Origin: an uncultured virus (IMG/VR IMGVR_UViG_3300033148_004307) | Lineage: Duplodnaviria; Heunggongvirae; Uroviricota; Caudoviricetes | IMG/VR virus record: IMGVR_UViG_3300033148_004307 | DNA length: 64,000 bases | Reading direction: 5' to 3' (one strand) | Part shown: piece after piece, positions 1 to 64,000 of the stretch | How positions within the stretch are numbered: the first letter of the stretch is position 1 | Layout of the letters: each line of letters starts with the position of its first letter | Notes under the pieces: generated by a model | What the model was told of the DNA's origin: nothing | Seen by the model: only the letters and a program-made list of their open reading frames with translations | Databases searched by the model: none | Program-made: the position numbers and the translations under genes

Positions 1-19
1 GTAATGGAGAGGATTAGAA

Positions 20-547
20 ATGCCACGAATGGAATCATCTGATGGAAAGCGAAAAACATCAGTAAGAGAACATGAGAGGAAAACACAATCAGGAAAATCC
101 ACTACAGTAAAACAACACATAAGGAGATTAAATGGTCGTGTTGAGTTTGATAATATCAAAGATTTAAAAAAATCATTATCAGAAAATCGTTTAAAATCAG
201 AAAAGAAAACACCAAGAATATATGGAAATAAACTTGACGATTCCTTATCAATAAAATATGACTATGAAAATACGGCATCCTATTCAGGACAGAGGAATTA
301 TACATTCTATGCTAGGGATACCGAAACAGATTATAGTGTTGCAATGTTGGAAATAGTTGAGTTTGACGATGAAATATCCATATCTATGATAGAGGTTGAA
401 AAAGAATATCGTGGCAGAAATATAGCTCAAAAACTACTAGAAAACGTAATGGATGAGTTCGAGGTTGATTATGTAGATATACAGTGGGGCTACACAACGG
501 GTTCAGGGGCTATGCTCAAAAAGAAATTAGATAAAATATATTTATAA
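20..547 (+). CDS. Leader-family-1 protein with C-terminal GNAT acetyltransferase domain
   Basis: Shared 37-aa leader; GNAT motif A IEVEKEYRGRNIAQKLL; RBS GGAGAGG. Confidence 0.75.
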   Translation: MPRMESSDGKRKTSVREHERKTQSGKSTTVKQHIRRLNGRVEFDNIKDLKKSLSENRLKSEKKTPRIYGNKLDDSLSIKYDYENTASYSGQRNYTFYARDTETDYSVAMLEIVEFDDEISISMIEVEKEYRGRNIAQKLLENVMDEFEVDYVDIQWGYTTGSGAMLKKKLDKIYL

Positions 548-585
548 ATAGAGATGAAATATGAAAGTAAAGGAGAGGATTAGAA

Positions 586-1869
586 ATGCCAAAGATGGAT
601 TCATTTGATGGAAAGAGAAAAACATCAGTAAGAGAGCATGAAAGGAAAACACAATCAGGAAATACCACTACAGTTAGAAAGCACGATAGAGAATTGAAAA
701 AAGTAGAGGTAGAATTTAAAAATCCATTAGACAATAAGACCGATATAATGCTGATGAATCAAAAAACTATTAATTATTATAAGACTCCCTCTGGAAAAGG
801 TTTTTCTCCATACAAAAAGATAACAGTATTAGATGATGAATATTATGATAAAGAGGCAGATTACAATAGAGGCTATGAATTTATAGAATCACTATTAGAA
901 AGAGGTGGAATAGATTTACAAAATCCAGAAATATATAAAGAAGTATATGATAGTTTAATTGATGCTGGATTTGATGAGAATACTGCTTTACGAGTAAAAG
1001 AACAATTTTCAGAAGAATATAATCGTGATGAAATTCTGAATATGGCAGTAGATGATGAATTTAAGAATAGAATAGAATCAATATCTGGAAAAGTATCAGA
1101 AGATACAATAAATAAGATTAAAGATTATCTAAATGAAGGGGATACAGAAAGTGCAGATGATATTTTAATAGATGTAGAAACAGGAAATTTTGATTTGGTT
1201 AAAATCAATCCTTATGATTATACAGAAGCATTTGAATTAGCAGATATTCTTACAGATTCACATGAAGCAAGAAATCGAGAGGATTTAAAAGAGCAATTAT
1301 TACAGAGAGGGTATGATAAATTCACAGTAAATGATGTAATGAAAGGTATCAAATTTGATGAAATGGTCAGTATGCCTGAACCACTAGAAGATTTAGACAA
1401 AAGTCAAATTGAAGATAGATTGAAAATGTTAAAAGAAAAATATCCAGAAATACGAAAAAGAGATTTTCATGTAATTAATAAGGAATTGGATAAAAATTAT
1501 ATCACTACTGCACAGGACTTATTGAGGGATATGGAAGAATTTTATACTGATAAACCCGATTTAGATAAGAATATAACATGGTTATTTTTAGAAGAACCAG
1601 ATAAAGATGCTTTTAGACATAATATCAGAACAGTTTTTGAACCAAAAGGGGTGGAAGTCGAGAAAAATTATCTTGACAATAAAACTATATTGAAATTATC
1701 TGAAAATATAAGTATGGAAATAGACCCTGTAAGTGAAGAATTTACAATAATGGATAGGAAAAATACAAACAGATTCTTAGAATTTGGTAAATTTGAAACA
1801 TACAGGGATTTAATTAATGCTTATAATAGAAATGCCCCTAAGAAAAATCAAATTAAATATAAAGAGTAG
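586..1869 (+). CDS. Leader-family-1 protein, acidic helical body
   Basis: 427-aa ORF, leader MPKMDSFDGKRKTSVREHERKTQSG...VRKHDR. Confidence 0.85.
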   Translation: MPKMDSFDGKRKTSVREHERKTQSGNTTTVRKHDRELKKVEVEFKNPLDNKTDIMLMNQKTINYYKTPSGKGFSPYKKITVLDDEYYDKEADYNRGYEFIESLLERGGIDLQNPEIYKEVYDSLIDAGFDENTALRVKEQFSEEYNRDEILNMAVDDEFKNRIESISGKVSEDTINKIKDYLNEGDTESADDILIDVETGNFDLVKINPYDYTEAFELADILTDSHEARNREDLKEQLLQRGYDKFTVNDVMKGIKFDEMVSMPEPLEDLDKSQIEDRLKMLKEKYPEIRKRDFHVINKELDKNYITTAQDLLRDMEEFYTDKPDLDKNITWLFLEEPDKDAFRHNIRTVFEPKGVEVEKNYLDNKTILKLSENISMEIDPVSEEFTIMDRKNTNRFLEFGKFETYRDLINAYNRNAPKKNQIKYKE

Positions 1870-1914
1870 TTAGGCACTACATTTATTAATTGAAATGAAA
1901 GGAGAGGATTAGAT

Positions 1915-2880
1915 ATGCCACGAATGGAATCATTTGATGGAAAGAAAAAAACATCAGTAAAGGAACATGAAAGGAAAACAAAATCAGGGAAGAAAACCAC
2001 CGTAAAAAAGCACGATAGAAGATTAAATCCAAAGATGATAAACACATCTAAATTACAATCTATGGTCAGGCTAATAGGTGGGGATGCACATCTAAAAAGC
2101 AGAAAGAACCTAGAAGCAATTGCAGAGGATTGGTTAAAAATAGCTAATGATAAAGATAAAAATGCTATGATAAGAGTGATGCAATTAGATAAATTCCCTT
2201 ATGATGTAGGAGATTTCATTACTGTAAATGAGAAAGATGATGCAATCAGGAAAGGATATAAATTAGATGTGATAACATCACGACCCGACTCATTTAAAAT
2301 CGTAGGTAGAGAATTTCCAGCTATGGAGAGATATAAAGGAATGGAAGTATCAACAGTAGAAGATTCTCCAGATTACATGGGAAAATCTATTGAATTTAAA
2401 GATGGAAGTGAATATCTCATTTTTGATGATTTCGATATGGCAAAATCCGAAGCCTATTCAAAATTGAAAGATGATATAGAAAGAAATCCAAGTAAATATG
2501 ATAGGGATTCACTAATGAGGTCAGTAGATAAAGACGATTTGATAAGAAATTTATACTTCCATATCAAAAGCGATAGAGCATTTTATGATATATTCAAAGA
2601 TGAAGTGAAACCAAAAACCCAAGAACAATGGGATTCACATGAAGATTGGTCGCAATTAAAAGCCAATGAAATCTTTGGAACATCATCAGGTTATGATGAT
2701 TTAGCTAATTATGGAATAGATTGGAAGGAACAAATAGATAGTTGGGAAGTAGCTAATGGCATCATAGGTATTAATGGAGTCCACCAAGTATTGACAGGAA
2801 GAAAGAAAACTAAAGCTGGAGAAATAACAAAATTAAGAAATGGAAAGCACATATATCAAATCAGGATGGAGAGAAAATAG
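1915..2880 (+). CDS. Leader-family-1 protein, unknown body
   Basis: 321-aa ORF with the same leader and RBS. Confidence 0.85.
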   Translation: MPRMESFDGKKKTSVKEHERKTKSGKKTTVKKHDRRLNPKMINTSKLQSMVRLIGGDAHLKSRKNLEAIAEDWLKIANDKDKNAMIRVMQLDKFPYDVGDFITVNEKDDAIRKGYKLDVITSRPDSFKIVGREFPAMERYKGMEVSTVEDSPDYMGKSIEFKDGSEYLIFDDFDMAKSEAYSKLKDDIERNPSKYDRDSLMRSVDKDDLIRNLYFHIKSDRAFYDIFKDEVKPKTQEQWDSHEDWSQLKANEIFGTSSGYDDLANYGIDWKEQIDSWEVANGIIGINGVHQVLTGRKKTKAGEITKLRNGKHIYQIRMERK

Positions 2881-2931
2881 AATGGAAAAGTATTAGGCAC
2901 TACATATTAAAAGTAATGGAGAGGATTAGAA

Positions 2932-3606
2932 ATGCCAAAGTCAGAATCATTTGATGGAAAATGTAAAACTAAAGTAAGAGAACATGAGAGGAAAACACAA
3001 TCAGGAAATACTACTACAGTTAGAAAACATGATAGGACAATCAAATGCGAATCAGAATCAGATATGAGGTTAAATAGAAGTGGTTTTATAAACAGTTTAG
3101 GATGGAAAAAATCTGGTCGTAAAGTAGTAATGCCAAGAAAAGCCGACTCTGAATTATCATCTTTATTGGATGATTTATCAGTAAAATATGGCTTAGTAAG
3201 ACAAAATCTAACTAAAGAAGAATATGACAAAAGGATGTTATATTTGGTACATGAAACTTTAGAAGATGCTAATTATCACACTCCTAATAATAACCTTTTT
3301 GCAGAATTATTAGGTAGACCAGATTTAAAAGGAAGAACAAATTACGATACTGCCCCTAAAACTAAAAGTGGAAAGATAGATTTCGATTCAAAGGAATATG
3401 ATGAATGGTTTAATGAAAACACTATTTATGGAAAGAAATTTGAAGCAATCACATCAGAATTTGAAGGTTCTAATAATCTGGTACATGAACTTAACACCAA
3501 AGCAGAATGGGAAGGAACGAAATCGTTGGATGTAATATTGGATAAAATGAGAAAGGATGGAAGTTGTAAGTTGGCAAATGGAATACAAACATTATTTTAT
3601 GAATAA
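2932..3606 (+). CDS. Leader-family-1 protein, unknown body
   Basis: 224-aa ORF with the same leader and RBS. Confidence 0.85.
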   Translation: MPKSESFDGKCKTKVREHERKTQSGNTTTVRKHDRTIKCESESDMRLNRSGFINSLGWKKSGRKVVMPRKADSELSSLLDDLSVKYGLVRQNLTKEEYDKRMLYLVHETLEDANYHTPNNNLFAELLGRPDLKGRTNYDTAPKTKSGKIDFDSKEYDEWFNENTIYGKKFEAITSEFEGSNNLVHELNTKAEWEGTKSLDVILDKMRKDGSCKLANGIQTLFYE

Positions 3607-3636
3607 TGTTAGAATAGGCACTACAGGAATGATTCA

Positions 3637-3828
3637 ATGGTTAAAAAAAAAACGAATAGAAGTTTAATGGTTCTCGTATTGGTAGTTGGAATCATAGCAT
3701 TTCTTTTATCTCAATTGATTTTGGGAAATATTATTGTCGGAATATCAACATTAATAGAAAATATATCTTCAATTGTGATAAGTGTTGTAATTTCATATCT
3801 CGTAGTTTCGGAATTAAATAAGAAATAA
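3637..3828 (+). CDS. Small two-TM membrane protein
   Basis: Two hydrophobic stretches; follows motif A. Confidence 0.7.
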   Translation: MVKKKTNRSLMVLVLVVGIIAFLLSQLILGNIIVGISTLIENISSIVISVVISYLVVSELNKK

Positions 3829-3987
3829 TCAAATATCGAAAAATAGGCTACGAGAAACCTATCTTAATAGAACGAAAACAGGGAGAGCAATAATATGTAT
3901 CGGGGTGGGGTAAATAGCCTAAATACACCCCTTAAAGCCCTTTATTTATGGTATGAGCATCCATACATACATTTTATTTTTGTTGAA

Positions 3988-4040
3988 TAATGTATACACA
4001 AGTATTTAAACCTATAGCTATTATGATGTATACATTATAG
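3988..4040 (+). promoter_or_regulatory. Archaeal promoter (AAGTATTTAAA) flanked by two TGTATACA palindromes
   Basis: TATA-like box 4000-4010 in a 230-bp gap; TGTATACA at 3991 and 4027. Confidence 0.55.
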
Positions 4041-4059
4041 AGTATTGGGTGGTAATATT

Positions 4060-4452
4060 ATGAAGAATAAATTAATACATATTAAAAAATCGAAATTCAT
4101 AAAAGCACTAAAAAGAGAATTTCATAATGACGAATTTTTTAAAACAAAGGTTGATAAAATAGAGATTGAAGTAAGTAAAACAATAAATGGTAAAAAGACA
4201 ATCACACTAAATGCCTATGGACTTGATTTAAATGAAGAAACCAAAGAATTAAGGAAAGATGAACAAAGAAATCTTGATTACCATAGAAGATTATCATATA
4301 CTTTTATAGAGAAAGAAGAAAAATTAGCTCTGATTTATCATATAATTGCTTTGTTATGCGACCATGAGTTTGATTTAGCAGAATATTGGAACTACATATT
4401 GGAATATCCAGATGAATTAGTAGAATCAGAATACGATGATGATTTTGAATGA
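4060..4452 (+). CDS. Hypothetical protein
   Basis: ATG after GGTGGT RBS. Confidence 0.75.
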   Translation: MKNKLIHIKKSKFIKALKREFHNDEFFKTKVDKIEIEVSKTINGKKTITLNAYGLDLNEETKELRKDEQRNLDYHRRLSYTFIEKEEKLALIYHIIALLCDHEFDLAEYWNYILEYPDELVESEYDDDFE

Positions 4453-4464
4453 GGGGATGATATA

Positions 4465-5164
4465 GTGAATCCAAGAGAAAAATGCCATTCTCCAGAATGT
4501 GATGGTAAAACAGATATGTTTCCTCTATACTCAAGAGGTTATGATAATAAATTTAAAAGAGCAATAAAAGAAAGAATACATGAAAGGACAGGAGAAATAC
4601 AAATTAGTTATGGCTTTATCTGTCCTATCTGTAAGAAAATACATTTTAGAATGAGAAAGAAAAAGTGAAGTTTATAGACCTAGTGATAATTAGGCATTAC
4701 AAATATTATGGTGGTAATATGTCAGATATAATAGATAAAGAATATTTAGTTAAATTAAGAAATTCCAACCCATATTATGAGAAAATTTTTGTAGAACCAA
4801 CAAAAGAAGAATGGGATAAGCTGAATACAACATTGAATGAGAATGGATTGAAATGTTTAGATGGATATTCAGGCAGTATTGGTAGAAGGTCATGGAATAT
4901 GTGTTGTGATAAATTAGAGGAATTAATTAAGGGGGAATAAATATGGACAAAGAACAGGGATTTTTAATTTTACAAGTATACATCATTTTATTCAGTATAT
5001 CATTTTATATGTTTACTGATAATGCAGTATATTTGGTAGTAGGAATGGCAGTATTTATTGGAAATTATTTTGCAAAAGATAGCATAGAAAGGCAGATAAA
5101 AAAGAATGAAGAAAAGGAAAAGTTACTAGGCACTACAGAGGAAGATGAACCAAAGAAAGTGTGA
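4465..5164 (+). other. Three small hypothetical genes (4465-4668 Zn-finger, 4719-4940, 4943-5164 membrane)
   Basis: Abutting ORFs each with RBS. Confidence 0.7.
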
Positions 5165-5201
5165 ACACTAAGGGCTATAAAATGAACAAAAGGGCTAAAA
5201 T

Positions 5202-5723
5202 ATGAACGATGAAATGAATGGCAATAATTATAAATGTGATGTAACAGGAAGTTTGATTATCACAGATAAGATTGGAAAATGGTGTCAATTACCTTATCCA
5301 AATCATAAACATGGATGCCCTAATTACAACAAATCAGAAAGATGCCCACCCAAATCTAAAAAGGTGGATGAAGTTTTTGACCTGAATAAAAATCATTGGT
5401 TCTTATTGTATAGATTTGACATGGGAACACATGAACAAAATATGAAAATAAAACATCCCAAATGGAGTAGAAAACAATGCAGATGTGTTCTTTATTGGCA
5501 AAAAGGAATTAAGAAGAAATTAAAAGATATGTATCTCGAAATGAAGAAAACTGACCCAGAATTAATTTATACAGATATTCCCGAAGCTCTGGGGATTAAT
5601 GTTATCTCTACAATCAAAAGGAACTTTTCAATACCAATAGATGTGAAACCAGATGCAGTAATATTCAAAGTATCTATGGTAGGGTATCCTATTACAAATT
5701 ATAAGCAAAGTAAATTAATGTAA
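5202..5723 (+). CDS. Predicted metal-binding protein, DUF2284-like
   Basis: C-x-PYP-x4-GCPNY-x5-CPP and late PEALGINV motif. Confidence 0.55.
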   Translation: MNDEMNGNNYKCDVTGSLIITDKIGKWCQLPYPNHKHGCPNYNKSERCPPKSKKVDEVFDLNKNHWFLLYRFDMGTHEQNMKIKHPKWSRKQCRCVLYWQKGIKKKLKDMYLEMKKTDPELIYTDIPEALGINVISTIKRNFSIPIDVKPDAVIFKVSMVGYPITNYKQSKLM

Positions 5724-5741
5724 ATTATTAAGGAATTTAAA

Positions 5742-6032
5742 ATGTGCGATAAATTAAATTATGAAATATTAACACTACCAGATGGTAAACAAATATTGGT
5801 AGACGGTTGTCTTTTAGAAGCTCTAAAGATTATCAATAATATGAGGGATTTTACTACTTTGGGATGTTGTTGTGGTCATGGGGTTTACAAAAAAAGTATC
5901 ATCATTCAAAATAAAATTGACAATAGAATATTTGAATATTATAATCAAGTTGAGATAAATAGGAAGAATAGATTTTATAAAATGGATAAGAATGGTTATT
6001 ATTTCTTACCAGAATTAGAATTAAATGGATAA
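5742..6032 (+). CDS. Small conserved viral protein with D-x-C...T-x-GCCCGHG motif
   Basis: Motif resembles the TYW3-like N-terminal signature; function unknown. Confidence 0.45.
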   Translation: MCDKLNYEILTLPDGKQILVDGCLLEALKIINNMRDFTTLGCCCGHGVYKKSIIIQNKIDNRIFEYYNQVEINRKNRFYKMDKNGYYFLPELELNG

Positions 6033-6047
6033 TAAATAAGAGGGAAT

Positions 6048-6269
6048 ATGAATATCAATATTATAGAATATATCGCCACAACTCTTAGCATAATCGGTTC
6101 GATTTATGTAGCTAGGATGGACATTAAGGGCTTTTATCTATGGTTATTAGCCAACATCTTATGGATTGTATTTGGAGTAGTGAACCTACTCTATGGAGTC
6201 ATTACGACCTTTGTATGTTTTGAAATCACTACTATATATGGATTGATTAATTGGAAGAAATCAAAATGA
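6048..6269 (+). CDS. Small three-TM protein, PnuC-like
   Basis: GFYLWLLANILW pattern, three hydrophobic helices. Confidence 0.5.
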   Translation: MNINIIEYIATTLSIIGSIYVARMDIKGFYLWLLANILWIVFGVVNLLYGVITTFVCFEITTIYGLINWKKSK

Positions 6270-6276
6270 GGATAAT

Positions 6277-6423
6277 ATGGATTTAGTACACGCAATAGCA
6301 AATTGTGAAGAATGTAGCTGGACTTGTGGATATTTAAATTCTCTGTTATTAGCTGGAAAACACCATAAAAAAACAAAACACAGAGTTCATGTTGAATTGG
6401 GATATAGTCATACTATTGGATAA
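6277..6423 (+). CDS. C2H2 zinc-finger microprotein (48 aa, absent from ORF track)
   Basis: Manual translation MDLVHAIANCEECSW...GKHHKKTKH; RBS GAGG. Confidence 0.65.
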   Translation: MDLVHAIANCEECSWTCGYLNSLLLAGKHHKKTKHRVHVELGYSHTIG

Positions 6424-6623
6424 CAAGTTGGTGGATTTATGAGTGGATGTATATGTGGTGGTCAACACCAATTAAAAGAATGGACAGATGAAGAAATTAG
6501 CAAACATATCGAAGATTCTATGGATGGTAGTTGCATTGATTGTTGGTGTGGTACGCCATTCAGAGTAAAAAATAAAGAAAACAATGGATAACAAATTGGG
6601 TTCATTGTAACAGAGGGATAAAT

Positions 6624-7031
6624 ATGGGTACATATAATGATATTGAAGTAATGGAAATAAAATGCAAATGTGGGGATATTCTAACTATTCATGGGGATTG
6701 GTATGAATGTGAAAATATAGAAGAATGTGGAAAACAAATATTTGGATTCGATAGGTTAGATGAATACATAAATAATATGGAATTTCTCTACTGCGATAGA
6801 TGTATGAGTGAAAGAATCCAAATACATGAAAAAGGAAGATGGGATTGTGTAGATTGTGATGATGAGGGGGATGTTAGACAATTAATAGAACATAACAATC
6901 CAAAAGCAGTAAAATGTAATCTATGTAAAAAAAGATTCAAATGTACTTACCAAATATGCGATATTACAAATCTTGGATGCAAAGAATATGAAAATGAATA
7001 TCATAAAAAAACCGATATTGAAGATTTATAA
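6624..7031 (+). CDS. Cys-rich multi zinc-ribbon protein
   Basis: Several CxC/CxxC pairs; follows motif B. Confidence 0.7.
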   Translation: MGTYNDIEVMEIKCKCGDILTIHGDWYECENIEECGKQIFGFDRLDEYINNMEFLYCDRCMSERIQIHEKGRWDCVDCDDEGDVRQLIEHNNPKAVKCNLCKKRFKCTYQICDITNLGCKEYENEYHKKTDIEDL

Positions 7032-7158
7032 CAGGAGAGAATACATTAATTGTTAGTGTAAACGTAGGGGGTTTTTGTTCTAGGCGTACTAACCCACTTC
7101 GGCATTTATAACAAAATGTATGGATAATTAATTGGTGTGAATGTAACAGAGGGATAAT

Positions 7159-7680
7159 ATGAATGAAGATAAAATAAAATGTAAAAAATGTGGTAATGAA
7201 TACGAATGTTTCTGTGAACATTGTGGTAAAGAATTTAAAGATTGTAATTGTGATGATTTCTATAGTGATAGTCAATGGATATGTACTGATTGCGATTTAG
7301 ATTTAGCCAAGAATTGTAAGCAATATGGTTCATGTGAAGATTTTGATTTATGCCCATGTAAGCATTATGGTAATATGAATAACATATATGAAAAGAATGA
7401 AAAGTTCCGACAAAAGATTGGAAAACAGTTAAAAGAAGATTTCATTCAACCCAATATGAATGAATTTGAAAAGAGAATGGAGAAACTAATGGAAGAAAGG
7501 GAAATAAGAGAATCTATAATCTGCCCTTATTGTTCAAGTAAACAAGATAATGATGATAATCAATATCCTGTAACTTATTGGGGGGATGAAGGGGATGTTG
7601 ATTACGATTGTCTTAATTGCGAAAAAACATTCTTAGTAACTGAAAAAGTTACTAGAGAATATGAAACAAGTGAAAAATAA
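7159..7680 (+). CDS. Cys-rich multi zinc-ribbon protein
   Basis: Many CxxC; C-terminal CPYC...CLNC ribbon; follows motif B. Confidence 0.7.
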   Translation: MNEDKIKCKKCGNEYECFCEHCGKEFKDCNCDDFYSDSQWICTDCDLDLAKNCKQYGSCEDFDLCPCKHYGNMNNIYEKNEKFRQKIGKQLKEDFIQPNMNEFEKRMEKLMEEREIRESIICPYCSSKQDNDDNQYPVTYWGDEGDVDYDCLNCEKTFLVTEKVTREYETSEK

Positions 7681-7731
7681 TGATGAAATAAAGGAGAGTT
7701 ATTATATGGTCAATAGGAACAGAGGGATAAT

Positions 7732-7920
7732 ATGAAGAAAATTATGAAAACAAAAGAAATAATAATGACGAAAACCCCAAAAGCTACTTATGATGAATCA
7801 GGGGGAGAAATTAAATATTATTTAGTAGAGATAGATAAAGAAATATCAGAATTATTAGAAATAACCAATAAAACATTATTAGAAGTATCTATTAGAAAGA
7901 TTCTCCAAGTGGAAGAATAA
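7732..7920 (+). CDS. AbrB-like small DNA-binding protein
   Basis: YYLVEIDKEISELLEI...LLEVSIRK swapped-hairpin pattern. Confidence 0.45.
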   Translation: MKKIMKTKEIIMTKTPKATYDESGGEIKYYLVEIDKEISELLEITNKTLLEVSIRKILQVEE

Positions 7921-7933
7921 ACAGAGAGATATT

Positions 7934-8390
7934 ATGGAAGAAAATATTGCTGAAGTCGGAGTAGTATGTTATGATGAATTACGATTAGCTGGAAAGAAAT
8001 GGATAAAGAAAGATATTAAAGACCTAGCCAAATTAGACAACATCACTATTAAAGAAGCTAAAAAGAAATATAAAACATACATAAACAGATGGCTAAAAAG
8101 ATTCTGTTTAGATGAAAAAGCATTAAAATAATCGTATAACAAAATGGGTAATAGTTATGACCATAATAAAAATTTCTAAGAATAAAGCTAAAATTTATTG
8201 TAATATTTGTAATAATAAAGTAACTGTTGGTTTGGACAAAACTGATAATGAATTTTGGGAAATACCAGATGATTGGCAATATGTACTCACAGAAAATAAA
8301 CCAAACACAATACATATTTGTCCAAAACATAAAATTGAATTTTCCCAATTTGTCAAAGAATATATAGAATGGGCAAAAGATAAAAGTTAG
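7934..8390 (+). other. Two small hypothetical genes (7934-8131; 8157-8390 Zn-finger)
   Basis: ORF track, RBS. Confidence 0.65.
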
Positions 8391-8410
8391 GCACAACAGG
8401 AAGTGGTAAT

Positions 8411-8641
8411 ATGAAAACAATGATAGTAAGAGGAAAGATTTTACAATACTTTGAGAAAGTACCTCACGCTGATACCTATGAATTATTAGACTTCATCAAT
8501 AGAAGCACTAAGCATGGAGTAACAACACAGGCTATTGGAAGTATTTTATCTAATATGGCAAAGCAGAAATTGATAGTAAAAATATCAAGCTATTCAAGAA
8601 ATAGTGTAGCTATCTGGGGAAGAAATAAGGAACAGGGATAA
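8411..8641 (+). CDS. Winged-helix protein, DUF3860-like paralog
   Basis: TYELLDFIN-x3-KHGVTTQAIGSILS aligns with 41939-42187. Confidence 0.6.
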   Translation: MKTMIVRGKILQYFEKVPHADTYELLDFINRSTKHGVTTQAIGSILSNMAKQKLIVKISSYSRNSVAIWGRNKEQG

Positions 8642-8642
8642 T

Positions 8643-10146
8643 ATGAACAAAGAATTGAAAGAATTTCTATTAGAGAAAATAGATGTAATGATAAGAGAAA
8701 ATGAGGATAAAATCAGAGAATTGAATGGACAAAATCTTATGACTATGATTTATAAATTACCATTTCTAAATTCATACAAGATTCAAATTGGGCATTATCC
8801 AATAAGAAATCTAATTGAGGGTATAATCATAAAAGATTGATAATAATTCAGGATGAATTTAACATGAATAATAATACGAAACCAAAAAGTTGTGAAAATT
8901 GTTGTAATTATAATTGGTGTTATTCTAAGAAAAAGAAACCAAAAGCAGTATTGGGGCTAGATTGTTGGGGTTAAAATGAATAATGGATGTTCGATTAGGT
9001 TCTTTTGTGATAGTGTAAATACATTAGAAAAGTTGCATGGAGATAAATATGCTGACCAAGAAAGTTTTGATGAAATGACCAATCTATTGGGTCAGGTAGA
9101 GAAATTATATCAAAAATTAGATGATATAGAAAAATAACAATTGTGGTAATATGAATTGTGTGTTGTATCTTGATAATAAAGATAATGAATTTAATATCTG
9201 TAAACCAGATGTTTGTGATAGATATGGGTGTAGATTGCATCCATGTTATAGTAAAGAAGCAGAATTATTGGATTACGAATTTTCAGAAATGAACAGATGG
9301 AGTATCTGGTCAATACTATTATTGATTCATTTAAATTTAATGCCATTAATTATTCTTTGGATTATCAACACTAGAGAAATACATCTTATAATAAAAATTA
9401 TCTCTAATGCCATAGCAATAATATTCTTAATATGGTTCAATGTTGTAATCTATATGGAATGGAAATATTGGGTAGCTAAAAAACAAAAGATTAGAGAATT
9501 TTATAGTAACAAAATAGGCACTACAGAGGGATAATATGAAACTACATGAAGAAACCACGATAAAGGACATAATAACAGTAGGAATAGGAATAAGTCTAAT
9601 CGGATACCTATTAATATCTACATTCTTGTGGAATCGTGATACATTCCCAATTATAGCCTTTATAGTGATACTATCGTTTTCTATCAGTATTCCATTTTCA
9701 TTCGTTTATGTCTATTTTTTAGAAAGAAAAGAGAAAAGAGAATCATTTGATAATAGAATGGGGGAAGATAATGGGATTTGATGTAGAAAAACACATGAAA
9801 GAAGCAAGAGAATGGGATGAATTATTGAATGATTCCTGTGAAGAATTAGTAGAAAAACTATTCGGAAAAGATGAAAATATCTCTCATGTTGAATATACAA
9901 ATCATAAAGATAAGAAACAAATATTGATTGAATTGAGAACATAAAGGAATTGATAGCATGGATATAGAAAAAGAATCATCAAAGGTATTGCTTGAACTCA
10001 AATGTCCATATTGCAAGAGGGATATTGATTATTCAGATGTGAAATCAGTAGTGAGTAGTTATAGAGCTTTCTTAGATACATTTGAGAATCATTTAATTAT
10101 CTGTCCAAGTAGGAAGATGCAACAAACAATCAATAGTTATAATTAG
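8643..10146 (+). other. Run of small hypothetical genes (8643-8840, 9151-9534 membrane, 9536-9781 membrane, 9771-9944, 9958-10146 Zn-finger)
   Basis: Abutting ORFs with RBS. Confidence 0.65.
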
Positions 10147-10169
10147 GCACTACATATAAAAGGGATTAT

Positions 10170-10598
10170 ATGGATGAAAATAAATTAAAGGAAATTATCT
10201 ATAGAAGATACAATCAACAAAACAAAAGAGCAGAATCATTAGGTTTAAATTCAATTCCTCTCAGAGAATATGAAAAAATATTCCAAGAATCAATAGACAT
10301 TGGATTCTTATGTTGTTATTGTAGTATAAAATTAAATTTGTATAGTAAATATCCATATAAAGATACACCATCAATTGACCATAAAATCCCTCTAACAAAT
10401 GATGGCAAACATGAATTAGAAAATATGGTATTATGTTGTTATAAATGCAATATCATCAAAAGCACTATGACCGATAAAACATATAAAGAATTATTGAATA
10501 GAATTAATTATGATTTAGGATTTCTTAATACGATATTCAATGAGTTGGATAAAGGAAGAAAAGCTAGTTTAATTAGTAGGCATAATTCGGTTAAATAA
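10170..10598 (+). CDS. HNH endonuclease
   Basis: CxYC...SIDHKIP...N...CCYKCN-x2-K. Confidence 0.85.
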   Translation: MDENKLKEIIYRRYNQQNKRAESLGLNSIPLREYEKIFQESIDIGFLCCYCSIKLNLYSKYPYKDTPSIDHKIPLTNDGKHELENMVLCCYKCNIIKSTMTDKTYKELLNRINYDLGFLNTIFNELDKGRKASLISRHNSVK

Positions 10599-10621
10599 TT
10601 CTAAAAGTTAAAAATCAGGTA

Positions 10622-10714
10622 ATTGTAACACAACATTCTATCTGGTTACAATATATGTGCAATCGTAACATATATAAACCTTAGTATTGGTTACAAATAA
10701 ATACTATTGTAACA
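10622..10714. promoter_or_regulatory. Cluster of GTAAC/GTTAC inverted repeats (operator or att-like site)
   Basis: ATTGTAAC-N15-GTTACAAT at 10622-10652, further GTAACA/GGTTACAA arms to 10714. Confidence 0.5.
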
Positions 10715-10813
10715 TTCATAAAACTATTATTAGGTTGTGCAAATCACTATTTCGCTACATAAAGAGGAAAAGGTAGCATTGAAACCTAATGTGGTAAAAT
10801 ATGAGGTGGTAAT

Positions 10814-11521
10814 ATAGATAAAGAAACAAAAAAGGATAAAGGATTCTGGGTACAATATCATATTGAACGTAGAAATTCCGATAAAAAAGAATTTGGATAC
10901 AATTATTATCTATATGAAGATGGCTATAAAGAAGATGATGAAGAATCATTTAGATTGGAAGCTCAATCATGGGCAGAAAATGAAAAACAAATGTGGGCTA
11001 AAGATAGATATAGTTATGGATATGAAATTATAAAAGAAGCCCCAATTGATTATATTAATGAGAAAATAAAGGACACAATAAACGAATTAAAATATTGGTT
11101 ATCTTTCAATAAAAGTAATGAATATTATATGTTAAAATCCGATTTAGAACACTACGATAGAGAGAAAAAAAGAAAAGAATCATTTAAAGAAATTGAAAGT
11201 TGTAAATTTACAGATGAAGAATTAATGAAATTTGAAGATAATGACTATCCTGTGGGTAAGGATTGTTATCTTTGTATTTATGTAAATTGCCAACATAATA
11301 AAAAAAATTATAGAGAAAGATTTTCAGGTAAACATAAACACGATTCAGAATTTGATATAAATATGCCTGTATTAACATACAATGGGTGGGTACTTGGTAA
11401 TGAATGGGGTATATATTCAGCATATTGCGAAGAAACAAAACGATGGCTATCATTTGAATCAGAGGTTGAAATGGTATTCACAATAGACCTTTATATTCTT
11501 GCAGAAACAATAAGTGATTAA
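10814..11521 (+). CDS. Hypothetical protein; frame extends to an ATA at the canonical start position
   Basis: GGTGGTAAT-ATA at 10805-10816 is in frame with track ORF 10955-11521. Confidence 0.6.
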   Translation: MDKETKKDKGFWVQYHIERRNSDKKEFGYNYYLYEDGYKEDDEESFRLEAQSWAENEKQMWAKDRYSYGYEIIKEAPIDYINEKIKDTINELKYWLSFNKSNEYYMLKSDLEHYDREKKRKESFKEIESCKFTDEELMKFEDNDYPVGKDCYLCIYVNCQHNKKNYRERFSGKHKHDSEFDINMPVLTYNGWVLGNEWGIYSAYCEETKRWLSFESEVEMVFTIDLYILAETISD

Positions 11522-11536
11522 TTTAGGAGAAATAAT

Positions 11537-12040
11537 ATGCCGAAAGAACCACTAATGGAAGATGAATTTCAAAGAATCCTAAATTCATGCGAAAATGAAT
11601 TTGAAAAACAAACAATATTGATTTTAAGATACACAGGGATGCACATATCAGTTATTTGTGATAAAGAAAATGAATACGATATAGCATTTAAAGGTAAATA
11701 TATACATTGGTATAGACCAAAAACACATAATTTAGTAAGAATCCCAATACACCCAATCATTAAGCCATTCATCAAAGAATATTTTGAAAATGAGAGGGCT
11801 ATGTATAGAAATTATTACAATCGAATGATAACAGAAATAGGGAAAAGAGCAGAAATAGAAGGATTATCCCCTATGAGTTTTAGACATACTTTCGGAGTGG
11901 CATTATTGGATGAAGGGTACACAATGACTCAAGTACAAACAATGATGGGAGTAACAGATTTACAAGTGATTACAAGATATACTCAATACTCTGATAGACA
12001 AATGGAAGCAAAATGGAAAGATACAGGATGGTTAGAATGA
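11537..12040 (+). CDS. Tyrosine recombinase-like protein, catalytic domain only, atypical active site
   Basis: LRYTGMHISV, RPKT, MSFRHTFG, VQTMMGV-x5-ITRY. Confidence 0.85.
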   Translation: MPKEPLMEDEFQRILNSCENEFEKQTILILRYTGMHISVICDKENEYDIAFKGKYIHWYRPKTHNLVRIPIHPIIKPFIKEYFENERAMYRNYYNRMITEIGKRAEIEGLSPMSFRHTFGVALLDEGYTMTQVQTMMGVTDLQVITRYTQYSDRQMEAKWKDTGWLE

Positions 12041-12130
12041 AAGAAGATAAAGATTACGAAATACTAATAAAAGCATTAAGAAAACAATTCTTAAATGAAG
12101 AATAAAATAGGTACTACAGGAGAATTAAAT

Positions 12131-12307
12131 ATGCACAAAGAACCAATAAGTGTTAGATTTACAGTAGAAGATGATAAATTAGTTAGGATGATTGCTGATA
12201 GAAAAAGAATGGACTTATCAAATTTAATAAGAATGGCTACATTTTACTTTTTTGAAAAATCAGAATTTCTTTCAAATAAAGAAAAGAAAAAATACAGATT
12301 GATATGA
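12131..12307 (+). CDS. Ribbon-helix-helix regulator
   Basis: ISVRFT...IADRKRMDLSNLIR. Confidence 0.7.
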   Translation: MHKEPISVRFTVEDDKLVRMIADRKRMDLSNLIRMATFYFFEKSEFLSNKEKKKYRLI

Positions 12308-12329
12308 ACAAAAGATAAATGGTGGTAAT

Positions 12330-13106
12330 ATGGTAACACACATCAGAATAAAAGAAAAAGATAGAGAAACAATCCAATCAATTAAATTATTAGATGAAAA
12401 TGATAAAGATTTTTTATCAAGAATAATAAAAGAAAAAAAAAGAGAATTAGAATCTAATGATAATAATATGTATGAACTAGATGAAGAAATATATTATGGA
12501 TGTATAGATTCAATTCACAATCTTATCGAAAAGTATGGAACTAAAAAAATAAAGTCATTATTAGTCAGGGATTTAAAAATTTATTCTAGTATTGATAGTA
12601 AAGATGTTTTAAAATATGGTATGAATTTCAATGCAATAGGACAATCAAGCATTAAAAAATTAAAAAATGCCCATATATCAAAAACAATTGTGAATAAAAT
12701 AGAAATGGAAGTAGAATTAAACGAATCGGAAAAATCAGTATTACATGATAATGGATTAGAATTGGTCTATAGTCAAAAGAGATTTTCATTTGTTAGGGTA
12801 TATAGTGGAAAAACTGACAAAAGGATGGAGAATTTAGAACTAGCCAATAAGAACAATCCTAAAAAAATAGAAATAGAGCAAATAAAAGTGGATAAAGAAA
12901 CACTTGAGAAAGTAAGAATCTTCATTATGAAATGTATAAACAATAAAAATCACACATTACAGGGAATGGCATTAAGTGGTTTAATACAGAAAGGAAAAGA
13001 GAATGGAATAGACAAAACTATTATTAAAAAAGTATTGGGGAATTTATTATATAAAAGTATTATAACTGAACATAAGAAATTCAAATATAAAATAGTACCA
13101 GATTAG
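12330..13106 (+). CDS. Multi-module protein sharing a central domain with 58105-58758
   Basis: RHH-like N-terminus, shared domain, wHTH-like C-terminus. Confidence 0.65.
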   Translation: MVTHIRIKEKDRETIQSIKLLDENDKDFLSRIIKEKKRELESNDNNMYELDEEIYYGCIDSIHNLIEKYGTKKIKSLLVRDLKIYSSIDSKDVLKYGMNFNAIGQSSIKKLKNAHISKTIVNKIEMEVELNESEKSVLHDNGLELVYSQKRFSFVRVYSGKTDKRMENLELANKNNPKKIEIEQIKVDKETLEKVRIFIMKCINNKNHTLQGMALSGLIQKGKENGIDKTIIKKVLGNLLYKSIITEHKKFKYKIVPD

Positions 13107-13130
13107 GCACTACAATAAGGAGAAATTAAT

Positions 13131-13463
13131 ATGGCAGATGAAGAATTTGAATATGGAAATACTATTGGATTAGATACATATCTTAAAGAGAAAGTATGTA
13201 AAAAATGTGTATATAAAGAAAAGAAAGTATGTTCTTATACAGATGAAGATGATGATTCAGATGAAACAGATTGGTGTGAGGCAATCGACCAATTAAGTAA
13301 TTTATTCGAGAGAGTATTTGATTTTAGAAACAAATTTATAGAAAAATTTGACAAATTGGAAGATTTATTTGATATAGAACCAATGAAAGAACAAACAGAT
13401 TTCATAAAATATCAAGAAAATTTCATTAAAGAAAATAATATTAAAATTCTGGATAACAATTAG
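13131..13463 (+). CDS. Hypothetical acidic protein with Cys cluster
   Basis: ORF after motif A and RBS. Confidence 0.7.
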   Translation: MADEEFEYGNTIGLDTYLKEKVCKKCVYKEKKVCSYTDEDDDSDETDWCEAIDQLSNLFERVFDFRNKFIEKFDKLEDLFDIEPMKEQTDFIKYQENFIKENNIKILDNN

Positions 13464-13488
13464 GAGTAATTATATCAATGGTGGTAAT

Positions 13489-13851
13489 ATGAAGATTAAT
13501 GATTATGGAATTGATGAAAAAGAAGAATACTATATAGACATTCACACAGAGGATAAAGAGGATGAAAAATATTTAGAATTAATGAACAATCTCAAAGAAG
13601 GTACAAAATGCGATTTATTATTGGTTCAATACGAAGAAGGATTCTCATTTCACATGAAAAATAGAAAAAATAATAATAGTTCTATAGAAATTGAAGTACC
13701 AGAAATGATTGAAAATCATCTCAAATATTTAGAAAAAAATGGATATGGTTCTGTAAGTGAAATAATACTGTCAAGTGGAATGATTGGAAATATCATAGAT
13801 ATTTATAATATGGTTAGACAGGAAGAAATAAGGGAAAATAATACTGATTAA
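13489..13851 (+). CDS. Hypothetical protein with C-terminal RHH-like module
   Basis: C-terminus paralogous to 22639-22818. Confidence 0.6.
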   Translation: MKINDYGIDEKEEYYIDIHTEDKEDEKYLELMNNLKEGTKCDLLLVQYEEGFSFHMKNRKNNNSSIEIEVPEMIENHLKYLEKNGYGSVSEIILSSGMIGNIIDIYNMVRQEEIRENNTD

Positions 13852-13890
13852 TGGATAACAATAGTGGGTAATAGTAACAGATGTGGTAAT

Positions 13891-15135
13891 ATGGCAAATA
13901 AAAAACAAGTGAAAAATATAAGTATATTTGAAAAAATATTAAAGAAGATGGACATTGAAGGTGGGAATAAAGAAGATTATGTCAAGATAGCAAAACATGA
14001 TATTTTCGGTGGTGGGAAAATCAATATTACACTTGGTGGAATGGGTACAGGAAAATGCAATATGTTAATTGGTATGGCTACAGAATTAGTAAAATCAACA
14101 GGATTTGAAGTCATTACTAATATCGGATTGAGTAAAAAATTAAGGTCTAGGAAAATCCACGATACTAATTGGTTTTCAGATATGTTGAGAATTATATGTA
14201 GAAATAAAATAGCCAATCTACATAGAAGTGAAAAGGAAAAAAGAATAATTGTTTTAATGATAGATGAATCTGAACCATTTTTCTACTATAGAGGGAAAGT
14301 AGTAGATATAAATTTATTGAATAATTTTGCTAGGAAATTTGATTGTTCTTTCACTTTCATATTACATAGGGCAGAGGATTTACCAGAGGAAATAAAGAAT
14401 AATCCTAACCTGAATTGCTTTATTCTTAAAGGGTATGATAGCAATTTAAATGAGATAAACACAACGATTGAAATAGATGGGGAAGAAAAAACAGATATTA
14501 AAAAATTAAATAGAATACGAAAAAGAGCAAAATTTTATTTTAGACCCATCAATACAGAAATAAATATTAATGGCATACCAGAATGTGAATATTATGATTT
14601 TGAAGAATACTCACATTTTGTAATTCAAGATGTAAATCATATTGAAAAATCAGTAAATCTTGATAAGATATTAGAAATATCTATGAATAATAAATCTTAT
14701 GTTGCCCCACGAAAAATAATAGAATATCTTGAAAAAGATTGGGTCTATGCTAGATATAAAATAGAGGATATAAGATGCCCAGATTATAATGAAGATGTAT
14801 TTGCAGAATGGGGAATAAGTAGATGTGGGGCTATAAAAGATTCAAAAATATTGAATTATTCTTGTAATATATTATTATCAAATTATAAATGCCCCAGAAA
14901 GAAAAGTATGAAAAAACTATTGTATGAAAGTTTAACAGGAAGAAAAATAACATCCCCATATAAAATATGTGGAAAAGAAGAAATAATATTGGAAAAGATA
15001 TTGATGGAATTATCTAAAGAAAAAAAAGATACAAAGAAAATCAAAGAATTAATTGACAATCTGGGAATATTTTATTATGGTAATGAAAAAATCATTAAAT
15101 TATCTGAAACATTAGAAATAAAACAAGAAAAGTAG
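13891..15135 (+). CDS. P-loop ATPase (viral extrusion/Zot-like class possible)
   Basis: Walker A GGMGTGKC, VITN strand, Walker B VLMIDE. Confidence 0.7.
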   Translation: MANKKQVKNISIFEKILKKMDIEGGNKEDYVKIAKHDIFGGGKINITLGGMGTGKCNMLIGMATELVKSTGFEVITNIGLSKKLRSRKIHDTNWFSDMLRIICRNKIANLHRSEKEKRIIVLMIDESEPFFYYRGKVVDINLLNNFARKFDCSFTFILHRAEDLPEEIKNNPNLNCFILKGYDSNLNEINTTIEIDGEEKTDIKKLNRIRKRAKFYFRPINTEININGIPECEYYDFEEYSHFVIQDVNHIEKSVNLDKILEISMNNKSYVAPRKIIEYLEKDWVYARYKIEDIRCPDYNEDVFAEWGISRCGAIKDSKILNYSCNILLSNYKCPRKKSMKKLLYESLTGRKITSPYKICGKEEIILEKILMELSKEKKDTKKIKELIDNLGIFYYGNEKIIKLSETLEIKQEK

Positions 15136-15159
15136 TTAGGCACTACAGGAGAGATATAT

Positions 15160-15654
15160 TTGAAAGCATATATACAAATTATGACAGAATCGAAGGAATT
15201 GTTGGATGAAATTAAATCAAAACTTGATGAAATTGAAGAAATTAAAATTTATAATGACGATATATTAGAGTTAAACCATGTAACAGATTTAAATAAAAAA
15301 ACTAACCAATATCATTTGACATACATGGGTAAATGTAATAGATATGATAGATATAAACTTGGGGATGAATTATTAATGGATAAGGAAATAGAAATTCTGC
15401 AAGTATTTAAAAGAATAGAAAAGGATTCCATCAATAACGAAATTAATACTTCAAATCCATATCTCAAAAATGATATTGAAAATAAATTAAAAGAACACAA
15501 ATTCAAAATTAACTATATCTCAGATTTGGTTAAGAAACACGATAAGAATTTTGATATTATAAAATATCAGATTAAATTATTAAACGAATATAAAAATATG
15601 TCAGATAATCCAGAATATTATGAAAAAGCTATTGAAGAATTAGAAAATAGTTAG
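15160..15654 (+). CDS. Hypothetical protein
   Basis: TTG start after RBS; bounded by motif A on both sides. Confidence 0.7.
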   Translation: MKAYIQIMTESKELLDEIKSKLDEIEEIKIYNDDILELNHVTDLNKKTNQYHLTYMGKCNRYDRYKLGDELLMDKEIEILQVFKRIEKDSINNEINTSNPYLKNDIENKLKEHKFKINYISDLVKKHDKNFDIIKYQIKLLNEYKNMSDNPEYYEKAIEELENS

Positions 15655-15962
15655 GCACTACATGGTGGTAATATGGAAGAAAAAGAAAGGTAGATTAAAT
15701 GAAAACTATAGAAGTAACAGATGAATTTTATAGCACTTTAAAAGCTATGATGAAATTTAAATACGAAGGTAGTTGTACACACGTTTTGAAATGTATGATT
15801 AATGATAATGGTAATTATAGTTTCAAAGTGCATATAAATATAAAAAAACATGATAGAATGAAAAATCATTTTAGAACTTTATAGAGAAAACAGTTCTTAC
15901 ATCCTAAATATGAGTGTAAGAATGAAAAAGAAAATAATAGTTAGGTATAACATTGTGGTAAT

Positions 15963-16418
15963 ATGAATAACAAAAACTTAAAAATCAATCAAATCGAAGC
16001 GAAAAATAATGCTATTAAACTAAGAGAGAAAATCATATTTCTTTTAGAAGAAACAGAGGTATTAAAATTTTGGCAATTTAGATATATATTATTGAAAAAA
16101 AATCAATTATATGTTATTAATGATTCTAAAAAGAAATGGGATTTTGATATGCTGATTAAAGGAAAAAAACTCGATTTTTATAGAGATAAATATTGCGAAT
16201 TTAATAATAGCTTATCAAGTTTTAACAATATATTAATCAATATGATAAATGAAGGTTTAATAGATAAGGAAGGTAAAACATATCGTAAAGGAAAATACAT
16301 TGATATATTATTTTTAAAATATAAAATAAAACCAACATTCAAAAAAGAAATTGAATATATTGAAATTGATACTGATACATTATTAGAAATATCAATAAAG
16401 AAATTAATGGATGGTTAG
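15963..16418 (+). CDS. Winged-helix-like protein
   Basis: SFNNILINMINEGLIDK wing pattern. Confidence 0.45.
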   Translation: MNNKNLKINQIEAKNNAIKLREKIIFLLEETEVLKFWQFRYILLKKNQLYVINDSKKKWDFDMLIKGKKLDFYRDKYCEFNNSLSSFNNILINMINEGLIDKEGKTYRKGKYIDILFLKYKIKPTFKKEIEYIEIDTDTLLEISIKKLMDG

Positions 16419-16832
16419 AATGAAAGAAAGTTATGAGAGAATTAAAGAATTACATCTAAATTATGAAGGATTATCAAATAGGGAGAAATTATTATTCCTA
16501 AATAAAACAGGATTAAAGGAGAAATAACTAGGCACTACATGGTGGTAATATGGAACAAAAAGAATTAATTAATAAATTTATAAAATATTTAAAATTCTAT
16601 CACAGATTAGATTTAAAAGAGGTCGAGATAACTGATTCTAGGGGCTATTGGAGAATAATAAAAGAATGTAAGGGGGAATGTAGAGAGGGTCATAGACAAC
16701 CGATTAATCACACTATTTATTATGTAGATGGTGGTAGAGATTCAAAAGGTAGATTTGAAACCCCCTATAAAACATGGAAATTAATCAAATCAATGGATAA
16801 CAAACGAGGGCAATAGTAACAAAGGTGGTAAT

Positions 16833-17030
16833 ATGGTAGAATTTGACTTTAAATTTGATGATAGAAATAGGATTTACATTCCAAAATATTTACATGGCAC
16901 ATTCAATACTAAAGAAATAAAGGGTTTAGCGACACCAGATTTATTATTGCTTTATCCAGAAGGTATATCAAAGGACAGATTAATTAAAAATGTTGAATTG
17001 TTATTAATGCAAATAGAACTTGAAAAATAA
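16833..17030 (+). CDS. AbrB/MazE-like DNA-binding protein
   Basis: FDDRNRIYIPK signature. Confidence 0.6.
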   Translation: MVEFDFKFDDRNRIYIPKYLHGTFNTKEIKGLATPDLLLLYPEGISKDRLIKNVELLLMQIELEK

Positions 17031-17055
17031 ATATATGGATAACAGATGTGGTAAT

Positions 17056-17592
17056 ATGAAAGATGGATATTTACAGATGAAACAAAAGGAATTAAATGAA
17101 GATATGGAGAAATTAGAATCTAAAATGAAAGAACACAATACAGAAATCCAATCATTGTATAAGAAAATAACAGATAAATTAGATAAATATTATGATTTGA
17201 TGAAGCCATTGTTAGATTCAATTGATTTAATAACTGAATACAAAAATTCCATAGAGGAAATATTTGATAGAAAAATAATAGAGAAAGTTAATGAAGGGGT
17301 AGCCCAGATAACCAATAATGCAAAAGAAACATTCAATCAAGCAGTAGAATTTTTAGAGAAAAAAAATAATAATTTTTTATCAGATATTTCTAATCAGTTC
17401 AGTAAAAGCTACGATGAGAATTGGATTAAAATTAATGATGAAATTAAAAGTTATTTTGAATTAAATCAAATTAATCATCAAGCAATAATTAATGAAATTT
17501 GTGAAAAGACAAATATAACTTTAGATAAAGGAATTAAACTAACAGATAAACAAGCATTAAAGAAAGCTAAAAAAGAAGGATTAATTAATTAG
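17056..17592 (+). CDS. Coiled-coil protein, paralog of 47475-48089
   Basis: GYLQMK-x-KEL...KLDKYYDLMKP shared. Confidence 0.75.
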   Translation: MKDGYLQMKQKELNEDMEKLESKMKEHNTEIQSLYKKITDKLDKYYDLMKPLLDSIDLITEYKNSIEEIFDRKIIEKVNEGVAQITNNAKETFNQAVEFLEKKNNNFLSDISNQFSKSYDENWIKINDEIKSYFELNQINHQAIINEICEKTNITLDKGIKLTDKQALKKAKKEGLIN

Positions 17593-17617
17593 GCACTACA
17601 ATTAAGAAGATGGTAAT

Positions 17618-18283
17618 ATGGTTAAAAATAAATTAAATATCGATAGAAGTGAAAAAAAGATAGACGATGTATTTGATATTATTTTAGCTAACACAGAACT
17701 ATCTGAGGTATCAAAAAAGATATTAAAAAATGATGCCCAGAATTTAAGTAAAAAAATTGGAAAAAATATAAGAGAAAAATGGACTATTGGAAGGGTAGCA
17801 TTAAAATTAGCGTGTGATAAAAATTCATGTGCTTTAAAAATTCATGTACCATTCAAACATTTGCAAACAGGCAGAAAGATATGTGGTATAAAATCAAGAG
17901 TATATCCAGAGCAATATCTTGATGCCCAAATATCAGTATTAAAAAATTATTTTGGTTGCATTAAATATGACAATAGGAGAATAGTATTGGACAATGTAAG
18001 GAATTGGGCAATCAAGCAAATGAAAGAATTAGAAGAAAATCCATTAAGTATAAATTATAGCCCTCTGAGTATATCTTTATCATTCATTTATCTTGGATTA
18101 ATAAAGTATGAGTTTGCAGAAGCACAATCATCATTAGGTAGCATATTTAACGTAGAATATCAAACAATTGGTAGAATTTCAAGAGATTTGATAACAAGAT
18201 ATGGGTATGATAAAACAAAATGGCATAAAAAATATCATGGACTTGATAATTTAGGCACTACAGATGGTGGTAATTGTGAATGA
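17618..18283 (+). CDS. TFIIB/TFB-like cyclin-fold protein
   Basis: SPLSISLSFIYL...Q-x2-LG-x2-FNV-x3-TIGRISRDL resembles TFB second cyclin repeat and HTH. Confidence 0.6.
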   Translation: MVKNKLNIDRSEKKIDDVFDIILANTELSEVSKKILKNDAQNLSKKIGKNIREKWTIGRVALKLACDKNSCALKIHVPFKHLQTGRKICGIKSRVYPEQYLDAQISVLKNYFGCIKYDNRRIVLDNVRNWAIKQMKELEENPLSINYSPLSISLSFIYLGLIKYEFAEAQSSLGSIFNVEYQTIGRISRDLITRYGYDKTKWHKKYHGLDNLGTTDGGNCE

Positions 18284-21200
18284 AGATAAACCATATCCAG
18301 AATTGGAATATACAATAGTGATAGTAGTACCAAGAAAAAACTCATTAAAATCAGAATGTAATAAAAATAGTGTCCATATAAAAAGAAGGATTAACGTACA
18401 TCTACAGGGTGTAGGATTTTTTATGAGAATTATTGCAGATTCAAAAGGAAAAGAGATAGCAGAGAAATATATGGATACAAAATTAAAATGGGAATTAAGA
18501 TAACAAAATGGTGGAAATATGTGGCAAGATTTAGTAGATAAAGAAGAAAAATACATTGGTGGGAAATTAATAGAATATCCAGATAGTATAGGAAAAGCAC
18601 TAGGATATAAAATTGAAGAAACAACAATTACAGGATTCTCATTAACAGATGAATGGTTCGAAGTTAAAGGTAAAGATTTTAATTGTGGTGGTTCAAGAGA
18701 ACACTTAGGGGTTATGAACAATCAAAAAGAAAAGGGATTGGTAATAAGTGGATTCGGTGGACAATTATTTCAAATAATTGAAAAAGAAATAGGCACTACA
18801 TAAAGGTGGTTAATGTGGTAAAAGAAATTACAAATTATTTGTGTGAATATTGCGATAGTGGATATGACACTAGAAAAGAAGCTGAAATATGTGAAAAGGA
18901 ATGTATCATACTTCGCACTACAATTAAAGATGAAAGCAAGTCAGATTTAAAAAAAGAATTACCAGAATTGACAAAGATACAGAAAGAAATTATAGATTTC
19001 TGGAATACAAGAGGATATGAAAATATTACTCATACATTAGGAATGAATATTAGATTACATTTGAAAGATAAATATGTTCCTAATGGATTGGATTTAATTT
19101 ATTTAGAGCAATTCTATAATTTAGCAAAGAAAGACATTCAAAAAGACAAATATCAATGTGAAAAATGTAAAGGTACAACCTTCAAAATAAAAAAGAATGA
19201 TGATGAACATAAAATGGATTATATTTGTTCTAATTGTGGAATTGTTTGTGTTGAATATTATTATTAATGGATAACAAAGAGGGATAATAAAATGGTCAAG
19301 TGTCCAAATTGCCAAATAGATAGGGAAAAAATATCTGGTAATTATAGATTTGAAAAACAATATTCAAGAGGTAATGGCTATTATAGGTGTAGTTGGTGTG
19401 GTTATGTAATCAAAGATAATGACATTATAGAGAAAATAAACAATGAATATCATGGATAACAAAATGGTGTAATAGTAACAGATGTGGTAATATGGTATAT
19501 GGATTTACAATTATAGAACATGGAGAATTTACAAAGAAGATGTATGCACTATTCAATGAATACATCTTTTTCAATGCAGATAAATTATGGGAAAAAGCTG
19601 GAATACATGGCATACTTCATAATAGCGAGGGATTTATCTGTGGTCAAATAACAGATGAATTAGAAAAGGGATTAAAATATTTTAAAGATAATGAAAATGA
19701 ACTAAGAAAATTAATTCCAAGTAAAAGCGAATCAGATTATGATACTGCTTACAATTATTTAAAAGAAATAACAGAGAATTGCTTGAAATATTATGGATGT
19801 ATAATTAAAATACAACGTAATTAGGCACTACATAAGGTGGTAATATGTCAGATGAAAATTTAATCAATGGAAAACCAGAATCTAATGATTTAACAGGATG
19901 GATTGAATGGGCAGAATCAATTGATGGAAATCCTGAAGGGGAATGTGCATCAGAATGGGAAAACTCTGGTGGGCAATATGAAATAGAGTTGGTAACAACA
20001 GATTATGTTCTATCTTTATTGGATGAAGTTAGAAAAATGAATCTCGATACAGAGGGATTCATAAAGAAAATAAAACATCCTTACGATTAAAGCAAATAGA
20101 TAACAGATGTGGTAAAAATGGAGAAAGATTACGAGAAATGCAAGAGATATACAGGAGATAATATTTGTGATATAGCCCATCCACATATTAGTTATTGTGA
20201 TGTGAATAGGAATAATTTACAATGTCCAGAAAGCATGAAACCATCAAAGGATATTGAAGATTCAGAAAGAAATAACCAGATACTTATAGAATTAAAACTC
20301 AGAATCGGAATCAGGATGCTAGAGAGAATTGAAAGAATACTTACAACAAAAGCTGGACATTATGAGGATGTGAACGAATTTATAATTGATTCAATAAGAC
20401 ATAGTTTTAGTGATATTGATAATAAATAGGCACTACAGGATGATATTATGGTCAGAGTAAATAAAGATGGAAATATGAAGATTAAGAATGTTCAGGAACT
20501 AATTATATCAAAAGGTGGACATTTGACAATAATAAAAGATAAAACTACTGATTTTTACCAAAAACATCAATGGAATAAATTGGAAATATCAAACGAATAA
20601 TCAAGATAACAATGGTGGTAATATGGATAAAGAAGAAATGGAATGGCTTAAAGGGGCTATATGTGGGGTTATTGCTGGAATATTAACAGGAGTAGCTATT
20701 TATTTTACTATGAATGGATTTTAATGGTGGTATTATGAGTTTCATATTAGAATGTCAGAATAATAAATGCAATCTCAAACAATATTACATTAAGACAGAT
20801 GAAAAAACAGAGAAAACACTTCAAAGGATGGCATCAAAGGGGGTAGGTATGTGTCATAAATGCCAATCTAAAGTGTTATTCAAGATAATCAAATTCAAAA
20901 CACTATTAGAATTAACTAGATTATTCCCAAATAAGAAGGTAATTTATACAAAATTAGAAGAAAAAGAATTATTAAATTTAGATGTAGATTTGGATAGATT
21001 ACCTTATGTAACAGATAAAGCCGAAATAGAGGGAGATATAGCACTTCAAAAATGAAGGTGGTATTATGCTAAGATTTCAATGTTATTGCGATTACAGGGA
21101 AGTAAAAGGGGAATTAGAAGGAATAGAGATAGATATGGAATACAAAGGAAAAGGAATATTTCAATGTCCTAAATGCAATAGAGAGGAAAACCTACTTGAA

Positions 21201-22621
21201 GTGGTCTATAAATTGAAGCTAAAAATAGACAATATCGAGGGCTTTAACGAATTGGAAATTATTGATAGCGATAAGGATATTAGCCAACATTTCTACAATG
21301 ACCCATCACACTTGATAATTAAAGATTGCATCCAAGATGATTTGAATGAGGATATTTGTTTAAATGGATGGTTAAAAGAACAGAAAGAAGGAATCATTGA
21401 GATTGAATTACTTTATGAACCCTATTCATATCAAACTGATTATGGAACAGAATATGATTTGAATATGGAACTATTGAATGAGGGAGAATATGAAAGTATT
21501 TGTAAAAAAGAACATTAGGTCAGATAATTATATTGATTATGTTGGAATAGTAAAAAAAGGAGTCCATGTAGCAATCATTAATCAAAATGGGGCTATTTCT
21601 TGCAAATCAGATACATTTGAACTCATTGGAATAAAATTAGATGAATTTGAATTTCTATCTAAAGAGGATAGAGAATCTTGGATTAGTATTGCTTATCCAA
21701 ATATACCAATAGTTAGAGAATAATATGAAGGGATTAAATGAAAGTAACAGTAGAATACGCTTTGAATCAGCTATACAAAATATGGTTAATGGCATTAATT
21801 ATAACAGTTGGAATAGTAGTTGGAATGATAATACTTCCTGATACTAGAGAAACAGGATGGATATTCTTATTCTTTACACTAACTATGTGTCTATACCAGA
21901 TGGGTTTAACATTTCACTTTTACGAGTATGATTTAAAAGAAGAATCAAAAGAAGATGAACAATTGGTAGACAAATCAAAATCAGAGGGATAATATGTTTG
22001 AATATTTAGATTTGGAAGGTTGCATATTAATGTATGCCATGTATATATCTGAGGATATTGGTACACAAAGAACAGATTTACATTATAGATTATGTGAATT
22101 ACTAAAAGTCAGTATTGATAATTTTAGACCCTTTGAGGATATGAATATTACTAAAATACCAACAGAAAAAGAAGCCGAATCAATAATCAGAAAAGCAATA
22201 AAAGACTTAGGCACTACAAATTAAAGGATGATGATATGGCTACAGAATATGAATTAATGAAATTTATTAAAAAAGAAGTAGATTTTCAATTCCCAGATGG
22301 AATAGATAGCGATAGTGAAACAGTTGGGGATGCTAAGATGATTATTAAGTATCTGCTCAAATGGGATGATTCAGTACGTGGTCAATACAAACTCGTAAAA
22401 ACCAAGAGGAAATCGAAATGAACTTAGAACCAAAATTGAAATATCATAAAAAATCAACCAAATTACATCACATAATCGGTCTAATATGTCCGATGTGCAA
22501 ATCTACTACAAGCATGGGGTTCGTTACATCAAAAAATATCATTGATGAAGAATTACAAAATATCATAAATGGATTAAAATCAGAATTTAAATTCAAACAT
22601 ATACTAAATTGTAAAGGATAA
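18276..22621 (+). other. Array of small hypothetical genes (including 18519-18803, 18806-19267, 19492-19824, 19845-20090, 20118-20429, 20735-21055, 21066-21518, 21738-21992, 21994-22224, 22236-22421, 22418-22621)
   Basis: Abutting + ORFs, several Zn ribbons, separated by motifs A/B and GGTGG RBS. Confidence 0.7.
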
Positions 22622-22638
22622 TATGAAGGGATAGAAAA

Positions 22639-22818
22639 ATGACAATAAGAGTATCATTATCAATAACAGATAAATTATATGACCAATTAAAATATTTGAA
22701 AGAAGATGGATTTGGTTCTATGAGCAGTATAATAATGTCTAGTGGGGTTATTGGTACAGTATCAGATATTTATCACATGGCTAGGGAAGATGAAATCAGA
22801 AAACAGAATGAGGGATAA
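22639..22818 (+). CDS. RHH-like microprotein (59 aa, absent from ORF track)
   Basis: MTIRVSLSITDKLYDQLKYLKEDGFGSMSSIIMSSG. Confidence 0.65.
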   Translation: MTIRVSLSITDKLYDQLKYLKEDGFGSMSSIIMSSGVIGTVSDIYHMAREDEIRKQNEG

Positions 22819-23211
22819 TAATGGAATTACAACAATGTTTGGATATGATGGAAAATAAGGGAATTATCACTAAAAACGATATAGGAATCAATGTAACACA
22901 AAAATTTAAAGATGAATTGGTTAATTATTTTGTAAAAGTAAGAGAGAAATTGGATGGGGAAGTTAAAAATAACAAAATAAGCATTGAGGAATTTCACGAT
23001 TCAGTAATAATATCTACTATAGCATCTTTTTTTGATGATTTCAATAATGAAGAAATGAGTAGTTATTGGGAAGTAATAAGCAAATTTGAAGGTACTATTA
23101 AAATGAAAAAAATAAATCCGATAGATGTGGATACAGATATTTTAAAAGAGATGTGGGAAGAATTAAAGATTGAAAATAGTAACTAGGCACTACAATTATT
23201 TAGGTGGTAAT

Positions 23212-23460
23212 ATGCAAAATCGTGTATCAGAAAGAATAATGAAAGAATTTATAGAAGAAATGAATCTCCTATTTCAAAAACATAAATGTGTTTTATACTC
23301 TCCAGATAAAATAAGATTATATTATTATCCTAATGGATATAACGACCCTGATGAAAAAATACCAGAGGATGAATACGAAATAGAATTAGCTCAAAATATT
23401 ACATTTGACGATAAAACATTACAATATAAATTTGACTATGGCGATGATATAAAGAAATAA
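23212..23460 (+). CDS. Hypothetical protein sharing its N-terminus with 24373-24621
   Basis: MQNRVSERIM vs MQKRVSERIM. Confidence 0.7.
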   Translation: MQNRVSERIMKEFIEEMNLLFQKHKCVLYSPDKIRLYYYPNGYNDPDEKIPEDEYEIELAQNITFDDKTLQYKFDYGDDIKK

Positions 23461-23484
23461 TATGGATAACAAAATGGTGGTAAT

Positions 23485-23877
23485 ATGACTCATACAGATT
23501 GGCTAGAAAATCAATTGAGATATAAAAACAAAGATATTAAAATAAGTGAATTAGGAAAAATTGTATCCTCAATAATGGGGGAAGTATGGGATGGAATCTA
23601 TCATTTAGATAGAAGTACATATCAACATGAAAGAACAGATTGGAGTAATAATTCTTATATAGAAATGGTAATCTGTGGAGAATTGGCTACATGGGATTTC
23701 AATAAATTAACTAGATTAGTTGTATTATGCCATGATAAATGTGTCCGATTGTCTATTAGTGGGGCATCGAATAACTTTTTAAGATTGATGTTTCACAAAA
23801 GAGAACGTGAAGGTGGATTTTCTGAAAGGCATCCAACATTAGAATATCAAGTTGAACAAATAAGAATGAATGGATAA
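23485..23877 (+). CDS. Conserved phage-type hypothetical protein
   Basis: LATWDFNKLTRLVVLCHD...RHPTLE motif familiar from phage proteins. Confidence 0.6.
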   Translation: MTHTDWLENQLRYKNKDIKISELGKIVSSIMGEVWDGIYHLDRSTYQHERTDWSNNSYIEMVICGELATWDFNKLTRLVVLCHDKCVRLSISGASNNFLRLMFHKREREGGFSERHPTLEYQVEQIRMNG

Positions 23878-24372
23878 CAAATAAAGGAGAAAGTAACAAT
23901 GTGCAGTATGATTGAATTAGAGAAAGAAAATATCAATAGAGTAATCAAATTCAAATACATAATTCAAATACATGGAAATTTTGGTAGAGAATATTTCGGT
24001 TCAGATAACATAGATGATATGAAAAAACTAGAAACATTCTTTGATGAAAAAAAGATACAATGGAATTATTGGGATAAACCATGCTTTACATTTGTTAATA
24101 AAGGTGTAATTACAAGAATTGAAAGAAAACAAATATAATAATTAGGCACTACATAAAGGAACGTGGTAATATGGATGAAAAATATGTAATCATTTGTAAA
24201 AAATGTGGGTGTATCAGGGCAAATAACCCTACAGGGAATAGAGAGATACGAAAAGAACAATGTATGTTATGTGGAACATCAGAGGTATTTGAAAAAGACT
24301 CTGAAGGTGGTACAATAGCTACTAAGTGGTACAGAATGGAAACATTGAACTTTGGAATATAATGGTGGTAAT

Positions 24373-24621
24373 ATGCAAAAACGTGTATCAGAAAGAATAA
24401 TGAATGGATTTAAGGAATTTATAGATGAAAAAGCAGAGGAATATTATCTTAAAATAAATGAGATATTGGAAAATCATAAGGTATTAATCTGTAGTGGATG
24501 CAAACAAAATAAGGTATGTGATATTCAAATAACTCATGTTATGAACAATGGATGCAGATTATTTATTGATGATAAAACCTCAAAACACAGAATCATATCA
24601 GTAGATGAAGCATATCAATAG
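24373..24621 (+). CDS. Hypothetical Cys-containing protein
   Basis: ATG after GGTGGT. Confidence 0.65.
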   Translation: MQKRVSERIMNGFKEFIDEKAEEYYLKINEILENHKVLICSGCKQNKVCDIQITHVMNNGCRLFIDDKTSKHRIISVDEAYQ

Positions 24622-24881
24622 GTGGTACTATGGGATTAGAAGAAAAATTCGATGAAAAGTATGATGCTATCAAAGAATCAATTGAACACAATAAAAAGAT
24701 GGCTATTAAGGGAATTAAGGATGAAAATGTTGAGGAAGCTAGTAGATATATTCACGAATTAAAAAAGAATCTGAATCAACATAGATTATTGAGAGAAATC
24801 AGAGAATCATTTGATACAAGTTAGGCATTACAAATGAGCAAAAAGGTATACTCGATAAACGATTATTAAAATGGTGGTAAT

Positions 24882-25229
24882 ATGGCAGTAATAACAAAAG
24901 AACAATTTATGGAAAAAGCTAAAGAATTGTATGGAGAAAATACAAGTGAATGGAAATTTAAATGTCCAAATTGTAAAAGAGAACAAAGTGCAATATCAAT
25001 AAGGGCAGATGTTGAAAAAGGAATTACACCACAAAGGTATCCTGATATTAAGAAAGGGGATGAATTTAGACCAGAACAGGAATGTTTCTCTCCCGATTGT
25101 AATTGGGTTGCATACGGTTTATTCAATAGTGGATTATTAGTTGTTATAGATGATAGTAAACCACATGATTCAAATCTGAAAAAGAATTGTGTTTATGTAT
25201 TTCCATTTGCAGATTATGAATTTGAATAG
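24882..25229 (+). CDS. VVA0879-like zinc-binding protein
   Basis: WKFKCPNC-x3-QS...CNWVAYGLF. Confidence 0.55.
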   Translation: MAVITKEQFMEKAKELYGENTSEWKFKCPNCKREQSAISIRADVEKGITPQRYPDIKKGDEFRPEQECFSPDCNWVAYGLFNSGLLVVIDDSKPHDSNLKKNCVYVFPFADYEFE

Positions 25230-26790
25230 GTGGTACTATGAAAATAACAGTTAAACAATTAATAAAACTATTGAAGAAATACCCTCAAGATAGTTATATT
25301 GGGATTCAAGCACATGACAATGATGAAAATGAATTGCAATTAATTGTAAGTGGTGTAAGTGATTACAATCCAGAAGAATCTTTTGATAATGATTTTTGTA
25401 GTAATGTCTATGTGGTGTTACATTGAGTAGAGCAGAAAATTCAGGAAATGCTATGGGTAAAGCTATAGTAGAAATGGTGGAATTGATGTATCAAAAAAAT
25501 ACTCAAAAGAATTTCTATGATGGATTAATGGATGAATTAAATAAAGCTAGAATTGGAGTAAATTACTAGGCACTACATTAAGGGGATTATACGATGGCAT
25601 TAAAAACAATTAAAAGGGTTTTCAGATTCATTTCAATGTTAATTTACTTCACAATATTTAATACAAAAATGACTATGGTTCTTATTCTCGGATTGTTAAA
25701 AAGTATGAGAATGGAAGGGGAATTTACAAGTAAAATCAATTTCACATATCTTATCATGTCAGGATGTTATGTAATGACCAATACAAAATCATTAAGATTA
25801 AAGGTGGTAACATAACATTCATAAGATACAATAAGCCATGTGGTTGCATTTATGATGTAAATTGCTTCGGGGCTAGAAGGTATATTCAAAGATGTAAAGA
25901 ACATCGAATAAAACCAATTAAATCGGTTTGGGGATTGAAAAGAAAATAGGTGTTTAAATGATTGATATGAGGACAATGAGCAGTATTAGAAAAGTAAGAA
26001 TAAAAGAAACAAAAGACCTAATCAAAGAAGTATGTGGATACAGGAATAATATCTGTCCATGTGAAATGTGTTTGGACATTAATAAAAATGATTGCATTAG
26101 AAATAGTGTAGATAAACCCTGTCCATGTACTTTATGCAATAAATATTAGGAGTTAGCATGAGTGATACTATATTTTCAAAGATTTTGTGGTGGTTCAAGA
26201 GAGGAAATAAACCAATAAGAAATTGTAATGATTGTGGCGATATGATATATCATGGTGTAAGATGTTTATGTGATGATTGTATAAATGCAATATTTTATCC
26301 TCAAAGGAAAAGGAAATGAGAGTGGAATTATGGATTATTCAACATTATTAAGAAAATCATTAGATGCTAAAAACATTGATTTAGGAAAAATAGGATGGAC
26401 AGAATCACAACCAGATAAAAAAATATTCTCATATATTAGAGGTTATATCTGGAGAAATTTTGGAATAAGAATTAAAGAACCAATGGATTGGATTATTTAT
26501 TTTATGATAACAGAATCACTATCACAACAGATGGATAACAATAAAGGCTAATTGTACCAGAGGTTAATATGATTTCAACTTGGGAAGAATACGATAAAGA
26601 GAAAAGTAAAAAAATCACAAAAATGGAAATGCAAATCACAAAAATACAAATGCTGGAAATAAAGATAATCAACACTAAAAATAAATTAAAAATTCTTGAA
26701 GAAAAATTCCACGATTCTAAGAATGAATTTACAATATGGAATCTTGATACAGAAATGAAGTTAGAAGAATCTATTGGAAAAAGAAATGAT

Positions 26791-26840
26791 GGTAAGTGAT
26801 GTTAAATGCTAGTAAGTGCTAGTAAGTGATTGTAAGTGAT
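26791..26840. repeat. Five 10-bp tandem repeats, consensus nGTAAGTGMT
   Basis: ggtaagtgat gttaaatgct agtaagtgct agtaagtgat tgtaagtgat. Confidence 0.8.
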
Positions 26841-26845
26841 GCAGA

Positions 26846-27022
26846 ATGAATCAAGTATTAATAGAATTGAAATTAAATATAGAATCCAATAGGAAAGCTA
26901 CAGGGAATTGTCCTTTTTGTAATATTATAATAAAACCAGATGATTTTAAAGATGATAAGAGTAAGAGGGAATTTGAACAATCAGGATTATGTCAATCATG
27001 TCAGGATGGATTTTTCGATTAG
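26846..27022 (+). CDS. Zinc-finger microprotein (58 aa, absent from ORF track)
   Basis: CPFC...FKDDKSKREFEQSGLCQSCQD. Confidence 0.7.
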   Translation: MNQVLIELKLNIESNRKATGNCPFCNIIIKPDDFKDDKSKREFEQSGLCQSCQDGFFD

Positions 27023-27023
27023 T

Positions 27024-27668
27024 ATGATAAAAGTTTATTTGTTTAAGGATGTAAAGAATAAGACTAGAATACCCCATAATACACTCGTAGAGCTAGTTTT
27101 ATGGTCTAGGAATAGGAATGTATTGATAAAATATCGTGGAGAAACAATCAAGTCTATGGGCTATCATTTGAGAAAACCAACATTCAAAGAGGTTAAAGCA
27201 GAAATCATAGAACATTTATCATATAAAACTAGAAATATCTCTCCTACTGATTTAAAAATACAATTAAATATATATGGATTTGTAAATATCTGCTTGGGGT
27301 GTGGTGTAGAATTAACAGGAAGAAAAACCTCATGGTGTGGTTCAGATTGTTCAAGTGAATTTACAAATAAGTATATGTGGAATCTTCTAAGAGAAAAATT
27401 GCTAAAGAAAGCAAATCATAAATGTCAATCATGTAATAAAGGAAGTAGTGAGGGGGTTTATTTACATGAAGTACATCATATACACCCAATTGCATTAGGT
27501 GGAAATCCATTTGATGAAGAAAATCTAATAGTATTATGTCCTGATTGTCATTTAGATGCACATGGAGAATTAGGGGTTACTATGAAGGATTATAGGGATA
27601 AAGAATATTATATCAATTATGCAAAGGAACGTAGTATAAAAACACTAGATAAATTCATGGAGTTTTAA
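27024..27668 (+). CDS. HNH endonuclease with extra zinc finger
   Basis: CQSC...EVHHIHPIALGG...ENLIVLCPDCH; start moved behind upstream stop. Confidence 0.85.
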   Translation: MIKVYLFKDVKNKTRIPHNTLVELVLWSRNRNVLIKYRGETIKSMGYHLRKPTFKEVKAEIIEHLSYKTRNISPTDLKIQLNIYGFVNICLGCGVELTGRKTSWCGSDCSSEFTNKYMWNLLREKLLKKANHKCQSCNKGSSEGVYLHEVHHIHPIALGGNPFDEENLIVLCPDCHLDAHGELGVTMKDYRDKEYYINYAKERSIKTLDKFMEF

Positions 27669-28215
27669 TATGAGATGCAGTAGATGTTATGATAAGCTAA
27701 AGATGGATTTATGGAAAGTAAAAATCAATAGAATTGAGGAACTTTACTGTCCTGATTGTTTTAGGAACGAATGGGGAAATTATATTGAGAATAAAGTACA
27801 AGTTGATGGATTTGTAAAAGTTGATAATGCTAAGATTAAGCTCAAACATTATGAATTGAATGTAAGTTTTAAGAAAATATTTGTAGGGGATTAATATGGA
27901 TTATGAATTGGCAAAGAGATTAGTTATAGAGGTAAAGCAATTTACTTTAGACCAAAATATAAATGTAGATTGTGAAATTTTCCGAAAGGAAGATGAAGAT
28001 TATATAGTTGAAATGAAATAGGCACTACAATGATTGAATTTGAACCAAAGATAATTGATGAATTAGTGGAAGGAATCTCCAATTTAAAGAATTGTGATTT
28101 ATGCACTTTTATTAATGAAACAGAAATAATCAATATCAATGGAAACGAATTAAATATTTGTAAAAAATGTAAAAGGTTTAGAGATTCGATATTCGGAAGC
28201 CCTTAAATGACTCGT

Positions 28216-28311
28216 AGGGTGGGGTAAAAGCATGATATGTGTACTCGAAAACACCTTTTTCTATTAATCCTGTGTTATTGAGAAAGTATTTTATAGTTCT
28301 TAGGCACTACA
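28216..28311 (+). promoter_or_regulatory. Promoter: G-rich box + BRE/TATA + motif A
   Basis: AGGGTGGGGT 28216, AGAAAGTATTTTATAGTTC 28281, TAGGCACTACA 28301. Confidence 0.6.
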
Positions 28312-28330
28312 TGGTATTAGGTGGTAAATC

Positions 28331-28531
28331 ATGGTTAAAGCTAATAATCAGAATAAGATAGGAATTGCATTTACGGTATTCATTTTTGGAATAATAGCTA
28401 TGTATATTTCAAGAATGTTAATTATATATGTATTGCCAAGTTTGAGTACAACATGGGTACTCGTAGGTTCTATAGCATTATCTGTTTGGATTGTATATCT
28501 TGGACTATCACAGATAGAAATCGAATATTAG
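28331..28531 (+). CDS. Small two-TM membrane protein
   Basis: Two hydrophobic helices, RBS GGTGG. Confidence 0.7.
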   Translation: MVKANNQNKIGIAFTVFIFGIIAMYISRMLIIYVLPSLSTTWVLVGSIALSVWIVYLGLSQIEIEY

Positions 28532-28539
28532 GTGGTTGT

Positions 28540-28749
28540 ATGGTAAAAGCAACATTCACAGAGGCAGTAATGGAAGATACATGGTGGATATTTTTATTTT
28601 CATTTTTTTACCTATTCGCTGGATTTATGGGGTGGATGTCAGCATTTTTACAAACAAACTCTAATGCAGATACATTAATTATTTTTGTTGGAGTGATAGG
28701 GATACTAATTGGAATGGTATCATCATTAAAATATATTAACGAATCATAA
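28540..28749 (+). CDS. Small two-TM membrane protein
   Basis: ATG after GGTGG; starts MVKA like upstream gene. Confidence 0.7.
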   Translation: MVKATFTEAVMEDTWWIFLFSFFYLFAGFMGWMSAFLQTNSNADTLIIFVGVIGILIGMVSSLKYINES

Positions 28750-28774
28750 CATCAAAGAACAATATTTAGCATCT

Positions 28775-28877
28775 AGGGTGGGGTCAAACACCGATTTTAC
28801 CTCACTTAAACACTTTATTTTCTTAATGAATCAATAATCAGAAAGTATTTTATAGTTCAAAATAGTTAGGCACAACA
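28775..28877 (+). promoter_or_regulatory. Second copy of the G-box/TATA/motif A promoter
   Basis: AGGGTGGGGT 28775, AGAAAGTATTTTATAGTTC 28840, TAGGCACAACA 28867. Confidence 0.6.
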
Positions 28878-29017
28878 ATGATAGAAAGTGATAATTTAAT
28901 AGTATTAGGAATTTGTGAATTATGTTTAACATCAAATATATTAGAAAATACAGAATATAATAATAAAATATTGGGTTTATGCCAACATTGTAAAAAATTA
29001 TTTAATCGGGGTTTTGA

Positions 29018-30409
29018 ATGAGTTATTTTAGAGTAAAGAAAATAAAGAAGCATGGGAATATTTACACTTACTATTATCTGGTCGAAGGTTATCGAGATAA
29101 AGAAGGAAAGGTAAAGCAAAGAGTATTGGAATATTATGGCACTAATAAACCAGAAGGATATAAACCAAAAGGAAAGAAGAAAATGAAAGTCAAAGTAGGC
29201 ACTACAAAGAAAAAAGAACCAATCAAGAGAACTGAACTAACAGATGAAGAATCAGATTTCTTAGAAGAAACGATTGATGATGATAATGAAGAATTTAAAG
29301 ACCAAATGAAAGAAGAAATTGATGATTTGAAATATGAAATGAAAGAAGAAATTGAGGATGTATTTGAAGGACTCAAAGAATCCTGTAAAGAAGAATTAGA
29401 TTATCTCAAAGACCAATTTAAAGATAAAGAAATTGACAAAGATTGTTATGAGGAAGAAAAAGAAGCACACAAACAAGCACTTAAAGATGATATTGTATCA
29501 GAAAGGGATAGAATCAAAGAAGAATATCAAGAATCCTTCCAAGAAATTAAAGATAAATATAAAGATAAATTGGAAGAAAGAAGAAAGGAATTGAAACAAG
29601 AAATCTTAGATGGTAAACACGAAGAACAAATGACTAGAGAAAATAAAGAGATGGAAAAAGAATATGAAGAACGACAGAAAGCACAATCAAAAGATATACT
29701 AGGCACTACAAAAGAAGTTAGTTTTAAGGATTTAAACGATAAAGAAAAATTAGTATTGGCAGAGCTTGAAGAATCAGCAAAAGAACAGGGATATGATTTC
29801 GGAATTACAGAGGATGTAGATGGAAAGAAATTAGGAATGACAGGAAAACAAATATCAGGATACATTAGCCAATTAGTACAAAAAGGATATATACAATCAT
29901 ATCCAGAGGATAAACAAAAGGGATTCACACAATTTGAGTTCAATGATAAATATTGGATGGCAAAGGCAAAACAAAGAACCCCACTAACATCCCCAATAGA
30001 GTATTGGGAGAATCAAATTGAAGAATTGAAAGAGGAATCAGATAAGTATGGGAAAAAGGAAGTAAGGATAAGATTACCAGAGGCAAAACGTATTAAAAAA
30101 TTGTTAGACTCTGGAAAACCACCAATCAATGAGGGTCAAAAACCAAAAGGATTCGATAAACTGTGGAAAGAGGGGATTAAGAAATATCCAGAATTAGAAT
30201 ATGTTACACATATTAACATCAAACCTAGTAAAGAAATGTTAGGTGGATTGGGATTAGCTAATGTCGATTTTTCTGGAAATAGAGTTGAATTTAATATCAA
30301 TGAAGAAATCAAAACACCTGAATCAATAATGCAACAATTTGAACATGAATCTAAGCACATTAAAGAATACATCGTAGGAAAAGAAATAACACATAAAAGA
30401 AGATACTAG
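29018..30409 (+). CDS. Leader-family-2 modular protein: beta-rich N-domain, acidic coiled coil, wHTH, HExxH domain
   Basis: YYYLV-x3-R-x3-GKVKQ-x4-YYG; QISGYISQLVQKGYI; FEHESKH. Confidence 0.75.
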   Translation: MSYFRVKKIKKHGNIYTYYYLVEGYRDKEGKVKQRVLEYYGTNKPEGYKPKGKKKMKVKVGTTKKKEPIKRTELTDEESDFLEETIDDDNEEFKDQMKEEIDDLKYEMKEEIEDVFEGLKESCKEELDYLKDQFKDKEIDKDCYEEEKEAHKQALKDDIVSERDRIKEEYQESFQEIKDKYKDKLEERRKELKQEILDGKHEEQMTRENKEMEKEYEERQKAQSKDILGTTKEVSFKDLNDKEKLVLAELEESAKEQGYDFGITEDVDGKKLGMTGKQISGYISQLVQKGYIQSYPEDKQKGFTQFEFNDKYWMAKAKQRTPLTSPIEYWENQIEELKEESDKYGKKEVRIRLPEAKRIKKLLDSGKPPINEGQKPKGFDKLWKEGIKKYPELEYVTHINIKPSKEMLGGLGLANVDFSGNRVEFNINEEIKTPESIMQQFEHESKHIKEYIVGKEITHKRRY

Positions 30410-30435
30410 GCACTACACTTTAGGAAGGGAATGTT

Positions 30436-31908
30436 ATGAGTTATATTAGATATAAGGAAAAAGCTGGAATTAAGTATTATTATCAAGTTAAAAGTGTGAG
30501 GGAAGGGGATAAGGTAATTCAAAAACACATCAAGTATTGGGGTACTCTAAAGCCTACAGATAAGCAAACAAAAGAAGTAGATGAATTATTCAAGAAAAAT
30601 AGAAAATCAGAGATTAAAAAGAAAGCTAAACCAAAGAAAAAGAAATTGCAATATCCAATATCTCAGATTGATAAGAAATATGACAAATATATCAGCAATC
30701 ATTATTTTGATGAAATGGGAGTAACAGTTAGAGATATAAAAGGACATGGATTAAATATAGAGGGAGTAGATTCAGGTTTAGCAGTAGCATTATTTGAACT
30801 GAATAGAAATGGGTTCAAATCAATGCAATCAATGTCAGGATTGAAAGAAGATTATCAGGGTAAAGGAAAAGAGAGATATTCAGATAATGGTTATATTGCA
30901 TTTCTCAAACAAGAAAACAATTTTTCAGAATTAAGGGTAATTAAAAGTATAGCCGAAGAATCAAAATTACCATATTCCGAAGGGGCTATTTTCGGAATAC
31001 CATCAGTAGAAGTGAGAACAGGAATAACTAATGCTGGAGTATCAACTAATCAAGTTAGAATTGAAGCTGGAAAACAGGCTATGGATAAAATGGGTATCCC
31101 AGAGGAAGAAAGAATTGTTAGCGAACCAAGTATATTTTTCCCTGAAAAAGACCCAAATGATAAATCTCCAAAAGATAGAACAATATTTTTGGATTGGATT
31201 CATCAAAGAGATAAGTTAGAAGAAAAAATAACAGAAAATTATGGTGGAAATATCTCTGATGATGAAATCAAAAAAAGGTGGAAGATATTTACTGATAAAT
31301 TAGTTGAATTTAGGAGAAATAATCAACTAAATAAAGAACAAATCTTAGAAGAATTAAAGGAAAAGAAATTGTATTCTAAAGAAACTCAACCAGAAGTAGA
31401 TAAAGAATACAAAAGAACAATATATTACGATTCAATATCAGAAAATGAAGATGAAATAGCAATCAAATCAGATAAATGGTGGATGCACAGAGTTTTTAAT
31501 GATATGAAAACATTAGGAATGGATACAAGATTAGATGAAAAGAATCAAACGATTAGCTTTAAGAAATTCAAAGAATTAGGCATTACAAATAAGAAGAAAT
31601 TACCCTTCAAAGTTACAGAAAAAAGACAAAAAATGGAAGATAATACAGGAAAACAAATTAAAAACTACTTCGATAAATATCGTGGAAATAAATATTATTC
31701 ACAAATTAAAATACAAACTCCCCAGATAAGAAATATGTTTGATACATTAAAATCGAGTAATGAATACGATAAAAGAAAAGTATCTGAAGGAAATTATACT
31801 TCAAGAGGACAAATAGGAGAATATCTTATTAGATATGATGATAGAAAATTCAGAGTTTATCAACCAAAAAATAGCGAATATTATGAAATAGAAGAAATTG
31901 ATTATTAG
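30436..31908 (+). CDS. Leader-family-2 modular protein
   Basis: MSYIRYK...YYYQVKSVREGDKVIQKHIKYWG. Confidence 0.8.
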   Translation: MSYIRYKEKAGIKYYYQVKSVREGDKVIQKHIKYWGTLKPTDKQTKEVDELFKKNRKSEIKKKAKPKKKKLQYPISQIDKKYDKYISNHYFDEMGVTVRDIKGHGLNIEGVDSGLAVALFELNRNGFKSMQSMSGLKEDYQGKGKERYSDNGYIAFLKQENNFSELRVIKSIAEESKLPYSEGAIFGIPSVEVRTGITNAGVSTNQVRIEAGKQAMDKMGIPEEERIVSEPSIFFPEKDPNDKSPKDRTIFLDWIHQRDKLEEKITENYGGNISDDEIKKRWKIFTDKLVEFRRNNQLNKEQILEELKEKKLYSKETQPEVDKEYKRTIYYDSISENEDEIAIKSDKWWMHRVFNDMKTLGMDTRLDEKNQTISFKKFKELGITNKKKLPFKVTEKRQKMEDNTGKQIKNYFDKYRGNKYYSQIKIQTPQIRNMFDTLKSSNEYDKRKVSEGNYTSRGQIGEYLIRYDDRKFRVYQPKNSEYYEIEEIDY

Positions 31909-32119
31909 GCACTACAATAAAATAACCTTCCCTACAAATCTCTACTCGTAAATAACAATCTAAATAGCCATAAGATAATATTTATATCATTCAGGATACC
32001 GAATTATAATGTATACATCATCCCCTCATGGTGTATACATCAAACCCCCTTTTTTTTGTTATCAAAACTATAGTAAAATACCAAATAAGCCGAATAATGA
32101 TTTTAGACAAGCACAAACT

Positions 32120-32278
32120 ACGCAAAAAATTTTTAAGCGAAGCCTAAAATTTTTTTGCGTTTAATCCATTTTTTCCGACACGCATGGCGTTTTTGCCATG
32201 CGTGTTATTTTTTTATTTATGTGCCTTTAGGCACACCTCTAAGGGCATTACGGTATTTTCGATGCCTATCGAAAATAC
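32120..32278. repeat. Four consecutive hairpins
   Basis: 32120-32160, ACACGCATGGC/GCCATGCGTGT 32178-32205, GTGCCT/AGGCAC 32221-32234, GTATTTTCGAT/ATCGAAAATAC 32253-32278. Confidence 0.85.
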
Positions 32279-32502
32279 AAGAAAAAACGTAGATGTGAAA
32301 TTTTAGTGAAAATTGAACAAAAAAATCCCCGAAAAAAAATTGCCCTAAAACTGTTAGTTTATAGTCGTGAAATCGTCAGTTTATTGGTAAAAACTGTTAG
32401 TTTATATGCCTGTTTTGTTCGGATAAAACCTGAATATTGTTAGTTAAAAAAAAGTTAATGTTAGGCTAAAAATAAAATGCCCTGACCCAGATATAATTTT
32501 TT

Positions 32503-32881
32503 TGTATACGAATTTACCTTTAATTACGAGAAAGCTCATGTATACAAATATTTTGACCTATGAAAATGCCTGTAGCTCTTAGGAAAATTCGATTTTAGGG
32601 TACTATTGGCTTATAGAATCGCAAAGCCTTACAATTCAGGCAGATGTAAGCCCTACCCTTCTTTTCATCTATTATGGTCTTAAATTTGCTCTTTAAATCT
32701 CTATAATAAATAGGATACAATCTCTCTTTACAAATTCTGCATTTTGGTTTATAATTGTTCATCAAAATCAAGAGTAAATAATCTTGATGGTTTATATATA
32801 TTTGTATACGAATTTACCTTTAATTACTAGAAAGCTCATGTATACGAATTTACCTTTAATTACTAGAAAGCTCATGTATAC
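32503..32881. repeat. 36-bp direct repeat TGTATACGAATTTACCTTTAATTACKAGAAAGCTCA x3
   Basis: Units at 32503, 32803, 32839, each followed by TGTATAC. Confidence 0.9.
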
Positions 32882-33378
32882 AAAAAATAATTGAGAATAC
32901 AAATGCCGTAAGCTCTTAGAACATTTCATTTAATGGCATAAGGGAATTTTTTGAGGTTAAAATGTAGAAAAAAGTAGGGGCTACTGATGGTAACGAGAAT
33001 TGGCAATCTCACATGAAGCAACCCCTAATTAATATTATAATTTTAAAAATATAAAAAGATTTTGTTTATTTATTGTAAAATTAAGATAAAAAGGATGGGT
33101 GGAATTGAAAAAAATTAACACCAATCAAGTTTTGACTCTCCACCCAATAATTATTTGTATATAAGTTCTGGTTTATATATCTTCCTGTGTTACTGAAATA
33201 ACTCCTTAGACCCCCAGATGATATAGTGTGTATTATTAATTTAGTTACAAATGTAACTCTAATGTAACTTTTCGGAAAAAAAAATTCGGAAAAAAGCCAA
33301 AAAAAGCCCCAAAAATGCAAATATTTGTATACGAAAATGGTTCAAATTTCAATTATATTTTTTAAAAATAAATATTAT

Positions 33379-33779
33379 CTGTTCGGTCTTATATAATTCT
33401 GGTTACTGTTCGGTCTTTTTACTGTTCGGTCTTTTTTTACTGTTCGGTCTTTTTAGCATCTGGATAACTGTTCGGTCTTTTTTACTGTTCGGTCTTTTTT
33501 TACTGTTCGGTCTTTTTAGCATCTGGGTACTGTTCGGTCTTTTAGCATCTGGATAACTGTTCGGTCTTTTTTACTGTTCGGTCTTTTTACTGTTCGGTCT
33601 TTTTTACTGTTCGGTCTTTTTAGCATCTGGGTACTGTTCGGTCTTTTTAGCATCTGGATAACTGTTCGGTCTTTTTTACTGTTCGGTCTTTTTACTGTTC
33701 GGTCTTTTTAGCATCTGGATAACTGTTCGGTCTTTTTTACTGTTCGGTCTTTTTACTGTTCGGTCTTTTTACTGTTCGG
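33379..33779. repeat. Iteron-like array: 20 copies of ACTGTTCGGTCT(T)n with six AGCATCTGG(AT/GT)A inserts
   Basis: Directly visible; ends about 60 bp before the Rep-like start. Confidence 0.95.
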
Positions 33780-33842
33780 AATCAAAAAATTATATATAGT
33801 AGAAAAAATATTGCAAAATTAACACCAATTGAGTGATGTGCG

Positions 33843-35432
33843 ATGATTGATGGTAATGAAATATTGGCAGATAAAGAAATTTATCTTGGTTGCCCTGTCC
33901 AGCATAAATTACATTTTCATAAATTCATTGAGAATAAAGATTTGTATTATCAGATGATTAAAAAATACATATCTTGTAAAGATGAACCACATTATGAAGA
34001 TGGACAAAAGAATGGTTATGAATTTTATGTAGGGGAACACAAATTCGTTTTCAAATCTAAGAAAGGAATATCCAATAGGAAATATGGAAATGGAAAATTA
34101 ATGCAGAATTTTGAATACACTTTCAAGTTAGAATATCCTGAAGGATTACCCAAATCAGAAACATTAGAAAAAGCATACATCTTATTTAAGCCATATAGTG
34201 AAGATTTCTATTATAAGGATGGTAAACCTCTTAAATTACCTTATGGAGAGGGAGTTGGGATTGAAATAGTTACTACATACAAAGAAATGAAGGATGTAGA
34301 TGTATTAGTGAGAAAAATACTAGAACATCTACAATTAGAGGAATTTCTTGAGTATGAAAATGTCGAATCTGGAGTAATAAGACAATGTGAATATTATGTT
34401 AGAGTGGATGATGAATATGAAGCTAGATTAGGAAATGTATTAAGAAAAATTGATGAAACAATATGCCTCTCAACCGATGTTTTTAGAAAAGTAACTGAAA
34501 AGAGAAATGGCACTAAATACAATTTATATTCCATCAGGTCTAATCAATTCAATGAATTAGGATTCTTCAATAATGATGGAAAAATAAGATATGGAATAAA
34601 ATTATATAGATTAAAGGATGATAGCAAATTAGAAGAAAATGACCCAATTAGACAACCTAAATTAGAAATCTATCTCGATGAACAGAAAAAAGATGATTTT
34701 CTTAAACTTGAATATCCCAGATTAGATGATTTCAGCAAATTGAAAGAAACAATGTTTCAAATATTGGGCAATATTCTACTATGGGCATCTGTACTTGAAG
34801 ATGGTTTGGTTCAAGATAAATTTTACGACCCAAAGAATGATGATAAATTCCTAGTACAACCCAAAAAAAATGCCTTTCAAAAGCTAAAGAATTTCTACGA
34901 GAGAGCAGAACCAAAATTAAGAAGTGAGTTGAGTCAGTTAGTATCAAAGGTTGATTATCTTAGAGCATTGGTACACGATGAAAATATAAATTATAACAAA
35001 TTAATGGAAAAAACAGGATTGGGTTATGAACGAATAAGAAAAATGACCAAAGAATTAGAAGATGATGGAATACTGAGCAGATTTAAAACCTCAGAAACCA
35101 AGATAGTATTCAAGAATAAAAAAGCCTACAAAATGATGAAAACTATGGTTAGACAATTGGATGCTGACCACAAAGAAAATAAACATACGAAAAAGAAACG
35201 ATTAATGACTAGAATCTCTAGCAGATTAAAAGCATGGAGAAAGAGAGTAGAAAGCAAAGAAGTTCCATTAGATAGTAAATTAGCTAAAATCCTATACAGA
35301 TTCAAAATATTAAAAGAAACAGATGTTGATTTCATAAATATAACGACTTTTAAAACAATGAAACAAAAACCACCACCTGAGTATTACAAGACAATGTTTT
35401 CTGATGGGCAGTTATCCGAAGGGTTTATATAG
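33843..35432 (+). CDS. Putative replication initiator with C-terminal wHTH, similar to the Rep-like family of betapleolipoviruses/haloarchaeal plasmids
   Basis: Ordered motifs GEGV, IRQCEYYVRVD, FRKV, GIKLY, DPIRQPKL, LVQDKFY, then wHTH (TGLGYERIRKMTKELEDDGIL); adjacent iterons. Confidence 0.65.
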   Translation: MIDGNEILADKEIYLGCPVQHKLHFHKFIENKDLYYQMIKKYISCKDEPHYEDGQKNGYEFYVGEHKFVFKSKKGISNRKYGNGKLMQNFEYTFKLEYPEGLPKSETLEKAYILFKPYSEDFYYKDGKPLKLPYGEGVGIEIVTTYKEMKDVDVLVRKILEHLQLEEFLEYENVESGVIRQCEYYVRVDDEYEARLGNVLRKIDETICLSTDVFRKVTEKRNGTKYNLYSIRSNQFNELGFFNNDGKIRYGIKLYRLKDDSKLEENDPIRQPKLEIYLDEQKKDDFLKLEYPRLDDFSKLKETMFQILGNILLWASVLEDGLVQDKFYDPKNDDKFLVQPKKNAFQKLKNFYERAEPKLRSELSQLVSKVDYLRALVHDENINYNKLMEKTGLGYERIRKMTKELEDDGILSRFKTSETKIVFKNKKAYKMMKTMVRQLDADHKENKHTKKKRLMTRISSRLKAWRKRVESKEVPLDSKLAKILYRFKILKETDVDFINITTFKTMKQKPPPEYYKTMFSDGQLSEGFI

Positions 35433-35492
35433 TTTCTGAGTATATACTAAGTATATACAAAGTAGTAACTTTGGTTAAATTTCGGTGGTAAT

Positions 35493-35981
35493 ATGAGTAC
35501 AGAAAAAACGATTGAACAAAAGGAAATCGTAGTTGAACGTACACATCCAGAAGTATTGGATAAGATGTACGATTTTTATACAGAAAACTATGGGTATTTT
35601 ATCCATAAAGCCCAAATGGATGGACTTGGTATTAAGCCAACAACAATGAATAATTTTAATGGAAATAAAAGAATGGCTAAAGGCAAATCATTTAAGCCAA
35701 TAACCAGAAAAAGAACATTCACTCCAAGAATACCAAAAGCACTTCCCCCAAAGGTAGCATTTCTTAAAAAAGAATTTAAATTTGTCATATCCAAAGCATA
35801 CAAAGAATGTGCAAATGAATACAAATATTATCAAAAAGCAGAAAATTGGATTAATGCACATCAAAAACTTACTGATTGGGAAAGAAAACAAATCTATGGA
35901 TATAGAATGTATGGGGAGAGCATTTTAGTAGACATTATTGAGAAAACAGGAAATACATTCAGATTAATGGATGAGGCATAA
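35493..35981 (+). CDS. Hypothetical protein
   Basis: 162 aa, GGTGGT RBS. Confidence 0.75.
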   Translation: MSTEKTIEQKEIVVERTHPEVLDKMYDFYTENYGYFIHKAQMDGLGIKPTTMNNFNGNKRMAKGKSFKPITRKRTFTPRIPKALPPKVAFLKKEFKFVISKAYKECANEYKYYQKAENWINAHQKLTDWERKQIYGYRMYGESILVDIIEKTGNTFRLMDEA

Positions 35982-36020
35982 TCAAAGGTTAAATTAGGCA
36001 TTACAGGGAAGTTGATTTTA

Positions 36021-36428
36021 ATGGAAAATGACGTATGTTCAAGATGTAATGGAAGTGGAGAATATTCTTATTCACAAAAATATGGAACTGTTTGTTTTAA
36101 ATGTGGTGGAACAGGAAAAAAATCAATAGTGAAAGATGTAGTACCATACATGAAGATAGATGCTAAAGTGGAGAGAAAACAACCAGAAATCGAATGTGAA
36201 ATGTGTGGAACAAAAATTACAAAACTATTTCATGTGGATTATGAAGATAAATCTGGTAGACCAATCTCAACCGATTTAGAAATCTGTTCAGATAATTGTT
36301 TAGATAGAATGGGAGATATGTATGGGGATATGGAATCAGATATTGATTACGAGCAATTAGAACAGAATTTAAATGATGATATGTATGAAGCAGAATCATT
36401 GTTCAATGATGATGATTTGGGGTGGTAA
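36021..36428 (+). CDS. Protein with DnaJ-type CxxCxGxG zinc finger and second Zn site
   Basis: CSRCNGSG...CFKCGGTG; CEMC...CSDNC. Confidence 0.7.
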   Translation: MENDVCSRCNGSGEYSYSQKYGTVCFKCGGTGKKSIVKDVVPYMKIDAKVERKQPEIECEMCGTKITKLFHVDYEDKSGRPISTDLEICSDNCLDRMGDMYGDMESDIDYEQLEQNLNDDMYEAESLFNDDDLGW

Positions 36429-36429
36429 T

Positions 36430-38109
36430 ATGGGTACAAAATACGAATTTGAACGTAGTAAACAGGATATTGCAGATGCAGTATTAAGACAAGCTGGAGA
36501 TATAAACAAAGGATTCATAGAGGCAATACAAAATTCTTATGATGCTATGATTAAAAAACCAAAATCAAATCCAATAGAAATAGAAGTGTTGGATGATGAA
36601 ACGATTTTAATTAAAGACTCTGGAAAAGGCTTTGATAATATTGAGGATTTTAGGTTATTTGGAAGGGATGATAATAAAGGAGTAGGCAAAGGCAAAGAAG
36701 AATTAGGAGAATTTCATATTGGGCGTGGACAAATTTTCGCTATGGCTAGTGTGAAAGAAGATAACAGTAGAGATATTGTATTTTATACTAAACTTAAAAG
36801 AAAGAAAATAAAAATCCACAATATAAAATTATTATCAGATGATGTTAGTTTTGAAGTGGATTATGTAAATCACGAATATGATGGTACTGCAATAGTAATT
36901 AAGAATGAAAAATTTGATTATTATGAAATTCTTGAATACCTCACAAAAACATTAAAATTCTTTCCTAGAAGAATAACTTTGAATGGTAAAACAATTACAG
37001 AGAATCCAACATTAGAAAATACAAAAACAAAGTGGATATTAGATACAGAATATGCAAAAATATATTTCACTAATGCTAGTGGTGGATTCAGTTTATACAA
37101 TCTAGGATTATTCGTTAATAGGGAAGATATGGGAGAGGGATTCAGAGGATATATTTTCACTAAAACTAATTTAAAATTAGACAGGGCTAGAACATCTGTA
37201 ATGTATGATGATAAAAGATATGATAGTATTAAGAAAGAAATTAAATGGAAATGTGTAATGAAAACATTAATATTGCCTAGACCCACCCATTCCCAAAAAT
37301 CAGGTATGCTCAGAATGTCAGGAAAGAATACACAAATAGCAGAAGTAACAAGAGATAAAAAAATAATACCATTGGCTAATGGAAAATGGATTACACCAAG
37401 AGAATTAGAACATCTTGATATGGTCTATATTTCTAATGGTAAAAACAAAAGTACAGAGGATGATGCAATTCAATCAGGATATGTTGTATTAGAAAATAAC
37501 TATAATGTAACTGAATATTGTGAAAGAAAAGATATTGAAATGAAGGATTTTAATTACTGTCCAATAAAACAATCTGAACACAAACAATTATGTGAAACTA
37601 CCTATACTAAAACAGAAAAAGAAGTCCTTAGTGAAATGTTATATTTCTGCAAAGAAAGAAAATTAACAATGGGTTTAAACAATAGTGCAAATGGATGGAC
37701 AGATGGGGCTAATTACATCACTATCAATAGGAAAAGATATGATTTTGAACAATGGAACAATGGTGGAAAATTCCAATTCGTTTGGAAATTTGTAGAGTTA
37801 ATAGCTCACGAATTAAGCCATGATGTAACAAATGCACTAACAAATGAGCATGGGGAAGAATTTGATAAATTAAACTTAGAGCATCTTGAAAGATTAGGAG
37901 TAAAATATTCAAAATGGGTCGCTAGACAAATTAAAAAACAAATCAAAGAGGAATCAGGAGAGAAATTCACTACAAGAATAATCAGGAATAAAGATAGTGA
38001 AGGTAATTTAATAGTAAAAATACAAATTCCAAAAGATATGGAAAATAAGCACAAATTACTCAAGAAAAAAGAAGTTGAATTATCATTATTGGGAAGTTTA
38101 AAATATTAG
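36430..38109 (+). CDS. GHKL (Hsp90/MORC-like) ATPase with C-terminal HExxH domain and AbrB-like tail
   Basis: EAIQNSYDA, IKDSGKGF, GEFHIGRG, GTAI; AHELSH...HGEEF. Confidence 0.8.
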   Translation: MGTKYEFERSKQDIADAVLRQAGDINKGFIEAIQNSYDAMIKKPKSNPIEIEVLDDETILIKDSGKGFDNIEDFRLFGRDDNKGVGKGKEELGEFHIGRGQIFAMASVKEDNSRDIVFYTKLKRKKIKIHNIKLLSDDVSFEVDYVNHEYDGTAIVIKNEKFDYYEILEYLTKTLKFFPRRITLNGKTITENPTLENTKTKWILDTEYAKIYFTNASGGFSLYNLGLFVNREDMGEGFRGYIFTKTNLKLDRARTSVMYDDKRYDSIKKEIKWKCVMKTLILPRPTHSQKSGMLRMSGKNTQIAEVTRDKKIIPLANGKWITPRELEHLDMVYISNGKNKSTEDDAIQSGYVVLENNYNVTEYCERKDIEMKDFNYCPIKQSEHKQLCETTYTKTEKEVLSEMLYFCKERKLTMGLNNSANGWTDGANYITINRKRYDFEQWNNGGKFQFVWKFVELIAHELSHDVTNALTNEHGEEFDKLNLEHLERLGVKYSKWVARQIKKQIKEESGEKFTTRIIRNKDSEGNLIVKIQIPKDMENKHKLLKKKEVELSLLGSLKY

Positions 38110-38129
38110 GCACTACAGGAGAGATTGAA

Positions 38130-40404
38130 ATGAATATTTACACACAATGGGAAAAGAAACCACTCGACAATCTTAGAGGGGTTTATCTTCAAGATAAAGA
38201 ATCATTTGAGAAAGATAAACCAGATATAATTGAAGAAAGGAAATTAGAAACAGGACACATGGATTTCGATTTAGGTAAGAAATATTGGAAATGCTACGTG
38301 GTAGATTTAGGAGAGAAAGAAAAGGGAATAGTATTAGTATTTGATAAGAAGCAAAAAGAAGCCGATAAAGGCACTCAATAATAATAATGATAGATTATAC
38401 AATATATACTAGATAATAGCTAAAAAGGGGCTTAAAACCCCCTTTAATGAAGTAAAATAAAACAACTCTAAGGTGGTAATAATGGAAATTTGTACTGAAT
38501 GTAAAGAGGAAAAAGTAAAGACAATAATCTGGGAATACGATTGTAAACGAACTGTCTATAGTTGCAGATGCACTACAGAAAGATACCTCAAAGAACTATT
38601 AGCACAGGGATTTATAGATAAATGTAAATCATGTCAAAAATACATCCTACAGGATTATACTGTAGAGTTACCAAAGCAATACGAATGTGAATGTTAGGCA
38701 CTACAATAAGGTGGTTTCAATGGTAAATGTAAGTAAAATCAATAACAATTCAGTAGAATTTCAACAACTAATGAAATCAGAGCTTGGATGTAGGGAATGT
38801 ACTAAACATGGAAATTGCCTTATCGGATTCAAAGTAGAAGATGGTTCATGTGAATGTGGAGTAATAATCAAATACAAATATTCTGTGAAAAAACCAAAGT
38901 CAAAAGTGGAATTTAAAGAAGTTGGTAGCACTTGTATTATGGTTTTGCCATGTATATTAAAATGGTTAAGGAGAGCAACTTGCAAAGTATCTTATGGCAG
39001 AACAAAGGAACAGGAAATCAAATGGCATTTCAATACAATTAAGAAAAGTCGTGGCTACATTGATGGTGTAAGAGTAAGGAATGACCTTCTTTACGGAACA
39101 TACAGTAATGGATGGTAATGGTGGTAATATGGATGAAAAAACAGTAGATGAAATGAATAAAATAGATTATGAGGAAGAAATGAACAAATATAGAATACTT
39201 GCAACAGAACATGGAGAAATGGTATTCAGGATTCAAGAATTGTTGGAAAAGGGAGAAATATCTGGTCAGGATGGATTCTATTTATTAAATGGCTATCATG
39301 TAAAGATTGATAATTTTACATATACAGATTCATTTTATGTAAGGGTAGAGGAAGAAACAATAATCGAAAACACTACTTATGAGAAAGCTGAAACTGTATT
39401 TAATGAACATTATGGACATAGTAGAAATGTAATCTTAGGATATGATGATGAAAAAGAAGGTGTGGGATATATCTTAAAAGACTAATATACTAGGCACTAC
39501 AATTAAGAAGATGGTAATATGGAAATAACTAAAAAGAAATTAGGTACAAGAAATATTTGTGGATATTGCAGTAATAAAGATAATTTGAAAATATGTAATC
39601 CATGCTCATGGTTTACAGGCAAATATCCTACAAATTACATAGGTAAAAAATTCAAAAGCACTAAAGGTATGGATGCAATATTTTGAAGGTGGTAATATGA
39701 ATAAAAAACAAATTGATTTAATTGAGTACATCAACAATTATGATGGCGATATAACTAGAGAGGATATGTATGGGGCTATCAAATACCTATCGGATATGGG
39801 GGATAGCTTTCATCCATACATGAGATATGGAAGATACAAAAACGAAATATTAGATGAATAATTAGGCACTACAGGATTGATTTTCATGGCTAAAAAGAAT
39901 TGGTATGACCAGAAATATAGGGTAAAAAAACCAGATGGCACTACTACAGAAAAGAAATTCTATGATATTAATCCAGAAGATGCTTTTTATGTGTGGAAAG
40001 ATTACAATATGAAAGTGAACAATAAAAGAGTCAATTATAAATTCTGGGATATGTGTAAATGGGAAATAACACCAGAGAATTATTTTGAATTTATGAGGAA
40101 AGAAGGATATAAAACCTTCATTTATCCTCACAAAATATTAAGTGGGGAAGGATACCCAGAAAAACCAAAACCCCAAACATTTTTGTATGAAGGGATATTT
40201 GGAGATAATCAATATTACAATTGTAAAGAAAATTCTCCTGTAGGAGTATATACCAGATTACATGAATTTATAGCTTTTATTAATAATGAAACATCATTTT
40301 ACATGAAGTTTCAAAAACCAAAGAACCCATTTAAACCCAAAGCAAAGCCATGTAGAAAATGTGGTTCTAAAACTAAGAAGGATTGCACTTGTAAAAATAA
40401 GTAG
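38130..40404 (+). other. Array of small hypothetical genes (38130-38381, 38482-38697, 38720-39118, 39129-39485, 39697-39861, 39886-40404)
   Basis: Abutting + ORFs with RBS and motif A linkers. Confidence 0.7.
38424..38445. terminator. Hairpin AAAGGGG/CCCCTTT, possible terminator
   Basis: Intergenic stem-loop after 38130-38381. Confidence 0.4.
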
Positions 40405-40412
40405 GTGGTAAT

Positions 40413-41114
40413 ATGCCAATGAATAAATCTAAAGGAAATATGTATGGATTTATAACTCATACTAAAAATGTAATTAAAGGTAAATGTGAGCATGATTGTT
40501 CATATTGTTTTATCAAATCCATGTATAAAGGTAAATTATTTGATATGCCATGTAGATTCGATGAAAAAGAATTAAAAGAGAATTTATACAAAGATAGCAC
40601 GAAAGAAAAAAGAAATTTCATATTTTTTGGTTCTAGTACAGATATGTTTGGAGAATGGGTATTGGATGAATGGATAAGTAGAGTAATAGATTATTGTAAT
40701 AGTTATCCAGAAAATAAATATCTCTTTCAAAGTAAGAATGTAAAAAATCTCTATTCTGCCATCTGTATGTTTGATTTCTATGAAAATAGCACAATAGCCA
40801 CAACCATTGAAACAAATCGACATAATGAATGGTCTAAAGCCCCAAATGTGATTGAGAGAGCATATTATCTAAGAAAAATCGGTAAAATGGATTATAAAAC
40901 AATGGTTACTATAGAACCTATTATTGATTTTGATTTAGAAGAAATGATTTCAATATTAGAATTGGCAAATCCAGATATTATTACAATGGGTGGAGATAGT
41001 AAAAATAACAATTTACCTGAACCCAAAAAAGAAAAAACTGATTCATTAATTACATATTTTAAAGATAAAAAGAACGTAATTTTGAAGGATAATTTAGGAA
41101 GGTTGATAAAATGA
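40413..41114 (+). CDS. Radical-SAM-like protein, DUF5131 / phage Gp37-Gp68 family
   Basis: CEHDCSYC; FFGSSTDMFG; YLFQSKN; VTIEPI. Confidence 0.75.
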   Translation: MPMNKSKGNMYGFITHTKNVIKGKCEHDCSYCFIKSMYKGKLFDMPCRFDEKELKENLYKDSTKEKRNFIFFGSSTDMFGEWVLDEWISRVIDYCNSYPENKYLFQSKNVKNLYSAICMFDFYENSTIATTIETNRHNEWSKAPNVIERAYYLRKIGKMDYKTMVTIEPIIDFDLEEMISILELANPDIITMGGDSKNNNLPEPKKEKTDSLITYFKDKKNVILKDNLGRLIK

Positions 41115-41938
41115 AGATATTTAAGAAATTATCAACAAAACAAAAAGAAATAGTGGGTAGATTAATCAATGGAGAAAGAATCTTATATAACCATTGGGTA
41201 TCAAATATTTGTTATAGGATGGAAGGGGAAGAAAAATCATTGAATTGGAATACAGTAAGGAAATTAGAAGAATTAAATCTGTTAAGAAAGATTGGAGATA
41301 AAAATCAATTCATAAAAGTTATCGGATTCAATTGGGATTTAGAAGTAAAATCAGAATAATTAGGCACTACAGAGGGATATTATGACGTATGGAATAATAA
41401 CAAAATGGGAAGAAATGGATGGATATGAATATGATGAATTTGGAGAGCATCAAAAAATCAAAGAAAGAACTATATTAACACTATATCCAGATTATCATTC
41501 AGCTAGTGAATCATTTGTTCAATTAGCAGATGCAAATGATGATGTAACAAAAGTAAAAGTAATCTGGGAAGGGCATATAAATAAAATTAAGAACGTAAAA
41601 CAATAGGTAACAAAAAGAGAGATTGAAATGTATGAAAATAAATTTGATTCACAGATAAAAATAGAAATGAAACTAAAAAGAATATTATTCAGATTCGGAG
41701 TCATTACAGAATTGGACATTAACAGAATGAAAAAAGGTGGTACTATGGTAGAAACTATTGAAGAAAAAATAGAAAGCACGATTGGTTTAATAGATTGTGC
41801 TACAGAGGAATTGCAAGTAATAAAAAAACATTTGGAAAAACCAGATGTTGAAAAAGCAAATGAACTGATAAGGACATTTGTAAAACAAATAGGAGATTTT
41901 GAAGAAATAAACAGTTAGGCACTACAGGAAGGATAAAT

Positions 41939-42187
41939 ATGAAAACCCAGAGAATACGAGAAAAAGTAAAAAAGTATTTGGAAGATGGGGCTAAAAGCAC
42001 TATTGAGATTCTTGATTATATTAATGATAACTCACGACATGGAACTACGTGTCAGCAATTGGGAAATGTACTATCCAAAGATAGAGATATTGTTAAGGTA
42101 GGACTTGTTAAACGTGGGGCTATCACATCAGGTACTTACAATATTTGTGAATGGGCATTAAAAGATAAAAATACGTATACCTTATAA
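41939..42187 (+). CDS. DUF3860-like winged-helix protein
   Basis: RHGTTCQQLGNVLSKDRDIVKVG...ICEWA, recognisable from Thermoplasmata proteins. Confidence 0.75.
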   Translation: MKTQRIREKVKKYLEDGAKSTIEILDYINDNSRHGTTCQQLGNVLSKDRDIVKVGLVKRGAITSGTYNICEWALKDKNTYTL

Positions 42188-42501
42188 GATAGATGAAAAA
42201 TCAAAGCACAATAGGAAAGGGATAATCATGGGAAAAAATACATGGACAGATGAATACAAAGAAGCATACAAAATGGGATTGATAAATGTAAGCGATTACA
42301 TGGATAAAGAGGAAGGTTTCAATGCTTTTGATGGTTCTACTGCACTAGCAATAGTATTCAAAATATCAAAGGAAGAAACACTTGAAGATTTATTAGGAAT
42401 AAGAAAATAATTACTAGCGATTAAAGATAACAAAGAAGCCGATAAAGGCACGTAATTAAAATATCACACTATCCCCACCGAAAGTAGAAAAAAAGCTATT
42501 T

Positions 42502-42523
42502 AGGGGCTATTTAGCCCCTTTTT
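42502..42523 (+). terminator. Hairpin AGGGGCTA/TAGCCCCT plus T run
   Basis: 8-bp stem followed by TTTT in an intergenic gap. Confidence 0.5.
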
Positions 42524-42576
42524 AGCAACAATTTGGAATACAATTAAGTTAATTCGTAACAAAGGAGAGGAAAAAT

Positions 42577-45500
42577 ATGACACATTATATAGTAGCAGTA
42601 AAGACAATGGATTTTGGAATACAAATCTATACATTCAAATCAGAGGAAAGAAGAACAGATTTCATTAATGAATTAAAAAGCGAACAATCTAATTTACAGT
42701 TTGGAAAACTTGAGTTTGCCACTTCTGAATTAGAAGAATAACTAGGCACTACAGGAGAGGAAGAATATGAGTAAAGAACAATTCGTAGTAGCATTTGATA
42801 AAGTAGAATCAATATTGAAACACTTTTTGAATATTGGACATATTGACCAGAATACTTATGATGGAATGTTAAGTCATTTTATTTCATATAAAAATATAGG
42901 CATAGTTTAACTGTAAATTATTAGGCACTACAGGAGAGGATAATTATGAGCTTTCACAAACATATTGAAACTATTAAAGGCAATACTCCAGAATTGATAA
43001 ATATCTTGGAAAAGGCACTTAATGATAGATTAAAAACTAATGTATCAATAGATGAAAATAATATTTTAAAATCGTGGTATGAAGAATTTACAGAAGAAAA
43101 TTGTAAAAAAGAAGGATACGATTTTAAGAATAACGATGGAACAAATTTTGTTGGATTAATAAATTATGAGGGTATATTATACGAATTTAATATGTTCTCT
43201 AAAGGTAATAATATCAAAAGAATTGACATTCATCAAGAAACATAGGAATAACTAGGCACTACAGGATTGATTGAAATGAGTTTAAGAATAAAAATTGATA
43301 AAGATGGTCAGAATATTGACCAATATGGTAGAGTATTAGAATACAACCACAAAGGAGAATTAGTACCTACAGGAAGATGTACGAGTACAAATCATTAATA
43401 TGCACTACAGGATTGATTGAAATGGATGAAGAATATTGTTCGGATTGCGATTCGGTACTGACTCTTGAAGATAAAAGTATGTCTACATACGATGCAAAAG
43501 AAGAATCAAATTACTGTAAGAGTTGCATAGCTAGTTTTCAAGATGATTTAGAAGTAGATTTCCATAATGAGATACTTGAAGATATACAGGGAAGAAATAT
43601 AATCAGCATCAATGATGATTAATTGATAAAAAGGAGAGGATTACAATGGAAAACAATTTCAAAGCACATGGAAGTTACACAGTAACAAACACACTTGGGT
43701 ATGAAATCGAACTTAGCGATTGTGGAGATATGGCTAGAGTCAAAGAATGGGGGGATGGTTCTAAAGTATCAGAATGGATGGAAATAGAATACAGAGAAAA
43801 TCCAGATGCAGATAATGAAGATGATTCATTAGAACCAATAATAGACCCAGATGGCTACAATATATCATTGAATTTAGTAATGAGAATAAATAGATAATAT
43901 TAGGCACTACAATAAAGAGGGATTGAAATGGAAAAAGGAGATTATAAACGATTAGCAAATCTATTAAGCAAATATTCTGAGGTAAGAGAAAAAGAATATG
44001 ATAAAAAAGTTACTATTGATGAATTAACAGATGAAGTATGGGATGAATGGAATTATAGGAATGTTTAACTAGGCACTACATTGAAAGGGATTGATAAATA
44101 TGGACACGATTAAAAAATACAATCAATTGAAAAGTGAAATAGACACTCTTAGAGGGGATTATGAACCGAAAATAACACAATGCTATCAATTAGAAAATGA
44201 AGTTAGAAATCTTTTTAAGGATATTATATTGGAATTAGATTTACTATCTAAAATGGAATGGGAATATGAACATTCTACTCATGGTGTACCAATCCTAACA
44301 AATCCATCTTATATTGATGAATATAATTTTCCCTCTTATATTGCTGATGGATTATACCCTCATGGGAGAATATATTTATCAAAGGATATTAGACTACTAG
44401 GGGATGATGGACAAATTAGTATTGTTATTGGTACAGATTCTACAAATGAAGAAATTAAATCCTTCATCACATCCTTTAAAATTAAAATCAAATTAAATTC
44501 TATTGATGAAGATATAAAGAAATTCAAAGAGAAAATATCACAGTTAGAAGGAATCAAAGATAAATTCATTAAGTTTAATTCAGAGGGATAAAATGGTCAG
44601 AATTAAAGGTCATAGAGTTTGTTATTTCTGTAAAGGGGCTTTTAGAAAAGACACTAAGGAAATAGAAAAAAGACCAATCCATTTACATGGCATATATCAA
44701 CCAATGGCTATGTTGTGGGTATGTAGAGAATGTAGTAGAAAAAGACTTGAACAAAAAAAGGAGAGGAATCAAATGATAAAAGAAGATGAAAAATGTTGTA
44801 TTTGTGGTGGAGATTTCGAGCAGAAACATGGCAATAATGCTCTACCTATCAAAGATGGTAGATGTTGTACTAAATGCGATTATGAGGTGGTAATACCAAA
44901 GAGAATCGAGAATCTAAGGAAAGAAAAGCCAATATATTGAAGGTGGAAATATGCAATCAATAAGTCTAAGTGATTGGATAGAAAAAACTAGAGATAATAT
45001 TTACAAACAAAATATAATGTGTATTTCGGATAATGTAAAAAGAAATGGAAAATTGGAATTACTCAACCAATTAGAAAATGAGAGAGAAAATATTACGAGT
45101 ATTTATTAGGCACTACAGGATTGATAATCATGTCAGGAAATACAATTAAATGTCCAGATTGTGAATGGAAAGCACAATTTAAAAGTAATCCAAGAATGAA
45201 AAAACTAGCACAAAGATTATTTGAAAAACATAGAAAAGAAAATCATTGAAGGGATTGAAATGTTGGAATTTGTGATAAAAAATTATAAGAATCAAGATAA
45301 TGAAAAACAAATCATTGAAGCACTACCAAAATTAGATAAAATAGTCTTTAATTTAACGTGTGGATTAATTCAAAATGTATTAGATGAATTGGATTTAAAA
45401 ATTGAATCTATGATTGATGATAAAGTCTTTGATTTAGAAGAAAAGCTAAATGAAAAATTCAATAAAAAATTTGAAGATTTAGAATGGGATATGAGGCAGA

Positions 45501-45984
45501 ATCAAAAGTAGGTGGTAATGTGAATCCAACAAAAGAAGATGTAATCCACTTTTTAAAAGTGGTAGATGATTTGTATGATGAATCAGTAATAGGGGAAGAA
45601 ATTAAGAATTTAGTACATTCTAACTTTGATGTATTAACTAAATAATCAGGCACTACAGGATTGATTAATATGACTCAATGGAATATAAAATTAGGAAGTA
45701 GATTATGTCCTCACTCTGATGGATATGGGGGATGTAAACACCCTAAGAGTAGAACCTCTATATTGTTTGACAAATATGGATATGATGTACCCTGTAGGAT
45801 AAAGCATTGTCCAATAAAAGTAAAGGAAGAAAAAAAAGAAGCCCCCATACATTTACTAGAAGTTAATAATCCAGAGAAAACTATGTGTGGATGGTGGACA
45901 GATAAAGATGATAAGATTAAAACAACAGATTCAAAAAGTAATATCACTTGTAAAAAGTGCTTACAAAAGATGAAAAAGGAATGA
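42577..45984 (+). other. Densest motif-A-delimited microgene array (including 42946-43245, 43646-43897, 44100-44591, 44593-44940, 45130-45249 C2H2 finger, 45260-45511, 45670-45984)
   Basis: Eight motif A copies in 3 kb, each followed by RBS and ATG. Confidence 0.75.
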
Positions 45985-46010
45985 TAAAGAATCTAACAAA
46001 TAGTGGTAAT

Positions 46011-46421
46011 ATGAATAAGAAATTATTAAAAATATTGTATATCTCTGATGATTTTAGTGATTCCTCATGGAAAATGTATAAAGAAAACATATTCGAGGGG
46101 GATTATTTCTATTCTGAAGAATCAAACACACATAACTTTGATGCAGAATTAGTTAAAACAATTAGTGATGGACTAATTAAAACTAAGAGCAATAAATATG
46201 ATTTTGTATTGGTCGATTATGGATTAATCGGAAATGAAAGAAAAGAATTTAGAAAATTAATCAATAAGGAATTTGTGATTTTAACAGGGGCATTAGATAG
46301 GCACTACATTAAGAACGATTTGGAAAATAGCCCTTATGATTATCCAGAATTAGATATTGTTAGTTTCAATTCAGATGAAGTTATTGGAGATTTATATCAT
46401 ATTTTGAGAAAATTAAAGTGA
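46011..46421 (+). CDS. Stand-alone response-regulator receiver-like protein
   Basis: ILYISDD, YDFVLVDYGL, VILTG. Confidence 0.6.
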   Translation: MNKKLLKILYISDDFSDSSWKMYKENIFEGDYFYSEESNTHNFDAELVKTISDGLIKTKSNKYDFVLVDYGLIGNERKEFRKLINKEFVILTGALDRHYIKNDLENSPYDYPELDIVSFNSDEVIGDLYHILRKLK

Positions 46422-47010
46422 TTATTATGTTGAATGAAGTAATTGAATCATGGGAAAATCTGAAAGATAGAATACTGACTCATAGGAGAAATTGTACCGA
46501 TTGGGCAGATGGGGATGATTGTTATGATTGCCATAAGGGAACTATATCTCTAGTTGAGAATGAATTAAACATCAGATTCAAAGAATTGATATTGATAAAA
46601 TAGACTAGGCACTACAGGGTTGATAAAATGATTGAAGCAAATAAACTAAAAATGAAATTCATTAAAGGATTTATAATTGGTGGTGGTATTCCTATTGCAA
46701 CATTATTAACCTATCCAAATATATCTACCATACATCTTTTAATAATATGTAATTTATCCGTTTTAATAGCGATTCCATACTTATATCATTCAATTAAAAA
46801 ATTAGTAATCAATGGATAACAAAGGTGGTCTTATGGATGTAGTTGGAAATACAATATCTGATGTAATAAATAAATTACAAGAGAAAAGTCTAACTGAAAA
46901 TGAAATTTATAATTGTTGTTTGGCATTAAAACATATTAAGAGTCAATTAAAGAAATTACTATAAAAAGAAATGGATAACAAAGTGAATACATTGTAACAA
47001 AGGTGGTAAT

Positions 47011-47454
47011 ATGAAGAAAGAAAAAGAATACGGAATAACAGAACTGCAATTTAGAATAATGGCATCACTCAAAGAAGGTCAGAGTACACCGATAGAAATA
47101 TCAAATTACTTGGTACAAAATTTCAAAATGATTGATATGACACCAGAAATAGTTGTAAAGGAAATGAAAGAATTAGTAGATAAAGAATTTATAGCGAAAT
47201 CAACAAATGAAAAAACTTTTGAAGATTATTATGCTGATTATGTAGAAATGTGTATAGAAGATAATAGTGAACCACTACACCCAGATAGTTGGTTTCAAGC
47301 TACGCAATATATGTTTGAAAATCAAGTAGGAATTAGCGATAAAGGAAAAGAAGCACTAGAATCAGATAGAAAAACAAGAGAACCAATATCGGATGAGAGA
47401 AAAAAAGAATTGAGAGAATTAATATCAATAATGAGGGATAAATCGAACAAATAA
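47011..47454 (+). CDS. Winged-helix (PadR/MarR-like) protein with insertion
   Basis: TELQFRIMASL...MKELVDKEFI...ISDKGKEAL. Confidence 0.55.
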   Translation: MKKEKEYGITELQFRIMASLKEGQSTPIEISNYLVQNFKMIDMTPEIVVKEMKELVDKEFIAKSTNEKTFEDYYADYVEMCIEDNSEPLHPDSWFQATQYMFENQVGISDKGKEALESDRKTREPISDERKKELRELISIMRDKSNK

Positions 47455-47474
47455 TGGATAACAAAGGTGGTAAT

Positions 47475-48089
47475 ATGGCAGATGAAGGGTATTTGCAAAT
47501 GAAAATGAAGGAATTAAAAGAGGATATTAGAGAATTAGAATCTAAAATGAAAAATCACGAAACTGAAATGGAATCATTATATCGTAATATAAAAAACAAA
47601 TTGGATAAATATTATGATTTAATGAAGCCAATAATAGAAAATACTGATTTAATTAAGAATTATGAAGATAAATTAAAAGAACTTTTCAATAAAAAATCGG
47701 ATGAAATACATAAAAAATTGTTATCAAAGGTATATGAATATGCCAAAGAAAATACAAAACAATCTACAAACCAAATTAAAGAAATGTTGGTAGTTCTACT
47801 TGAAGAAACAAATATAGGTCTTGATGAAAAAGTAAATCCAATCAGAAATGATATTACACAATGGATGGAAATGAATGATTTGAGAATATATAATTTAATT
47901 CATAAATTGAATGACGAATTAAATCTAAATATACATCCAAATGATTTAGATTCAGAGGGCATTATAATTAGTGTAAATGCAGAGGGAGAAAAAAATTTAG
48001 TATTGCCAAAAAACATTCAGAAAATGGTAGATGATGTTAGAATAGAGGACTTTGAAAGATACTTAGAAGAAAATAAACAAAATAAATAG
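47475..48089 (+). CDS. Coiled-coil protein, paralog of 17056-17592
   Basis: Shared N-terminal ~60 aa. Confidence 0.75.
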   Translation: MADEGYLQMKMKELKEDIRELESKMKNHETEMESLYRNIKNKLDKYYDLMKPIIENTDLIKNYEDKLKELFNKKSDEIHKKLLSKVYEYAKENTKQSTNQIKEMLVVLLEETNIGLDEKVNPIRNDITQWMEMNDLRIYNLIHKLNDELNLNIHPNDLDSEGIIISVNAEGEKNLVLPKNIQKMVDDVRIEDFERYLEENKQNK

Positions 48090-48108
48090 GCACTACAGAG
48101 TTGATATT

Positions 48109-48345
48109 ATGGGAAATAAATGTTGGATTTGTCGTAGGAAAGGGGCTACTATTGAAACTGCTAAAGGATGGTTTCACGATGTATATTTGTGTGTAATATG
48201 TAATACTATAATTAATTTAAATTCATTTAATTCAGTAGTAAATTCTTTAGCAGAAATGTATGAAAATGAATGTGAAACCTATGGATATACTACTTTAGAA
48301 GAAAAATTCCAATGTTTATTAGAATTAATAGTAGGTAAAGTTTAA
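48109..48345 (+). CDS. Zinc-finger protein inserted between the duplicated gene pair
   Basis: CWIC...CVIC. Confidence 0.7.
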   Translation: MGNKCWICRRKGATIETAKGWFHDVYLCVICNTIINLNSFNSVVNSLAEMYENECETYGYTTLEEKFQCLLELIVGKV

Positions 48346-48366
48346 ACAGATAACAAAGGTGGTAAT

Positions 48367-49011
48367 ATGGATATAAAAGAACATAAAAAATTAGAAAGAA
48401 CAGAATCAGTTGTTAAAGATGTAGCAAATTATTTTTTAAAAGATTTAGAAATGTCAGAAATATCTAAGAAAATTCTTATAGCTGATTCAATTAGAATAGG
48501 AAAACAAATCAAAGATAACATAGGGAATAATGAACAATGGGTGTATGGTAGAGTAGCATTAAAATTAGCCTGTGATAAAAATAGTTGTGCATTAAGATTG
48601 AAAGTGAAAAATAAATATTTACAAAAAGGAAGAAAAATATCTGGTATAAAAACAAGATTATATCCAGAGGAATATTTAGATGCACAAATATCTATATTAA
48701 AGCACTATAATAATTGTATTGAAGATGATGAAACCAGAATAATTCTGGATAAAGTTAGGACTTGGGCATTACAAAAAATGAAAGAATTGTACGAAAACCC
48801 ATTAGAAACGAATTATATACCAATAAATATTTCTTTGGCATTAATTTATTTGGGATTAATTAAATATAAAACACCACACACACAATTAACATTAAGACAA
48901 TTATTTAATTGTGGAGAGGGCAATATTGGAAGAATATCAAGAGATTTAGTAAAACATTTTGATTTTATTTCAGAGGAATGGTATAAATATTATCATAGAA
49001 TAGAGATATGA
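48367..49011 (+). CDS. TFIIB/TFB-like cyclin-fold protein, paralog of 17618-18283
   Basis: GRVALKLACDKNSCAL, YPEEYLDAQIS, IGRISRDL shared. Confidence 0.6.
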   Translation: MDIKEHKKLERTESVVKDVANYFLKDLEMSEISKKILIADSIRIGKQIKDNIGNNEQWVYGRVALKLACDKNSCALRLKVKNKYLQKGRKISGIKTRLYPEEYLDAQISILKHYNNCIEDDETRIILDKVRTWALQKMKELYENPLETNYIPINISLALIYLGLIKYKTPHTQLTLRQLFNCGEGNIGRISRDLVKHFDFISEEWYKYYHRIEI

Positions 49012-49055
49012 ATTAAATATAGAAGAATAATTTAATGGATAACAAAGGTGGTAAT

Positions 49056-51836
49056 ATGAGGTCAGATGAAAATATATGTATCAATTGTGCTTATTGTATT
49101 AATGTAACTCTCGCTTTCAAAGATGAACATGGAAATGGTATTGGGAAAAAACGTAATCAATATTTTTGCAATTCAGATAAATATGGTGGTAATTGTGAAC
49201 AATTAAGTGAATATCGTTTTCCTGTAAAGAAATGGGATGAAATATACGATTGTGAATCATTTAAGTGGGGTAGACCTAAAAAAATGTTTGTATATGTTGG
49301 AATACCTAAACATACACATCCCAAATCCAAAAAATAAAAAATAGGTGGTAATATGGATGATGAAAATACAGTAAAAATATATCAAGTGGATGCAAACAAT
49401 AATAAAATGTTCTTAGTGGCATCTGAAAAGATAGCTATAAAATTATGTAAAGAAATGAATGTAAGAAACAGAGCATTAGAGCAAATGAGGAATAAAGGAG
49501 AAACCGAGTTGAAATGTGTATCAATTTATGAAAGAAAATGGACATACAAAAGAGTATGGGTGTATAATGATGTATCCTACATTCTTAAAAACTGTCCACT
49601 CTTGATTGAACCAGAGTTGGTAAAATGATTGGAATATTATTATTTGCCTATCTTTTAATTGCATGGGGTGTCATAACTTTATCATATAATTTATACAATA
49701 TGGCTACAATCAATAAAAGATGGAAAAACCGTATGATGAAGTCAAAGAATGAAAATCACTAATTAGGCACTACAGGAGAGATTTAGAATGACAACTATTG
49801 ATGATATTGAAAAAGAAGAAATGTATGAAGATAATTTAGAAAAACCAAGAGCAAAACATATTGACCATGTACGAGTCAAAATGATTAGATTAAATGACTT
49901 GAAGCAAATGGCAATAGATTGGAGTCAGGAAGATATAAGGGAATTTGTAGATAAAATCTATTTAGAGTATCTAAAACTAAGTGGAAAAGATACATTATGG
50001 GATTTTGGAGAGTATTGTATTAAGCAATTCTTAAATGATAAATTCAGGACATTGAATTGAAAGATATGGATAACAATCTAGGTAATTTGTAACAGATGTG
50101 GTAATATGGAACATGAAGAAACGATAAAAATAAATGGATATAGTGTTGGGGATGAATCAGTAGGGATTGCATCTATTGAATTTGCCCTAGATACAGGGCT
50201 AGAACAGATAGATGATGAACAAAGACAATTCATAAGAGAACACATACTCCAGAACATAGAAGAATTGCACGATAATGGAAAATTGATTTATCATTATTCA
50301 GATGATGATAGTGAATGGTAATATGACTCCCGATATAATTATAACTGTATCTGATAAGGCTTATAAGAGGCTAAAAGAGATAGCAGAAACCAAAGAAGTA
50401 TCAATAGAGGAAGAATCCTTCAAGTACACTATGAAATGGCTAAATAATGCCTCTAATGAGCAATTCCAAGAGAAATTAAAAAGTGTTAAGCAATACGCAA
50501 TCAAAAAAAAAGAGGAAAAATGGTTCAGTAAATATCCACTACAATCATACATCCTACAAAAATATAAGAATGGAGTAGAAAAAATATTACAATGGAGAAC
50601 AGGCAGAATCCCAGAATTTTCTATCCATCCTTATTATTATGATAAATGGGGATTGTTTTATTGCAAAATACACTTACAGAAACCAAGTGGAATATTTACT
50701 TCAATAATGAAAGATTCTGAAAAATATTATACATTCAAAACATTAAAGGCATTGAAAAGGAAAGTAAATTCATTATTTGGATATGAACATTACAAAGTAA
50801 AGTAGGTGGTAATATGGCAATTTGTAAATGTAAATCAGAACCAAGAGGTTCTAATGGCTTAGAAGGTTTCATTCTTAATAATAATTATTATTTTAAAATG
50901 ATAAACTATGGCAATAATAGATATGTCAGGATATTTCTGTCAAAGGATTATTCTGAAAGATGTGGAATAAGAGTATTTCAAAAATACTTCAAACAAATAC
51001 AAAATAGTTAGGCACAACATTAAAGGAGAAATAAGGGGAAATAAAATGGTAAATGAAAAATATTGGAACATAAATGGATATGGATATAGAGGGGTGGATT
51101 CAAAAGAGGCACTTGGGAAATATGCAGATGATTTTCTCGATAAAGCTAAGATTGAAAGAGAATACCCCATTGTATTTAAAAGAATATCAAAGAAGGTATT
51201 TGATAGCTATGCAAAGGGATGATTAATATGAGCTTTGATGAATGGGAAAGACGAAGGAACATTGATATGGCGAAAGATTTTCCATACAGGGAATTTTTAT
51301 CAGATGATGGAGTAAAAACATTCTCTCCAAAACCTCAATATGTGAGGGGTGGAGAATTATTCAAATGTCCATTTTGTGATTTTAAATGCTCTAGCCATAG
51401 TTATAATTGCTATAGAGGATTTGAGGAAGCAATATTGGAACATATTGGAGAAAAACATGAATGTCCACATAATTATGATTCATGTGGGTTGAATTGTGGT
51501 AAATTCAGGATAACAAAAGAAGGAAATAAGTGTACTTTAAAAGATAAAGTAAATTAGGCACTACAATAAGAAGGTGGTAATACAATGGATAATGTAATTA
51601 TGTATAAGATAGACAAAATCAAGATGTTTATGATTGGAGAGGAAAGGAACAATGCAGAAACAATCATAGAGATAATGAAAAAAGAAGGATATGAGGTAGT
51701 ATATCTGATTGATGAATTGGACTTAATGACAGTAAAAAAGAGGAAGGTAGTTCATTTTGTTAAGAAGAATAAATTGGAAAAATTAGAAGTTGATAAAGAA
51801 AATAAAGTAAAGATAAATGAAAAAGATAGAATCTAA
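49056..51836 (+). other. Array of small hypothetical genes (49056-49337, 49353-49628, 49788-50060, 50106-50321, 50323-50805, 50814-51011, 51228-51557, 51585-51836)
   Basis: Abutting + ORFs with RBS and motif A/B linkers. Confidence 0.7.
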
Positions 51837-51999
51837 AGGAGAAATGGAAATGATAACCACATTTAGAAAAATAGGAAATTCGCACTATGTATTAGTGCCT
51901 CTGAGAATAGTAGAATCAAAGAAATTGAAAAGTAAAACAGAATTTGACGTACATGAAAATGTATGGGATGATGTATTTAGAAAGCCCCATAAAAAATAG
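51817..51999 (+). CDS. AbrB/MazE-like protein
   Basis: FRKIGNSHYVLVP. Confidence 0.65.
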   Translation: MKKIESKGEMEMITTFRKIGNSHYVLVPLRIVESKKLKSKTEFDVHENVWDDVFRKPHKK

Positions 52000-52308
52000 G
52001 GCTTTCGGTGGTAATACAATTATCTGTTAGGGTTGTAAATGTTTATATTGATTTCGGTGTACTATGATAGTGAACTTAGCCGAGTTTATCATTGATGGGG
52101 ATAAAGTGAAACTCATCACACGATGTTATAATTGCAATAAGGATGTTGATGTGATAGAGGCATTATTACATAACCTACCAGAGAGTTCAAGATTTCTACC
52201 AAGTAAAGATAAACCAATAATAGATATTCAAATAAATCTTAGGTGTCCAGATTGCAAATTTCAATTTAGGATAAACAGATTAAAGTATTTAGAGAAATAG
52301 GTGGTACT

Positions 52309-52587
52309 ATGAGTAATGGCTATAAAAGAACAATAAGGCATATAAATATTCTAATGTCAGATGGAAAAATCAGGCATACAATGGAGATTTACGACTACTT
52401 AAAAGTGAATACAAAATATGGGGCTACGACTCAATCATTAGCTAATATATTAGCCAAATTAATGTTTAAAGATATTGAGAAGGTAGGCACTACAAAAGTA
52501 AAATCTTTCTATGGTGGTAATGGACTATTGGCATTATGGCAAAAGAGAGGAGTGGATAAATATGGGTCAAAGAAAAAAGATTCCTGA
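52309..52587 (+). CDS. DUF3860-like paralog
   Basis: TMEIYDYL-x3-TKYGATTQSLANIL...IEKVG. Confidence 0.55.
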   Translation: MSNGYKRTIRHINILMSDGKIRHTMEIYDYLKVNTKYGATTQSLANILAKLMFKDIEKVGTTKVKSFYGGNGLLALWQKRGVDKYGSKKKDS

Positions 52588-53266
52588 TTCTACAATTATT
52601 AAAATAATGAAAGATATTGATGAAGGAAAATTCAAACTAAGAGTGAAGGCTAGAGAATTAGAAATAGCCCCTAGCTCACTCCATGCTAGAATCAAGAAAC
52701 TCAGAAATCAACAATCCATACATAATGATATATTAACAATTCCAGAAGTTAAAAAGACCGAACAGTTGAAAAGACCGAACACTATCACACCAGAAGTTAA
52801 AAAGACCGAACAGTTGAAAAGACCAAACACTATCACACCAGATGCTAAAAAGACAGAACAGTTAAAAAGACCGAACATTAACAAGATAAAAAACAAATCA
52901 AAAATTAAGAAGAAAAGACCTACAACTATGGAAGGAAGAAATCTTTGTCAGGATATGAATATCTTGGTAATGAGAAATAGAAATAAATACTGCCCTACAG
53001 AATTATTCCATTCTATTCATTGGACTTATACAGGAAAATCTATAAGAATTAAAAGAAATCAATTATTGAAAAATTTGATTGAATTATTCAAAGAAGATGA
53101 TAATGATAAGAGAAAATTCCCTTATGAATTTTATGCTTATACTTATTGGATTCTATCAGGAAAACCTTATAAATATGATGAATCGAAAATAATCAAAAGT
53201 ATTATTACATTATTAAAGAAACAAATCAAAATGTCAATAGTCAGGGGTGGGTATAAGAATGGATAA
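52562..53266 (+). CDS. HTH DNA-binding protein with three internal 16-aa repeats
   Basis: LRVKARELEIAPSSLHARIKK HTH; PEVKKTEQLKRPNTIT x3; start after GAGGAG. Confidence 0.75.
   Translation: MGQRKKIPDSTIIKIMKDIDEGKFKLRVKARELEIAPSSLHARIKKLRNQQSIHNDILTIPEVKKTEQLKRPNTITPEVKKTEQLKRPNTITPDAKKTEQLKRPNINKIKNKSKIKKKRPTTMEGRNLCQDMNILVMRNRNKYCPTELFHSIHWTYTGKSIRIKRNQLLKNLIELFKEDDNDKRKFPYEFYAYTYWILSGKPYKYDESKIIKSIITLLKKQIKMSIVRGGYKNG
52742..52878 (-). repeat. Inverted, in-frame copy of the iteron array (3 x 48 bp, six cores)
   Basis: AAAAAGACCGAACAGT and CCAGATGCTAAAAAGAC are reverse complements of units in 33379-33779. Confidence 0.9.
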
Positions 53267-53423
53267 TCCGATATGTGATTTCTGTACTGAAAATGAAAGT
53301 GTAAAAGCAGAAAATATGCGTGGAATAGATATTTACCTTTGTGAAGGATGTTTGAAGTGGAGAATTAGAATTTTAGAAGCAATCTGTTATGAAGAATCAA
53401 TAAATCAATAGTAAGGAGTCAAT

Positions 53424-53726
53424 ATGAAAAAATCCAATACAATCAAAATCCTACATTTAACAATAAAATACAAATATTTTAAACTAATTGCCGAAGGAAG
53501 AAAACCATTAGAGTTCAGAGAAATGAAACCATATTGGACAAAAAGAATAATGAAAAATTTATTTGAAACAAAAGATTTCGATGAAATACATATAAGAAAT
53601 GGATATAATAAAAACAATCCTTTTATGAGAATTAAATGGAATGGCATGGTATTGAAGAAATATAATAAAAAAATATGTTTCGCTATTGATGTTACAGAAA
53701 TCATTGAGATAATTAATTATAGATAA
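53424..53726 (+). CDS. ASCH domain protein
   Basis: LHLTIKYKYFKLIAEGRKPLEFRE-x-KPYW-x2-R, NGY. Confidence 0.8.
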   Translation: MKKSNTIKILHLTIKYKYFKLIAEGRKPLEFREMKPYWTKRIMKNLFETKDFDEIHIRNGYNKNNPFMRIKWNGMVLKKYNKKICFAIDVTEIIEIINYR

Positions 53727-53756
53727 TTCAAGAATAAAATAATAGAAGGTGGTAAT

Positions 53757-54131
53757 GTGGAAGAATCATTTAAGTTGATAAGAGAATATAATGAGAAATA
53801 TCATCCTGATTGGAAAGAAACATTGGATGTTTATTTGTCAAATGCGATAGCTGGAGAAACAGGGGAATTATGTAATGCAGTAAAGCATTTTTACGGTGGT
53901 GGTTCAAAAGGAAAAATCACAGATAGTAAAGATAGCTTTTTTTACGAATGTGCAGATATATTCATCTATCTATCGGTATTTTTGATGAAAAATGGGATAG
54001 AAGCAGAACAATTCAAAGAGATTATCAAAATAAAGATGGAAAGAAATAAAAACAGATTATTAAAAAGAAAATTAGAAACAGAAATCAAGAAACAAGAAAA
54101 AGAATTTGAATGGGCAAAAGATAAATGTTAG
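53757..54131 (+). CDS. MazG-like nucleotide pyrophosphohydrolase
   Basis: GETGELCNAVK...ECADIFIYL. Confidence 0.8.
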   Translation: MEESFKLIREYNEKYHPDWKETLDVYLSNAIAGETGELCNAVKHFYGGGSKGKITDSKDSFFYECADIFIYLSVFLMKNGIEAEQFKEIIKIKMERNKNRLLKRKLETEIKKQEKEFEWAKDKC

Positions 54132-54151
54132 GAACTATAGGAAGTGGTAAT

Positions 54152-54496
54152 ATGGTATTGACTAATGAAGAAATAATTGCAGAAATGAAGGAATCAATAA
54201 AGAAGATAAAAAGATTCAAAGAGGAAAATAAACACCCTCATTGTTTGATTTGTGAACAATTTGAGGAAGGGTTCAATCTTAAAATATTAATGGTAAAAAA
54301 TGAAAATGTTTACATTCAAAGCAGATTGCCTAAAGATGCAGAGATTGGAAATATTCTAACAAATGAAAATTATAATCCAGATGATTACATAATGGCATTA
54401 TTAATCAATAACTGTCCATTCTGTGCAGAGAGCTTAGATTTTGGATTATCATTCGATGCTATGATTGAAAGCATGAAAAGGGATATGGAAGTTTAA
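54152..54496 (+). CDS. Hypothetical zinc-binding protein
   Basis: CLIC...INNCPFC. Confidence 0.65.
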   Translation: MVLTNEEIIAEMKESIKKIKRFKEENKHPHCLICEQFEEGFNLKILMVKNENVYIQSRLPKDAEIGNILTNENYNPDDYIMALLINNCPFCAESLDFGLSFDAMIESMKRDMEV

Positions 54497-54549
54497 CGAA
54501 AATAATAAATACTTAAAAGTAATTAGGCACTACATTAGGTGGTAATACA

Positions 54550-56928
54550 ATGAGTTATATTCGATTTAAAACAGATAAAAATACAGGAAAGAAATACTAT
54601 TATCAAGCAAAAACTGTAAGAGTAGGTAAAAAGGTAGTTCAAAAACATATCAAATATTGGGGTACTGAAGAACCTACTAAAATTCAAATGGCTAAAGTGG
54701 ATGAACTATACAAGAAAGGTAAATTAGAAGAAATCAAAAAGAAACCATTAACTACCAAAAAGAAGATGAAACTGTATCCAACAAAAACAGAAATTAACTA
54801 TATTAAAGGTAAAGGATATTACGGTAGAGTATCATTGGTAGGGCATCCAAATAATGTGGGATACCTCACAGATTATTTCACTAAGGAAAGTAAAGCTAAA
54901 TCAGAAACAAAAAAACTTGAATCTAATTATCGAAAAAAATACGAAAAAAGTAAAACCCCAAAAGTAAGAGAAGAAAAAGAAGATTATTCAGGATGGGATA
55001 GAGAAAATATTGCTAAAGACATAATAACATTTTTTGATAAATCTGGGGAAGTAGAGATTACAGTAGCTAAATTGAATGAGGGTAAATGGGAAGTAAACCC
55101 ATCTACAATTATATTCGAAACAAAGACATTCAAAACCAAAAAAGAGGCTATGGATTATGCTAAAGCAGAAATGAAGAAAAATACTCAAATCAAAAAGAAA
55201 GAACCAAAGAAACCGAAGGAAGAATATGACCCTAAAAAAGACCCAAAAAGAATAGCACAGGATAAGGCAGAAAATAGATTTGTGGACTTATTACATGAAA
55301 GACCTGAATTATCAGCAAAAGATGTAGAATCCATAAATCAGGCATTATCAAAAGGAAAAACAAAAGAAGCAAACAAATTAATAGATAATTTATCAAAGAA
55401 ACCTATCCAAAAACAAAAGGATGAACCATTGTATGACCCTACAAGTTTAAGGTCAAGTAAAGATTGGAATTATCTCTTTACTGAAGTAGATGAAGGATTC
55501 CAAGATGGAAAAACATTAAAACAGATGAAAAAGGAATTAACAGATGTATTTTTTGATGAAGAAATAATTAAAATGTATAATCGTTTAGCAGAAAATTATG
55601 ATAAAGAGAAAATAAAAATGCCAATACTTAAAAAAGTAGCTAAAACAAGATATGAAATAGCTAGAGAAAAAGAAGAATTGGGTAAAACATTAACAAAAAC
55701 AGATATTAAGGCGTTATCAAATTATGCTGAATATTCAGGAATAAATTTAAACAGAGAAATTGAATTAGCTGATGAAAGTATAAAAACATTAGAAGATTCA
55801 CTCAAGAGTCCAAGATATAAAGATGATAAGGAATCACAAAAGAGAGCAAAGAATAATTTATCTATTGCTAAAATTAAAAGAGAATTAGTCATGGAAGAAA
55901 TGGAAAAAAGAAAGAAGAAAGAATCTAAATTACCAAAAAGTGATTTTGTAAGCGATAGGTTAAGAAGAATAAATAGACCTTCATCAACGTGGGCTAATGT
56001 GGATGATATTGATATAGATAGATTATATCATGGGGCAAACAATATATATTCTGACCCAGAGGGAGTAGCAATTAGCACACAAAATGATTATGTTGAACAT
56101 ATTGATGCAGTAGCTACAAATTTAATAAGAATAGCAGAAACCCCAGAGCAGAAAAAAGTAGCAGAGGAAGAAATAAAGAAGTACAAAGATGGCTACATTA
56201 AAAAGTTCTTAGCGAAAATTGATGCAGATTCAAGAGTAGCATCCCCATTCATTACAGGGGGTTCAAATTTCCCAAAAAGACAGATGGAAAAAAGAAATGC
56301 TACCTCTCAAAAAAGATATGATGAATTTGAAGAATATAAAAACAAAGCATTACCAAGAGCTAAAAGAAATGTTGAAAAGGCATTTACAGGGGAAATATCA
56401 CAGAGAGAATTTGAAATATTAAAGAAAAGTGCCAATACAGATTTAGAGGTAGTTCAGGGTATTGATGAAAAGAAAGACAGATATAGAGGATTTACTAGAA
56501 GTGCATTTGTGAATAGTTTAGGTGGAAAACTTGAAAGACAATTGAGAAATGGGAATGTAGCATTGGTAGAAAAAACTCTTGAATATGTTAAACAAGAGGA
56601 AGAAACAAGAGGAATGAAAAAACCAATATTCACAAAAAGACATGGCATATTCAAAAAGCTAGAGAAAGCCAAAACCCAAGAACCTACAGTAAAACCTACA
56701 GGAATAATACCGTTAAAGGATTATGTAGGTGTATCTGTTGTAAATAACAATGATGAAGATAGAGTCCAATTATTATTTGATGAAAAACCTACAGAGGAAA
56801 TAAGAAGAAAACTAAAAAGTAATGGATTTCATTGGAGTAATAAAAATGAGGCATGGCAAAGAAAGAATACACAAAATGGGATTTCCACATCAAAATGGAT
56901 ATTAGACGATTTCTTCAAAGAAAGCTAG
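54550..56928 (+). CDS. Leader-family-2 large polyvalent-like protein
   Basis: MSYIRFK...YYYQAKTVRVGKKVVQKHIKYWG; SRVASPFITGGSNFP and RVQLLFDEKP...LKSNGFHWS-x4-AWQR motifs typical of MGE polyvalent proteins. Confidence 0.75.
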   Translation: MSYIRFKTDKNTGKKYYYQAKTVRVGKKVVQKHIKYWGTEEPTKIQMAKVDELYKKGKLEEIKKKPLTTKKKMKLYPTKTEINYIKGKGYYGRVSLVGHPNNVGYLTDYFTKESKAKSETKKLESNYRKKYEKSKTPKVREEKEDYSGWDRENIAKDIITFFDKSGEVEITVAKLNEGKWEVNPSTIIFETKTFKTKKEAMDYAKAEMKKNTQIKKKEPKKPKEEYDPKKDPKRIAQDKAENRFVDLLHERPELSAKDVESINQALSKGKTKEANKLIDNLSKKPIQKQKDEPLYDPTSLRSSKDWNYLFTEVDEGFQDGKTLKQMKKELTDVFFDEEIIKMYNRLAENYDKEKIKMPILKKVAKTRYEIAREKEELGKTLTKTDIKALSNYAEYSGINLNREIELADESIKTLEDSLKSPRYKDDKESQKRAKNNLSIAKIKRELVMEEMEKRKKKESKLPKSDFVSDRLRRINRPSSTWANVDDIDIDRLYHGANNIYSDPEGVAISTQNDYVEHIDAVATNLIRIAETPEQKKVAEEEIKKYKDGYIKKFLAKIDADSRVASPFITGGSNFPKRQMEKRNATSQKRYDEFEEYKNKALPRAKRNVEKAFTGEISQREFEILKKSANTDLEVVQGIDEKKDRYRGFTRSAFVNSLGGKLERQLRNGNVALVEKTLEYVKQEEETRGMKKPIFTKRHGIFKKLEKAKTQEPTVKPTGIIPLKDYVGVSVVNNNDEDRVQLLFDEKPTEEIRRKLKSNGFHWSNKNEAWQRKNTQNGISTSKWILDDFFKES

Positions 56929-56948
56929 GCACTACATAAGGTGGTAAC

Positions 56949-57167
56949 ATGAAAATATGGCAATCACTTATCCATAGAGGAATCTTTATTCTTGGTGTAT
57001 TCTTTTTATTGGCATCATTTGGGGCTTTAATTGAAATCCAACCACTCCATTTCTTGATGTTCTTAATTATTGGAGTAATAACAATTATTAGTTCAGTATT
57101 AGCAGAATCATATTTTGATGAAAATTCGACAGAAAAATATTCTCTTAAAAAGCTAGAATTAACTTGA
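56949..57167 (+). CDS. Small two-TM membrane protein
   Basis: Hydrophobic, RBS after motif A. Confidence 0.7.
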   Translation: MKIWQSLIHRGIFILGVFFLLASFGALIEIQPLHFLMFLIIGVITIISSVLAESYFDENSTEKYSLKKLELT

Positions 57168-57649
57168 AACCAGATAAATAATATAATTCATTGAATATTT
57201 ATTTATATTAGAAAAAACATTACATAATTCGATGAAACTTTTTGAAAAAAAAGCAGATAAAGAAGCTAAAAAATCATTCTTTGAAGGAAAAGGTAAAACT
57301 ATAGAAATATGTGTAAGTTGTCGAAAGCACTATGAAAGGATAAATGAAGTTAGAGAAATTTGTCATAGATGCACTAGAATGTTTACTAAATTAATCAATC
57401 ATGTAAAGAAACATGGAACAGATATATGTGATTATTATTAATTATAAAATCATTTCTTATTTTGAACAATCGTTAAATATAGGGCATATAGGGGGTTTTT
57501 AGGCATTTTACCCCTACCCTATATAAAATATAGCACAACCCGATTATGACTTGATAGAGGGATTTATAGAGCATTAAATGAGAATAATTATCGGTAAAAC
57601 CAAATCCGATAAGAAAAAACTAAATATTATGTAGTGCCTAATATCAAAT

Positions 57650-57922
57650 ATGAATGAAAAAACTTTTGATGATTGGAGTATTACACATTTCTTGATACCA
57701 TTCTTTTTTGGTTATATATTTTTAGTAGCATTTGCTTTCCCATTATTTATTGTCTATGGGTTAGTCATATTCTTTGAATTATTCGAGCATCTAGTGATGG
57801 GGGATTTAGTGTTTAGATGGAATACTACCAAAAAAAGAGAGATTCCGAAAAATGCGATAGCTGATGTAATTATAGGATTATTCGGAGTCTTTTTAGCCTT
57901 TATTATGCAAAATGTTTTCTAA
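57650..57922 (+). CDS. Small membrane protein with D-x-WS-x2-H / E-x2-E / N-x3-D motifs (DUF2585-like)
   Basis: DDWSITHF, FELFEH, EIPKNAIAD. Confidence 0.55.
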   Translation: MNEKTFDDWSITHFLIPFFFGYIFLVAFAFPLFIVYGLVIFFELFEHLVMGDLVFRWNTTKKREIPKNAIADVIIGLFGVFLAFIMQNVF

Positions 57923-58104
57923 TGTTCAGTATGCTACAATATGCAAATAGCAAGTTTTATATAAGAGATTTCACATTTATTGTTACATCGAAAATAGGCA
58001 CTACTATTTAGAATCTATCAGAAAGTAACCCAAAATGCAACTCATAATTATAGAGATTATCTATCTGCCTCACTATTTTATTATTATCCATAGGAGTAAT
58101 AATA

Positions 58105-58758
58105 ATGCCTAAAGACCCATTCAAATCCGATAAAAATATAGCAATCTCTGTGAATCCCACTACAAAATTTGCTAAAGGGATGGTAATGAATGGTAGTAGA
58201 TTTAAAACAATAGATACAGGGCATAAGGGTGGTATGAGATTAACGCTAGGTAAGGATGCTAGGGAAGTTAGAAGCAAAGGAAAAGATAAAGCATCCTCAA
58301 AAGTACAGAGGATTCTAGTCGAACAAAAGGATTTTGACATAGAAAAAGGGAATCTGAAACCAATAACGAAAAGGGGTAAATCTGAATACCGAGAAATAAA
58401 AGAAATACATGGAGATTTAGAATTTATCGGGAATGAGCAATTCATTGTAAGGAGTGCAAAGCCCCTATTCGAGAGAGTGGGGTACTTTAACAATGTAAGA
58501 GGGGGAATAGATAAAAAGAATGATGTAAATCCAGCAAGTATAAAGAGGCTTAAAAAAGCCAATGTACCTGATAGCATCGTAAGAAAAATAAAATCAGGAA
58601 GGGAATTATCAGATATTGAAACCGAAATTTTACACGACAAAAGTTTAGAACTTGTAAAGAGTAGGAAAAGAAGTTCATTTGTCAGAGAATACACAGGGAA
58701 AACCCCTACTAGAATGATGAATCTCAGAATGGCAAATGTAAAAAGAGGACTATTTTAA
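58105..58758 (+). CDS. Basic protein, possible nucleic-acid-binding virion protein
   Basis: K/R-rich; first gene of membrane module; shares domain with 12330-13106. Confidence 0.65.
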   Translation: MPKDPFKSDKNIAISVNPTTKFAKGMVMNGSRFKTIDTGHKGGMRLTLGKDAREVRSKGKDKASSKVQRILVEQKDFDIEKGNLKPITKRGKSEYREIKEIHGDLEFIGNEQFIVRSAKPLFERVGYFNNVRGGIDKKNDVNPASIKRLKKANVPDSIVRKIKSGRELSDIETEILHDKSLELVKSRKRSSFVREYTGKTPTRMMNLRMANVKRGLF

Positions 58759-58783
58759 TACCGAAAAATTCGGAGTTGAAAAT

Positions 58784-59788
58784 ATGGCAAAGAAAAAACA
58801 AGTAACCAAAGTAGTTACAGAGTTATCAAAAGCATATAGGGGAAGTTTCTCAACCTTTATGATAACTATGATAATAATTGGATTGTGTTTCTTTCTACCC
58901 ATGATTACTGCAAATGAAGTAGAAAAAAGTAGGAGTGGCGAAGGTCGGTATACACCGATGGAAGAAATGATATGGGATTTGAGTGATGAAGATGATTTCT
59001 ATCCTATAAAATATACAGAGGATGAGAATGAACTAGGGGATGCCCTACCAGATGATACCTCTCCTTATGATGAAGCTGGAGAATCACATTCAGTATATTG
59101 GCGTTATCATGCAGAAGTAGTATCAGAATTTAATGGAAATTGCATCAATTCTCAAGTAGAAAATATTGTGGATTTTGCAATAACTGACCCTGTAATTGAT
59201 GAATATGGAAGTCTTACATTGATTGCAAGTGGCGAAATTGAAGAAGTACCACTTCTACATGATTTATCCTTTGAATCTGAATATAATGCAGAACAATTAA
59301 TCATAGTCTTAGACCAAGATTCAGAAGATTGGATTGATAAAGATGCAACCAGAGTAGATATTTATATCAGTTTTGAAACATCCGATATAATAAATCCTCA
59401 TATTAAAGTTGAATGGGTTACAAAATCCAATGGTGGAGAATACACCATAGTAAGTGAGGATGATTGGGTCAACGGAGAAATATATTCTGTAGATGTAGAT
59501 GTAGAAGATTTAATTGCAATATCTTCTATAAGAGGAAGTGGAGAATATATCCGAATCACTCTATCAAGTGAAGATGCTGAAGGTTATCCACCTCTGGATG
59601 ATGGAGATTTAGTTATCTATGATGTTCAAGTATATGGATTAGATTCTACTACTGCATCACTCACAATAATATCTGCATGGTATATAGTTCAATCAGTTAT
59701 TGTTTTCTTAATGGGAATAGTAATGTTACCACAAGTTTCGATTGGTGGTATGATTGAATACTTAACGAATTTCACAAAATCATTCTAA
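58784..59788 (+). CDS. Membrane protein with N- and C-terminal TM and acidic beta-rich ectodomain
   Basis: Hydropathy by eye. Confidence 0.75.
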   Translation: MAKKKQVTKVVTELSKAYRGSFSTFMITMIIIGLCFFLPMITANEVEKSRSGEGRYTPMEEMIWDLSDEDDFYPIKYTEDENELGDALPDDTSPYDEAGESHSVYWRYHAEVVSEFNGNCINSQVENIVDFAITDPVIDEYGSLTLIASGEIEEVPLLHDLSFESEYNAEQLIIVLDQDSEDWIDKDATRVDIYISFETSDIINPHIKVEWVTKSNGGEYTIVSEDDWVNGEIYSVDVDVEDLIAISSIRGSGEYIRITLSSEDAEGYPPLDDGDLVIYDVQVYGLDSTTASLTIISAWYIVQSVIVFLMGIVMLPQVSIGGMIEYLTNFTKSF

Positions 59789-59817
59789 GTTAAGTAAAAA
59801 TAATAATTAAATAGAAA

Positions 59818-60216
59818 TTGAGGAAGAAAAAAAATCAATTAGATAAAAAGGAGATGAAAAATATGTTAGGATTTGGTTTGTTAGCATTGTTTGTTTTTAT
59901 CCTAGTGGTTATGCTAGTCGTAGTTATTACCGAAGGATTCAAACTGACAGTAGCATCAGTAATAGGATTCTTCAGTTTAGCTTGGGCTTATGTCCTAGCT
60001 ATCTGGAGTAGTTTTATCGAGTTTGTCATAGAACCAGCATTTAACACAATAATGGGAACTAGACCTCTTGATTTCTTTGGAGTAGCATCAGTAATGGTGT
60101 TATCAGCGTGGTTGTGGGTAATCTCAATCGCAATAGTTAATATTATATTAACTTCATCCAAAGGTCAACCAAGAATATTCCAGAATTTGACAAAGGATAA
60201 GACAGATAATTTGTAA
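59818..60216 (+). CDS. Multi-TM membrane protein (start uncertain)
   Basis: Three hydrophobic segments. Confidence 0.7.
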   Translation: MRKKKNQLDKKEMKNMLGFGLLALFVFILVVMLVVVITEGFKLTVASVIGFFSLAWAYVLAIWSSFIEFVIEPAFNTIMGTRPLDFFGVASVMVLSAWLWVISIAIVNIILTSSKGQPRIFQNLTKDKTDNL

Positions 60217-60229
60217 AAAAATTATCTTC

Positions 60230-60247
60230 TTTTTTTTATTTTTTTTA
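60230..60247 (+). terminator. Oligo-T tract, possible archaeal terminator
   Basis: T8-A-T9 after stop of 59818-60216. Confidence 0.4.
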
Positions 60248-60288
60248 TAGATTTATTTAAATTAAAAAGTAAAGGGGAAGTGGAAAAA

Positions 60289-60681
60289 ATGGCAAACATA
60301 TTATCAGGGATATTTAGTGGATTAAAATTCTTTGTAGAAAATCCATTGTGGACAGTTGCAATCATCATAGGCATTTTGTTAATGCCATTAGAAGTATTTG
60401 ATTTAATATTATATGTATTAATAAATCTAATAGTAATAATCATCAATGTTATCATATTCATTTTATTCACATTATTTAACGTAATTGTTATGGGGATAAA
60501 TTTCATATTAGAAAAAATATGGCAATTTTTAATATCATGGGGTTATTCAGGGGGTAAACCTGTTTTTGCTATGTTGGATTTTGTAGCACAACCATACATT
60601 GTAGTAGATTTATTCTCTCCAGATAAAAATCTATTGATGATAATATTGGAATTACTTGGAAGAACTTTACCATTATGGTAA
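60289..60681 (+). CDS. Highly hydrophobic membrane protein, paralog of 60697-61137
   Basis: ENPL...PLEVFDLIL-x-VLIN vs EKPI...PLNVIDLIL-x-VLVN; similar C-termini. Confidence 0.75.
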   Translation: MANILSGIFSGLKFFVENPLWTVAIIIGILLMPLEVFDLILYVLINLIVIIINVIIFILFTLFNVIVMGINFILEKIWQFLISWGYSGGKPVFAMLDFVAQPYIVVDLFSPDKNLLMIILELLGRTLPLW

Positions 60682-60696
60682 TGATGGGGATATAAA

Positions 60697-61137
60697 ATGC
60701 CTGTAATATCAGATATTGGTTCACTAGCAAATTTCGTATTAAATTTAGTAAAAGTTATGCTAGAAAAACCAATTATATTTGTTGCATTTATTATAGCGAT
60801 ATTATTCTTTCCTTTGAATGTTATCGACTTGATTTTATCTGTATTGGTTAATATATTTATTTTATTAGCAAATGTTCTAATGTTTATAATAATGATGCCT
60901 ATATTTATATTATTAGATTGGATTACTTCTATAATCAATCTTCTAATAGATTTCATAACAACACCTATAAATTGGATATTAGACCCATTAGGGCAACATT
61001 GGAGTCCATTAACACTATATTCTCCAGCACCTGTACCACCAACTATTGCATATATGGATATTGATATATTTGCAAACAATGATACTATAATAGGGCTTAT
61101 GGTAAATGGATTAGGATTATCATTTCCATTATTTTAA
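60697..61137 (+). CDS. Highly hydrophobic membrane protein, paralog of 60289-60681
   Basis: As above. Confidence 0.75.
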   Translation: MPVISDIGSLANFVLNLVKVMLEKPIIFVAFIIAILFFPLNVIDLILSVLVNIFILLANVLMFIIMMPIFILLDWITSIINLLIDFITTPINWILDPLGQHWSPLTLYSPAPVPPTIAYMDIDIFANNDTIIGLMVNGLGLSFPLF

Positions 61138-61179
61138 ATGGATTTTAATAATATTATGACTTAAATAAGAGGAATAAGA

Positions 61180-61404
61180 ATGGGAATGACAAAAAGAATA
61201 GCTAAAAAGTTAATTGGGGGATTTATACTCATCAGTATTGTAAATATCCTAGTTACAAATTTTATTCTAGGATTAGGCATTACATTCAAAGTAGGATTTT
61301 TAGATTTTTCACAGTTATTTACATCAATTTTACTGACCATAGTCAGTTTAATTGAATTTGTATTTTTATATGTAATAGGATTCGGATTCGGGGGTTCAAG
61401 ATGA
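61180..61404 (+). CDS. Small two-TM membrane protein
   Basis: Hydrophobic, RBS GAGG. Confidence 0.7.
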   Translation: MGMTKRIAKKLIGGFILISIVNILVTNFILGLGITFKVGFLDFSQLFTSILLTIVSLIEFVFLYVIGFGFGGSR

Positions 61405-62009
61405 AAATAAGATATTATATTATGGTTATTCTATTGTTATTGGTTTCTATACCAACAACCTCAAATGTAAGAGCAGATGATATTGCAACAATATATGGGG
61501 TAGTTAAATTAGATGGCAATAACGTAGAAAATGCAGAAATAAAATTAGAAAATCTGGAATTAAGCTATATAGTTATTGTATTCACAGATGAAAATGGAGA
61601 ATATGAAGGGGAATTAGGAGTCAGGGCACATAATGAAATAAAAGTTACTGCAACAGTAAATAGTACCATTTTTAGAAGTGTTACATTTACTAGAAGTTCA
61701 GATATACATGAATACGAAGTAAATTTCCTATTCGGAGAATCGGGGAATGGAAATGGGAATGGAAATGGGATTATTAGAGATAGTTTTGTATATATAACTG
61801 TATCATCATTCTTAGGCGATTTATGGGCATTTTTAATAAGTCTAACAATGGTCGATTGTTTATTATTTTTATTGATTTTATTGGTATTGTGCATACTATT
61901 CAGATTACTATTCCCAAAAAAGCCCAAAAGAAAACAGAGAACACAACAACAGGATAATGACACCATAATACTCCTAACAGGGAATGGGAAGGTTAAGAAA
62001 TTACGTTAA
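61401..62009 (+). CDS. Signal-peptide membrane protein with carboxypeptidase-regulatory-like beta domain
   Basis: IYGVV...VENAEIKL...TDENGEY; C-terminal TM and basic tail. Confidence 0.7.
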   Translation: MKIRYYIMVILLLLVSIPTTSNVRADDIATIYGVVKLDGNNVENAEIKLENLELSYIVIVFTDENGEYEGELGVRAHNEIKVTATVNSTIFRSVTFTRSSDIHEYEVNFLFGESGNGNGNGNGIIRDSFVYITVSSFLGDLWAFLISLTMVDCLLFLLILLVLCILFRLLFPKKPKRKQRTQQQDNDTIILLTGNGKVKKLR

Positions 62010-62045
62010 AGGGGGCTTAAAATTAAAATCCGAATACTATCAATA

Positions 62046-62573
62046 TTGTTTTTTATTTTTGTCTTAATAAATATCCCTACAAATTCTAAGGCAGAAACAG
62101 ATTGCACAATATTGACAGGATTGGATGATTATGTATCATTTAGTCCAGCTATTAGAACCAATAATACATTCGGTTATAATAATCTTGAGTTCAGATTATA
62201 TAGTACAGAAAACAACACCCCATATAAAATTATTGTAGACAACATCACTATTGGAAATGGAAGTATAGATTATTTTAAGAAATATGTGTATTGGGATTGT
62301 GAGCAAGAATATATAGAAAATCTAACAGTAATTGTAGGGGAAGATTATTACAGTTATTATAATATTTTTATTTTTAGAAGTTCATTTTATAATCAATCAG
62401 ATGATGATGGAATAGAATATAATATTAAATTTACAAAGGAAGAATTTGAGGCATATCTTAGCACATTAAGATTAAAATTATTTTTTACAGATATTAGTGG
62501 ATTAATACTTGGAATATTGGTATCAACATATTTCATAAGAGAACATAAAAAAACAGTTATTAGAGAGATTTAG
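62046..62573 (+). CDS. Secreted/anchored beta-rich protein with C-terminal TM (start uncertain)
   Basis: Signal-like N-terminus, C-terminal TM. Confidence 0.65.
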   Translation: MFFIFVLINIPTNSKAETDCTILTGLDDYVSFSPAIRTNNTFGYNNLEFRLYSTENNTPYKIIVDNITIGNGSIDYFKKYVYWDCEQEYIENLTVIVGEDYYSYYNIFIFRSSFYNQSDDDGIEYNIKFTKEEFEAYLSTLRLKLFFTDISGLILGILVSTYFIREHKKTVIREI

Positions 62574-63278
62574 ATGGTAGGCACTACAAAAAATGATACA
62601 AATCAAATCCAAGAAAGAACAGTAGTGAAAACTACAGAAAAATTCAGATTATTCTCTAAAGCATTTAAATGGTTTTTTATAGTGGTATTTTGTATTATCG
62701 GACTTTATATATTATTCTTAATATTCGGTGGTTATATATTTGGAAGTTTCTTTGTTTCAATTATCATATCATCCATTGTACTTTACAACACAATCACTGT
62801 ACCATCAGAAAGATTTGTTGAAAGCAGAATGGAAGAAAGTTTTGATGATGATGGGAATAGTGAGGGTATAACCCTCTTATTCAATGAATATGATATTCCT
62901 GTAGATTTATTGAAGGAATTTGGATTAACAGGAGATAACCAAAATGGAAAATGGAAAAGTAAAAATGGCAAATCAAGAGAATTAGTAGAAAAAATTGATT
63001 TCATCAATAGGAAAATTAAGTATTCGTGGTTTGCAGAATATTCTACATGGAAATTTATGGTTGACAAAGCAACATTATTAAGTTTAAATGAAACAGTAGC
63101 TAGGAGTCAGAGAGATTTAATGCGAAGCCCAGAAATTGAAGTTATAAGATTACAAGAAATCTCCTTAAAAGAACAAAAAGAAATGTCAGATAATCCAGAT
63201 GGTTATGATGATGCTTTAACAGAAGTGTCCAAAGATTTAACACGAACTAGGGGGAAGTTAAAAGATGATAAAAGATGA
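62574..63278 (+). CDS. Two-TM protein with cytoplasmic domain and coiled-coil tail
   Basis: Hydropathy by eye. Confidence 0.75.
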   Translation: MVGTTKNDTNQIQERTVVKTTEKFRLFSKAFKWFFIVVFCIIGLYILFLIFGGYIFGSFFVSIIISSIVLYNTITVPSERFVESRMEESFDDDGNSEGITLLFNEYDIPVDLLKEFGLTGDNQNGKWKSKNGKSRELVEKIDFINRKIKYSWFAEYSTWKFMVDKATLLSLNETVARSQRDLMRSPEIEVIRLQEISLKEQKEMSDNPDGYDDALTEVSKDLTRTRGKLKDDKR

Positions 63279-63612
63279 TAAACTTCCAGCTTTGCATAAG
63301 AATATTATGGATACAAAAACGATGGATGAATTATATAACATTTATGTTAAAATTTTAGATTCAGATTCCTATGGAAAGGATAAAGCACATGGTTGTAAAA
63401 CTGAACAGTACATTGAGAAACACTATATCAAATACAAACAATGTTGTGCTAAATGTCCACAATACAAAAAGGATTTTGATAAAAATGCAATAGGTAAAAT
63501 AAGCCTATTTCAAAAATTATTATTAAGGATGGTAGCACATCCAAATCAAGATTATATACTTAATAAAATGAGGATTCCAGATGCAAGAGGAAGCGACAGA
63601 ACCAAAAAATAA
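63265..63612 (+). CDS. Hypothetical protein
   Basis: ORF overlapping neighbours. Confidence 0.6.
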   Translation: MIKDDKLPALHKNIMDTKTMDELYNIYVKILDSDSYGKDKAHGCKTEQYIEKHYIKYKQCCAKCPQYKKDFDKNAIGKISLFQKLLLRMVAHPNQDYILNKMRIPDARGSDRTKK

Positions 63613-64000
63613 AGAAGGAAGATTTTTCAATCCAAAATTCCGACAGGATATAGTAGATGAACAAAGGAAAAGATGTATTGATAATTTCCATCAAGATTAT
63701 GCCCCACATTTATTGTCTTATTACTGTTCAAAGATGCTCGATATTGAAATTTATTCACATGAGGAATATAAACAGATTGAGGAATTATTGAATAGTCCTG
63801 AAACTACATTATATGGTAAAGGAGTAATTGAAGATTCACTTTATAGAAAATATTGGAAATTGATTGAATTATCTGGTCATAAATTAGATGAATTTGGAAT
63901 GATAAAAGAAAAGGTAAATTACGAGCAAAGATTGGCAGAAATAGAGGAAAAATACGCTTACTATCAATGGAACGTATTATTCAAGCTCACAGATTTCATA
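63581..64000 (+). CDS. Hypothetical protein, truncated by window end
   Basis: ATG 63581 after GAGG; 140 codons open to the edge (MQEEATEPKNKEGRFFNPKFR...). Confidence 0.65.
   Translation, partial: MQEEATEPKNKEGRFFNPKFRQDIVDEQRKRCIDNFHQDYAPHLLSYYCSKMLDIEIYSHEEYKQIEELLNSPETTLYGKGVIEDSLYRKYWKLIELSGHKLDEFGMIKEKVNYEQRLAEIEEKYAYYQWNVLFKLTDFI

Follow-up and report, generated by a model that had tools for sequence, protein, structure and literature searches.

What is the function of a leader peptide that neighbouring genes have in common while the remainder of their products is unrelated? This question is raised by the beginning of an uncultured virus record (IMG/VR IMGVR_UViG_3300033148_004307), of which we analysed a stretch of 64,000 nucleotides, in the following called the window. 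Here, four co-oriented ORFs follow one after another on the + strand, each introduced by a common ribosome-site block and starting with a 37-residue basic leader, as the sequence-only reading of this DNA had stated. The features are as follows.

6..24, + strand: ribosome-binding block GGAGAGGATTAGAA followed by ATGCC, ahead of gene 1 (exact pattern match)
20..547, + strand: gene 1 (g1), 175 aa; ORF with the leader, then a short acidic linker, then a probable small GNAT acetyltransferase
20..130, + strand: gene 1 leader, 37 codons, net charge +7 (leader alignment; charge count)
572..590, + strand: common ribosome-binding block, ahead of gene 2 (pattern match)
586..1869, + strand: gene 2 (g2), 427 aa; ORF with the leader and an acidic orphan body, pI 4.6, net charge -30
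586..696, + strand: gene 2 leader (leader alignment)
1871..1881, + strand: TAGGCACTACA gene-start motif, ahead of gene 3 (motif occurrence)
1901..1919, + strand: common ribosome-binding block, ahead of gene 3 (pattern match, 1 mismatch)
1915..2880, + strand: gene 3 (g3), 321 aa; ORF with the leader and an orphan body
1915..2025, + strand: gene 3 leader (leader alignment)
2894..2904, + strand: TAGGCACTACA gene-start motif, ahead of gene 4 (motif occurrence)
2918..2936, + strand: common ribosome-binding block, ahead of gene 4 (pattern match)
2932..3606, + strand: gene 4 (g4), 224 aa; ORF with the leader and an orphan body
2932..3042, + strand: gene 4 leader (leader alignment)
3615..3625, + strand: TAGGCACTACA motif, 3' of gene 4 and ahead of the next gene, which is leaderless; end of the array (motif occurrence)

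The sequence GGAGAGGATTAGAAATGCC occurs four times with at most one mismatch, each time ahead of one of g1-g4 and nowhere else, where shuffled sequences lead to an expectation of 0.03. For promoters (Sigma-70) and terminators, a scan of window positions 1-4200 gave site numbers not above those of shuffles. Within the leader alignment of g1-g4, 22/40 columns are invariant and identity is confined to the first ~37 residues. Both V-x2-H-x-R repeats that had been described are present, i.e., as VREHER and VKKHDR or variants thereof. The reported course of DNA-level conservation is reproduced as well: the four copies show 88-100% nucleotide identity in the 17 nt upstream and 73-83% in the 108 leader nt, which drops to 23-32% in the 108 nt beyond the leader. 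Exact runs of 16-36 nt are common to leader copies.

Pairs of leaders show dS values of 0.47-1.35 (35-63% synonymous differences) at a dN/dS of 0.15-0.40. That is, the copies are old and the leader peptide is under purifying selection; since the low dN/dS goes along with such dS values, the leader is a selected peptide module and not a by-product of recent duplication. These numbers also bear on a reading in which the conserved block acts chiefly at the nucleic-acid level, i.e., as a translation-initiation/regulatory cassette or a body-swapping recombination site, with the peptide being incidental. The exact runs and the upstream block of 14-17 nt, which is more conserved (88-100%) than the leader's synonymous sites, would fit it, but the dN/dS argues against it, unrelated high-GC DNA in other elements encodes the same core, and the four copies bear no visible sign of a recent exchange. 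We thus consider this reading very improbable, and the proposal that the conserved DNA serves as a swap point for bodies found no support from copies that differ to this extent at synonymous sites.

Each window gene consists of one leader and one body, and the bodies of g1-g4 show no significant similarity to each other (lowest blastp E-value 0.69), as had been claimed. A domain is recognisable in g1 only. Its body gives a weak Pfam match to GNAT PF00583 (23.2 bits, cut-off 20.7, E 8.5e-5), and five other GNAT models stay under their cut-offs, including PF14542 (24.4 vs 30), the precomputed database annotation for the g1 protein. The AF2 model of g1 is poor (pLDDT 54.6); with it, Foldseek reported nothing at E<=1e-3 and some GNATs among the weak rows, while a homologue search with the g1 body returned this body itself as the sole match. 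The g1 body is a probable small GNAT acetyltransferase, such that the earlier assignment holds in a weak form. As this is the sole recognisable body, an anti-defence or host-takeover role of the cargo is unproven. No assignment was obtained for gene 2 in Pfam, PHROG, PDB or Atlas, for gene 3 in families, PDB or Atlas, and for gene 4 in families or PDB. Likewise, the leader profile and genes 2-4 have no match at a useful E-value among solved structures searched by sequence, and the ESM Atlas provided no usable match for genes 2 and 3, for which its models are poor (pTM 0.27 and 0.26). Orthologues of gene 3, near-identical as well as 90%-identical ones, are found on other short contigs. A likeness of the leader's first residues to the ribosomal protein bL35 was rejected because Pfam at E<=1 gave no ribosomal family.

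Protein look-ups record the products of g1-g4 also on a contig of 78,015 bases, and five further leader proteins (P0002, P0009, P0010, P0077, P0078) on a contig of 78,015 bases, from which we infer that all of these genes lie on one and the same contig; a related contig has 14,002 bases. The expectation of more copies upstream of the window is thereby indirectly supported with regard to their existence. The close family then comprises at least nine leader copies on the contig and 10 mutually unrelated bodies. Neither are the bodies homologous along their length nor is the leader restricted to a single cargo, since it is found on at least 10 mutually unrelated bodies, which bears out the central claim of the sequence-only reading.

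To describe the leader, we define the HxR basic hairpin module as V-[RK]-x-H-x-R, a turn of 4-6 residues with S/G-G-K, and a second V-[RK]-x-H-x-R. The leader starts with a family-specific MP[RK]xESFDGK cap, followed by two T-x-V-[RK]-x-H-x-R strands around a K-T-x-S-G-K turn, which gives the core pattern V-[RK]-x-H-x-R-[KR]-T-x-S-G-K-x3-V-[RK]-x-H-x-R. All four window proteins (4/4) agree with the hairpin pattern and score 58-63 bits against the hairpin profile. Among 21 aligned members, H18, R20, G25 and V30 are invariant, and V15, H33 and R35 nearly so. That H and R are so strictly conserved in alternation along the two strands points to a defined binding face.

For the full HMM search, the query profile was built from the four window leaders only. 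Against 1.84 billion representatives it yielded 18 matches at E<=1e-3 and 10 at E<=1e-10; all matches in the close family are N-terminal. A repeat protein (P0019, E 9.8e-4) looks spurious and was left out of the member count. With the leader profile, scans of metagenomes and genomes found only distant core-motif loci, and one genome match (L005), which is limited to 12 residues of an unrelated 196-aa ORF, was treated as chance. IMG/VR contains no leader relative (0/112 pattern matches confirmed), and GenBank phages provided no match for window positions 1-8000 (blastn) nor for the 40-aa leader (tblastn) or P0024. In total, 60 N-terminally tagged proteins form 24 body clusters, 10 of which belong to the close family. 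The high-GC clusters with 23 and 8 members are each one conserved family with the motif, i.e., their bodies are not swapped.

The core is found in three settings, namely at the protein N-terminus, between domains of polyvalent-type phage proteins and inserted in tail completion proteins. It is covered by no Pfam model and no solved-structure sequence. Judged from sequence comparison, the leader core is a wider, previously undescribed small module that extends beyond the close family.

We found the hairpin inserted in six proteins matching Phage_tail_S (PF05069), 4/6 of which also match HK97-gp10_like (PF04883). One of these tail completion proteins is encoded in a prohead-protease / gp6-connector module, and in its AF2 model the motif is a beta-hairpin and the most confident part (pLDDT 83-85 vs 66.8 overall). 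In the AF2 model of g1, which is based on an alignment of just 4 rows, the leader shows no hairpin and a helix at 15-23 with a pLDDT of ~50-59. The closest structure to the tail completion model is chain P (109 residues) of the SaPI1/80alpha neck, with 100 residues aligned, an rmsd of 3.0 and a Z of 8.0, a level called common by the comparison tool; Foldseek against the PDB reported nothing at E<=1e-3 for this model. According to the parts of the 80alpha neck study considered here, the tail completion protein is a monomer in the neck lumen with a positive surface towards the DNA. Its extended loop closes off the packaged DNA at the last base pair, and it has a beta-hairpin of its own, with which the N-terminal strands of the tape measure protein are paired (bioRxiv 10.1101/2024.12.10.627806). 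Given the order of secondary-structure elements, the HxR hairpin would be located at the DNA-facing loop. Among four cultured viruses compared by eye, a comparable two-strand version is seen in 3/4 (Methanocaldococcus fervens tailed virus 1, Acinetobacter phage 5W and Elizabethkingia phage TCUEAP3), while Brevundimonas phage Strzyga is without it; only TCUEAP3 passes the hairpin profile.

In multi-domain proteins, the core is repeated 2-3 times per protein in six cases, with a seventh (P0030) in overlapping register. An IMG/VR phage contig (L006) encodes an 896-aa protein that contains the core four times, and the product of the adjoining gene contains it once, between InPase and RadC/JAB. These hairpin genes adjoin ParB and SNF2 genes. 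The hairpin is found at 1/37 InPase loci and is thus no hallmark of polyvalent proteins in general.

Taken together, the analysis shows that there is such a module, that selection acts on it as a peptide and that the bodies behind it are unrelated; it is found again both in a virion protein family that caps DNA and in polyvalent-type proteins. Because the hairpin is common to a phage protein that caps packaged DNA, the tag may attach proteins to delivered DNA. The reading we tentatively put first, with a likelihood somewhat below one half, is thus that the leader acts as a strongly basic, portable tag in the form of a beta-hairpin, which keeps the fused protein on or next to packaged or transferred DNA. 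The hairpin would bind the DNA itself or the DNA-filled neck or tail lumen, such that the next cell would receive the variable acidic bodies along with the DNA, and these may act there as effectors. The virion or DNA-tethering tag proposed before gains indirect support from the recurrence of the core in tail completion proteins, i.e., the DNA-end cap in 80alpha, and between polyvalent-type effector domains.

In the 64-kb window, a scan of 60 ORFs >=100 aa (Pfam, PHROGs, E<=1e-3) recognised no gene for a capsid, portal, terminase, protease, scaffold or tail protein. A profile of the six hairpin-bearing tail completion proteins matches g1-g4 at E 1e-10 to 5e-9, with scores of the size of the hairpin profile alone, and nothing else in the window. 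Since no virion gene was recognised and this profile matched the leaders only, the element may be a plasmid. Neither the window's primase nor its DUF7845 protein has a relative in IMG/VR, and three large window proteins have no solved-structure match by sequence. With host hints mixed and virion genes unrecognised, the identity of the element as an archaeal virus is unproven. The lack of recognised virion genes would also fit a reading in which the hairpin is an in-cell targeting module for a universal host ligand (chromosomal DNA, RNA, the ribosome or a conserved hub protein), where diverse effector bodies would accumulate, with packaging or co-transfer playing no part. The preservation of the core motif across widely different GC contents and element types fits such a ligand. 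Still, this would leave the hairpin unexplained both in the virion-internal tail completion protein and between the domains of polyvalent-type proteins, and we regard it as a rather doubtful alternative.

The charges of the proteins were considered as well. Leaders have a net charge of +4 to +9 and bodies are acidic with pI 4.5-5.9, a pairing found in 10/10 examined members of the close family. These charges are in line with the DNA tag favoured above. The pairing would also be expected if the leader were a stability, folding or dosage tag without localising role, e.g., if it acted as a degron, served as a handle for chaperones or, as an autoinhibitory basic tail, neutralised the body's acidic charge. 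The tail completion and inter-domain hairpins, however, occur in quite different charge contexts, and the binding face suggested by the alternating H and R is not accounted for either, such that we consider a pure stability function unlikely.

If the leader is a delivery or DNA-anchoring tag, the hairpin profile provides a way to search for proteins which mobile elements deliver to new hosts; the proteins reachable that way are mostly orphans beyond family searches. Furthermore, a tag of 25-37 residues that loads foreign proteins beside packaged DNA would be a tool for phage engineering, a use the T4 tag has already served. A bolder version, which we deem speculative and on the improbable side, takes the HxR hairpin as a universal 'ride with the DNA' tag, derived from or common to the DNA-capping loop of tail completion proteins and in use in phages of bacteria and in polyvalent proteins as well as in a probable archaeal element. 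Its carriers would be placed either in the tail lumen or where the DNA ends, i.e., be the first to enter the next host, and the nine-gene array would be a catalogue of first-strike proteins.

Finally, we compared the array with known systems. It resembles the capsid targeting sequence (CTS) of T4-type phages, which, as described in the portion of the T4 work considered here, is a short conserved N-terminal tag on diverse, fast-evolving, otherwise unrelated small proteins that are encoded side by side, and the tagged T4 internal proteins counter defence and are delivered with the DNA (PMC3012670). Given this gene anatomy, i.e., diverse bodies with only the N-terminal tag conserved (PMC3012670), the leader could dock its protein to a scaffold or core at head assembly and be cut off by the maturation protease thereafter. 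In contrast to T4-type phages, neither a head protease nor a scaffold is among the genes recognised in the window. A scaffold-specific signal should also co-vary with the capsid, while the core is common to unrelated elements. In addition, the core occurs internally, between domains and in the loop of the neck protein, and is therefore no N-terminal propeptide at those places. Docking to a scaffold is thus an improbable explanation. The T4 tag has ~10 residues, is not basic and is removed by the head protease; the window leader is a basic hairpin of 37 residues (+4 to +9) that is found internally, too, and in unrelated elements.

For the DNA-anchoring tag we favour, the tail completion family (lambda gpZ, HK97 gp10, SPP1 gp16.1, 80alpha gp51; PF04883 / PF05069) is a second relative, as one of its subfamilies has a V-x-V-[RK]-E-H-x-R ... 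V-[RK]-A-H-x-R hairpin like that of the leader. There, the hairpin is an internal insertion, while it is an N-terminal tag in the window proteins, for which it is also the sole likeness, i.e., no Pfam match to the family was found outside the hairpin. Polyvalent proteins of phages and conjugative elements are the third relative: as may be the case in the array, one mobile element deploys many unrelated effector-type domains together, and the InPase-linked domains include GNAT (Iyer, Burroughs, Anand, de Souza, Aravind 2017, PMC5512222, in the passages considered). In these passages the hairpin is not named; it may be part of an LPD domain in the supplement of that paper. At least two unrelated effector-type domains per polypeptide, as expected of a polyvalent protein, are present in L006 (InPase and RadC/JAB) and in none of g1-g4, where every body is encoded separately and has a tag to itself instead of being part of a single polypeptide. 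On the reading we favour, the array would be the split-gene counterpart of a phage polyvalent protein with at least nine separately encoded payload proteins. If the hairpin is a delivery or DNA-anchoring tag, it would connect the tail completion protein that caps DNA with polymorphic internal proteins and with polyvalent proteins, three subjects that have so far been treated apart.

The first 3.6 kb of the window hold all four leader ORFs, i.e., genes in which a common basic N-terminal peptide of 37 residues (the leader) precedes a body of its own:

20-547, co-oriented with genes 2-4: gene 1, ORF
586-1869, co-oriented with genes 1, 3 and 4: gene 2, ORF
1915-2880, co-oriented with genes 1, 2 and 4: gene 3, ORF
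2932-3606, co-oriented with genes 1-3: gene 4, ORF

The leaders align without gaps over the first 37 residues (22 of 40 columns invariant). Beyond the leader the proteins cannot be aligned, and blastp among the four bodies gives a lowest E of 0.69. This is also reflected at the DNA level, i.e., nucleotide identity is 88-100% over the 17 nt before the ATG, 73-83% over the 108 nt of leader DNA and 23-32% over the following 108 nt. The 19-mer GGAGAGGATTAGAAATGCC occurs four times (at most one mismatch, 0.03 expected) and nowhere else in the 64 kb. The sequence-only reading had described tandem genes with a common leader on unrelated bodies, conserved as DNA up to a point of divergence, and both statements hold. 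It had also named one body as a GNAT: that of gene 1 is probably a small GNAT, given a PF00583 match of 23.2 bits (cut-off 20.7), and five further GNAT models match it below their cut-offs. The bodies of genes 2-4 show no match in Pfam, PHROG, NCBIfam or PDB sequences, and nothing was found in the ESM Atlas for those of genes 2 and 3, the only two queried there.

Among the four copies, leader dS is 0.47-1.35 and dN/dS is 0.15-0.40. That is, the target of selection is the leader peptide, and the four leaders are old duplicates kept similar as protein, without recent gene conversion. A conserved block acting mainly as an RNA- or DNA-level cassette is contradicted by this dN/dS as well as by peptide conservation across differing GC, and we regard it as highly improbable. 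The short upstream block is conserved above the synonymous sites of the leader and is probably a separately selected translation-initiation context; related GGAGAGGA sites are also present upstream of a few further genes in this element.

A profile of the four leaders, searched against 1.84 billion representative proteins, gave 18 matches at E<=1e-3, of which 10 reached E<=1e-10. In the close family, full MP[RK]xESFDGK leaders also stand on other bodies in the database proteins P0002, P0003/P0007, P0008, P0009, P0010 and P0011; P0077 and P0078 are orthologues of P0003 and P0008, respectively. According to the database records, P0002, P0009, P0010, P0077 and P0078 lie on one 78,015-base contig, whose record also lists genes 1, 2 and 4 of the window and a protein identical to gene 3. 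We infer that this is the contig of the window, and the array would thus have at least nine members, five of them beyond the window. Since gene 1 begins at base 20, these five would most simply lie upstream: the earlier expectation of more upstream copies is indirectly supported by the contig record.

In the close family, the leader stands on ten bodies. They are mutually unrelated, save one module of 61 residues common to P0003 and P0008 (E 4e-8) at differing distances from the leader, which indicates that bodies are reassembled from modular parts. The ten bodies all have an acidic pI (4.5-5.9), and all close-family leaders are basic (net +4 to +9).

The element has a GC content of about 29% in the window, almost all genes on the + strand and mostly orphan proteins. 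Recognisable are two HNH endonucleases, a DUF5131 protein, a primase-like C-terminus, a DUF7845 protein and a recombinase fragment. The hints at a host are mixed: the sole plasmid match of the DUF7845 protein is a haloarchaeal winged-helix protein, and the primase C-terminus is similar to human-gut phages and a Clostridium phage; an archaeal origin is possible. In NCBIfam, the recombinase fragment matches archaeal XerA best (52 bits, cut-off 220); it could be what is left of a truncated integrase or one part of a split one. Coordinates of this fragment and of several repeated features are:

11537-12040: 167-aa ORF, tyrosine-recombinase fragment matching the C-terminal catalytic part only
1871-1881, 13104-13114, 30407-30417, 56926-56936: example sites of TAGGCACTACA
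6567-6627, 13834-13894, 16776-16836, 19435-19495, 46954-47014, 50049-50109 and others: ATGGATAACAA/GTAACAGA/GGTGGTAATATG element (repeat families D4, D10, D12)
33379-33779: about 25 copies of ACTGTTCGGTCTTTTT, in part as 27-, 61- and 105-nt super-repeats
30436-30621 and 54550-54735: common N-terminus of a 490-aa protein and a 792-aa primase-like protein
17020-18283 and 47454-49011: two-gene module present twice, 30 kb apart

With at most one mismatch, TAGGCACTACA has 59 window sites, 58 of them on the + strand (0.43 expected), in most genes 5-25 nt upstream of the ribosome site and ATG; in many cases the TAG within the motif serves the gene before as its stop codon. It looks like a per-gene start signal, i.e., a dedicated-polymerase promoter or an RNA processing site, and is similar to the promoters that SP6/K11-type single-subunit phage RNA polymerases use. 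The order ATGGATAACAA, about 10 nt, GTAACAGA, GGTGGTAATATG is found before about eight genes and may mark a second regulatory class. The ACTGTTCGGTCTTTTT array coincides with a collapse of GC and AT skew at 32-34 kb and lies directly upstream of the DUF7845/winged-helix gene (33843-35432); the two are probably replication origin and initiator. The 490-aa and 792-aa proteins are 61% identical over their first 60 residues (E 3e-18), a strand-rich, basic start of the form MSYIR[YF]K..KYYYQ.K.VR.G.KV.QKHIKYWGT, and have differing bodies with nothing else in common. The copies of the two-gene module are about 73% identical as DNA along stretches of 213 and 300 nt (repeat families D6, D9).

A core alignment of 21 members was used for a second search, in which 70 of 7,996 scored candidates reached E<=1. 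From these proteins and the weaker leader-profile matches, we defined the core V-[RK]-x-H-x-R-[KRQ]-T-x-S-G-K-x3-V-[RK]-x-H-x-R, an HxR hairpin motif with invariant H18, R20, G25 and V30. The 78 stored proteins divide as follows:

Close family: 16
Single core motif in the first 15 residues: 45
Single internal copy: 10 (including P0019, which looks spurious)
Two or three copies: 7 (including P0030, one motif in two overlapping registers)

Clustering by body puts the 60 proteins that have an N-terminal tag and a usable body into 24 groups; two of these, both of high GC (23 and 8 members), each represent one conserved family, not swapped bodies. Small proteins beginning with MTEVRRHQRQTASGKTTTVRQHER (L001 1816-2220, L003 about 661-729, loci in high-GC, probably actinobacterial elements) make up a conserved family with 23 or more members, and their genes directly follow a large P-loop ATPase gene (weak AAA_22, 22.5 bits, below cut-off). 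No Pfam model spans the core, no PDB chain matches it by sequence, NCBIfam queried with the four window proteins does not describe it, and we found no description in excerpts of the polyvalent-protein paper's text (PMC5512222). The small hairpin module thus appears to be undescribed.

Six hairpin proteins match Phage_tail_S, four of them also HK97-gp10_like; here, the hairpin is flanked by conserved HE[YF]G and P-x-R-x-F. One such tail completion gene comes after a prohead protease, a large ORF without Pfam match, taken by its position as the capsid gene, and a gp6-type connector. We inspected homologues in four cultured viruses by eye: Methanocaldococcus fervens tailed virus 1, Acinetobacter phage 5W and Elizabethkingia phage TCUEAP3 have a pair of [VI]-K-[EA]-H-x-R-type strands in the same position, with longer joining loops in the first two, and Brevundimonas phage Strzyga is without them; only TCUEAP3 passes the hairpin profile. 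In the archaeal Methanocaldococcus virus (L053 5812-6348, tail-completion-like), the long lysine-rich loop KKPKSKKGKKGKKGMTKKKDK separates two V-K-x-H-x-R strands.

An AF2 model of a metagenomic tail completion protein (six-row alignment, mean pLDDT 66.8) shows the motif as a beta-hairpin (strands 93-105 and 111-123), its most confident part (pLDDT 83-85). Foldseek returned no match for this model. An all-against-representatives structural aligner ranked SaPI1/80alpha neck chain P first (rmsd 3.0, 100/109 residues) with Z 8.0, a level it warns can be common; the match agrees with the Pfam assignment, and the chain length corresponds to gp51 residues 7-115. As described in excerpts of bioRxiv 10.1101/2024.12.10.627806, gp51 is the equivalent of lambda gpZ, HK97 gp10 and SPP1 gp16.1 and a monomer within the neck, residues of its extended loop stack upon the last base pair of packaged DNA, its face toward the DNA is positive, three tape measure proteins contribute their N-terminal strands to a sheet with its beta-hairpin, and at this apex lambda gpZ carries an additional beta domain. 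Our model has the HxR hairpin in the stretch that joins the beta-hairpin of the family to the C-terminal helix; it would thus correspond to the DNA-capping stretch of gp51, as judged from secondary-structure order, not superposition.

The hairpin also occurs in polyvalent-type phage proteins, e.g., on a 101.5-kb IMG/VR contig (L006/L043):

L006 1037-10563: polyvalent-type cluster of 896-aa protein, InPase-hairpin-RadC/JAB, ParB and SNF2 helicase

The 896-aa protein has four hairpins and no known domain, the next gene encodes InPase (84-203), hairpin (about 216-238) and RadC/JAB (274-383), and ParB and 1,235-aa SNF2 helicase genes follow. P0018 has the order hairpin, weak GNAT-like stretch (15.3 bits, below cut-off), hairpin and SAM lyase (PF23780). 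InPase is a polyvalent-protein domain, likely virion-packaged and at times linked to GNAT (Iyer et al. 2017, PMC5512222, excerpts). The hairpin was found in 1/37 InPase loci and is thus not general to them.

The hairpin is a self-contained basic unit that accepts an N-terminal, inter-domain or loop position and is common to elements unrelated in sequence and GC content, which argues for a very general ligand. As it has a native-looking site in a protein touching the end of packaged DNA, and also stands between domains of presumably packaged proteins, the best candidate ligand would be DNA itself or the DNA-filled lumen of the neck or tail; alternatively, it might dock by strand pairing like tape measure N-termini. 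Our tentative reading is therefore that the array encodes nine or more payload proteins as separate genes, every one bearing a tag of its own. Counting against payloads, no virion gene was recognised when the window was scanned, and the gene 1 model (AF2, four-row alignment, pLDDT 54.6) does not fold the leader as a hairpin. That the hairpin is an intracellular targeting module seems rather unlikely to us, and a leader serving stability or autoinhibition is improbable.

In anatomy, the tagged genes come nearest to the polymorphic internal proteins of T4 with their capsid targeting sequence (PMC3012670, excerpts), and in content to the theme of polyvalent proteins; the window genes belong to neither. 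Compared to T4, the window's tag is longer, basic and also found at internal positions, and neither protease nor scaffold is seen in the window; we give little credence to the leader being a cleavable T4-like propeptide. Compared to polyvalent proteins, the window genes carry a single body each.

Follow-up and report, generated by a model that had tools for sequence, protein, structure and literature searches.

The window, a 64,000-nt stretch of DNA with 29% G+C and all of its genes on one strand, carries repeated copies of an 11-base word, TAGGCACTACA (hereafter M1). Scanning both strands of the window revealed 47 exact matches, 46 on the + strand and one on the - strand (57630-57640), and 100 dinucleotide-preserving shuffles contained none. 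With up to one mismatch, we found 59 matches (58 on the + strand and the same single - strand copy), compared to a shuffle mean of 0.43 and maximum of 3. The + strand set therefore comprises 46 exact and 12 one-mismatch copies, with outermost copies starting at 1871 and 62578. These scans reproduce the original prediction, which had counted about 58 co-oriented copies (46 exact) and one reverse copy, far above chance, spanning 1871..62588. Allowing up to two mismatches yielded 68 matches, just 9 extra where 8.0 are expected by chance; because two-mismatch copies are at chance level, the M1 family is sharply bounded. The columns on either side of the 11-mer hold 0.0-0.5 bit each, and no hairpin or inverted repeat was found at M1, which is thus a bare 11-mer with unconserved flanks. 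A near-invariant word found on one strand (58 copies versus 1) and lacking conserved flanks suggests that the word itself is what is directly recognized.

Placing M1 on our own rough model of 161 + strand genes, we found a start codon 0-36 nt 3' of the motif in 48 of the 58 + strand copies. In 41 copies M1 ends 10-19 nt short of the start codon, immediately before the ribosome-binding site (RBS). The preceding gene ends on the TAG within the motif itself in 21/58 copies, and in 9 further copies (of 58) that stop is 4 nt 5' of M1. This is the placement predicted earlier, mostly between a stop (often the motif's own TAG) and the next RBS. M1 lies entirely within modelled coding sequence in 12/58 copies, versus 86% of all 11-mer positions (p=2e-28), and 5 of these 12 occupy the final codons of the preceding ORF, still just 5' of the next start. 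The 41 pre-start copies and these five show that M1 goes with gene starts rather than simply filling the space between genes. Of the 57 intervals between neighbouring copies, 42 hold 1-3 modelled gene starts, in line with the proposal that M1 delimits one-to-few-gene units. Copies number 31 in 1-31916, 0 in 31917-35990, 24 in 35990-57000 and 3 in 57000-64000, matching the predicted absence from the Rep gene and sparseness in the membrane module. Region 31917-35990 consists of the non-coding origin region and the Rep-like gene; 57000-64000 is the membrane-protein module.

All copies below are exact and on the + strand unless stated, with the distance to the next ATG in parentheses. In 1-31916, M1 precedes an ATG at 1871..1881 (33 nt), 2894..2904 (27 nt), 3615..3625 (11 nt), 16529..16539 (10 nt) and 24143..24153 (17 nt), as do variants at 4691..4701 (TAGGCATTACA, 17 nt), 8388..8398 (TAGGCACAACA, 12 nt) and 12108..12118 (TAGGTACTACA, 12 nt, with a TATA-like 8-mer at -19); the copy at 15137..15147 lies 12 nt from a TTG start. 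The motif's own TAG ends the preceding gene at 10144..10154 (15 nt, ATG of an HNH gene), 13104..13114 (16 nt, TATA-like at -19), 15652..15662 (36 nt), 17590..17600 (17 nt, separating both genes of paralogous block A), 19822..19832 (12 nt), 20427..20437 (10 nt), 23184..23194 (17 nt), 24822..24832 (variant TAGGCATTACA, 49 nt), 25567..25577 (16 nt), 30407..30417 (18 nt) and 31906..31916, beyond which lies the 1.9-kb non-coding origin region. Copies in the final codons of the preceding ORF are those at 5127..5137 (64 nt), 9515..9525 (10 nt), 18252..18262 (1-13 nt to the start), 18790..18800 (5-14 nt to a GTG) and 22208..22218 (17 nt). Within ORF 29018-30409, two copies with no start close by (29196..29206 and 29700..29710) share the same reading frame, and a variant within ORF 30436-31908 (31577..31587, TAGGCATTACA) has a TATA-like box at -19.

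Beyond the Rep-like gene, M1 precedes an ATG at 39491..39501 (17 nt, TATA-like at -19), 39863..39873 (12 nt), 41361..41371 (10 nt), 42743..42753 (13 nt), 42922..42932 (13 nt), 43253..43263 (12 nt), 43901..43911 (16 nt), 44070..44080 (19 nt), 46606..46616 (11 nt), 49764..49774 (13 nt), 52484..52494 (16-25 nt, TATA-like at -19) and 54524..54534 (15 nt, ATG of a 792-aa protein). Variants hold the same place at 35995..36005 (TAGGCATTACA, 15 nt), 43399..43409 (TATGCACTACA, 12 nt) and 45647..45657 (CAGGCACTACA, 12 nt). The motif supplies the preceding stop at 38107..38117 (12 nt), 38695..38705 (14 nt), 41916..41926 (12 nt), 45107..45117 (12 nt), 48087..48097 (11 nt, at the left edge of the extra gene of paralogous block B), 51009..51019 (variant TAGGCACAACA, 26 nt), 51555..51565 (19 nt) and 56926..56936 (12 nt). 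The copy at 46298..46308 is within ORF 46011-46421, with a TATA-like box at -19 and no start close by. Towards the right end are an intergenic variant at 57995..58005 (TAGGCACTACT, 99 nt to the next start), a variant within a membrane-protein ORF at 61274..61284 (TAGGCATTACA) and a copy at a gene boundary with an uncertain start codon (62578..62588). The sole reverse copy (57630..57640, - strand) lies in a 209-nt intergenic leader, 9 nt 5' of ATG 57650, and + strand RNA spanning it would contain the antisense of M1. ATG 57650 heads the membrane-protein module, and the reverse copy is ~90 nt 3' of a TATA-like tatataaaatata.

A subset of copies is in register with a TATA-like box. A TATA-like 8-mer begins exactly 19 nt 5' of M1 in 10/58 copies, where the per-position background is 3.5%; in a stricter control using gene ends without M1 and a 3-offset window, the enrichment was only modest, 11/58 versus a mean of 9.1/118 (Fisher p=0.04). 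This subset includes 3 of the 5 ORF-internal copies without a nearby start codon. Archaeal promoters have their TATA box centred near -26/-27, and by this geometry the transcript start at TATA-bearing copies would fall on the motif's last A or the next base. Two copies abut an ATG with no RBS: 28019..28029 adjoins ATG 28030 of a 58-aa Zn-ribbon gene, with TTATATA at -30..-24 from the ATG, and 28867..28877 (variant TAGGCACAACA) adjoins ATG 28878 of a 47-aa Zn-ribbon paralogue, with TTTTATA at -30..-24. A TATA-like box, M1 and an RBS-less ATG together have the layout of a leaderless archaeal transcript, and M1 would then be a DNA feature lying ahead of the transcribed part. These two copies count as one evolutionary event because the genes are paralogous and their upstream DNA is homologous. 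A promoter-like unit on the + strand at 28215..28311 (TAGGGTGGGGTAAAA ... GAGAAAGTATTTTATAGTTC ... M1) is repeated 559 nt further along at 28774..28877 (+ strand). The M1 copy of the first unit (28301..28311), the third of the promoter-like kind, begins 5 nt past TTTTATA (28289-28295) and lies 19 nt from an ATG, placing the motif at -18..-8. Where promoter-like units with a TATA box are clearest (three units), M1 sits downstream of that box and ahead of the predicted transcript start. Its register to the TATA box varies between copies, which suits an operator better than an element that sets the start site.

The best explanation of these data is that M1 is a strand-specific cis-regulatory site marking the 5' edge of ~50 expression units, each with one or a few genes. 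We tentatively propose that it is a DNA control site for transcription, an operator or stoperator, although we put this at somewhat below even odds. One sequence-specific factor, probably element-encoded, would read M1 on the DNA and control transcription. At TATA-bearing copies, M1 would cover roughly -11..-1 of the promoter (once -18..-8), with the transcript beginning at its last A or just past it; archaeal repressors and promoter-proximal elements act at this position. T-runs or hairpin terminators are almost absent from the + strand array junctions, and sigma-70-like sites are not enriched, so most copies are expected to be crossed by read-through transcripts. It is there that a polar roadblock would act: at TATA-less copies in long co-directional arrays, the bound factor may form such a roadblock, or M1 may mark a weak internal start. 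If so, the entire accessory gene load could be silenced or released together, a behaviour comparable to that of mycobacteriophage L5 and its network of operators and stoperators. PMC6550527 describes L5-type phages with 20-30 asymmetric repressor sites that follow the direction of transcription; a few are operators within promoters, and most are stoperators that block elongation. The original prediction had offered a stoperator-like regulator site, an RNA-level signal and a crossover site. The first fits best, since M1 is an asymmetric and near-invariant site that runs in the same direction as all genes and is located at short junctions. The regulator that it called for did not emerge from Pfam, PHROGs and NCBIfam searches, which yielded no candidate among 75, 75 and 51 proteins, respectively.

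Three observations would fit an RNA-level signal equally well. M1 hugs the RBS, AACA is generally over-represented just 5' of the RBS, and a second junction word, M2 (TGGATAACAA), has the same placement as M1. M2 occurs in 15 exact + strand copies across 6417..50076, starting at 6417, 6585, 13450, 13852, 16794, 19268, 19453, 23463, 23871, 26532, 46813, 46972, 47455, 49036 and 50067; every copy except 19453 follows a stop and precedes the next RBS. Its short form is 10-18 nt 5' of the ATG, and its long form is 27-29 nt 5' of the ATG with a second box, WGTAACAG. The leaderless layout at 28019 and 28867, which would keep M1 out of the transcript, suggests action on the DNA. M1 could also be a TATA-independent promoter. 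Counting against the proposed operator or stoperator, a TATA-like box at -19 is missing from most copies (48/58). Cassette shuffling at M1 as a crossover site has no positive support: the motif lacks inverted-repeat or hairpin architecture (in keeping with the earlier statement that the element is not a canonical integron), the sole recombinase, a XerA-like catalytic domain of 167 aa, scores well short of family cut-offs, and M1 is not singled out at paralogue boundaries. The likeliest role of M1 is to switch small gene units on or off as a control site, rather than to serve recombination.

The element is probably archaeal and plasmid- or virus-like. Its Rep-like protein is DUF7845; the sole tblastn match of this protein lies on a haloarchaeal plasmid, and its Atlas cluster, which carries the label of an HGPV-1 ORF14 homologue, is 88-90% archaeal. 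The small recombinase scored highest against archaeal XerA, further supporting this affinity. No M1-bearing relatives were found in three public collections. Finally, an N-terminal three-strand-plus-helix module common to three large proteins weakly matches an integrase arm-type DNA-binding domain (Z 3.6).

The 11-base word TAGGCACTACA, hereafter M1, occurs 46 times exactly on the + strand of the 64-kb window and once on the - strand (57630-57640), and it never arose in 100 dinucleotide-preserving shuffles. Allowing one mismatch raised the + strand count to 58 and left the same lone - strand copy (shuffle mean 0.43), while allowing two added only 9 extra matches against 8.0 expected. With 46 exact copies, 12 that differ by one base and chance level beyond, the M1 family is all-or-none. 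All 11 columns were at least 91% conserved in a position table of the 58 copies, and 6 of the 12 one-mismatch variants carried a C-to-T change. From 30 nt upstream to 45 nt downstream of these copies, no other conserved columns were found: positions -4 to -1 had only a weak T-A-A-T/C preference, for which stop codons are partly responsible, and the 3' flank was G-rich, which reflects the RBS. No inverted partner of M1 was found in the flanking columns, which held 0.0-0.5 bit. The word is 45% G+C in a genome of 29% G+C, and its copies are found to the left and to the right of the iteron origin, one every 1065 nt on average.

M1 occupies a defined place at gene junctions. A modelled start followed within 0-36 nt at 48 of the 58 copies and within 10-19 nt at 41 of them, and the intervening RBS (GGAGAGG, GGTGGTAAT, GGATTGAT or GAGGGAT) began 0-8 nt 3' of the word; at several junctions, M1 and the RBS together were identical across up to 26 nt. 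The upstream gene terminated on the TAG of M1 itself in 21 of 58 cases and 4 nt 5' of M1 in another 9. Only 12 of the 58 copies fell wholly within modelled coding sequence, which covers 86% of positions (p=2e-28). Five of these 12 (first bases 5127, 9515, 18252, 18790 and 22208) occupied the final codons of the upstream ORF, yet stood just 5' of the next start. Because these end-of-ORF copies still precede a start, M1 is bound to the downstream start and is no mere intergenic filler. Deep ORF-internal copies also numbered five (29196, 29700, 31577, 46298 and 61274). No copy lay in 31917-35990, which holds the origin and the gene for the Rep-like protein, and three lay in the membrane-protein module at 57-64 kb. 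The original prediction, made from sequence alone, had given the copy counts and the single-strand bias, had placed the word between a stop (often its own TAG) and the next RBS, and had called it absent from the Rep gene and sparse in the membrane module; all of these factual statements held. We interpret M1 as a word that a highly specific partner would read, in a single orientation, where gene units begin.

The window is 29% G+C with a strongly purine-rich + strand (10% C). Almost all long ORFs are on this strand, and our own rough model placed 161 genes there, mostly of 40-250 codons and separated by very short spacers; tRNA and Rfam scans of the window found none. The encoded proteins are mostly ORFans by Pfam, PHROGs and NCBIfam. 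Just 5' of the Rep-like gene (33843-35432), which encodes a 529-aa DUF7845 protein, a 380-bp array (33398-33779) comprises about 24 iterons (ACTGTTCGGTCTTTTT; an AGCATCTGGR spacer accompanies part of them), and this array is the probable replication origin. About eight further iteron units in inverted orientation lie at 52742-52886, within ORF 52511-53266. A tblastn search of PLSDB with the Rep-like protein returned one match, a winged-helix gene on a Salinibaculum plasmid, and the Atlas clusters with DUF7845 were 88-90% archaeal, one being labelled a homologue of HGPV-1 ORF14. Based on this DUF7845 affinity and on a recombinase that leans towards XerA, we read the element as probably an archaeal plasmid or virus-like replicon, an assignment with moderate support.

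T-runs and hairpin terminators were nearly absent from the junctions. A window scan found 2 intrinsic terminators against 3.3 expected, and a sigma-70 promoter scan found 129 sites against 150 expected, which is no enrichment. The default is likely a set of long read-through transcripts from a few conventional promoters. When each offset 5' of the 58 M1 copies was scored for a degenerate archaeal TATA 8-mer, a single peak appeared: a match of at least 7/8 exactly 19 nt 5' of M1 in 10 of the 58 copies, versus 3.5% per random position. This subset includes three of the five deep ORF-internal copies. Against a stricter control, namely gene ends without M1 scored in a 3-offset window, the enrichment was modest (11/58 versus 9.1/118; p=0.04), so the TATA link concerns a minority of M1 copies. 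The centre of an archaeal TATA box lies about 26 or 27 nt upstream of the transcript start, and the 19-nt offset thus puts the predicted start on the last A of M1 or on the next base.

Individual promoter-like units varied in this register. At 28.0-28.9 kb, such a unit (TAGGGTGGGGTMAAA ... GAAAGTATTTTATAGTTC) is present twice, both times with M1 downstream. In two paralogous Zn-ribbon genes (28030-28206 and 28878-29021), the ATG adjoins M1 with no RBS, and TTATATA or TTTTATA occupies -30 to -24. This layout is of the leaderless-transcript type, and M1 is predicted to sit at -11 to -1 on the DNA, outside the RNA. In the unit whose M1 begins at 28301, the same box is 6 nt nearer to M1, which would place the word at -18 to -8 and leave a predicted 12-nt leader starting from the RBS. 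M1 lies 5-11 nt 3' of a TATA-like box in three copies of this repeated, predicted promoter unit. Archaeal repressors commonly act between the TATA box and the start, and a TATA-M1 register that varies is more in keeping with an operator than with an element that fixes the start site.

We tentatively favour the hypothesis that M1 is a DNA site for a transcription regulator, which would work by analogy with the operator/stoperator network of mycobacteriophage L5; we consider this plausible, though short of probable. Three points argue for it: in the TATA-bearing copies, M1 would be on the DNA and 5' of the transcript; some ORF-internal copies have an in-register TATA box; and a polar roadblock would be useful in read-through arrays. 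Among Cluster A mycobacteriophages, L5 and Bxb1 carry 20-30 asymmetric 13-bp sites oriented with transcription (PMC6550527). L5-type sites are element-specific and mostly not promoter-associated, with a few in promoters (PMC6550527; PMC9283540). Like these stoperators, M1 comprises tens of short asymmetric sites (58 + versus 1 -) in an element whose modelled genes are all on the + strand. Unlike them, it is about twofold denser, probably resides in an archaeal host, is fixed directly 5' of the RBS, and shares that place with a second word. A search for a cognate repressor in Pfam, PHROGs and NCBIfam found no repressor family. By analogy, M1 would work like stoperators, while its membership of that class is weakened by the lack of a known repressor and by the other host domain. 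More broadly, no regulator or polymerase family was detected with these three databases, nor any polymerase among the 75 proteins of at least 90 aa, and relaxing the Pfam search for the N-terminal modules and for the Zn-ribbon genes brought no meaningful match. The two Zn-ribbon paralogues, the proteins that share the N-terminal module and a weak wHTH protein (47011-47454) are candidates for the M1-binding factor.

The start-associated sequence (SAS) of Cluster K mycobacteriophages offers a second comparison. It is a 13-bp sequence with a Shine-Dalgarno core, 3-7 bp from the start and in 11-19 copies, that precedes the starts of non-structural genes in one orientation, bar a single reverse copy tied to no gene (PMC3203893). 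The upstream stop sometimes lies inside SAS, the host lacks the sequence, and no function had been assigned to it in that paper (PMC3203893). M1 shares the single orientation (58 versus 1), and it has no copy in the Rep/origin region and three in the membrane-protein module. In contrast to SAS, M1 lies upstream of a separate G-rich RBS, 10-19 nt from the start, has 58 copies and is accompanied by no ESAS-like inverted repeats. Since M1 lacks the Shine-Dalgarno core and is spaced differently, it is not SAS.

Dense polar element-specific sites are known from a few actinophage clusters (stoperators and SAS), and longer promoter repeats from some archaeal viruses. A full-text literature search whose queries contained neither the word nor its host group retrieved these comparators and no account of a bare 11-mer that marks every third gene junction in an archaeal-type element. 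Should M1 prove to be a repressor site, this would represent stoperator-style global silencing outside Actinobacteria, and it would offer a clue to how large ORFan-rich archaeal plasmids and viruses silence ~160 small genes.

The main rival is that M1 acts in mRNA, which we regard as possible if doubtful. In one version, M1 would be an endonuclease site at which polycistronic transcripts are cut into units with a short uniform leader 5' of the RBS; in M. jannaschii, mRNA processing reportedly occurs 12-16 nt before start codons (Zhang and Olsen 2009). In a second version, a translational repressor or activator would bind M1. An RNA role fits a word that always stands in the sense orientation right before the RBS, with 10-19 nt to the start in 41 of 58 copies, and the few terminators and canonical promoters lead one to expect long M1-bearing transcripts. 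Set against it are the three TATA-bearing units, whose predicted transcripts would begin 3' of M1, and the five copies deep in ORFs, which are distant from starts. Likewise, no RNase or RNA-binding family was found by Pfam, PHROGs or NCBIfam.

A second junction word and the layout common to both also bear on an RNA-level role. This word, M2 (TGGATAACAA), has 15 exact + strand copies between 6417 and 50076, all but the one at 19453 in the M1-type position. The distance to the ATG is 10-18 nt for its short form and 27-29 nt (29 in 8 of 9) for its long form, which has a second box, WGTAACAG, right before the RBS. Among genes without M1, AACA began at -24 to -12 of the ATG, most often at -15, in 35 of 111, where 11% would be expected (p=1e-8). 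This enrichment and the placement of M1 and M2 define a general junction grammar (stop, ...WACA, RBS, ATG), of which M1 and M2 are two extended forms. That M2 and the AACA peak share the place of M1 in non-M1 genes suggests an ...ACA / RBS grammar in RNA, and an RNA-level role explains the RBS adjacency and the common ACA grammar better. Junctions with neither word are mostly overlaps or spacers of at most 10 nt. The combined RBS and start GGTGGTAATATG has 23 exact copies (e.g., 15663-15674, 16540-16552 and 47465-47477) and TGGTAATATG has 37, none of either on the - strand. RBS flavours are regional, with GGAGAGGATTAGA at 1-3 kb, GAGGGATAAT at 6-9 and 19-23 kb, and GGATTGAT at 39-47 kb.

Antisense pairing would be a third form of action in mRNA. 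The reverse M1 copy (57630-57640) lies inside the 209-nt intergenic spacer at the front of the membrane-protein module, 9 nt before the ATG at 57650, where it occupies the usual RBS position ~90 nt downstream of tatataaaatata. The + strand RNA of this leader would hold the only M1 antisense in the window, so that the membrane-operon leader could pair near the RBS of all M1-bearing mRNAs and act as an early-to-late switch. The antisense word thus occurs once on the + strand, within a transcribed-looking leader; the steep conservation (46 exact, 12 one-off, ~0 beyond) is what base-pairing would give; and the C-to-T change in 6 of 12 variants would keep a G.U pair. Four Cluster K phages likewise each have just one reversed SAS in the genome, and a translational role is suspected for SAS (PMC3203893). 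However, C-to-T is also the expected mutational bias in an AT-rich genome, and RNA folding around the reverse copy revealed no significant structure (z = -1.8 and -0.7). Were M1 to set RNA 5' ends, expression units would be marked by a very compact signal that is useful as a genetic part.

Improbable, in our assessment, is a third reading in which M1 is an 11-bp TATA-independent promoter/initiator, used some 50 times with the start at its terminal CA, while TGGATAACAA would form a second class. An unrecognized polymerase or initiation factor of the element would read M1, or else host polymerase redirected by an element factor. Archaeal initiators follow a pyrimidine-purine rule for the start dinucleotide, which the terminal CA fits. 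The leader from the end of M1 to the ATG would always contain the RBS, the ATG-adjoining copies would yield leaderless mRNAs, and two distinct words occupy one place. There is also precedent for repeats before genes acting as promoters: halovirus HF2 has virus-specific intergenic repeats that precede many small genes and carry promoters (PMC8707807), and SIRV2 early genes have a promoter sequence with a conserved BRE/TATA core and a putative repressor site around it (PMC11065993). M1 likewise stands before numerous small genes, here of a probably archaeal mobile element, with an in-register TATA-like box in 10 of 58 copies. But the HF2 and SIRV2 repeats are 29-58 bp or longer with an AT-rich TATA/BRE core, whereas M1 is a bare 11-mer of 45% G+C; lacking that core, which known archaeal promoter repeats include, it is not a promoter repeat of the HF2 or SIRV2 type.

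Further evidence weighs against the promoter reading. Neither a polymerase nor a TFB, TBP or sigma-like protein was found in the window, which leaves ~14 kb of the 78,015-bp contig outside. The 45% G+C of M1 is unfavourable where DNA must melt in a genome of 29% G+C, the TATA-to-M1 register is unequal between the copies at 28301 and 28867, and M1 and M2 alternate gene by gene with no terminators between. As for T7-like single-subunit polymerases, which are encoded by the element itself, their promoters are ~17-23 bp and conserved through +1; M1 is conserved over 11 bp only. A likeness to T7/SP6/K11-type promoters was dropped because the alignment needs gaps. Were this promoter code true, nearly every small gene unit would have a private transcription start. 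Whether M1 is a repressor site or sets RNA 5' ends, it lists the co-regulated units of a near-wholly ORFan element, and an 11-bp M1 oligonucleotide is a simple candidate bait for its factor.

The original prediction had also offered M1 as a crossover site that builds the accessory arrays. Understood as site-specific or microhomology-driven recombination that inserts, deletes and shuffles cassettes, this now looks very unlikely. The element is indeed a mosaic of very small ORFan genes, M1 and RBS identity extends up to 26 nt at several junctions, and a small XerA-like recombinase is encoded at 11537-12040. Like integron attC arrays, M1 marks co-oriented small gene units with a recurring sequence between them. 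Unlike attC, it has no imperfect inverted repeats or folded single strand and sits 5' of the next gene's RBS, and repeat scans of junction-rich regions found no attC-type inverted repeats. M1 also has neither an inverted-repeat core nor a spacer. The recombinase (167 aa, catalytic domain only, no N-terminal domain) matches archaeal XerA best, at 52.2 bits against a 220-bit cut-off, and reaches 29.2 bits against the 265-bit cut-off of TIGR02249 (integron integrase); a tblastn search with it against plasmids found no match. The array is not an integron, and the earlier statement that it is not a canonical one is supported, with no hairpin and no integron-type integrase present. Five alternating TTGTAAC / GTTACAA boxes in both orientations lie at 10620-10715, upstream of the recombinase operon. 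They are possibly a recombinase or regulator site, and as a site for the recombinase they are better candidates than M1. The TTGTAACA box of this cluster is also part of long M2 junctions.

Duplicated genes bear on the crossover reading as well. The two-gene block at 17056-18283 has a second copy at 47475-49011 (protein identities 40% and 53%), which has one extra 78-aa gene in the middle, between M1 (48087) and an M2-like word. The extra gene is compatible with a cassette-type indel or, equally, with any viable gene-level indel; since viable gene-level indels must fall at junctions, this single example proves nothing. Four tandem genes at 20-3606 have the RBS and first 37-41 codons in common (70-84% identity) and unrelated C-terminal parts, and one pair (20-547 and 2932-3606) shares 44% identity over 86 aa. 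Contrary to a crossover at M1, homology among these paralogues begins ~20 nt 5' of the ATG, downstream of M1, and two of the four lack M1. Unlikelier still is that M1 is a single-strand signal for DNA metabolism, such as lagging-strand priming or the orienting of a translocase or packaging motor: copies do lie on one strand element-wide, on both sides of the iteron origin at a mean spacing of 1065 nt, but known polar signals are mostly intragenic, whereas M1 is excluded from coding sequence (p=2e-28) and fixed 10-19 nt before starts even when embedded in an ORF end.

Pattern scans for relatives bearing M1 covered IMG/VR (four scans), 185,579 species-representative genomes (one scan) and JGI metagenomes (one scan); no such relative was found, and the scans gave single copies or coding repeats only. 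M1 followed by GGAGAGGA had 0 loci in viral contigs, while M1-N(3-25)-GGTAATATG had 7 viral, 3 genome and 14 metagenome loci, with one copy each and none blastn-similar to the window. M2 plus RBS gave 9 viral loci, all single copies, and TTAGGCACTACAGGA gave 92. Among the 101 loci numbered from L026 upward, 15 had at least two copies at no more than one mismatch. In the seven multi-copy loci inspected, the copies were mostly coding, in (L/I/V)-G-T-T-G repeats or conserved genes. In unrelated viral proteins (L042, L066, L079 and L118, IMG/VR), the 11-mer mostly spells (L/I/V)-G-T-T-G codons, which explains the chance matches. MT836525.1, the best match of the DUF5131 protein, was rejected as a relative (0 M1 at two or fewer mismatches; 38.6% G+C).

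Searches by homology were similarly sparse. A blastn search of 33000-38500 against phages and a tblastn search of phages with the Rep-like protein found no match, and no related loci were found in viral contigs. In a set of 5.8 billion proteins, the Rep-like protein had 3 homologues and the 792-aa protein encoded by the ORF at 54550 had 1. In contrast to the archaeal affinity of the Rep-like protein, the latter has a weak bacterial/phage DUF3560 and polyvalent-protein likeness in the Atlas, with TM by query at most 0.33 throughout, and a PDB sequence search with three large ORFans found nothing. The 463-, 490- and 792-aa proteins share a 45-aa N-terminal module (MSYIR...YYY...GKKV.QK..KYWGT), encoded at 29018-29240, 30436-30660 and 54550-54774 and predicted to form three strands and a helix (pLDDT 78). 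Foldseek returned no match for it at E <=0.001, and the best VIA-align score (Z 3.6, to an integrase arm-type DNA-binding domain) is below the bar for a meaningful match.

A few long spacers contain hairpins, TATA-like boxes and TGTATAC palindromes. Hairpins with G-rich 5' arms (of the GGGGTGGGGT type, or AGGGGCT...AGCCCCT then TTTTT) resemble operon ends and occur at 42490-42525, 38425-38450, 3895-3935, 28215-28260 and 57480-57525, several of them followed by TATA-like boxes. A 1.5-kb non-coding stretch (31917-33400) contains 36-54-nt repeats bounded by TGTATAC palindromes and several T-runs. The same palindromes surround a TATTTAAA box at 3990-4045, upstream of the gene at 4060.

Follow-up and report, generated by a model that had tools for sequence, protein, structure and literature searches.

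An 11-nucleotide gene-start signal in an uncultured virus, possibly a T7/SP6-class promoter, is also translated at predicted domain borders

Introduction

The promoter of the RNA polymerase of coliphage ECBP5 (Gajwadongvirus) is listed in a review table as TAGGCACTACAATA (PMC11617373). It is itself a predicted or listed element; PhageProm found no promoter in that phage and PHIRE calls scored low, as given in PMC11880802. The ECBP5 genome (KJ749827.1) encodes its RNA polymerase at 1961-4594.

Repeated sites also accompany small genes in other settings. In integron arrays, each cassette is followed by an imperfect inverted repeat of the attC type, and an integron integrase belongs to the system. 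The T4-type phages RB49 and phi1 contain PeSL (promoter-early stem-loop) cassettes, described by Arbiol et al. 2010 (PMC2839356).

Here, we analyze a stretch of 64,000 nucleotides (the window) from a 78,015-bp contig of an uncultured virus (IMG/VR IMGVR_UViG_3300033148_004307), in which an 11-nt sequence, motif A (TAGGCACTACA), recurs both between genes and within reading frames. An earlier note on this DNA had proposed that the motif joins protein domains as well as genes, so that multidomain proteins may be assembled by the same process; its alternative was that sites are simply tolerated in flexible linkers.

Results

Motif A is a sharply conserved gene-start signal

Motif A is a non-palindromic 11-mer that occurs 58 times on the + strand of the window and once on the − strand (Table 1). 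With up to one mismatch allowed, 59 matches were seen against 0.43 expected, a number reached in 0 of 100 shuffles; they comprise 47 exact copies and 12 with one mismatch. Only 9 copies with two mismatches were present, against ~8 expected matches in all, which is chance level. Decayed copies are therefore absent, and the copies inside ORFs look maintained rather than like scars; the five in-ORF copies that lie away from gene ends (29196, 29700, 46298, 52484, and 62578) are all exact. The flanks are unconserved apart from a weak A-A-T before the motif, and the base right after it is G in 22 of the 58 copies, A in 19, T in 16, and C in 1. No conserved hairpin or stem-loop was found around the 11-mer, and a search for known RNA families gave 0 Rfam matches. 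An antisense guide RNA produced from the − strand copy was considered and dropped (fold z-score of −0.86).

Motif A serves primarily as a gene-start signal rather than as a linker. Of the 58 + strand copies, at least 47 end 0-49 nt 5′ of a called start codon, most of them at 10-19 nt, and copies 15137 and 39863 do the same when alternative ORF starts are used. About half of the genes in the window have the motif in front, directly 5′ of the ribosome-binding site, and in two cases (28019 and 28867) an ATG follows it immediately. Genes without the motif have another fixed junction, RTAACA + GGTGGTAAT, in that position (18 matches versus 1.8 expected). For copies 29196, 29700, 31577, and 62578, no start codon lies within 150 nt downstream, which counts against their use as promoters.

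The motif's own TAG supplies 21 of the 51 TAG stop codons. The idea that TAG is read as an amino acid was dropped; past the TAG at 30407, the frame meets TGA after 10 codons. Several small genes were said in the earlier note to end in GTT-x(1-9) by reading through the motif. These tails are real, with lengths of 0-8 residues rather than 1-9.

Table 1. Motif A copies and associated features, numbered from the first letter of the window
Feature	Position	Strand	Remarks
Motif A in 3′ end of upstream small gene	5127..5137	+	G-T-T + 8 residues
Read-through tails, same class as 5127	9515, 18252, 18790, 22208	+	G-T-T + 2, 6, 0, and 1 residues
463-aa ORF	29018..30409	+	N-domain (~aa 1-41), Lys-rich tether, coiled-coil module (aa 76-227), winged-helix-like part (from aa 231), C-terminal part
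Exact motif A copy	29196..29206	+	GTA GGC ACT ACA = V60-G-T-T63; disordered tether after N-domain
Acidic coiled-coil module	29207..29699	+	Between two exact motif A copies 504 nt apart
Exact motif A copy	29700..29710	+	CTA GGC ACT ACA = L228-G-T-T231; break between coiled coil and winged-helix part
Motif A copy	30407..30417	+	TAG is stop of 463-aa gene; ends 18 nt before ATG at 30436
490-aa ORF	30436..31908	+	Same N-domain as 463-aa protein; no motif after that domain
Variant TAGGCATTACA	31577..31587	+	L381-G-I-T384 of 490-aa ORF
Motif A copy	31906..31916	+	TAG is stop of 490-aa gene; no gene after; points into iteron region
Terminator-like hairpin	32177..32206	+	13-bp stem and T run; closes + strand gene block
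Exact motif A copy	46298..46308	+	Other open frame (R-H-Y), ~residue 97 of 136-aa ORF 46011-46421
Exact motif A copy	52484..52494	+	V59-G-T-T62 within DUF3860 domain of ORF 52309-52587; ends 25 nt before ATG 52520 of next gene
Single − strand motif A copy	57630..57640	−	Non-coding stretch
Exact motif A copy	62578..62588	+	V2-G-T-T5, right after ATG of ORF 62574-63278

Two copies lie in predicted linkers of the 463-aa protein

The earlier note had placed motif A in frame, as V/L-G-T-T, at 29196 and 29700 of the 463-aa ORF, after the N-domain and between coiled coil and winged helix; the coordinates and the reading both hold. Domain borders were taken from a single-sequence AlphaFold2 model (mean pLDDT of 53.6), which has strands at residues 2-40, no structure at 41-75, helices at 76-135 and 141-227 (pLDDT ~90), and a break at 228-240. 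Residues 231-305 match a winged-helix family in PHROG (phrog_3502). With these borders and a PHROG match starting at residue 231, both copies fall in predicted linkers, in agreement with the proposed position at module borders. Copy 29196 lies 19 residues past the end of the N-domain, and no in-frame start codon follows it. The N-domain profile and the C-terminal part, searched against PDB sequences, gave nothing informative, nor did hydropathy windows around the motif positions. The LGIT variant noted earlier in the 490-aa ORF is likewise real: with the next 3 nt it reads TAGGCATTACAAAT, identical at 14 of 14 positions to the intergenic copies 4691 and 24822, and it is therefore not a chance match.

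In relatives, the N-domain occurs alone or fused to unrelated partners, and 18 of the 38 matches are 80 aa or shorter. One of them, P0013, is a stand-alone N-domain of 59 aa, and relatives consisting of the N-domain alone are encoded on contigs of up to 19 kb. In P0002 and P0003, L-G-T-T is kept after the same N-domain (49-62% identity) and similarity is then lost, P0003 continuing into an unrelated coiled coil. P0002 is 70% identical to P0008 in the N-domain and 50% in the later part; it carries ~76 extra residues, a coiled-coil segment running from I-L-G-T-T to K-L-G-I-K, that are absent in P0008, whose junction has no motif peptide. A 184-residue indel relative to P0043 likewise lacks the motif at its borders, as do the 490-aa and 792-aa proteins where their N-domain joins the rest. 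Searches of the window and of shorter proteins gave no stand-alone homologue for residues 229-463 of the 463-aa protein or for its coiled coil.

The evidence from P0002, P0003, P0008, and P0043 is at the protein level. No DNA relatives of the window were found in IMG/VR, JGI metagenomes, GTDB genomes, INPHARED, or PLSDB. In JGI metagenomes and GTDB genomes, 24 loci matched the motif-plus-RBS pattern with one copy each, counted in full for 16 of them, and were treated as chance matches. Record MT835776.1 (52% GC) was set aside as well, having only a primase-like piece in common and lacking the motif even at 1 mismatch.

One copy is written into a conserved domain

ORF 52309-52587 matches DUF3860 (PF12976; PDB 2OD5) over residues 13-77 (Pfam E = 5.5e-5; 23.5 bits, gathering score 27). 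The match spans the V-G-T-T at residues 59-62, an arrangement that the earlier note had named as contradicting its proposal. A paralogue at 41939-42187 matches the same family with a Pfam E of 9.6e-26 and 2OD5 with an E of 3.9e-29. In the paralogue alignment, which covers the motif-coded residues, the V-G-T-T falls on a conserved K-V-G-x-x-K that is followed, 15 residues on, by a conserved Trp; copy 52484 re-uses the K-V-G of the family. It is a normal promoter-position copy, 25 nt from the next ATG, written into a conserved domain, and a counter-example to a restriction to domain boundaries. For the 91-aa ORF holding this copy, the AlphaFold2 model was uninformative (pLDDT of 54). The ORF that contains copy 46298 is receiver-like, an observation offered as a lead only.

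Motif A matches a listed single-subunit polymerase promoter

The motif A 11-mer is identical at 11 of 11 positions to the first 11 nt of the ECBP5 promoter as listed, and in the same table it agrees with T7 positions −11 to −1 and with SP6 at 7 of 11 bases each, including the CACTA core (PMC11617373). That core is common to T7, T3, and SP6, and TAGG to SP6 and KP32. ECBP5 contains 4 exact and 3 one-mismatch copies, all on the + strand and one of them 71 nt 5′ of the capsid gene; all are intergenic, whereas several copies in the window lie deep inside ORFs. Like T7-type promoters, motif A is present in many near-identical copies that are co-oriented with genes and sit just upstream of them.

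The differences are considerable. Only 11 bases are conserved, compared with the ~17-23 bp typical of T7/SP6-class promoters; the AT-rich −17 to −13 region, the TATA at −4 to −1, and a fixed +1 are not conserved, and no fixed ATA or G follows the motif. The motif is also about four times denser, with 58 copies in 64 kb versus a reported figure of roughly 13 per genome in T7-like phages. No RNA polymerase homologue was found in the window by Pfam searches of 131 ORFs, by phmmer and tblastn with the ECBP5 enzyme, or by PDB searches with three large ORFs. The element further departs from Autographiviridae in its 29% GC, its length of at least 78 kb, and its archaeal-type replication protein. This replication protein (DUF7845) and a recombinase look archaeal, which counts against a T7-type promoter; we know of no T7-type polymerase in archaeal elements.

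Discussion

On balance, we lean toward motif A being the element's own gene-start signal, most likely the promoter of a T7/SP6-class single-subunit RNA polymerase, with the internal copies tolerated. Promoter function, the start site, and the activity of the internal copies are putative. Transcripts would start at or just after the last A of the motif. With the genome tightly packed, the motif often overlaps the preceding ORF, and its TAG then serves as the stop codon or it is read through in one comfortable frame as [L/I/V]-G-T-T. Copies 29196 and 29700 would be full, maintained signals inside a modular DNA-binding protein. Their place in disordered tethers would reflect that four fixed residues are harmless there, and the link between motif and domain border may then be mainly a filter of tolerance. 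Tolerance in flexible linkers, the alternative given in the earlier note, fits at least as well as domain joining.

The proposal that the motif joins domains is closest to a reading in which motif A is a recombination joint, exchange between copies moving and fusing genes; the 463-aa protein would then be an N-domain, a coiled coil, and a winged helix joined at two such sites. We regard this as possible but doubtful. Part of it stands: motif copies coincide with module borders in ORF 29018-30409, two exact copies bracketing the coiled-coil module; the N-domain is found alone or re-fused in relatives; L-G-T-T is kept in P0002 and P0003; and the extra segment of P0002 begins at the motif peptide. 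One-sided homology adds to this. Copies 15652 and 16529 agree at 24 of 25 nt on their downstream side and are unrelated on the upstream side, and behind copy 15652 lies a 6-codon stump of the beginning of gene 16550. Other observations do not fit. Copy 52484 lies within a domain that differs from its paralogue by substitutions rather than by a junction, copy 46298 is mid-ORF in another frame, and the junctions of P0008 and of the 490-aa and 792-aa proteins, like the P0043 indel, are motif-less. In-frame copies show no remnant of a ribosome-binding site or ATG after them, the missing stand-alone homologues count against joining, and the relatives speak at the protein level. An 11-nt sequence is also short for homologous exchange. 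Such a joint would resemble the promoter-mediated modular shuffling of T4-type phages, with PeSL cassettes as precedent (PMC2839356). As these cassettes are described there, the likeness lies in a repeated promoter between small genes of unknown function, in possible homology for modular exchange, and in the one P0002/P0008 indel that starts at the motif peptide. Motif A differs in having no stem-loop partner and no sigma-70 hexamers, in being only 11 nt long and also translated, and in that exchange at the motif is a possibility raised by protein comparisons. An integron-like arrangement was rejected: the window has an array of small same-strand genes, each followed by a repeated site, and a tyrosine recombinase, but no attC-size inverted repeat or conserved flanks at motif A. 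The recombinase fragment, 17 kb away, resembles archaeal XerA most closely, but its score of 52 bits is far below the cut-off of 220. Recombination at motif A is possible, though unproven, and the coiled-coil module between 29196 and 29700 may have arrived as a promoter-flanked piece.

Two readings place the signal in RNA or protein instead. Motif A could act on RNA, as a cleavage site that makes single-gene messages or as the binding site of a translational regulator 5′ of the ribosome-binding site. Its tight coupling to that site, 10-19 nt from the start codon, the RTAACA junction in the same place before motif-less genes, and a window without a polymerase gene agree with this. We nevertheless consider it unlikely: a cut at the five in-ORF copies, which relatives also keep, would ruin those messages, no gene follows copy 31906, the motif has neither hairpin nor conserved flanks, and the exact identity to the listed phage-polymerase promoter would be left unexplained. 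That the peptide [L/I/V]-G-T-T-K itself is selected, for instance as a protease or modification site, with the DNA identity secondary, seems very improbable. Among 39 N-domain relatives (4084 aa), [GS]-T-T does occur 16 times against 1.3 expected, concentrated in 6 proteins, and Lys comes next after G-T-T in all 4 exact in-ORF copies read in that frame. In the window, however, the full 11-nt motif spells the peptide every time, including a rare GGC (6.7% of Gly codons), and the motif encodes 7 of the 9 G-T-T tripeptides present in called genes, so the x-G-T-T peptide reflects the DNA motif and not the protein. The majority of motif A copies are not translated at all.

A broader possibility, which we rate as quite unlikely, is that about half the genes of a virus or plasmid at least 78 kb in length, whose replication protein and recombinase are archaeal-type, are driven by a T7/SP6-class promoter, the polymerase being encoded outside the window or supplied in trans, and that the 11-mer doubles as a joint for swaps of coiled-coil and DNA-binding modules, leaving conserved in-frame promoters in linkers. 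If true, this would be the first such promoter use outside bacterial podoviruses and organelles. Should motif A be a T7-type promoter, an almost wholly unannotated, possibly archaeal element would provide a new setting for single-subunit polymerase transcription and a natural 11-nt minimal promoter. If only tolerance is at work, the observation is a commonplace consequence of genome compaction. The in-frame copies illustrate the ways in which coding DNA accommodates a fixed regulatory word: as a stop codon, as a C-terminal tail, in a tether, or over a conserved V-G in a domain. The conservation of x-G-T-T in relatives offers a testable case of gene-embedded promoters and, possibly, of module exchange at promoters.

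Motif A is a conserved word at gene starts

Motif A, the 11-mer TAGGCACTACA, occurs 59 times in the window with at most one mismatch, against 0.43 matches expected (GC content, 29%; coding almost wholly on the plus strand), and none of 100 shuffles reached the observed count. The matches comprise 47 exact copies and 12 with one mismatch; 58 lie on the plus strand and 1 on the minus strand. Allowing two mismatches recovered only 9 further sites, with ~8 matches in all expected by chance, indicating that copies are either intact or absent. Conservation is sharp across the 11 nt, with a weak A-A-T in front and no conservation farther out in the flanks. The sole minus-strand copy (57445–57640 region) faces some 200 nt of non-coding sequence containing short inverted repeats, the RNA fold of which scored no better than shuffles (z = −0.86).

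According to our own rough heuristic gene calls, 47 of the 58 plus-strand copies end 0–49 nt 5' of a start codon, mostly 10–19 nt, and copies 15137 and 39863 (copies are named by start coordinate) also count when alternative ORF starts are used. The intervening gap holds a ribosome-binding site (GGTGGTAAT, GGAGAGG, or GAGGGAT), and the ATG abuts the motif directly in two cases (28019 and 28867). Of 51 TAG stops, 21 are supplied by Motif A and end the upstream gene, and upstream ORFs that cross the motif read xTA GGC ACT ACA, which encodes [L/I/V]-G-T-T. Given that GGC accounts for 6.7% of Gly codons in the window, with 9 of 55 GGC codons inside Motif A, and that, among called genes, Motif A codes for 7 of the 9 G-T-T tripeptides, the in-frame peptide mirrors the DNA word. 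An earlier note held that several small genes end in GTT-x(1–9); five such read-through tails are present, but the range does not fit throughout, as the tails are 8, 2, 6, 0, and 1 residues long. Copy 31906 is the last of its gene block, and no gene follows it.

A second fixed junction, RTAACA-RR-KGTGGTAAT-ATG, is often found at genes lacking Motif A (18 matches with ≤2 mismatches versus 1.8 expected). Often the TAA of this junction terminates the upstream gene. The junction has its ACA end in common with Motif A; it looks like a conserved stop/ribosome-binding-site/start joint for coupled translation.

Relation to T7-type promoters

A full-text literature search with the 11-mer turned up a review whose Table 2 assigns the promoter TAGGCACTACAATA to the RNA polymerase (877 aa) encoded by Escherichia phage ECBP5 and credits the listing to Xu et al. 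2020 (PMC11617373). In the ECBP5 genome (KJ749827.1; polymerase gene at 1961–4594), we found four exact and three one-mismatch copies of Motif A, all intergenic, on the plus strand, and followed by ATAGG or ATAGA; one stands 71 nt upstream of the capsid gene. Over positions −11 to −1, Motif A matches the T7 and SP6 promoters in the review's table at 7 of 11 bases, CACTA core included (PMC11617373). The ECBP5 promoter is best treated as a listing rather than a mapped start, since a passage in another paper states that its own tool found no ECBP5 promoter and that PHIRE predictions were low scoring (PMC11880802). No polymerase gene was found in the 64-kb window by Pfam (20 + 111 ORFs), no homologue of the ECBP5 enzyme by phmmer and tblastn, and no polymerase match among three large ORFs by PDB searches; the 463-aa protein is reported on a 78,015-bp contig, ~14 kb of which lies outside the window searched. 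Motif A is most likely a gene-start signal, namely a promoter of the T7/SP6 class. Transcription in the window would begin at or just after the motif's last A, as the ribosome-binding sites and the two abutting ATGs would otherwise be lost.

In-frame copies and protein domain boundaries

Within the 463-aa protein (ORF 29018–30409, plus strand), Motif A encodes V60-G-T-T63 and L228-G-T-T231. A single-sequence AlphaFold2 model (mean pLDDT 53.6; confident for the coiled coil only) contains three N-domain strands at residues 2–40, no structure at 41–75, a coiled coil of two long helices (76–135 and 141–227; pLDDT about 90), and a break at 228–240, followed by a low-confidence winged-helix-like part. 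The sole family match is phrog_3502 (residues 231–305). Together, these segments place both copies in predicted tethers bracketing the coiled-coil module, with borders drawn from a low-confidence model and one weak PHROG match. Of residues 1–240, 48 belong to the tethers, and rough arithmetic gives a chance of ~0.04 for two copies falling there. No ribosome-binding site or in-frame start codon was found 3' of either copy. The L-G-I-T variant (31577) in the 490-aa protein was rightly grouped with the motif, as its 14 nt are identical to intergenic copies 4691 and 24822.

The earlier note proposed that the motif joins domains as well as genes or, alternatively, is simply tolerated in flexible linkers. 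Several comparisons are favorable to joining. A phmmer search with residues 1–66 of the 463-aa protein against 1.84 billion representatives gave 40 matches, including the query; with P0004, a repeat protein, set aside, 38 N-domain matches were left. Eighteen are 80 aa or shorter, indicating that the N-domain also occurs alone, and P0013 (59 aa; contigs up to 19 kb) is plausibly a complete stand-alone N-domain. In two relatives, P0002 (361 aa) and P0003 (148 aa), a Lys-rich tether follows the N-domain and leads through L-G-T-T into a coiled coil; neither coiled coil has significant similarity to that of the window. Residues 1–39 and 130–242 of P0002 align with 1–40 (70%) and 53–165 (50%) of another relative, P0008, leaving ~76 extra residues in P0002, from I-L-G-T-T to K-L-G-I-K. 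At the DNA level, copies 15652 and 16529 have 24 of 25 nt in common 3' of the motif and nothing in common 5' of it. The motif, ribosome-binding site, ATG, and first codons of gene 16550 (16529–16575) are repeated at 15652–15698, where a stop codon closes the reading frame six codons in and a different gene (15699) comes next; the repeat looks like a stump of the gene 16550 start. Such a repeat suggests copying of pieces that hold a promoter and a gene start.

The boundary claim fits the predicted borders at both copies in the 463-aa protein and fails at copy 52484, which occupies an ordinary position 25 nt 5' of the ATG at 52520 yet lies within ORF 52309–52587, inside a domain that spans it: Pfam DUF3860, residues 13–77 (E = 5.5e-5, under the gathering score). 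Alignment with a clear DUF3860 paralogue (41939–42187; E = 9.6e-26; PDB 2OD5, E = 3.9e-29) puts V59-G-T-T62 at K-V-G-x-x-K, a stretch conserved in the family, and a Trp 15 residues farther on is conserved as well. The DNA reads AAG GTA GGC ACT ACA AAA at copy 52484 and AAG GTA GGA CTT GTT AAA in the paralogue; this copy is written over a domain, not set at a junction. Copy 62578 encodes residues 2–5 of its own ORF, and copy 46298, in the other frame, encodes R-H-Y near residue 97 of a 136-aa ORF; for this ORF, resemblance to receiver domains (Atlas) is a lead only. Motif A is absent after the N-domain of the 490-aa and 792-aa proteins. An orthologue of the 792-aa protein, P0043 (68% identity), lacks residues 280–463, with no motif peptide at the borders of this gap; none occurs at the P0008 junction. 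Nor did homologous domains appear as stand-alone genes for residues 229–463 (no shorter homologue; 162 candidates, none at E ≤0.01), and the 463-aa segments other than the N-domain have no paralogues within the window.

Three DUF3860 paralogues (structure 2OD5) reside in this one element (8411–8641, 41939–42187, and 52309–52587), the third overlapping the next gene by 68 nt (52520–52587).

Element context

Features of the element outside the Motif A set
Feature	Coordinates	Description
Tyrosine recombinase	10955–12040	Two adjacent ORFs; catalytic part in 11537–12040
N-domain, first ~45 codons	ORFs 29018, 30436 (to 31908; 490 aa), 54550 (to 56928; 792 aa)	Roughly 40 residues, three-strand
Terminator-like hairpin	32177–32206	Closes gene block after copy 31906
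Iteron array	33390–33780	About 25 direct copies of ACTGTTCGGTCTTTTT
DUF7845 + winged-helix protein, 529 aa	33843–35432	Directly 3' of iterons
RTAACA-type junction	Within 6607–50105; e.g., 13874–13890, 16816–16832, 47458–47474, 49039–49055	

Most ORFs in the window lack a Pfam or PHROG match. The iterons and DUF7845 protein are probably a replication origin and its initiator; Motif A precedes neither the DUF7845 gene nor the next gene (35493–35981). A link in the Atlas between the DUF7845 family and 'homolog to HGPV1-ORF14' (~90% archaeal) is a lead only. The recombinase may be split or mis-called; the best match of the recombinase fragment is archaeal XerA, far below cut-off. Neither Pfam nor PDB has a match for the N-domain (M-S-Y-x-R-x-K ... 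Y-Y-Y-x-V ... K-V-x-Q ... Y-x-G), which in public data stands by itself, in tandem, or joined to any of many partners. In the 792-aa protein, it accompanies a primase-like C-terminus (phrog_19458). The existence of P0043 (23.5-kb contig) shows that public data include a related element.

Implications

The in-frame copies would be the same gene-start signal lying in ORFs. A tolerance filter would place them where they are seen: in tethers and tails, at an N-terminus, and over an already present V-G in a wing. The absence of decayed copies and the retention of x-G-T-T in relatives with otherwise different tethers argue that the copies in ORFs have been kept as DNA signals and are not neutral scars. 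Some stand 725–1229 nt from the next start codon; our guess is that these give extra transcripts covering the 490-aa gene and entering the origin region. Judging from one protein-level indel, the coiled-coil module may have been brought in by exchange at Motif A. Comparisons with N-domain relatives were made at the protein level. Across 39 of them (4,084 aa), [GS]-T-T occurs 16 times versus 1.3 expected, in six proteins, some with three to six copies. A similar word may be present in frame in related elements.

Follow-up and report, generated by a model that had tools for sequence, protein, structure and literature searches.

Why would the DNA of a repeat array beside a putative replication initiator gene reappear, in inverted orientation, inside the coding sequence of another gene about 19 kb away? 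This question arises from a 64,000-nucleotide stretch of DNA from an uncultured virus, hereafter the window, which belongs to an element of at least 78 kb, with at least 14 kb lying outside the window. The same putative recognition sequence (core TGTTCGG, here CTGTTCGGTCTTT) is found at two loci of the element, and this homology is not due to chance. Allowing up to one mismatch, AAAGACCGAACAG has 24 matches in the window, compared to 0.04 expected and a top count of one in 100 shuffles. Nineteen of these matches are on the minus strand at 33379-33768, and five are on the plus strand at 52753-52878, within the open reading frame (ORF) 52562-53266, which encodes protein P0001. The 7-mer TGTTCGG alone has 26 matches against 1.44 expected, 20 of which are located in the main array, four in the P0001 gene on the opposite strand, and two as singletons at 32416 and 43437. 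In addition, the insert CCAGATGCT has seven exact copies, six in the main array (minus strand) and one in the P0001 gene (52838, plus strand); the remaining 17 of the 24 rows from this search are scattered and carry one mismatch.

Local alignment of the P0001 gene against the reverse-complemented main array extends over about 145 bp, indicating that the match comprises the two-core unit and the insert, not the core alone. The two loci have in common an identical 17-mer that includes the insert, and their longest inverted-orientation match reaches up to 41 bp at three mismatches. The in-gene copy is composed of three 48-bp tandem units (52742..52885, plus strand; Tandem Repeats Finder: 52742-52877, 2.8 copies, 93% matches), each of which, when reverse-complemented, corresponds to a long unit and a short unit side by side in the main array and contains two cores in different frames, encoding the peptides KKTEQ and KRPN. 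The six in-gene AAAGACCGAACAG cores (plus strand) start at 52753, 52770, 52801, 52818, 52849 and 52866, with 0, 1, 0, 2, 1 and 1 mismatches, respectively, the two-mismatch core spanning 52818-52830. Core spacing in the gene is 17/31, compared to 16-18 and 27-28 in the main array; as 17 and 31 sum to 48, the repeat stays in frame. The reverse-complemented main array has 12, 5 and 4 stops in the three frames, whereas the in-gene copy is open, with TTG or TTA where the main array has TAA. The initial annotation had described these repeats as reverse complements of iteron units, insert included, adjusted to stay in frame as dual-coded DNA, and both parts of that description agree with the counts, the alignment and the spacing. 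The distance from the end of the main array (33779) to the first in-gene repeat (52742) is 18.96 kb.

The main array (33379..33779, plus strand) consists of 20 directly repeated TGTTCGG cores, 19 of which match CTGTTCGGTCTTT with at most one mismatch. The cores are spaced by 16-18 bp, or by 27-28 bp in the units with the insert AGCATCTGG (six inserts). Tandem Repeats Finder reported a 16-bp-period array at 33403-33779 with 24.7 copies and higher-order periods of 27, 44, 61 and 105. A TATA-like block, TTATATAATTCTGG (33387..33404, plus strand), separates the first core from the others; it was read from the sequence as a candidate promoter element and is also present among the cores of a related locus, L121. 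A proximal TATA-like box (33786..33799, plus strand), located right after the last core and about 45 bp before the Rep start codon, is likewise a candidate promoter element, with the same layout in L121. Moreover, an 8-bp stem, TGGGTGGA / TCCACCCA, closing a loop of about 33 nt (33096..33146, plus strand) lies 230 bp upstream of the main array, and is kept in L121 along with the block CTTAGNCCCCCAGATG. The gene-sized ORFs on both sides are all on the plus strand, and the GC skew has no turning point anywhere in the window, its lack of an origin signal being attributable to all genes lying on one strand. Rfam gave no match at gathering scores, and no tRNA was found in the window.

The array lies directly upstream of the gene for a 529-aa protein (33843..35432, plus strand) with a DUF7845 domain and a probable central winged HTH. 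The DUF7845 match (PF25227) has an E-value of 1.3e-17 and 64.7 bits against a cut-off of 27, covering profile positions 7-314 of 315, and HTH_24 is weakly matched at residues 373-411 (E 0.0038, 17.2 bits, below its cut-off of 21.9). Two PHROG "transcriptional regulator" profiles also extend over residues 64-472, with E-values of 2.1e-29 (phrog_15150) and 1.2e-16. Its domain matches place the protein in the Rep-Arvir family, which comprises rolling-circle initiators of archaea; it has the DUF7845 domain, and probably the MarR-like winged HTH, that make up the domain pair of RepSNJ2 of pleolipovirus SNJ2. As the array adjoins this initiator gene, "origin" in the "origin iterons" of the initial annotation is a reasonable working label, though unproven. 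Rep-Arvir proteins are characterised by a conserved catalytic tyrosine and conserved acidic residues; several tyrosines of Rep (Y250, Y255, Y277 and Y291) are invariant among four sequences. Pleolipovirus genomes are far smaller than 78 kb, and the present element thus far exceeds them in size.

The main text of the SNJ2 report describes the DUF7845-plus-winged-HTH family as a replication initiator by experiment in that virus, and its authors found members in archaea only (PMC13107129). The SNJ2 origin described there is an inverted repeat with a conserved hairpin downstream of rep, whereas here an array of direct repeats upstream of rep stands out; neither "iteron" nor "repeats" appears as a word in that main text (PMC13107129). 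Downstream of rep in the window, the gap to the next ORF is only 60 bp and contains a 6-bp stem, CAAAGT / ACTTTG, which is also found downstream of the L121 rep (z -2.2 and -2.1). This small stem and the hairpins at 32120-32250 and 33096-33146 are candidates for a nick site.

A search of metagenome contigs with Rep yielded one relative, L121, and none was found among viral contigs, genome contigs or phages. The L121 Rep is 47% identical to that of the window. L121 has four TGTTCGG cores, compared to 0.09 expected, all upstream of its Rep gene and on the strand that carries them in the window. Three of the four are arranged in tandem and the remaining one is just 5' of a TATA-like box; three lie upstream of the conserved TATA-like block. 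Their flanks, GTGTTCGGGTGT, differ from those of the window. As the cores also cluster upstream of a Rep of 47% identity, the cluster-plus-Rep module is conserved, with different flanks. A distant haloarchaeal plasmid gene matched by Rep (23% identity) lies inside an operon without an upstream gap and was uninformative. Pattern scans of viral contigs gave no match for two window-type cores, 117 loci for three TGTTCGG cores with free gaps (none of the 117 encoding an HTH or Rep relative by tblastn), and 120 single chance matches for the 14-mer alone, which are uninformative.

P0001 (52562..53266, plus strand) has 234 residues, and its start at 52562 is backed by homologs that open with the same residues. 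It comprises an N-terminal three-helix domain (residues 9-55), a linker (residues 56-120) and a helical C-terminal domain (residues 123-228). In the predicted structure, modelled from six sequences, the pLDDT is below 50 for residues 56-117 and about 87 in the flanking domains, and the repeat-coded part corresponds to a predicted disordered linker between the two domains. The three-helix domain of the model is probably an HTH, as the initial annotation had it, and its matches are weak: VIA-align of residues 1-60 found generic three-helix DNA-binding domains with Z-scores of 5-6.6, which the tool itself describes as common, and the HTH_Tnp_1 match has an E-value of 0.02, below its cut-off. VIA-align found no convincing match for the C-terminal domain, and Foldseek against the PDB gave no match to P0001 at E ≤ 0.001. 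Comparison with known initiators gave weak HTH rows only in Pfam (E up to 10) and nothing specific in PDB sequences or folds, an absent row in these searches being compatible with a relation to lambda O or gp38.

Following the last in-gene core is an A-rich lysine-coding run (52879..52920, plus strand), with an A+T content of 78-80% compared to the window mean of 71%, and an A fraction of 0.675 that ranks about 70th among 63,961 40-bp segments. There are 28 segments of at least 95% A+T, none beside the in-gene cores. The run is at best a weak candidate for an unwinding element, as its A+T content is unremarkable. A 792-aa protein with a primase-like C-terminal part (phrog_19458, E 1.5e-18) is encoded 1.3 kb downstream of the P0001 gene (54550..56928, plus strand).

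Homologs of P0001 were compared by back-translation, which measures the compatibility of a peptide with the motif and not the homolog DNA; no DNA relatives of the family were found in viral, metagenome or genome contigs, nor in phage records by tblastn with P0001, P0008 and P0009. All family members have linker repeats rich in P/K/T/E/D, in linkers of about 35 to 65 residues. Two of the six homologs, P0002 and P0008, appear to keep the DNA core without the peptide, read in all three frames. In P0002 (48% identical), which a 23,492-bp contig carries, probably together with P0003, a stretch of 14 linker residues contains three sites that could encode ACCGAACA, one per frame, with an inferred core spacing of 13 then 19, compared to 19 then 13 on the other strand of the L121 array. 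P0008 (33% identical) has six sites fitting the L121-type 10-mer, a number that none of 2000 shuffles reaches (shuffle mean 0.04) in a test that is post hoc, the motif having been matched by eye beforehand. It has no site for the window-type 10-mer; P0001 and P0002 have three and one window-type sites, respectively, and no L121-type site. The P0008 peptide PNTRTPEH, present twice, is identical to what the 8-mer CCGAACAC encodes when repeated three times in tandem, and only one of 5000 shuffles has any site fitting two tandem CCGAACAC copies. P0006 has two sites, which is not significant (377 of 2000 shuffles reach this number), and P0009, P0010 and P0011, with KPD repeats in a single frame, have no compatible site. 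A further protein, P0007 (1072 residues), with nine stretches matching the linker part of the profile, was dropped as a low-complexity repeat match.

Altogether, the results for P0002 and P0008 suggest that the core is kept and the peptide is not, and that the flank bases track the type of the Rep-adjacent iterons. The initial annotation would have been contradicted by homologs conserving the peptide rather than the DNA repeat, or lacking co-variation with their origin arrays. At the peptide level, P0002 and P0008 speak for the DNA, whereas three homologs have no signal and one is ambiguous. As for co-variation, P0008 fits, by back-translation, the iteron variant upstream of the related Rep gene in L121; P0008 (on a contig of 2,272 bp) and L121 are both short contigs recorded from the same two kinds of source, and may come from different elements.

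We propose, with roughly even confidence, that the in-gene repeats form a second binding array, dual-coded, which is occupied by the same protein as the array next to Rep. At the first locus, about 20 direct repeats would serve as binding sites between two TATA-like boxes, directly upstream of the Rep-Arvir rolling-circle initiator gene. At the second, six cores in the opposite orientation would be written into the disordered linker of a probable HTH protein, in a module that also contains the primase-like gene, and would form a DNA-level binding array for the same sequence-specific protein. An unconstrained linker peptide would allow the in-gene array to be tolerated, and use of the DNA would explain why it is kept. 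The most likely binder would be the HTH protein itself, by analogy with lambda O and SPP1 gp38 on their own genes, and the winged HTH of Rep is an alternative candidate. The in-gene array would most likely act as an auxiliary site that pairs or competes with the Rep-adjacent array, thereby setting initiation or rep-promoter activity and feeding back on transcription of the HTH gene. Coding may dictate its inverted orientation: on the complement strand, all three frames give hydrophilic K/T/E/Q/R/P/N/D peptides, compared to F/G/L/C/S/V on the array strand. Several observations weigh against this proposal, namely the three KPD-type homologs and the ambiguous one among the six, the downstream position and different make-up of the SNJ2 origin, the unremarkable A+T-rich stretch beside the in-gene cores, the weak matches and six-sequence model behind the HTH assignment, and the lack of a GC-skew turning point. 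Moreover, the 93% likeness of the three 48-bp copies indicates that they expanded in tandem recently, possibly through neutral slippage that the linker tolerated.

In the handcuffing and titration loci of plasmids (P1 incA, R6K gamma-ori), copy number is controlled through additional clusters of initiator-binding repeats outside the origin; those clusters are non-coding, whereas the additional cluster here is translated. In geminiviruses, Rep iterons between the TATA box and the rep start couple origin recognition to autoregulation. Lambda O has the same order of N-terminal domain, linker and C-terminal domain as P0001. In ori-lambda, the initiator-binding repeats lie in the coding sequence of gene O itself, followed by an A+T-rich stretch (PMC5043065), an order that the P0001 gene, with its weak candidate for an unwinding element, may share. 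Compared to lambda, in which the iterons are inverted-repeat sites for dimers in a single cluster, the repeats here are direct, are read in two frames and recur elsewhere in a far larger array; P0001 matches no lambda O-type family in Pfam. In phage SPP1, gp38 binds direct repeats at two sites about 13 kb apart, oriL, which lies within gene 38, and the intergenic oriR (PMC6316719). SPP1 and the window alike have a pair of widely separated clusters built from one direct repeat, with an intergenic cluster and another within the gene of a replication protein that binds DNA (here putatively so). The window differs in that no sequence or fold relation to gp38 was found for P0001, the host domain is archaeal, the intergenic cluster adjoins a rolling-circle-type initiator gene, the copies number 20 and 6, and binding is putative. 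The arrangement may be an archaeal, Rep-Arvir-linked variant of one known from lambda O and SPP1 gp38.

Other explanations fit parts of these data. Iteron DNA may have entered the linker by gene conversion or template switching with the main array, grown by slippage, and persisted without function because a disordered linker tolerates almost any hydrophilic peptide. We consider this unlikely, though the spacer insert within the homology fits copying better than convergence, the 48-bp copies are highly alike, the linker varies in length among homologs, and the KPD-type homologs have ordinary single-frame peptide repeats. The core apparently recurs at the same place in homologs of 33-48% identity, in other spacings and frames and with flanks fitting the iteron type of the related Rep locus, so that an array without function would need either long maintenance or repeated re-acquisition. 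It is quite unlikely that the in-gene cluster is itself a working origin of the lambda-O or SPP1-oriL type, fired by the HTH protein with the primase-like protein and leaving the Rep-adjacent array as a second origin or control site. The repeats do lie inside the coding sequence of a putative, weakly supported DNA-binding protein, between its N- and C-terminal domains and followed by the A-rich run, the primase-like gene is nearby, and lambda O and SPP1 provide precedents. However, the Pfam, PDB sequence and fold searches relate P0001 to no known initiator, the stretch beside the cores reaches only 78-80% A+T, and the recognised initiator, Rep-Arvir, is at the other array. Of the 88 ORFs of at least 90 aa, 72 were scanned (the remainder being 12 minus-strand ORFs and four plus-strand ORFs of 91-96 aa), and none of these was recognised as a helicase or loader. 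The same scan, with at least 14 kb of the element lying outside the window, recognised no partition NTPase of ParA or ParM type, which speaks against the partition site considered in the initial annotation. A small terminase with a pac site in its own gene was also rejected, since no packaging or capsid family was found among the ORFs scanned, the neighbours are genes of replication and nucleotide metabolism, and the small-terminase row among the fold matches shows an rmsd of 9.4.

In pT181-type plasmids, rep is under the control of antisense RNAs, and repeats in a long rep leader might similarly pair in trans with the linker region of the HTH mRNA, controlling rep or the HTH protein. Both loci are on the transcribed strand, the gene-sized ORFs being all plus, both the window and L121 have TATA-like boxes preceding the array, and such pairing would give the inverted orientation a purpose. 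The predicted duplex between the array strand and the gene segment has an energy of -166.5 kcal/mol, compared to a mean of -30.7 and a best of -59.3 for 149 other 412-nt segments, but this merely restates the reverse complementarity. As array transcription is conjectural, three of the four L121 cores lie upstream of the conserved TATA-like block, and tandem direct repeats beside a rep gene are typically protein-binding sites, we regard such RNA-level control as improbable. Similarly small is the probability of the broader idea that the arrays are nucleic-acid partners, either with the rep leader (about 20 repeats) pairing with the HTH mRNA, or with the arrays annealing as a duplex of about 140 bp on the displaced rolling-circle single strand. 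If true, either would couple Rep-Arvir initiation to HTH-protein expression or to lagging-strand priming near the primase gene, and a protein-coding linker would double as the trans-acting antisense element of the replicon. Recombination between the inverted repeats, flipping the 19 kb between them as the initial annotation suggested, is very improbable: despite inverted matches of up to 41 bp, the exchange would break the HTH gene within its linker and leave 19 kb of genes running opposite to the others, with which they are now co-oriented, and the sole integrase-like ORF (11537-12040) is 21 kb from the array. Finally, a repeat at the peptide level only, with coincidental similarity to the array or a selected K/P/T/E-rich linker motif, is scarcely credible. 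The P/K/T/E/D-rich linker repeats of all family members favour it, whereas the 24 AAAGACCGAACAG matches against 0.04 expected contradict it, as do two cores per unit in different frames with different peptides and the identical 17-mer with its insert.

To our knowledge, very few origins are known for large archaeal mobile elements. Rep-Arvir initiators were described only in 2026, with an origin defined in one haloarchaeal virus as a hairpin and an inverted repeat; the window and one related contig have a different cis layout, with clusters of TGTTCGG cores around the rep promoter. In a small unannotated protein family, the linkers seem to carry the same DNA sites in whatever frame the spacing dictates. 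The two short arrays and two candidate binders are testable reagents for studying how the replication of large mobile elements in archaea is controlled. Should the sites prove functional, they would represent the archaeal equivalent of what lambda O and SPP1 gp38 do, and a clean natural example of a gene in which selection on the DNA overrides conservation of the peptide.

Tandem repeat analysis (Tandem Repeats Finder) revealed an array with a 16-bp period at 33403-33779 (24.7 copies; higher-order periods of 27, 44, 61 and 105) and a 48-bp repeat at 52742-52877 (2.8 copies, 93% matches), the latter within the gene of a 234-residue protein, P0001 (52562-53266). With at most one mismatch, the 13-mer AAAGACCGAACAG occurs 24 times in the window, compared to 0.04 expected from shuffles. 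Of these copies, 19 fall within 33379-33768 (minus strand) and five within 52753-52878 (plus strand); a sixth in-gene copy has two mismatches. Its core TGTTCGG is found 26 times against 1.44 expected: the array accounts for 20 copies and the gene, on the opposite strand, for four; the remaining two, at 32416 and 43437, stand alone and do not exceed the number expected by chance. The 9-mer spacer CCAGATGCT, termed the insert in the initial annotation, has seven exact matches; the array holds six of them and the gene one, on the opposite strand. When the gene segment is aligned locally with the reverse complement of the array, the match extends over ~145 bp. Each 48-bp gene unit is the counterpart of one long and one short array unit, stretched to a multiple of three and carrying TTG or TTA at positions where TAA stands in the array. 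Stops number 12, 5 and 4 in the three frames of the reverse-complemented array, and the gene copy is open. The motif counts, alignment and open frame thus bear out the claim that the in-gene repeats are reverse-complement iteron units kept in frame, homologous to the Rep-adjacent array of the window down to the spacer insert. As the component units are not multiples of three (17/31 bp in P0001, an inferred 13/19 and 8 in homologs), the sequences indicate that the repeat must have originated at the DNA level.

The array forms the 3′ end of a 1.9-kb gap (31.9-33.84 kb) that is free of gene-sized plus-strand ORFs. All gene-sized ORFs of the window are on the plus strand, the G+C content is ~29%, and the GC skew does not turn at any point along the window. 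Directly downstream of the array, a 529-residue ORF (33843-35432) matches almost the full length of the Pfam DUF7845 profile (E 1.3e-17; 64.7 bits, cut-off 27), in addition to a weak winged-HTH match and two PHROG families annotated as transcriptional regulators. The pairing of DUF7845 with a winged HTH domain defines Rep-Arvir, rolling-circle initiators of archaeal viruses and plasmids that the authors place in archaea only (PMC13107129, 2026). In the main text of that paper, from which the words “iteron” and “repeats” are absent, replication is shown to require RepSNJ2 as well as two elements that follow its gene, an inverted repeat and a hairpin. By contrast, the window has a direct-repeat array upstream of rep. 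The label “origin” therefore has a basis in that the array adjoins an initiator gene, but the layout is unlike that described for SNJ2.

The gap holds further features. Where it begins, three strong hairpins follow in succession (32110-32259; -32.7 kcal/mol folded as DNA, z -6.7, equalled by none of 200 shuffles), one of which is a G+C-rich stem of 12-13 bp followed by a T run (32177-32206); they may terminate the upstream operon or serve as a rolling-circle nick site or single-strand origin. A 36-bp unit starting with TGTATAC is present in three copies (32496-32549 and 32796-32885), namely a 100% identical tandem pair and one copy 300 bp upstream, and TGTATAC recurs in other short repeats at 32010-32053 and 33321-33335; these constitute a second repeat system in this control region. 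A 58-residue ORF with two CxxC pairs (32595-32771, minus strand), inside the otherwise non-coding gap, would be the sole minus-strand gene.

Protein searches matched the Rep to three relatives, P0003 (79% identity; 23,492-bp contig), P0004 (90%, partial) and P0005 (47%; 2,718-bp contig L121), and Rep loci were compared at the DNA level between the window and L121. In L121, TGTTCGG occurs four times where 0.09 would be expected, each time ahead of the Rep gene and on its coding strand. Three of these cores are in tandem as GTGTTCGGGT(G/A)T with spacings of 19 and 13, and the fourth lies immediately 5′ of a TATA-like box ~40 bp ahead of the start codon. Both upstream regions share a TTATATAATTCTGG block amid the cores, a block CTTAGNCCCCCAGATG (window 33205-33222; L121 152-168) and an 8-bp stem with a ~33-nt loop (window 33096-33146; L121 53-100). 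The stem and CTTAGNCCCCCAGATG, conserved though the two Reps are only 47% identical, may represent a cis-acting element or the 5′ terminus of an RNA. Core number differs (4 in L121 versus 20 in the window), as do the flanking bases. Given the common cores and upstream features, a TGTTCGG cluster around the rep promoter is a conserved trait of this Rep lineage. Conservation extends to the short stretch behind the Rep gene (window 35433-35492; L121 2015-2086), which combines a TATA-like box with an 11-bp tandem repeat and a 6-bp stem (CAAAGT/ACTTTG) and lies where the published description puts the SNJ2 origin relative to its rep gene.

The 234-residue protein matches no Pfam or PHROG family at normal thresholds; for its first 60 residues the best row is HTH_Tnp_1 (E 0.02, with the search threshold relaxed to E 10). 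An alignment of six sequences gave an AlphaFold2 model that consists of three helices (residues 9-55, pLDDT ~87), a linker (residues 56-120, mostly pLDDT <50) and a helical C-terminal domain (residues 123-228). The linker corresponds exactly to the repeat-coded residues and the lysine-rich run after them. Foldseek against the PDB found no match at E ≤ 0.001. VIA-align over 48,161 chains superimposed residues 1-60 of the model on many three-helix DNA-binding domains, including an archaeal transcription factor, sigma region 4 and the StbA DNA-binding domain, with Z of 5-6.6, a range that the tool calls common, so the protein is only probably an HTH protein. A 792-residue primase-like protein is encoded 1.3 kb downstream. 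In the alignment, by eye, a C-terminal motif (aromatic-W-x-L-T/S-G-K ... I-x-L-L-K) occurs twice in P0001 (residues 147-178 and 190-224) and in its homolog P0002 and once in the shorter homologs, which suggests an internal duplication.

An exhaustive profile search of 1.84 billion representatives returned seven proteins at E ≤ 0.001. The 1,072-residue repeat protein P0007 was dropped, as it matched the linker part of the profile only, and P0011 was added by a word-based search; the family as counted comprises P0001 and six others (P0002, P0006, P0008, P0009, P0010 and P0011). All seven are built alike, with conservation in the N-terminal domain and in a C-terminal motif and, between them, a variable linker that bears the repeats. 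The linker peptide repeat is not conserved, being KKTEQKDRTPKKIPN in P0002, KPNTRTPEHD(I/T)RT (twice) in P0008, NPEQK/NPEVK in P0006, and of KPD type in P0009, P0010 and P0011.

Back-translation counted peptide positions able to encode a motif in any frame against shuffles of the same protein, and thus reports compatibility rather than DNA sequence. In P0008, six sites spread over all three frames could encode ACCCGAACAC, which is the L121 repeat in reverse complement (shuffle mean 0.04; six reached in 0 of 2000), a match seen by eye before the shuffle test; no site could encode the window-type GACCGAACAG. The PNTRTPEH of P0008, present twice, is the exact translation of three tandem 8-mers CCGAACAC; two in tandem were compatible anywhere in one of 5000 shuffles. 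The P0008 linker thus fits the iteron variant beside the related Rep gene, although a common element of origin for L121 and P0008 is not established. Window-type sites number three in P0001 and one in P0002, and L121-type sites are absent from both. Within 14 residues of its linker, P0002 could encode ACCGAACA at three sites, each in a frame of its own, and their inferred spacing of 13 then 19 mirrors the 19 then 13 of L121. The two sites in P0006 are not significant (reached by 377 of 2000 shuffles), and P0009, P0010 and P0011 have none. For the opposite orientation, TGTTCGG on the coding strand, none of the seven proteins has a compatible linker site. On whether homologs keep the peptide but not the DNA repeat, the family is therefore divided: two of six (P0002 and P0008) show the signature of a DNA repeat in shifting frames, P0006 is ambiguous, and P0009, P0010 and P0011 give no signal. 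Each of the two repeat types belongs to one of two clades, which also differ in the putative recognition helix (SLH versus SL[A/S]D), a co-variation that would amount to one event at most.

Neutral spread of iteron DNA into a tolerant linker is a serious rival explanation, favored by the 93% likeness of the three 48-bp copies and by the half of the family with ordinary peptide repeats only. The in-gene core nevertheless appears to occupy an equivalent position in proteins that share no more than 33-48% identity, and its flanks apparently track the local iteron type, which argues that it is maintained, or continually homogenised against the main array. Pairing at the RNA level, between a putative rep leader and the HTH mRNA, is possible in that both loci are on the transcribed strand; the duplex of array strand and gene segment (-166.5 kcal/mol versus a mean of -30.7 for 149 control segments), however, restates their complementarity. 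For inversion of the 19-kb segment, as the initial annotation had also suggested, the opposite orientation of the repeats is the sole point in favor. The inverted orientation is perhaps the sole one that a linker permits: on the complement strand all frames read K/T/E/Q/R/P/N/D, and the array strand reads F/G/L/C/S/V, a peptide that appears in a spurious minus-strand ORF (52708-52896).

As to a partition site, no partition ATPase is found among the 72 ORFs scanned (of 88; 12 minus-strand ORFs, and four plus-strand ORFs of 91-96 residues, were omitted). The window lacks 14 kb or more of the element, as the longest contig seen with the 234-residue protein measures 78,015 bp. As capsid, terminase and portal families are likewise absent from these 72 ORFs, the element could be either a virus or a plasmid. 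It encodes two HNH endonucleases (10170-10598 and 26940-27668) and a 167-residue tyrosine-recombinase catalytic domain (11537-12040; Phage_integrase, E 1.9e-13) preceded by a separate 188-residue ORF without family match (10955-11521), which together may form a split or two-part integrase.

In the simplest functional reading, whichever protein binds the main array would also bind the in-gene copy, making it a second cluster of binding sites. By analogy with lambda O and SPP1 gp38, we favor the 234-residue protein as the binder, with the winged HTH of Rep as the alternative. As described in the sources, ori-lambda lies inside gene O and is bound by O protein (PMC5043065), and SPP1 gp38 binds the oriL direct repeats in its own gene and the oriR repeats ~13 kb off, where bound oriR is proposed to stall forks (PMC6316719). 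The role would be control, through pairing or competition with the Rep-adjacent array and autoregulation, rather than origin firing, because the recognised initiator adjoins the other array and the A+T content beside the in-gene cores is ordinary. The interpretation in the initial annotation is partly supported: the dual-coded homologous DNA and the Rep-adjacent array stand, and binding and origin remain proposals. Altogether, repeats for a replication protein written in a gene, with a second array elsewhere, are of a known kind, here in an archaeal mobile element with Rep-Arvir; the small family of the 234-residue protein is previously undescribed, and the finding is of moderate to high relevance for researchers of archaeal replicons.
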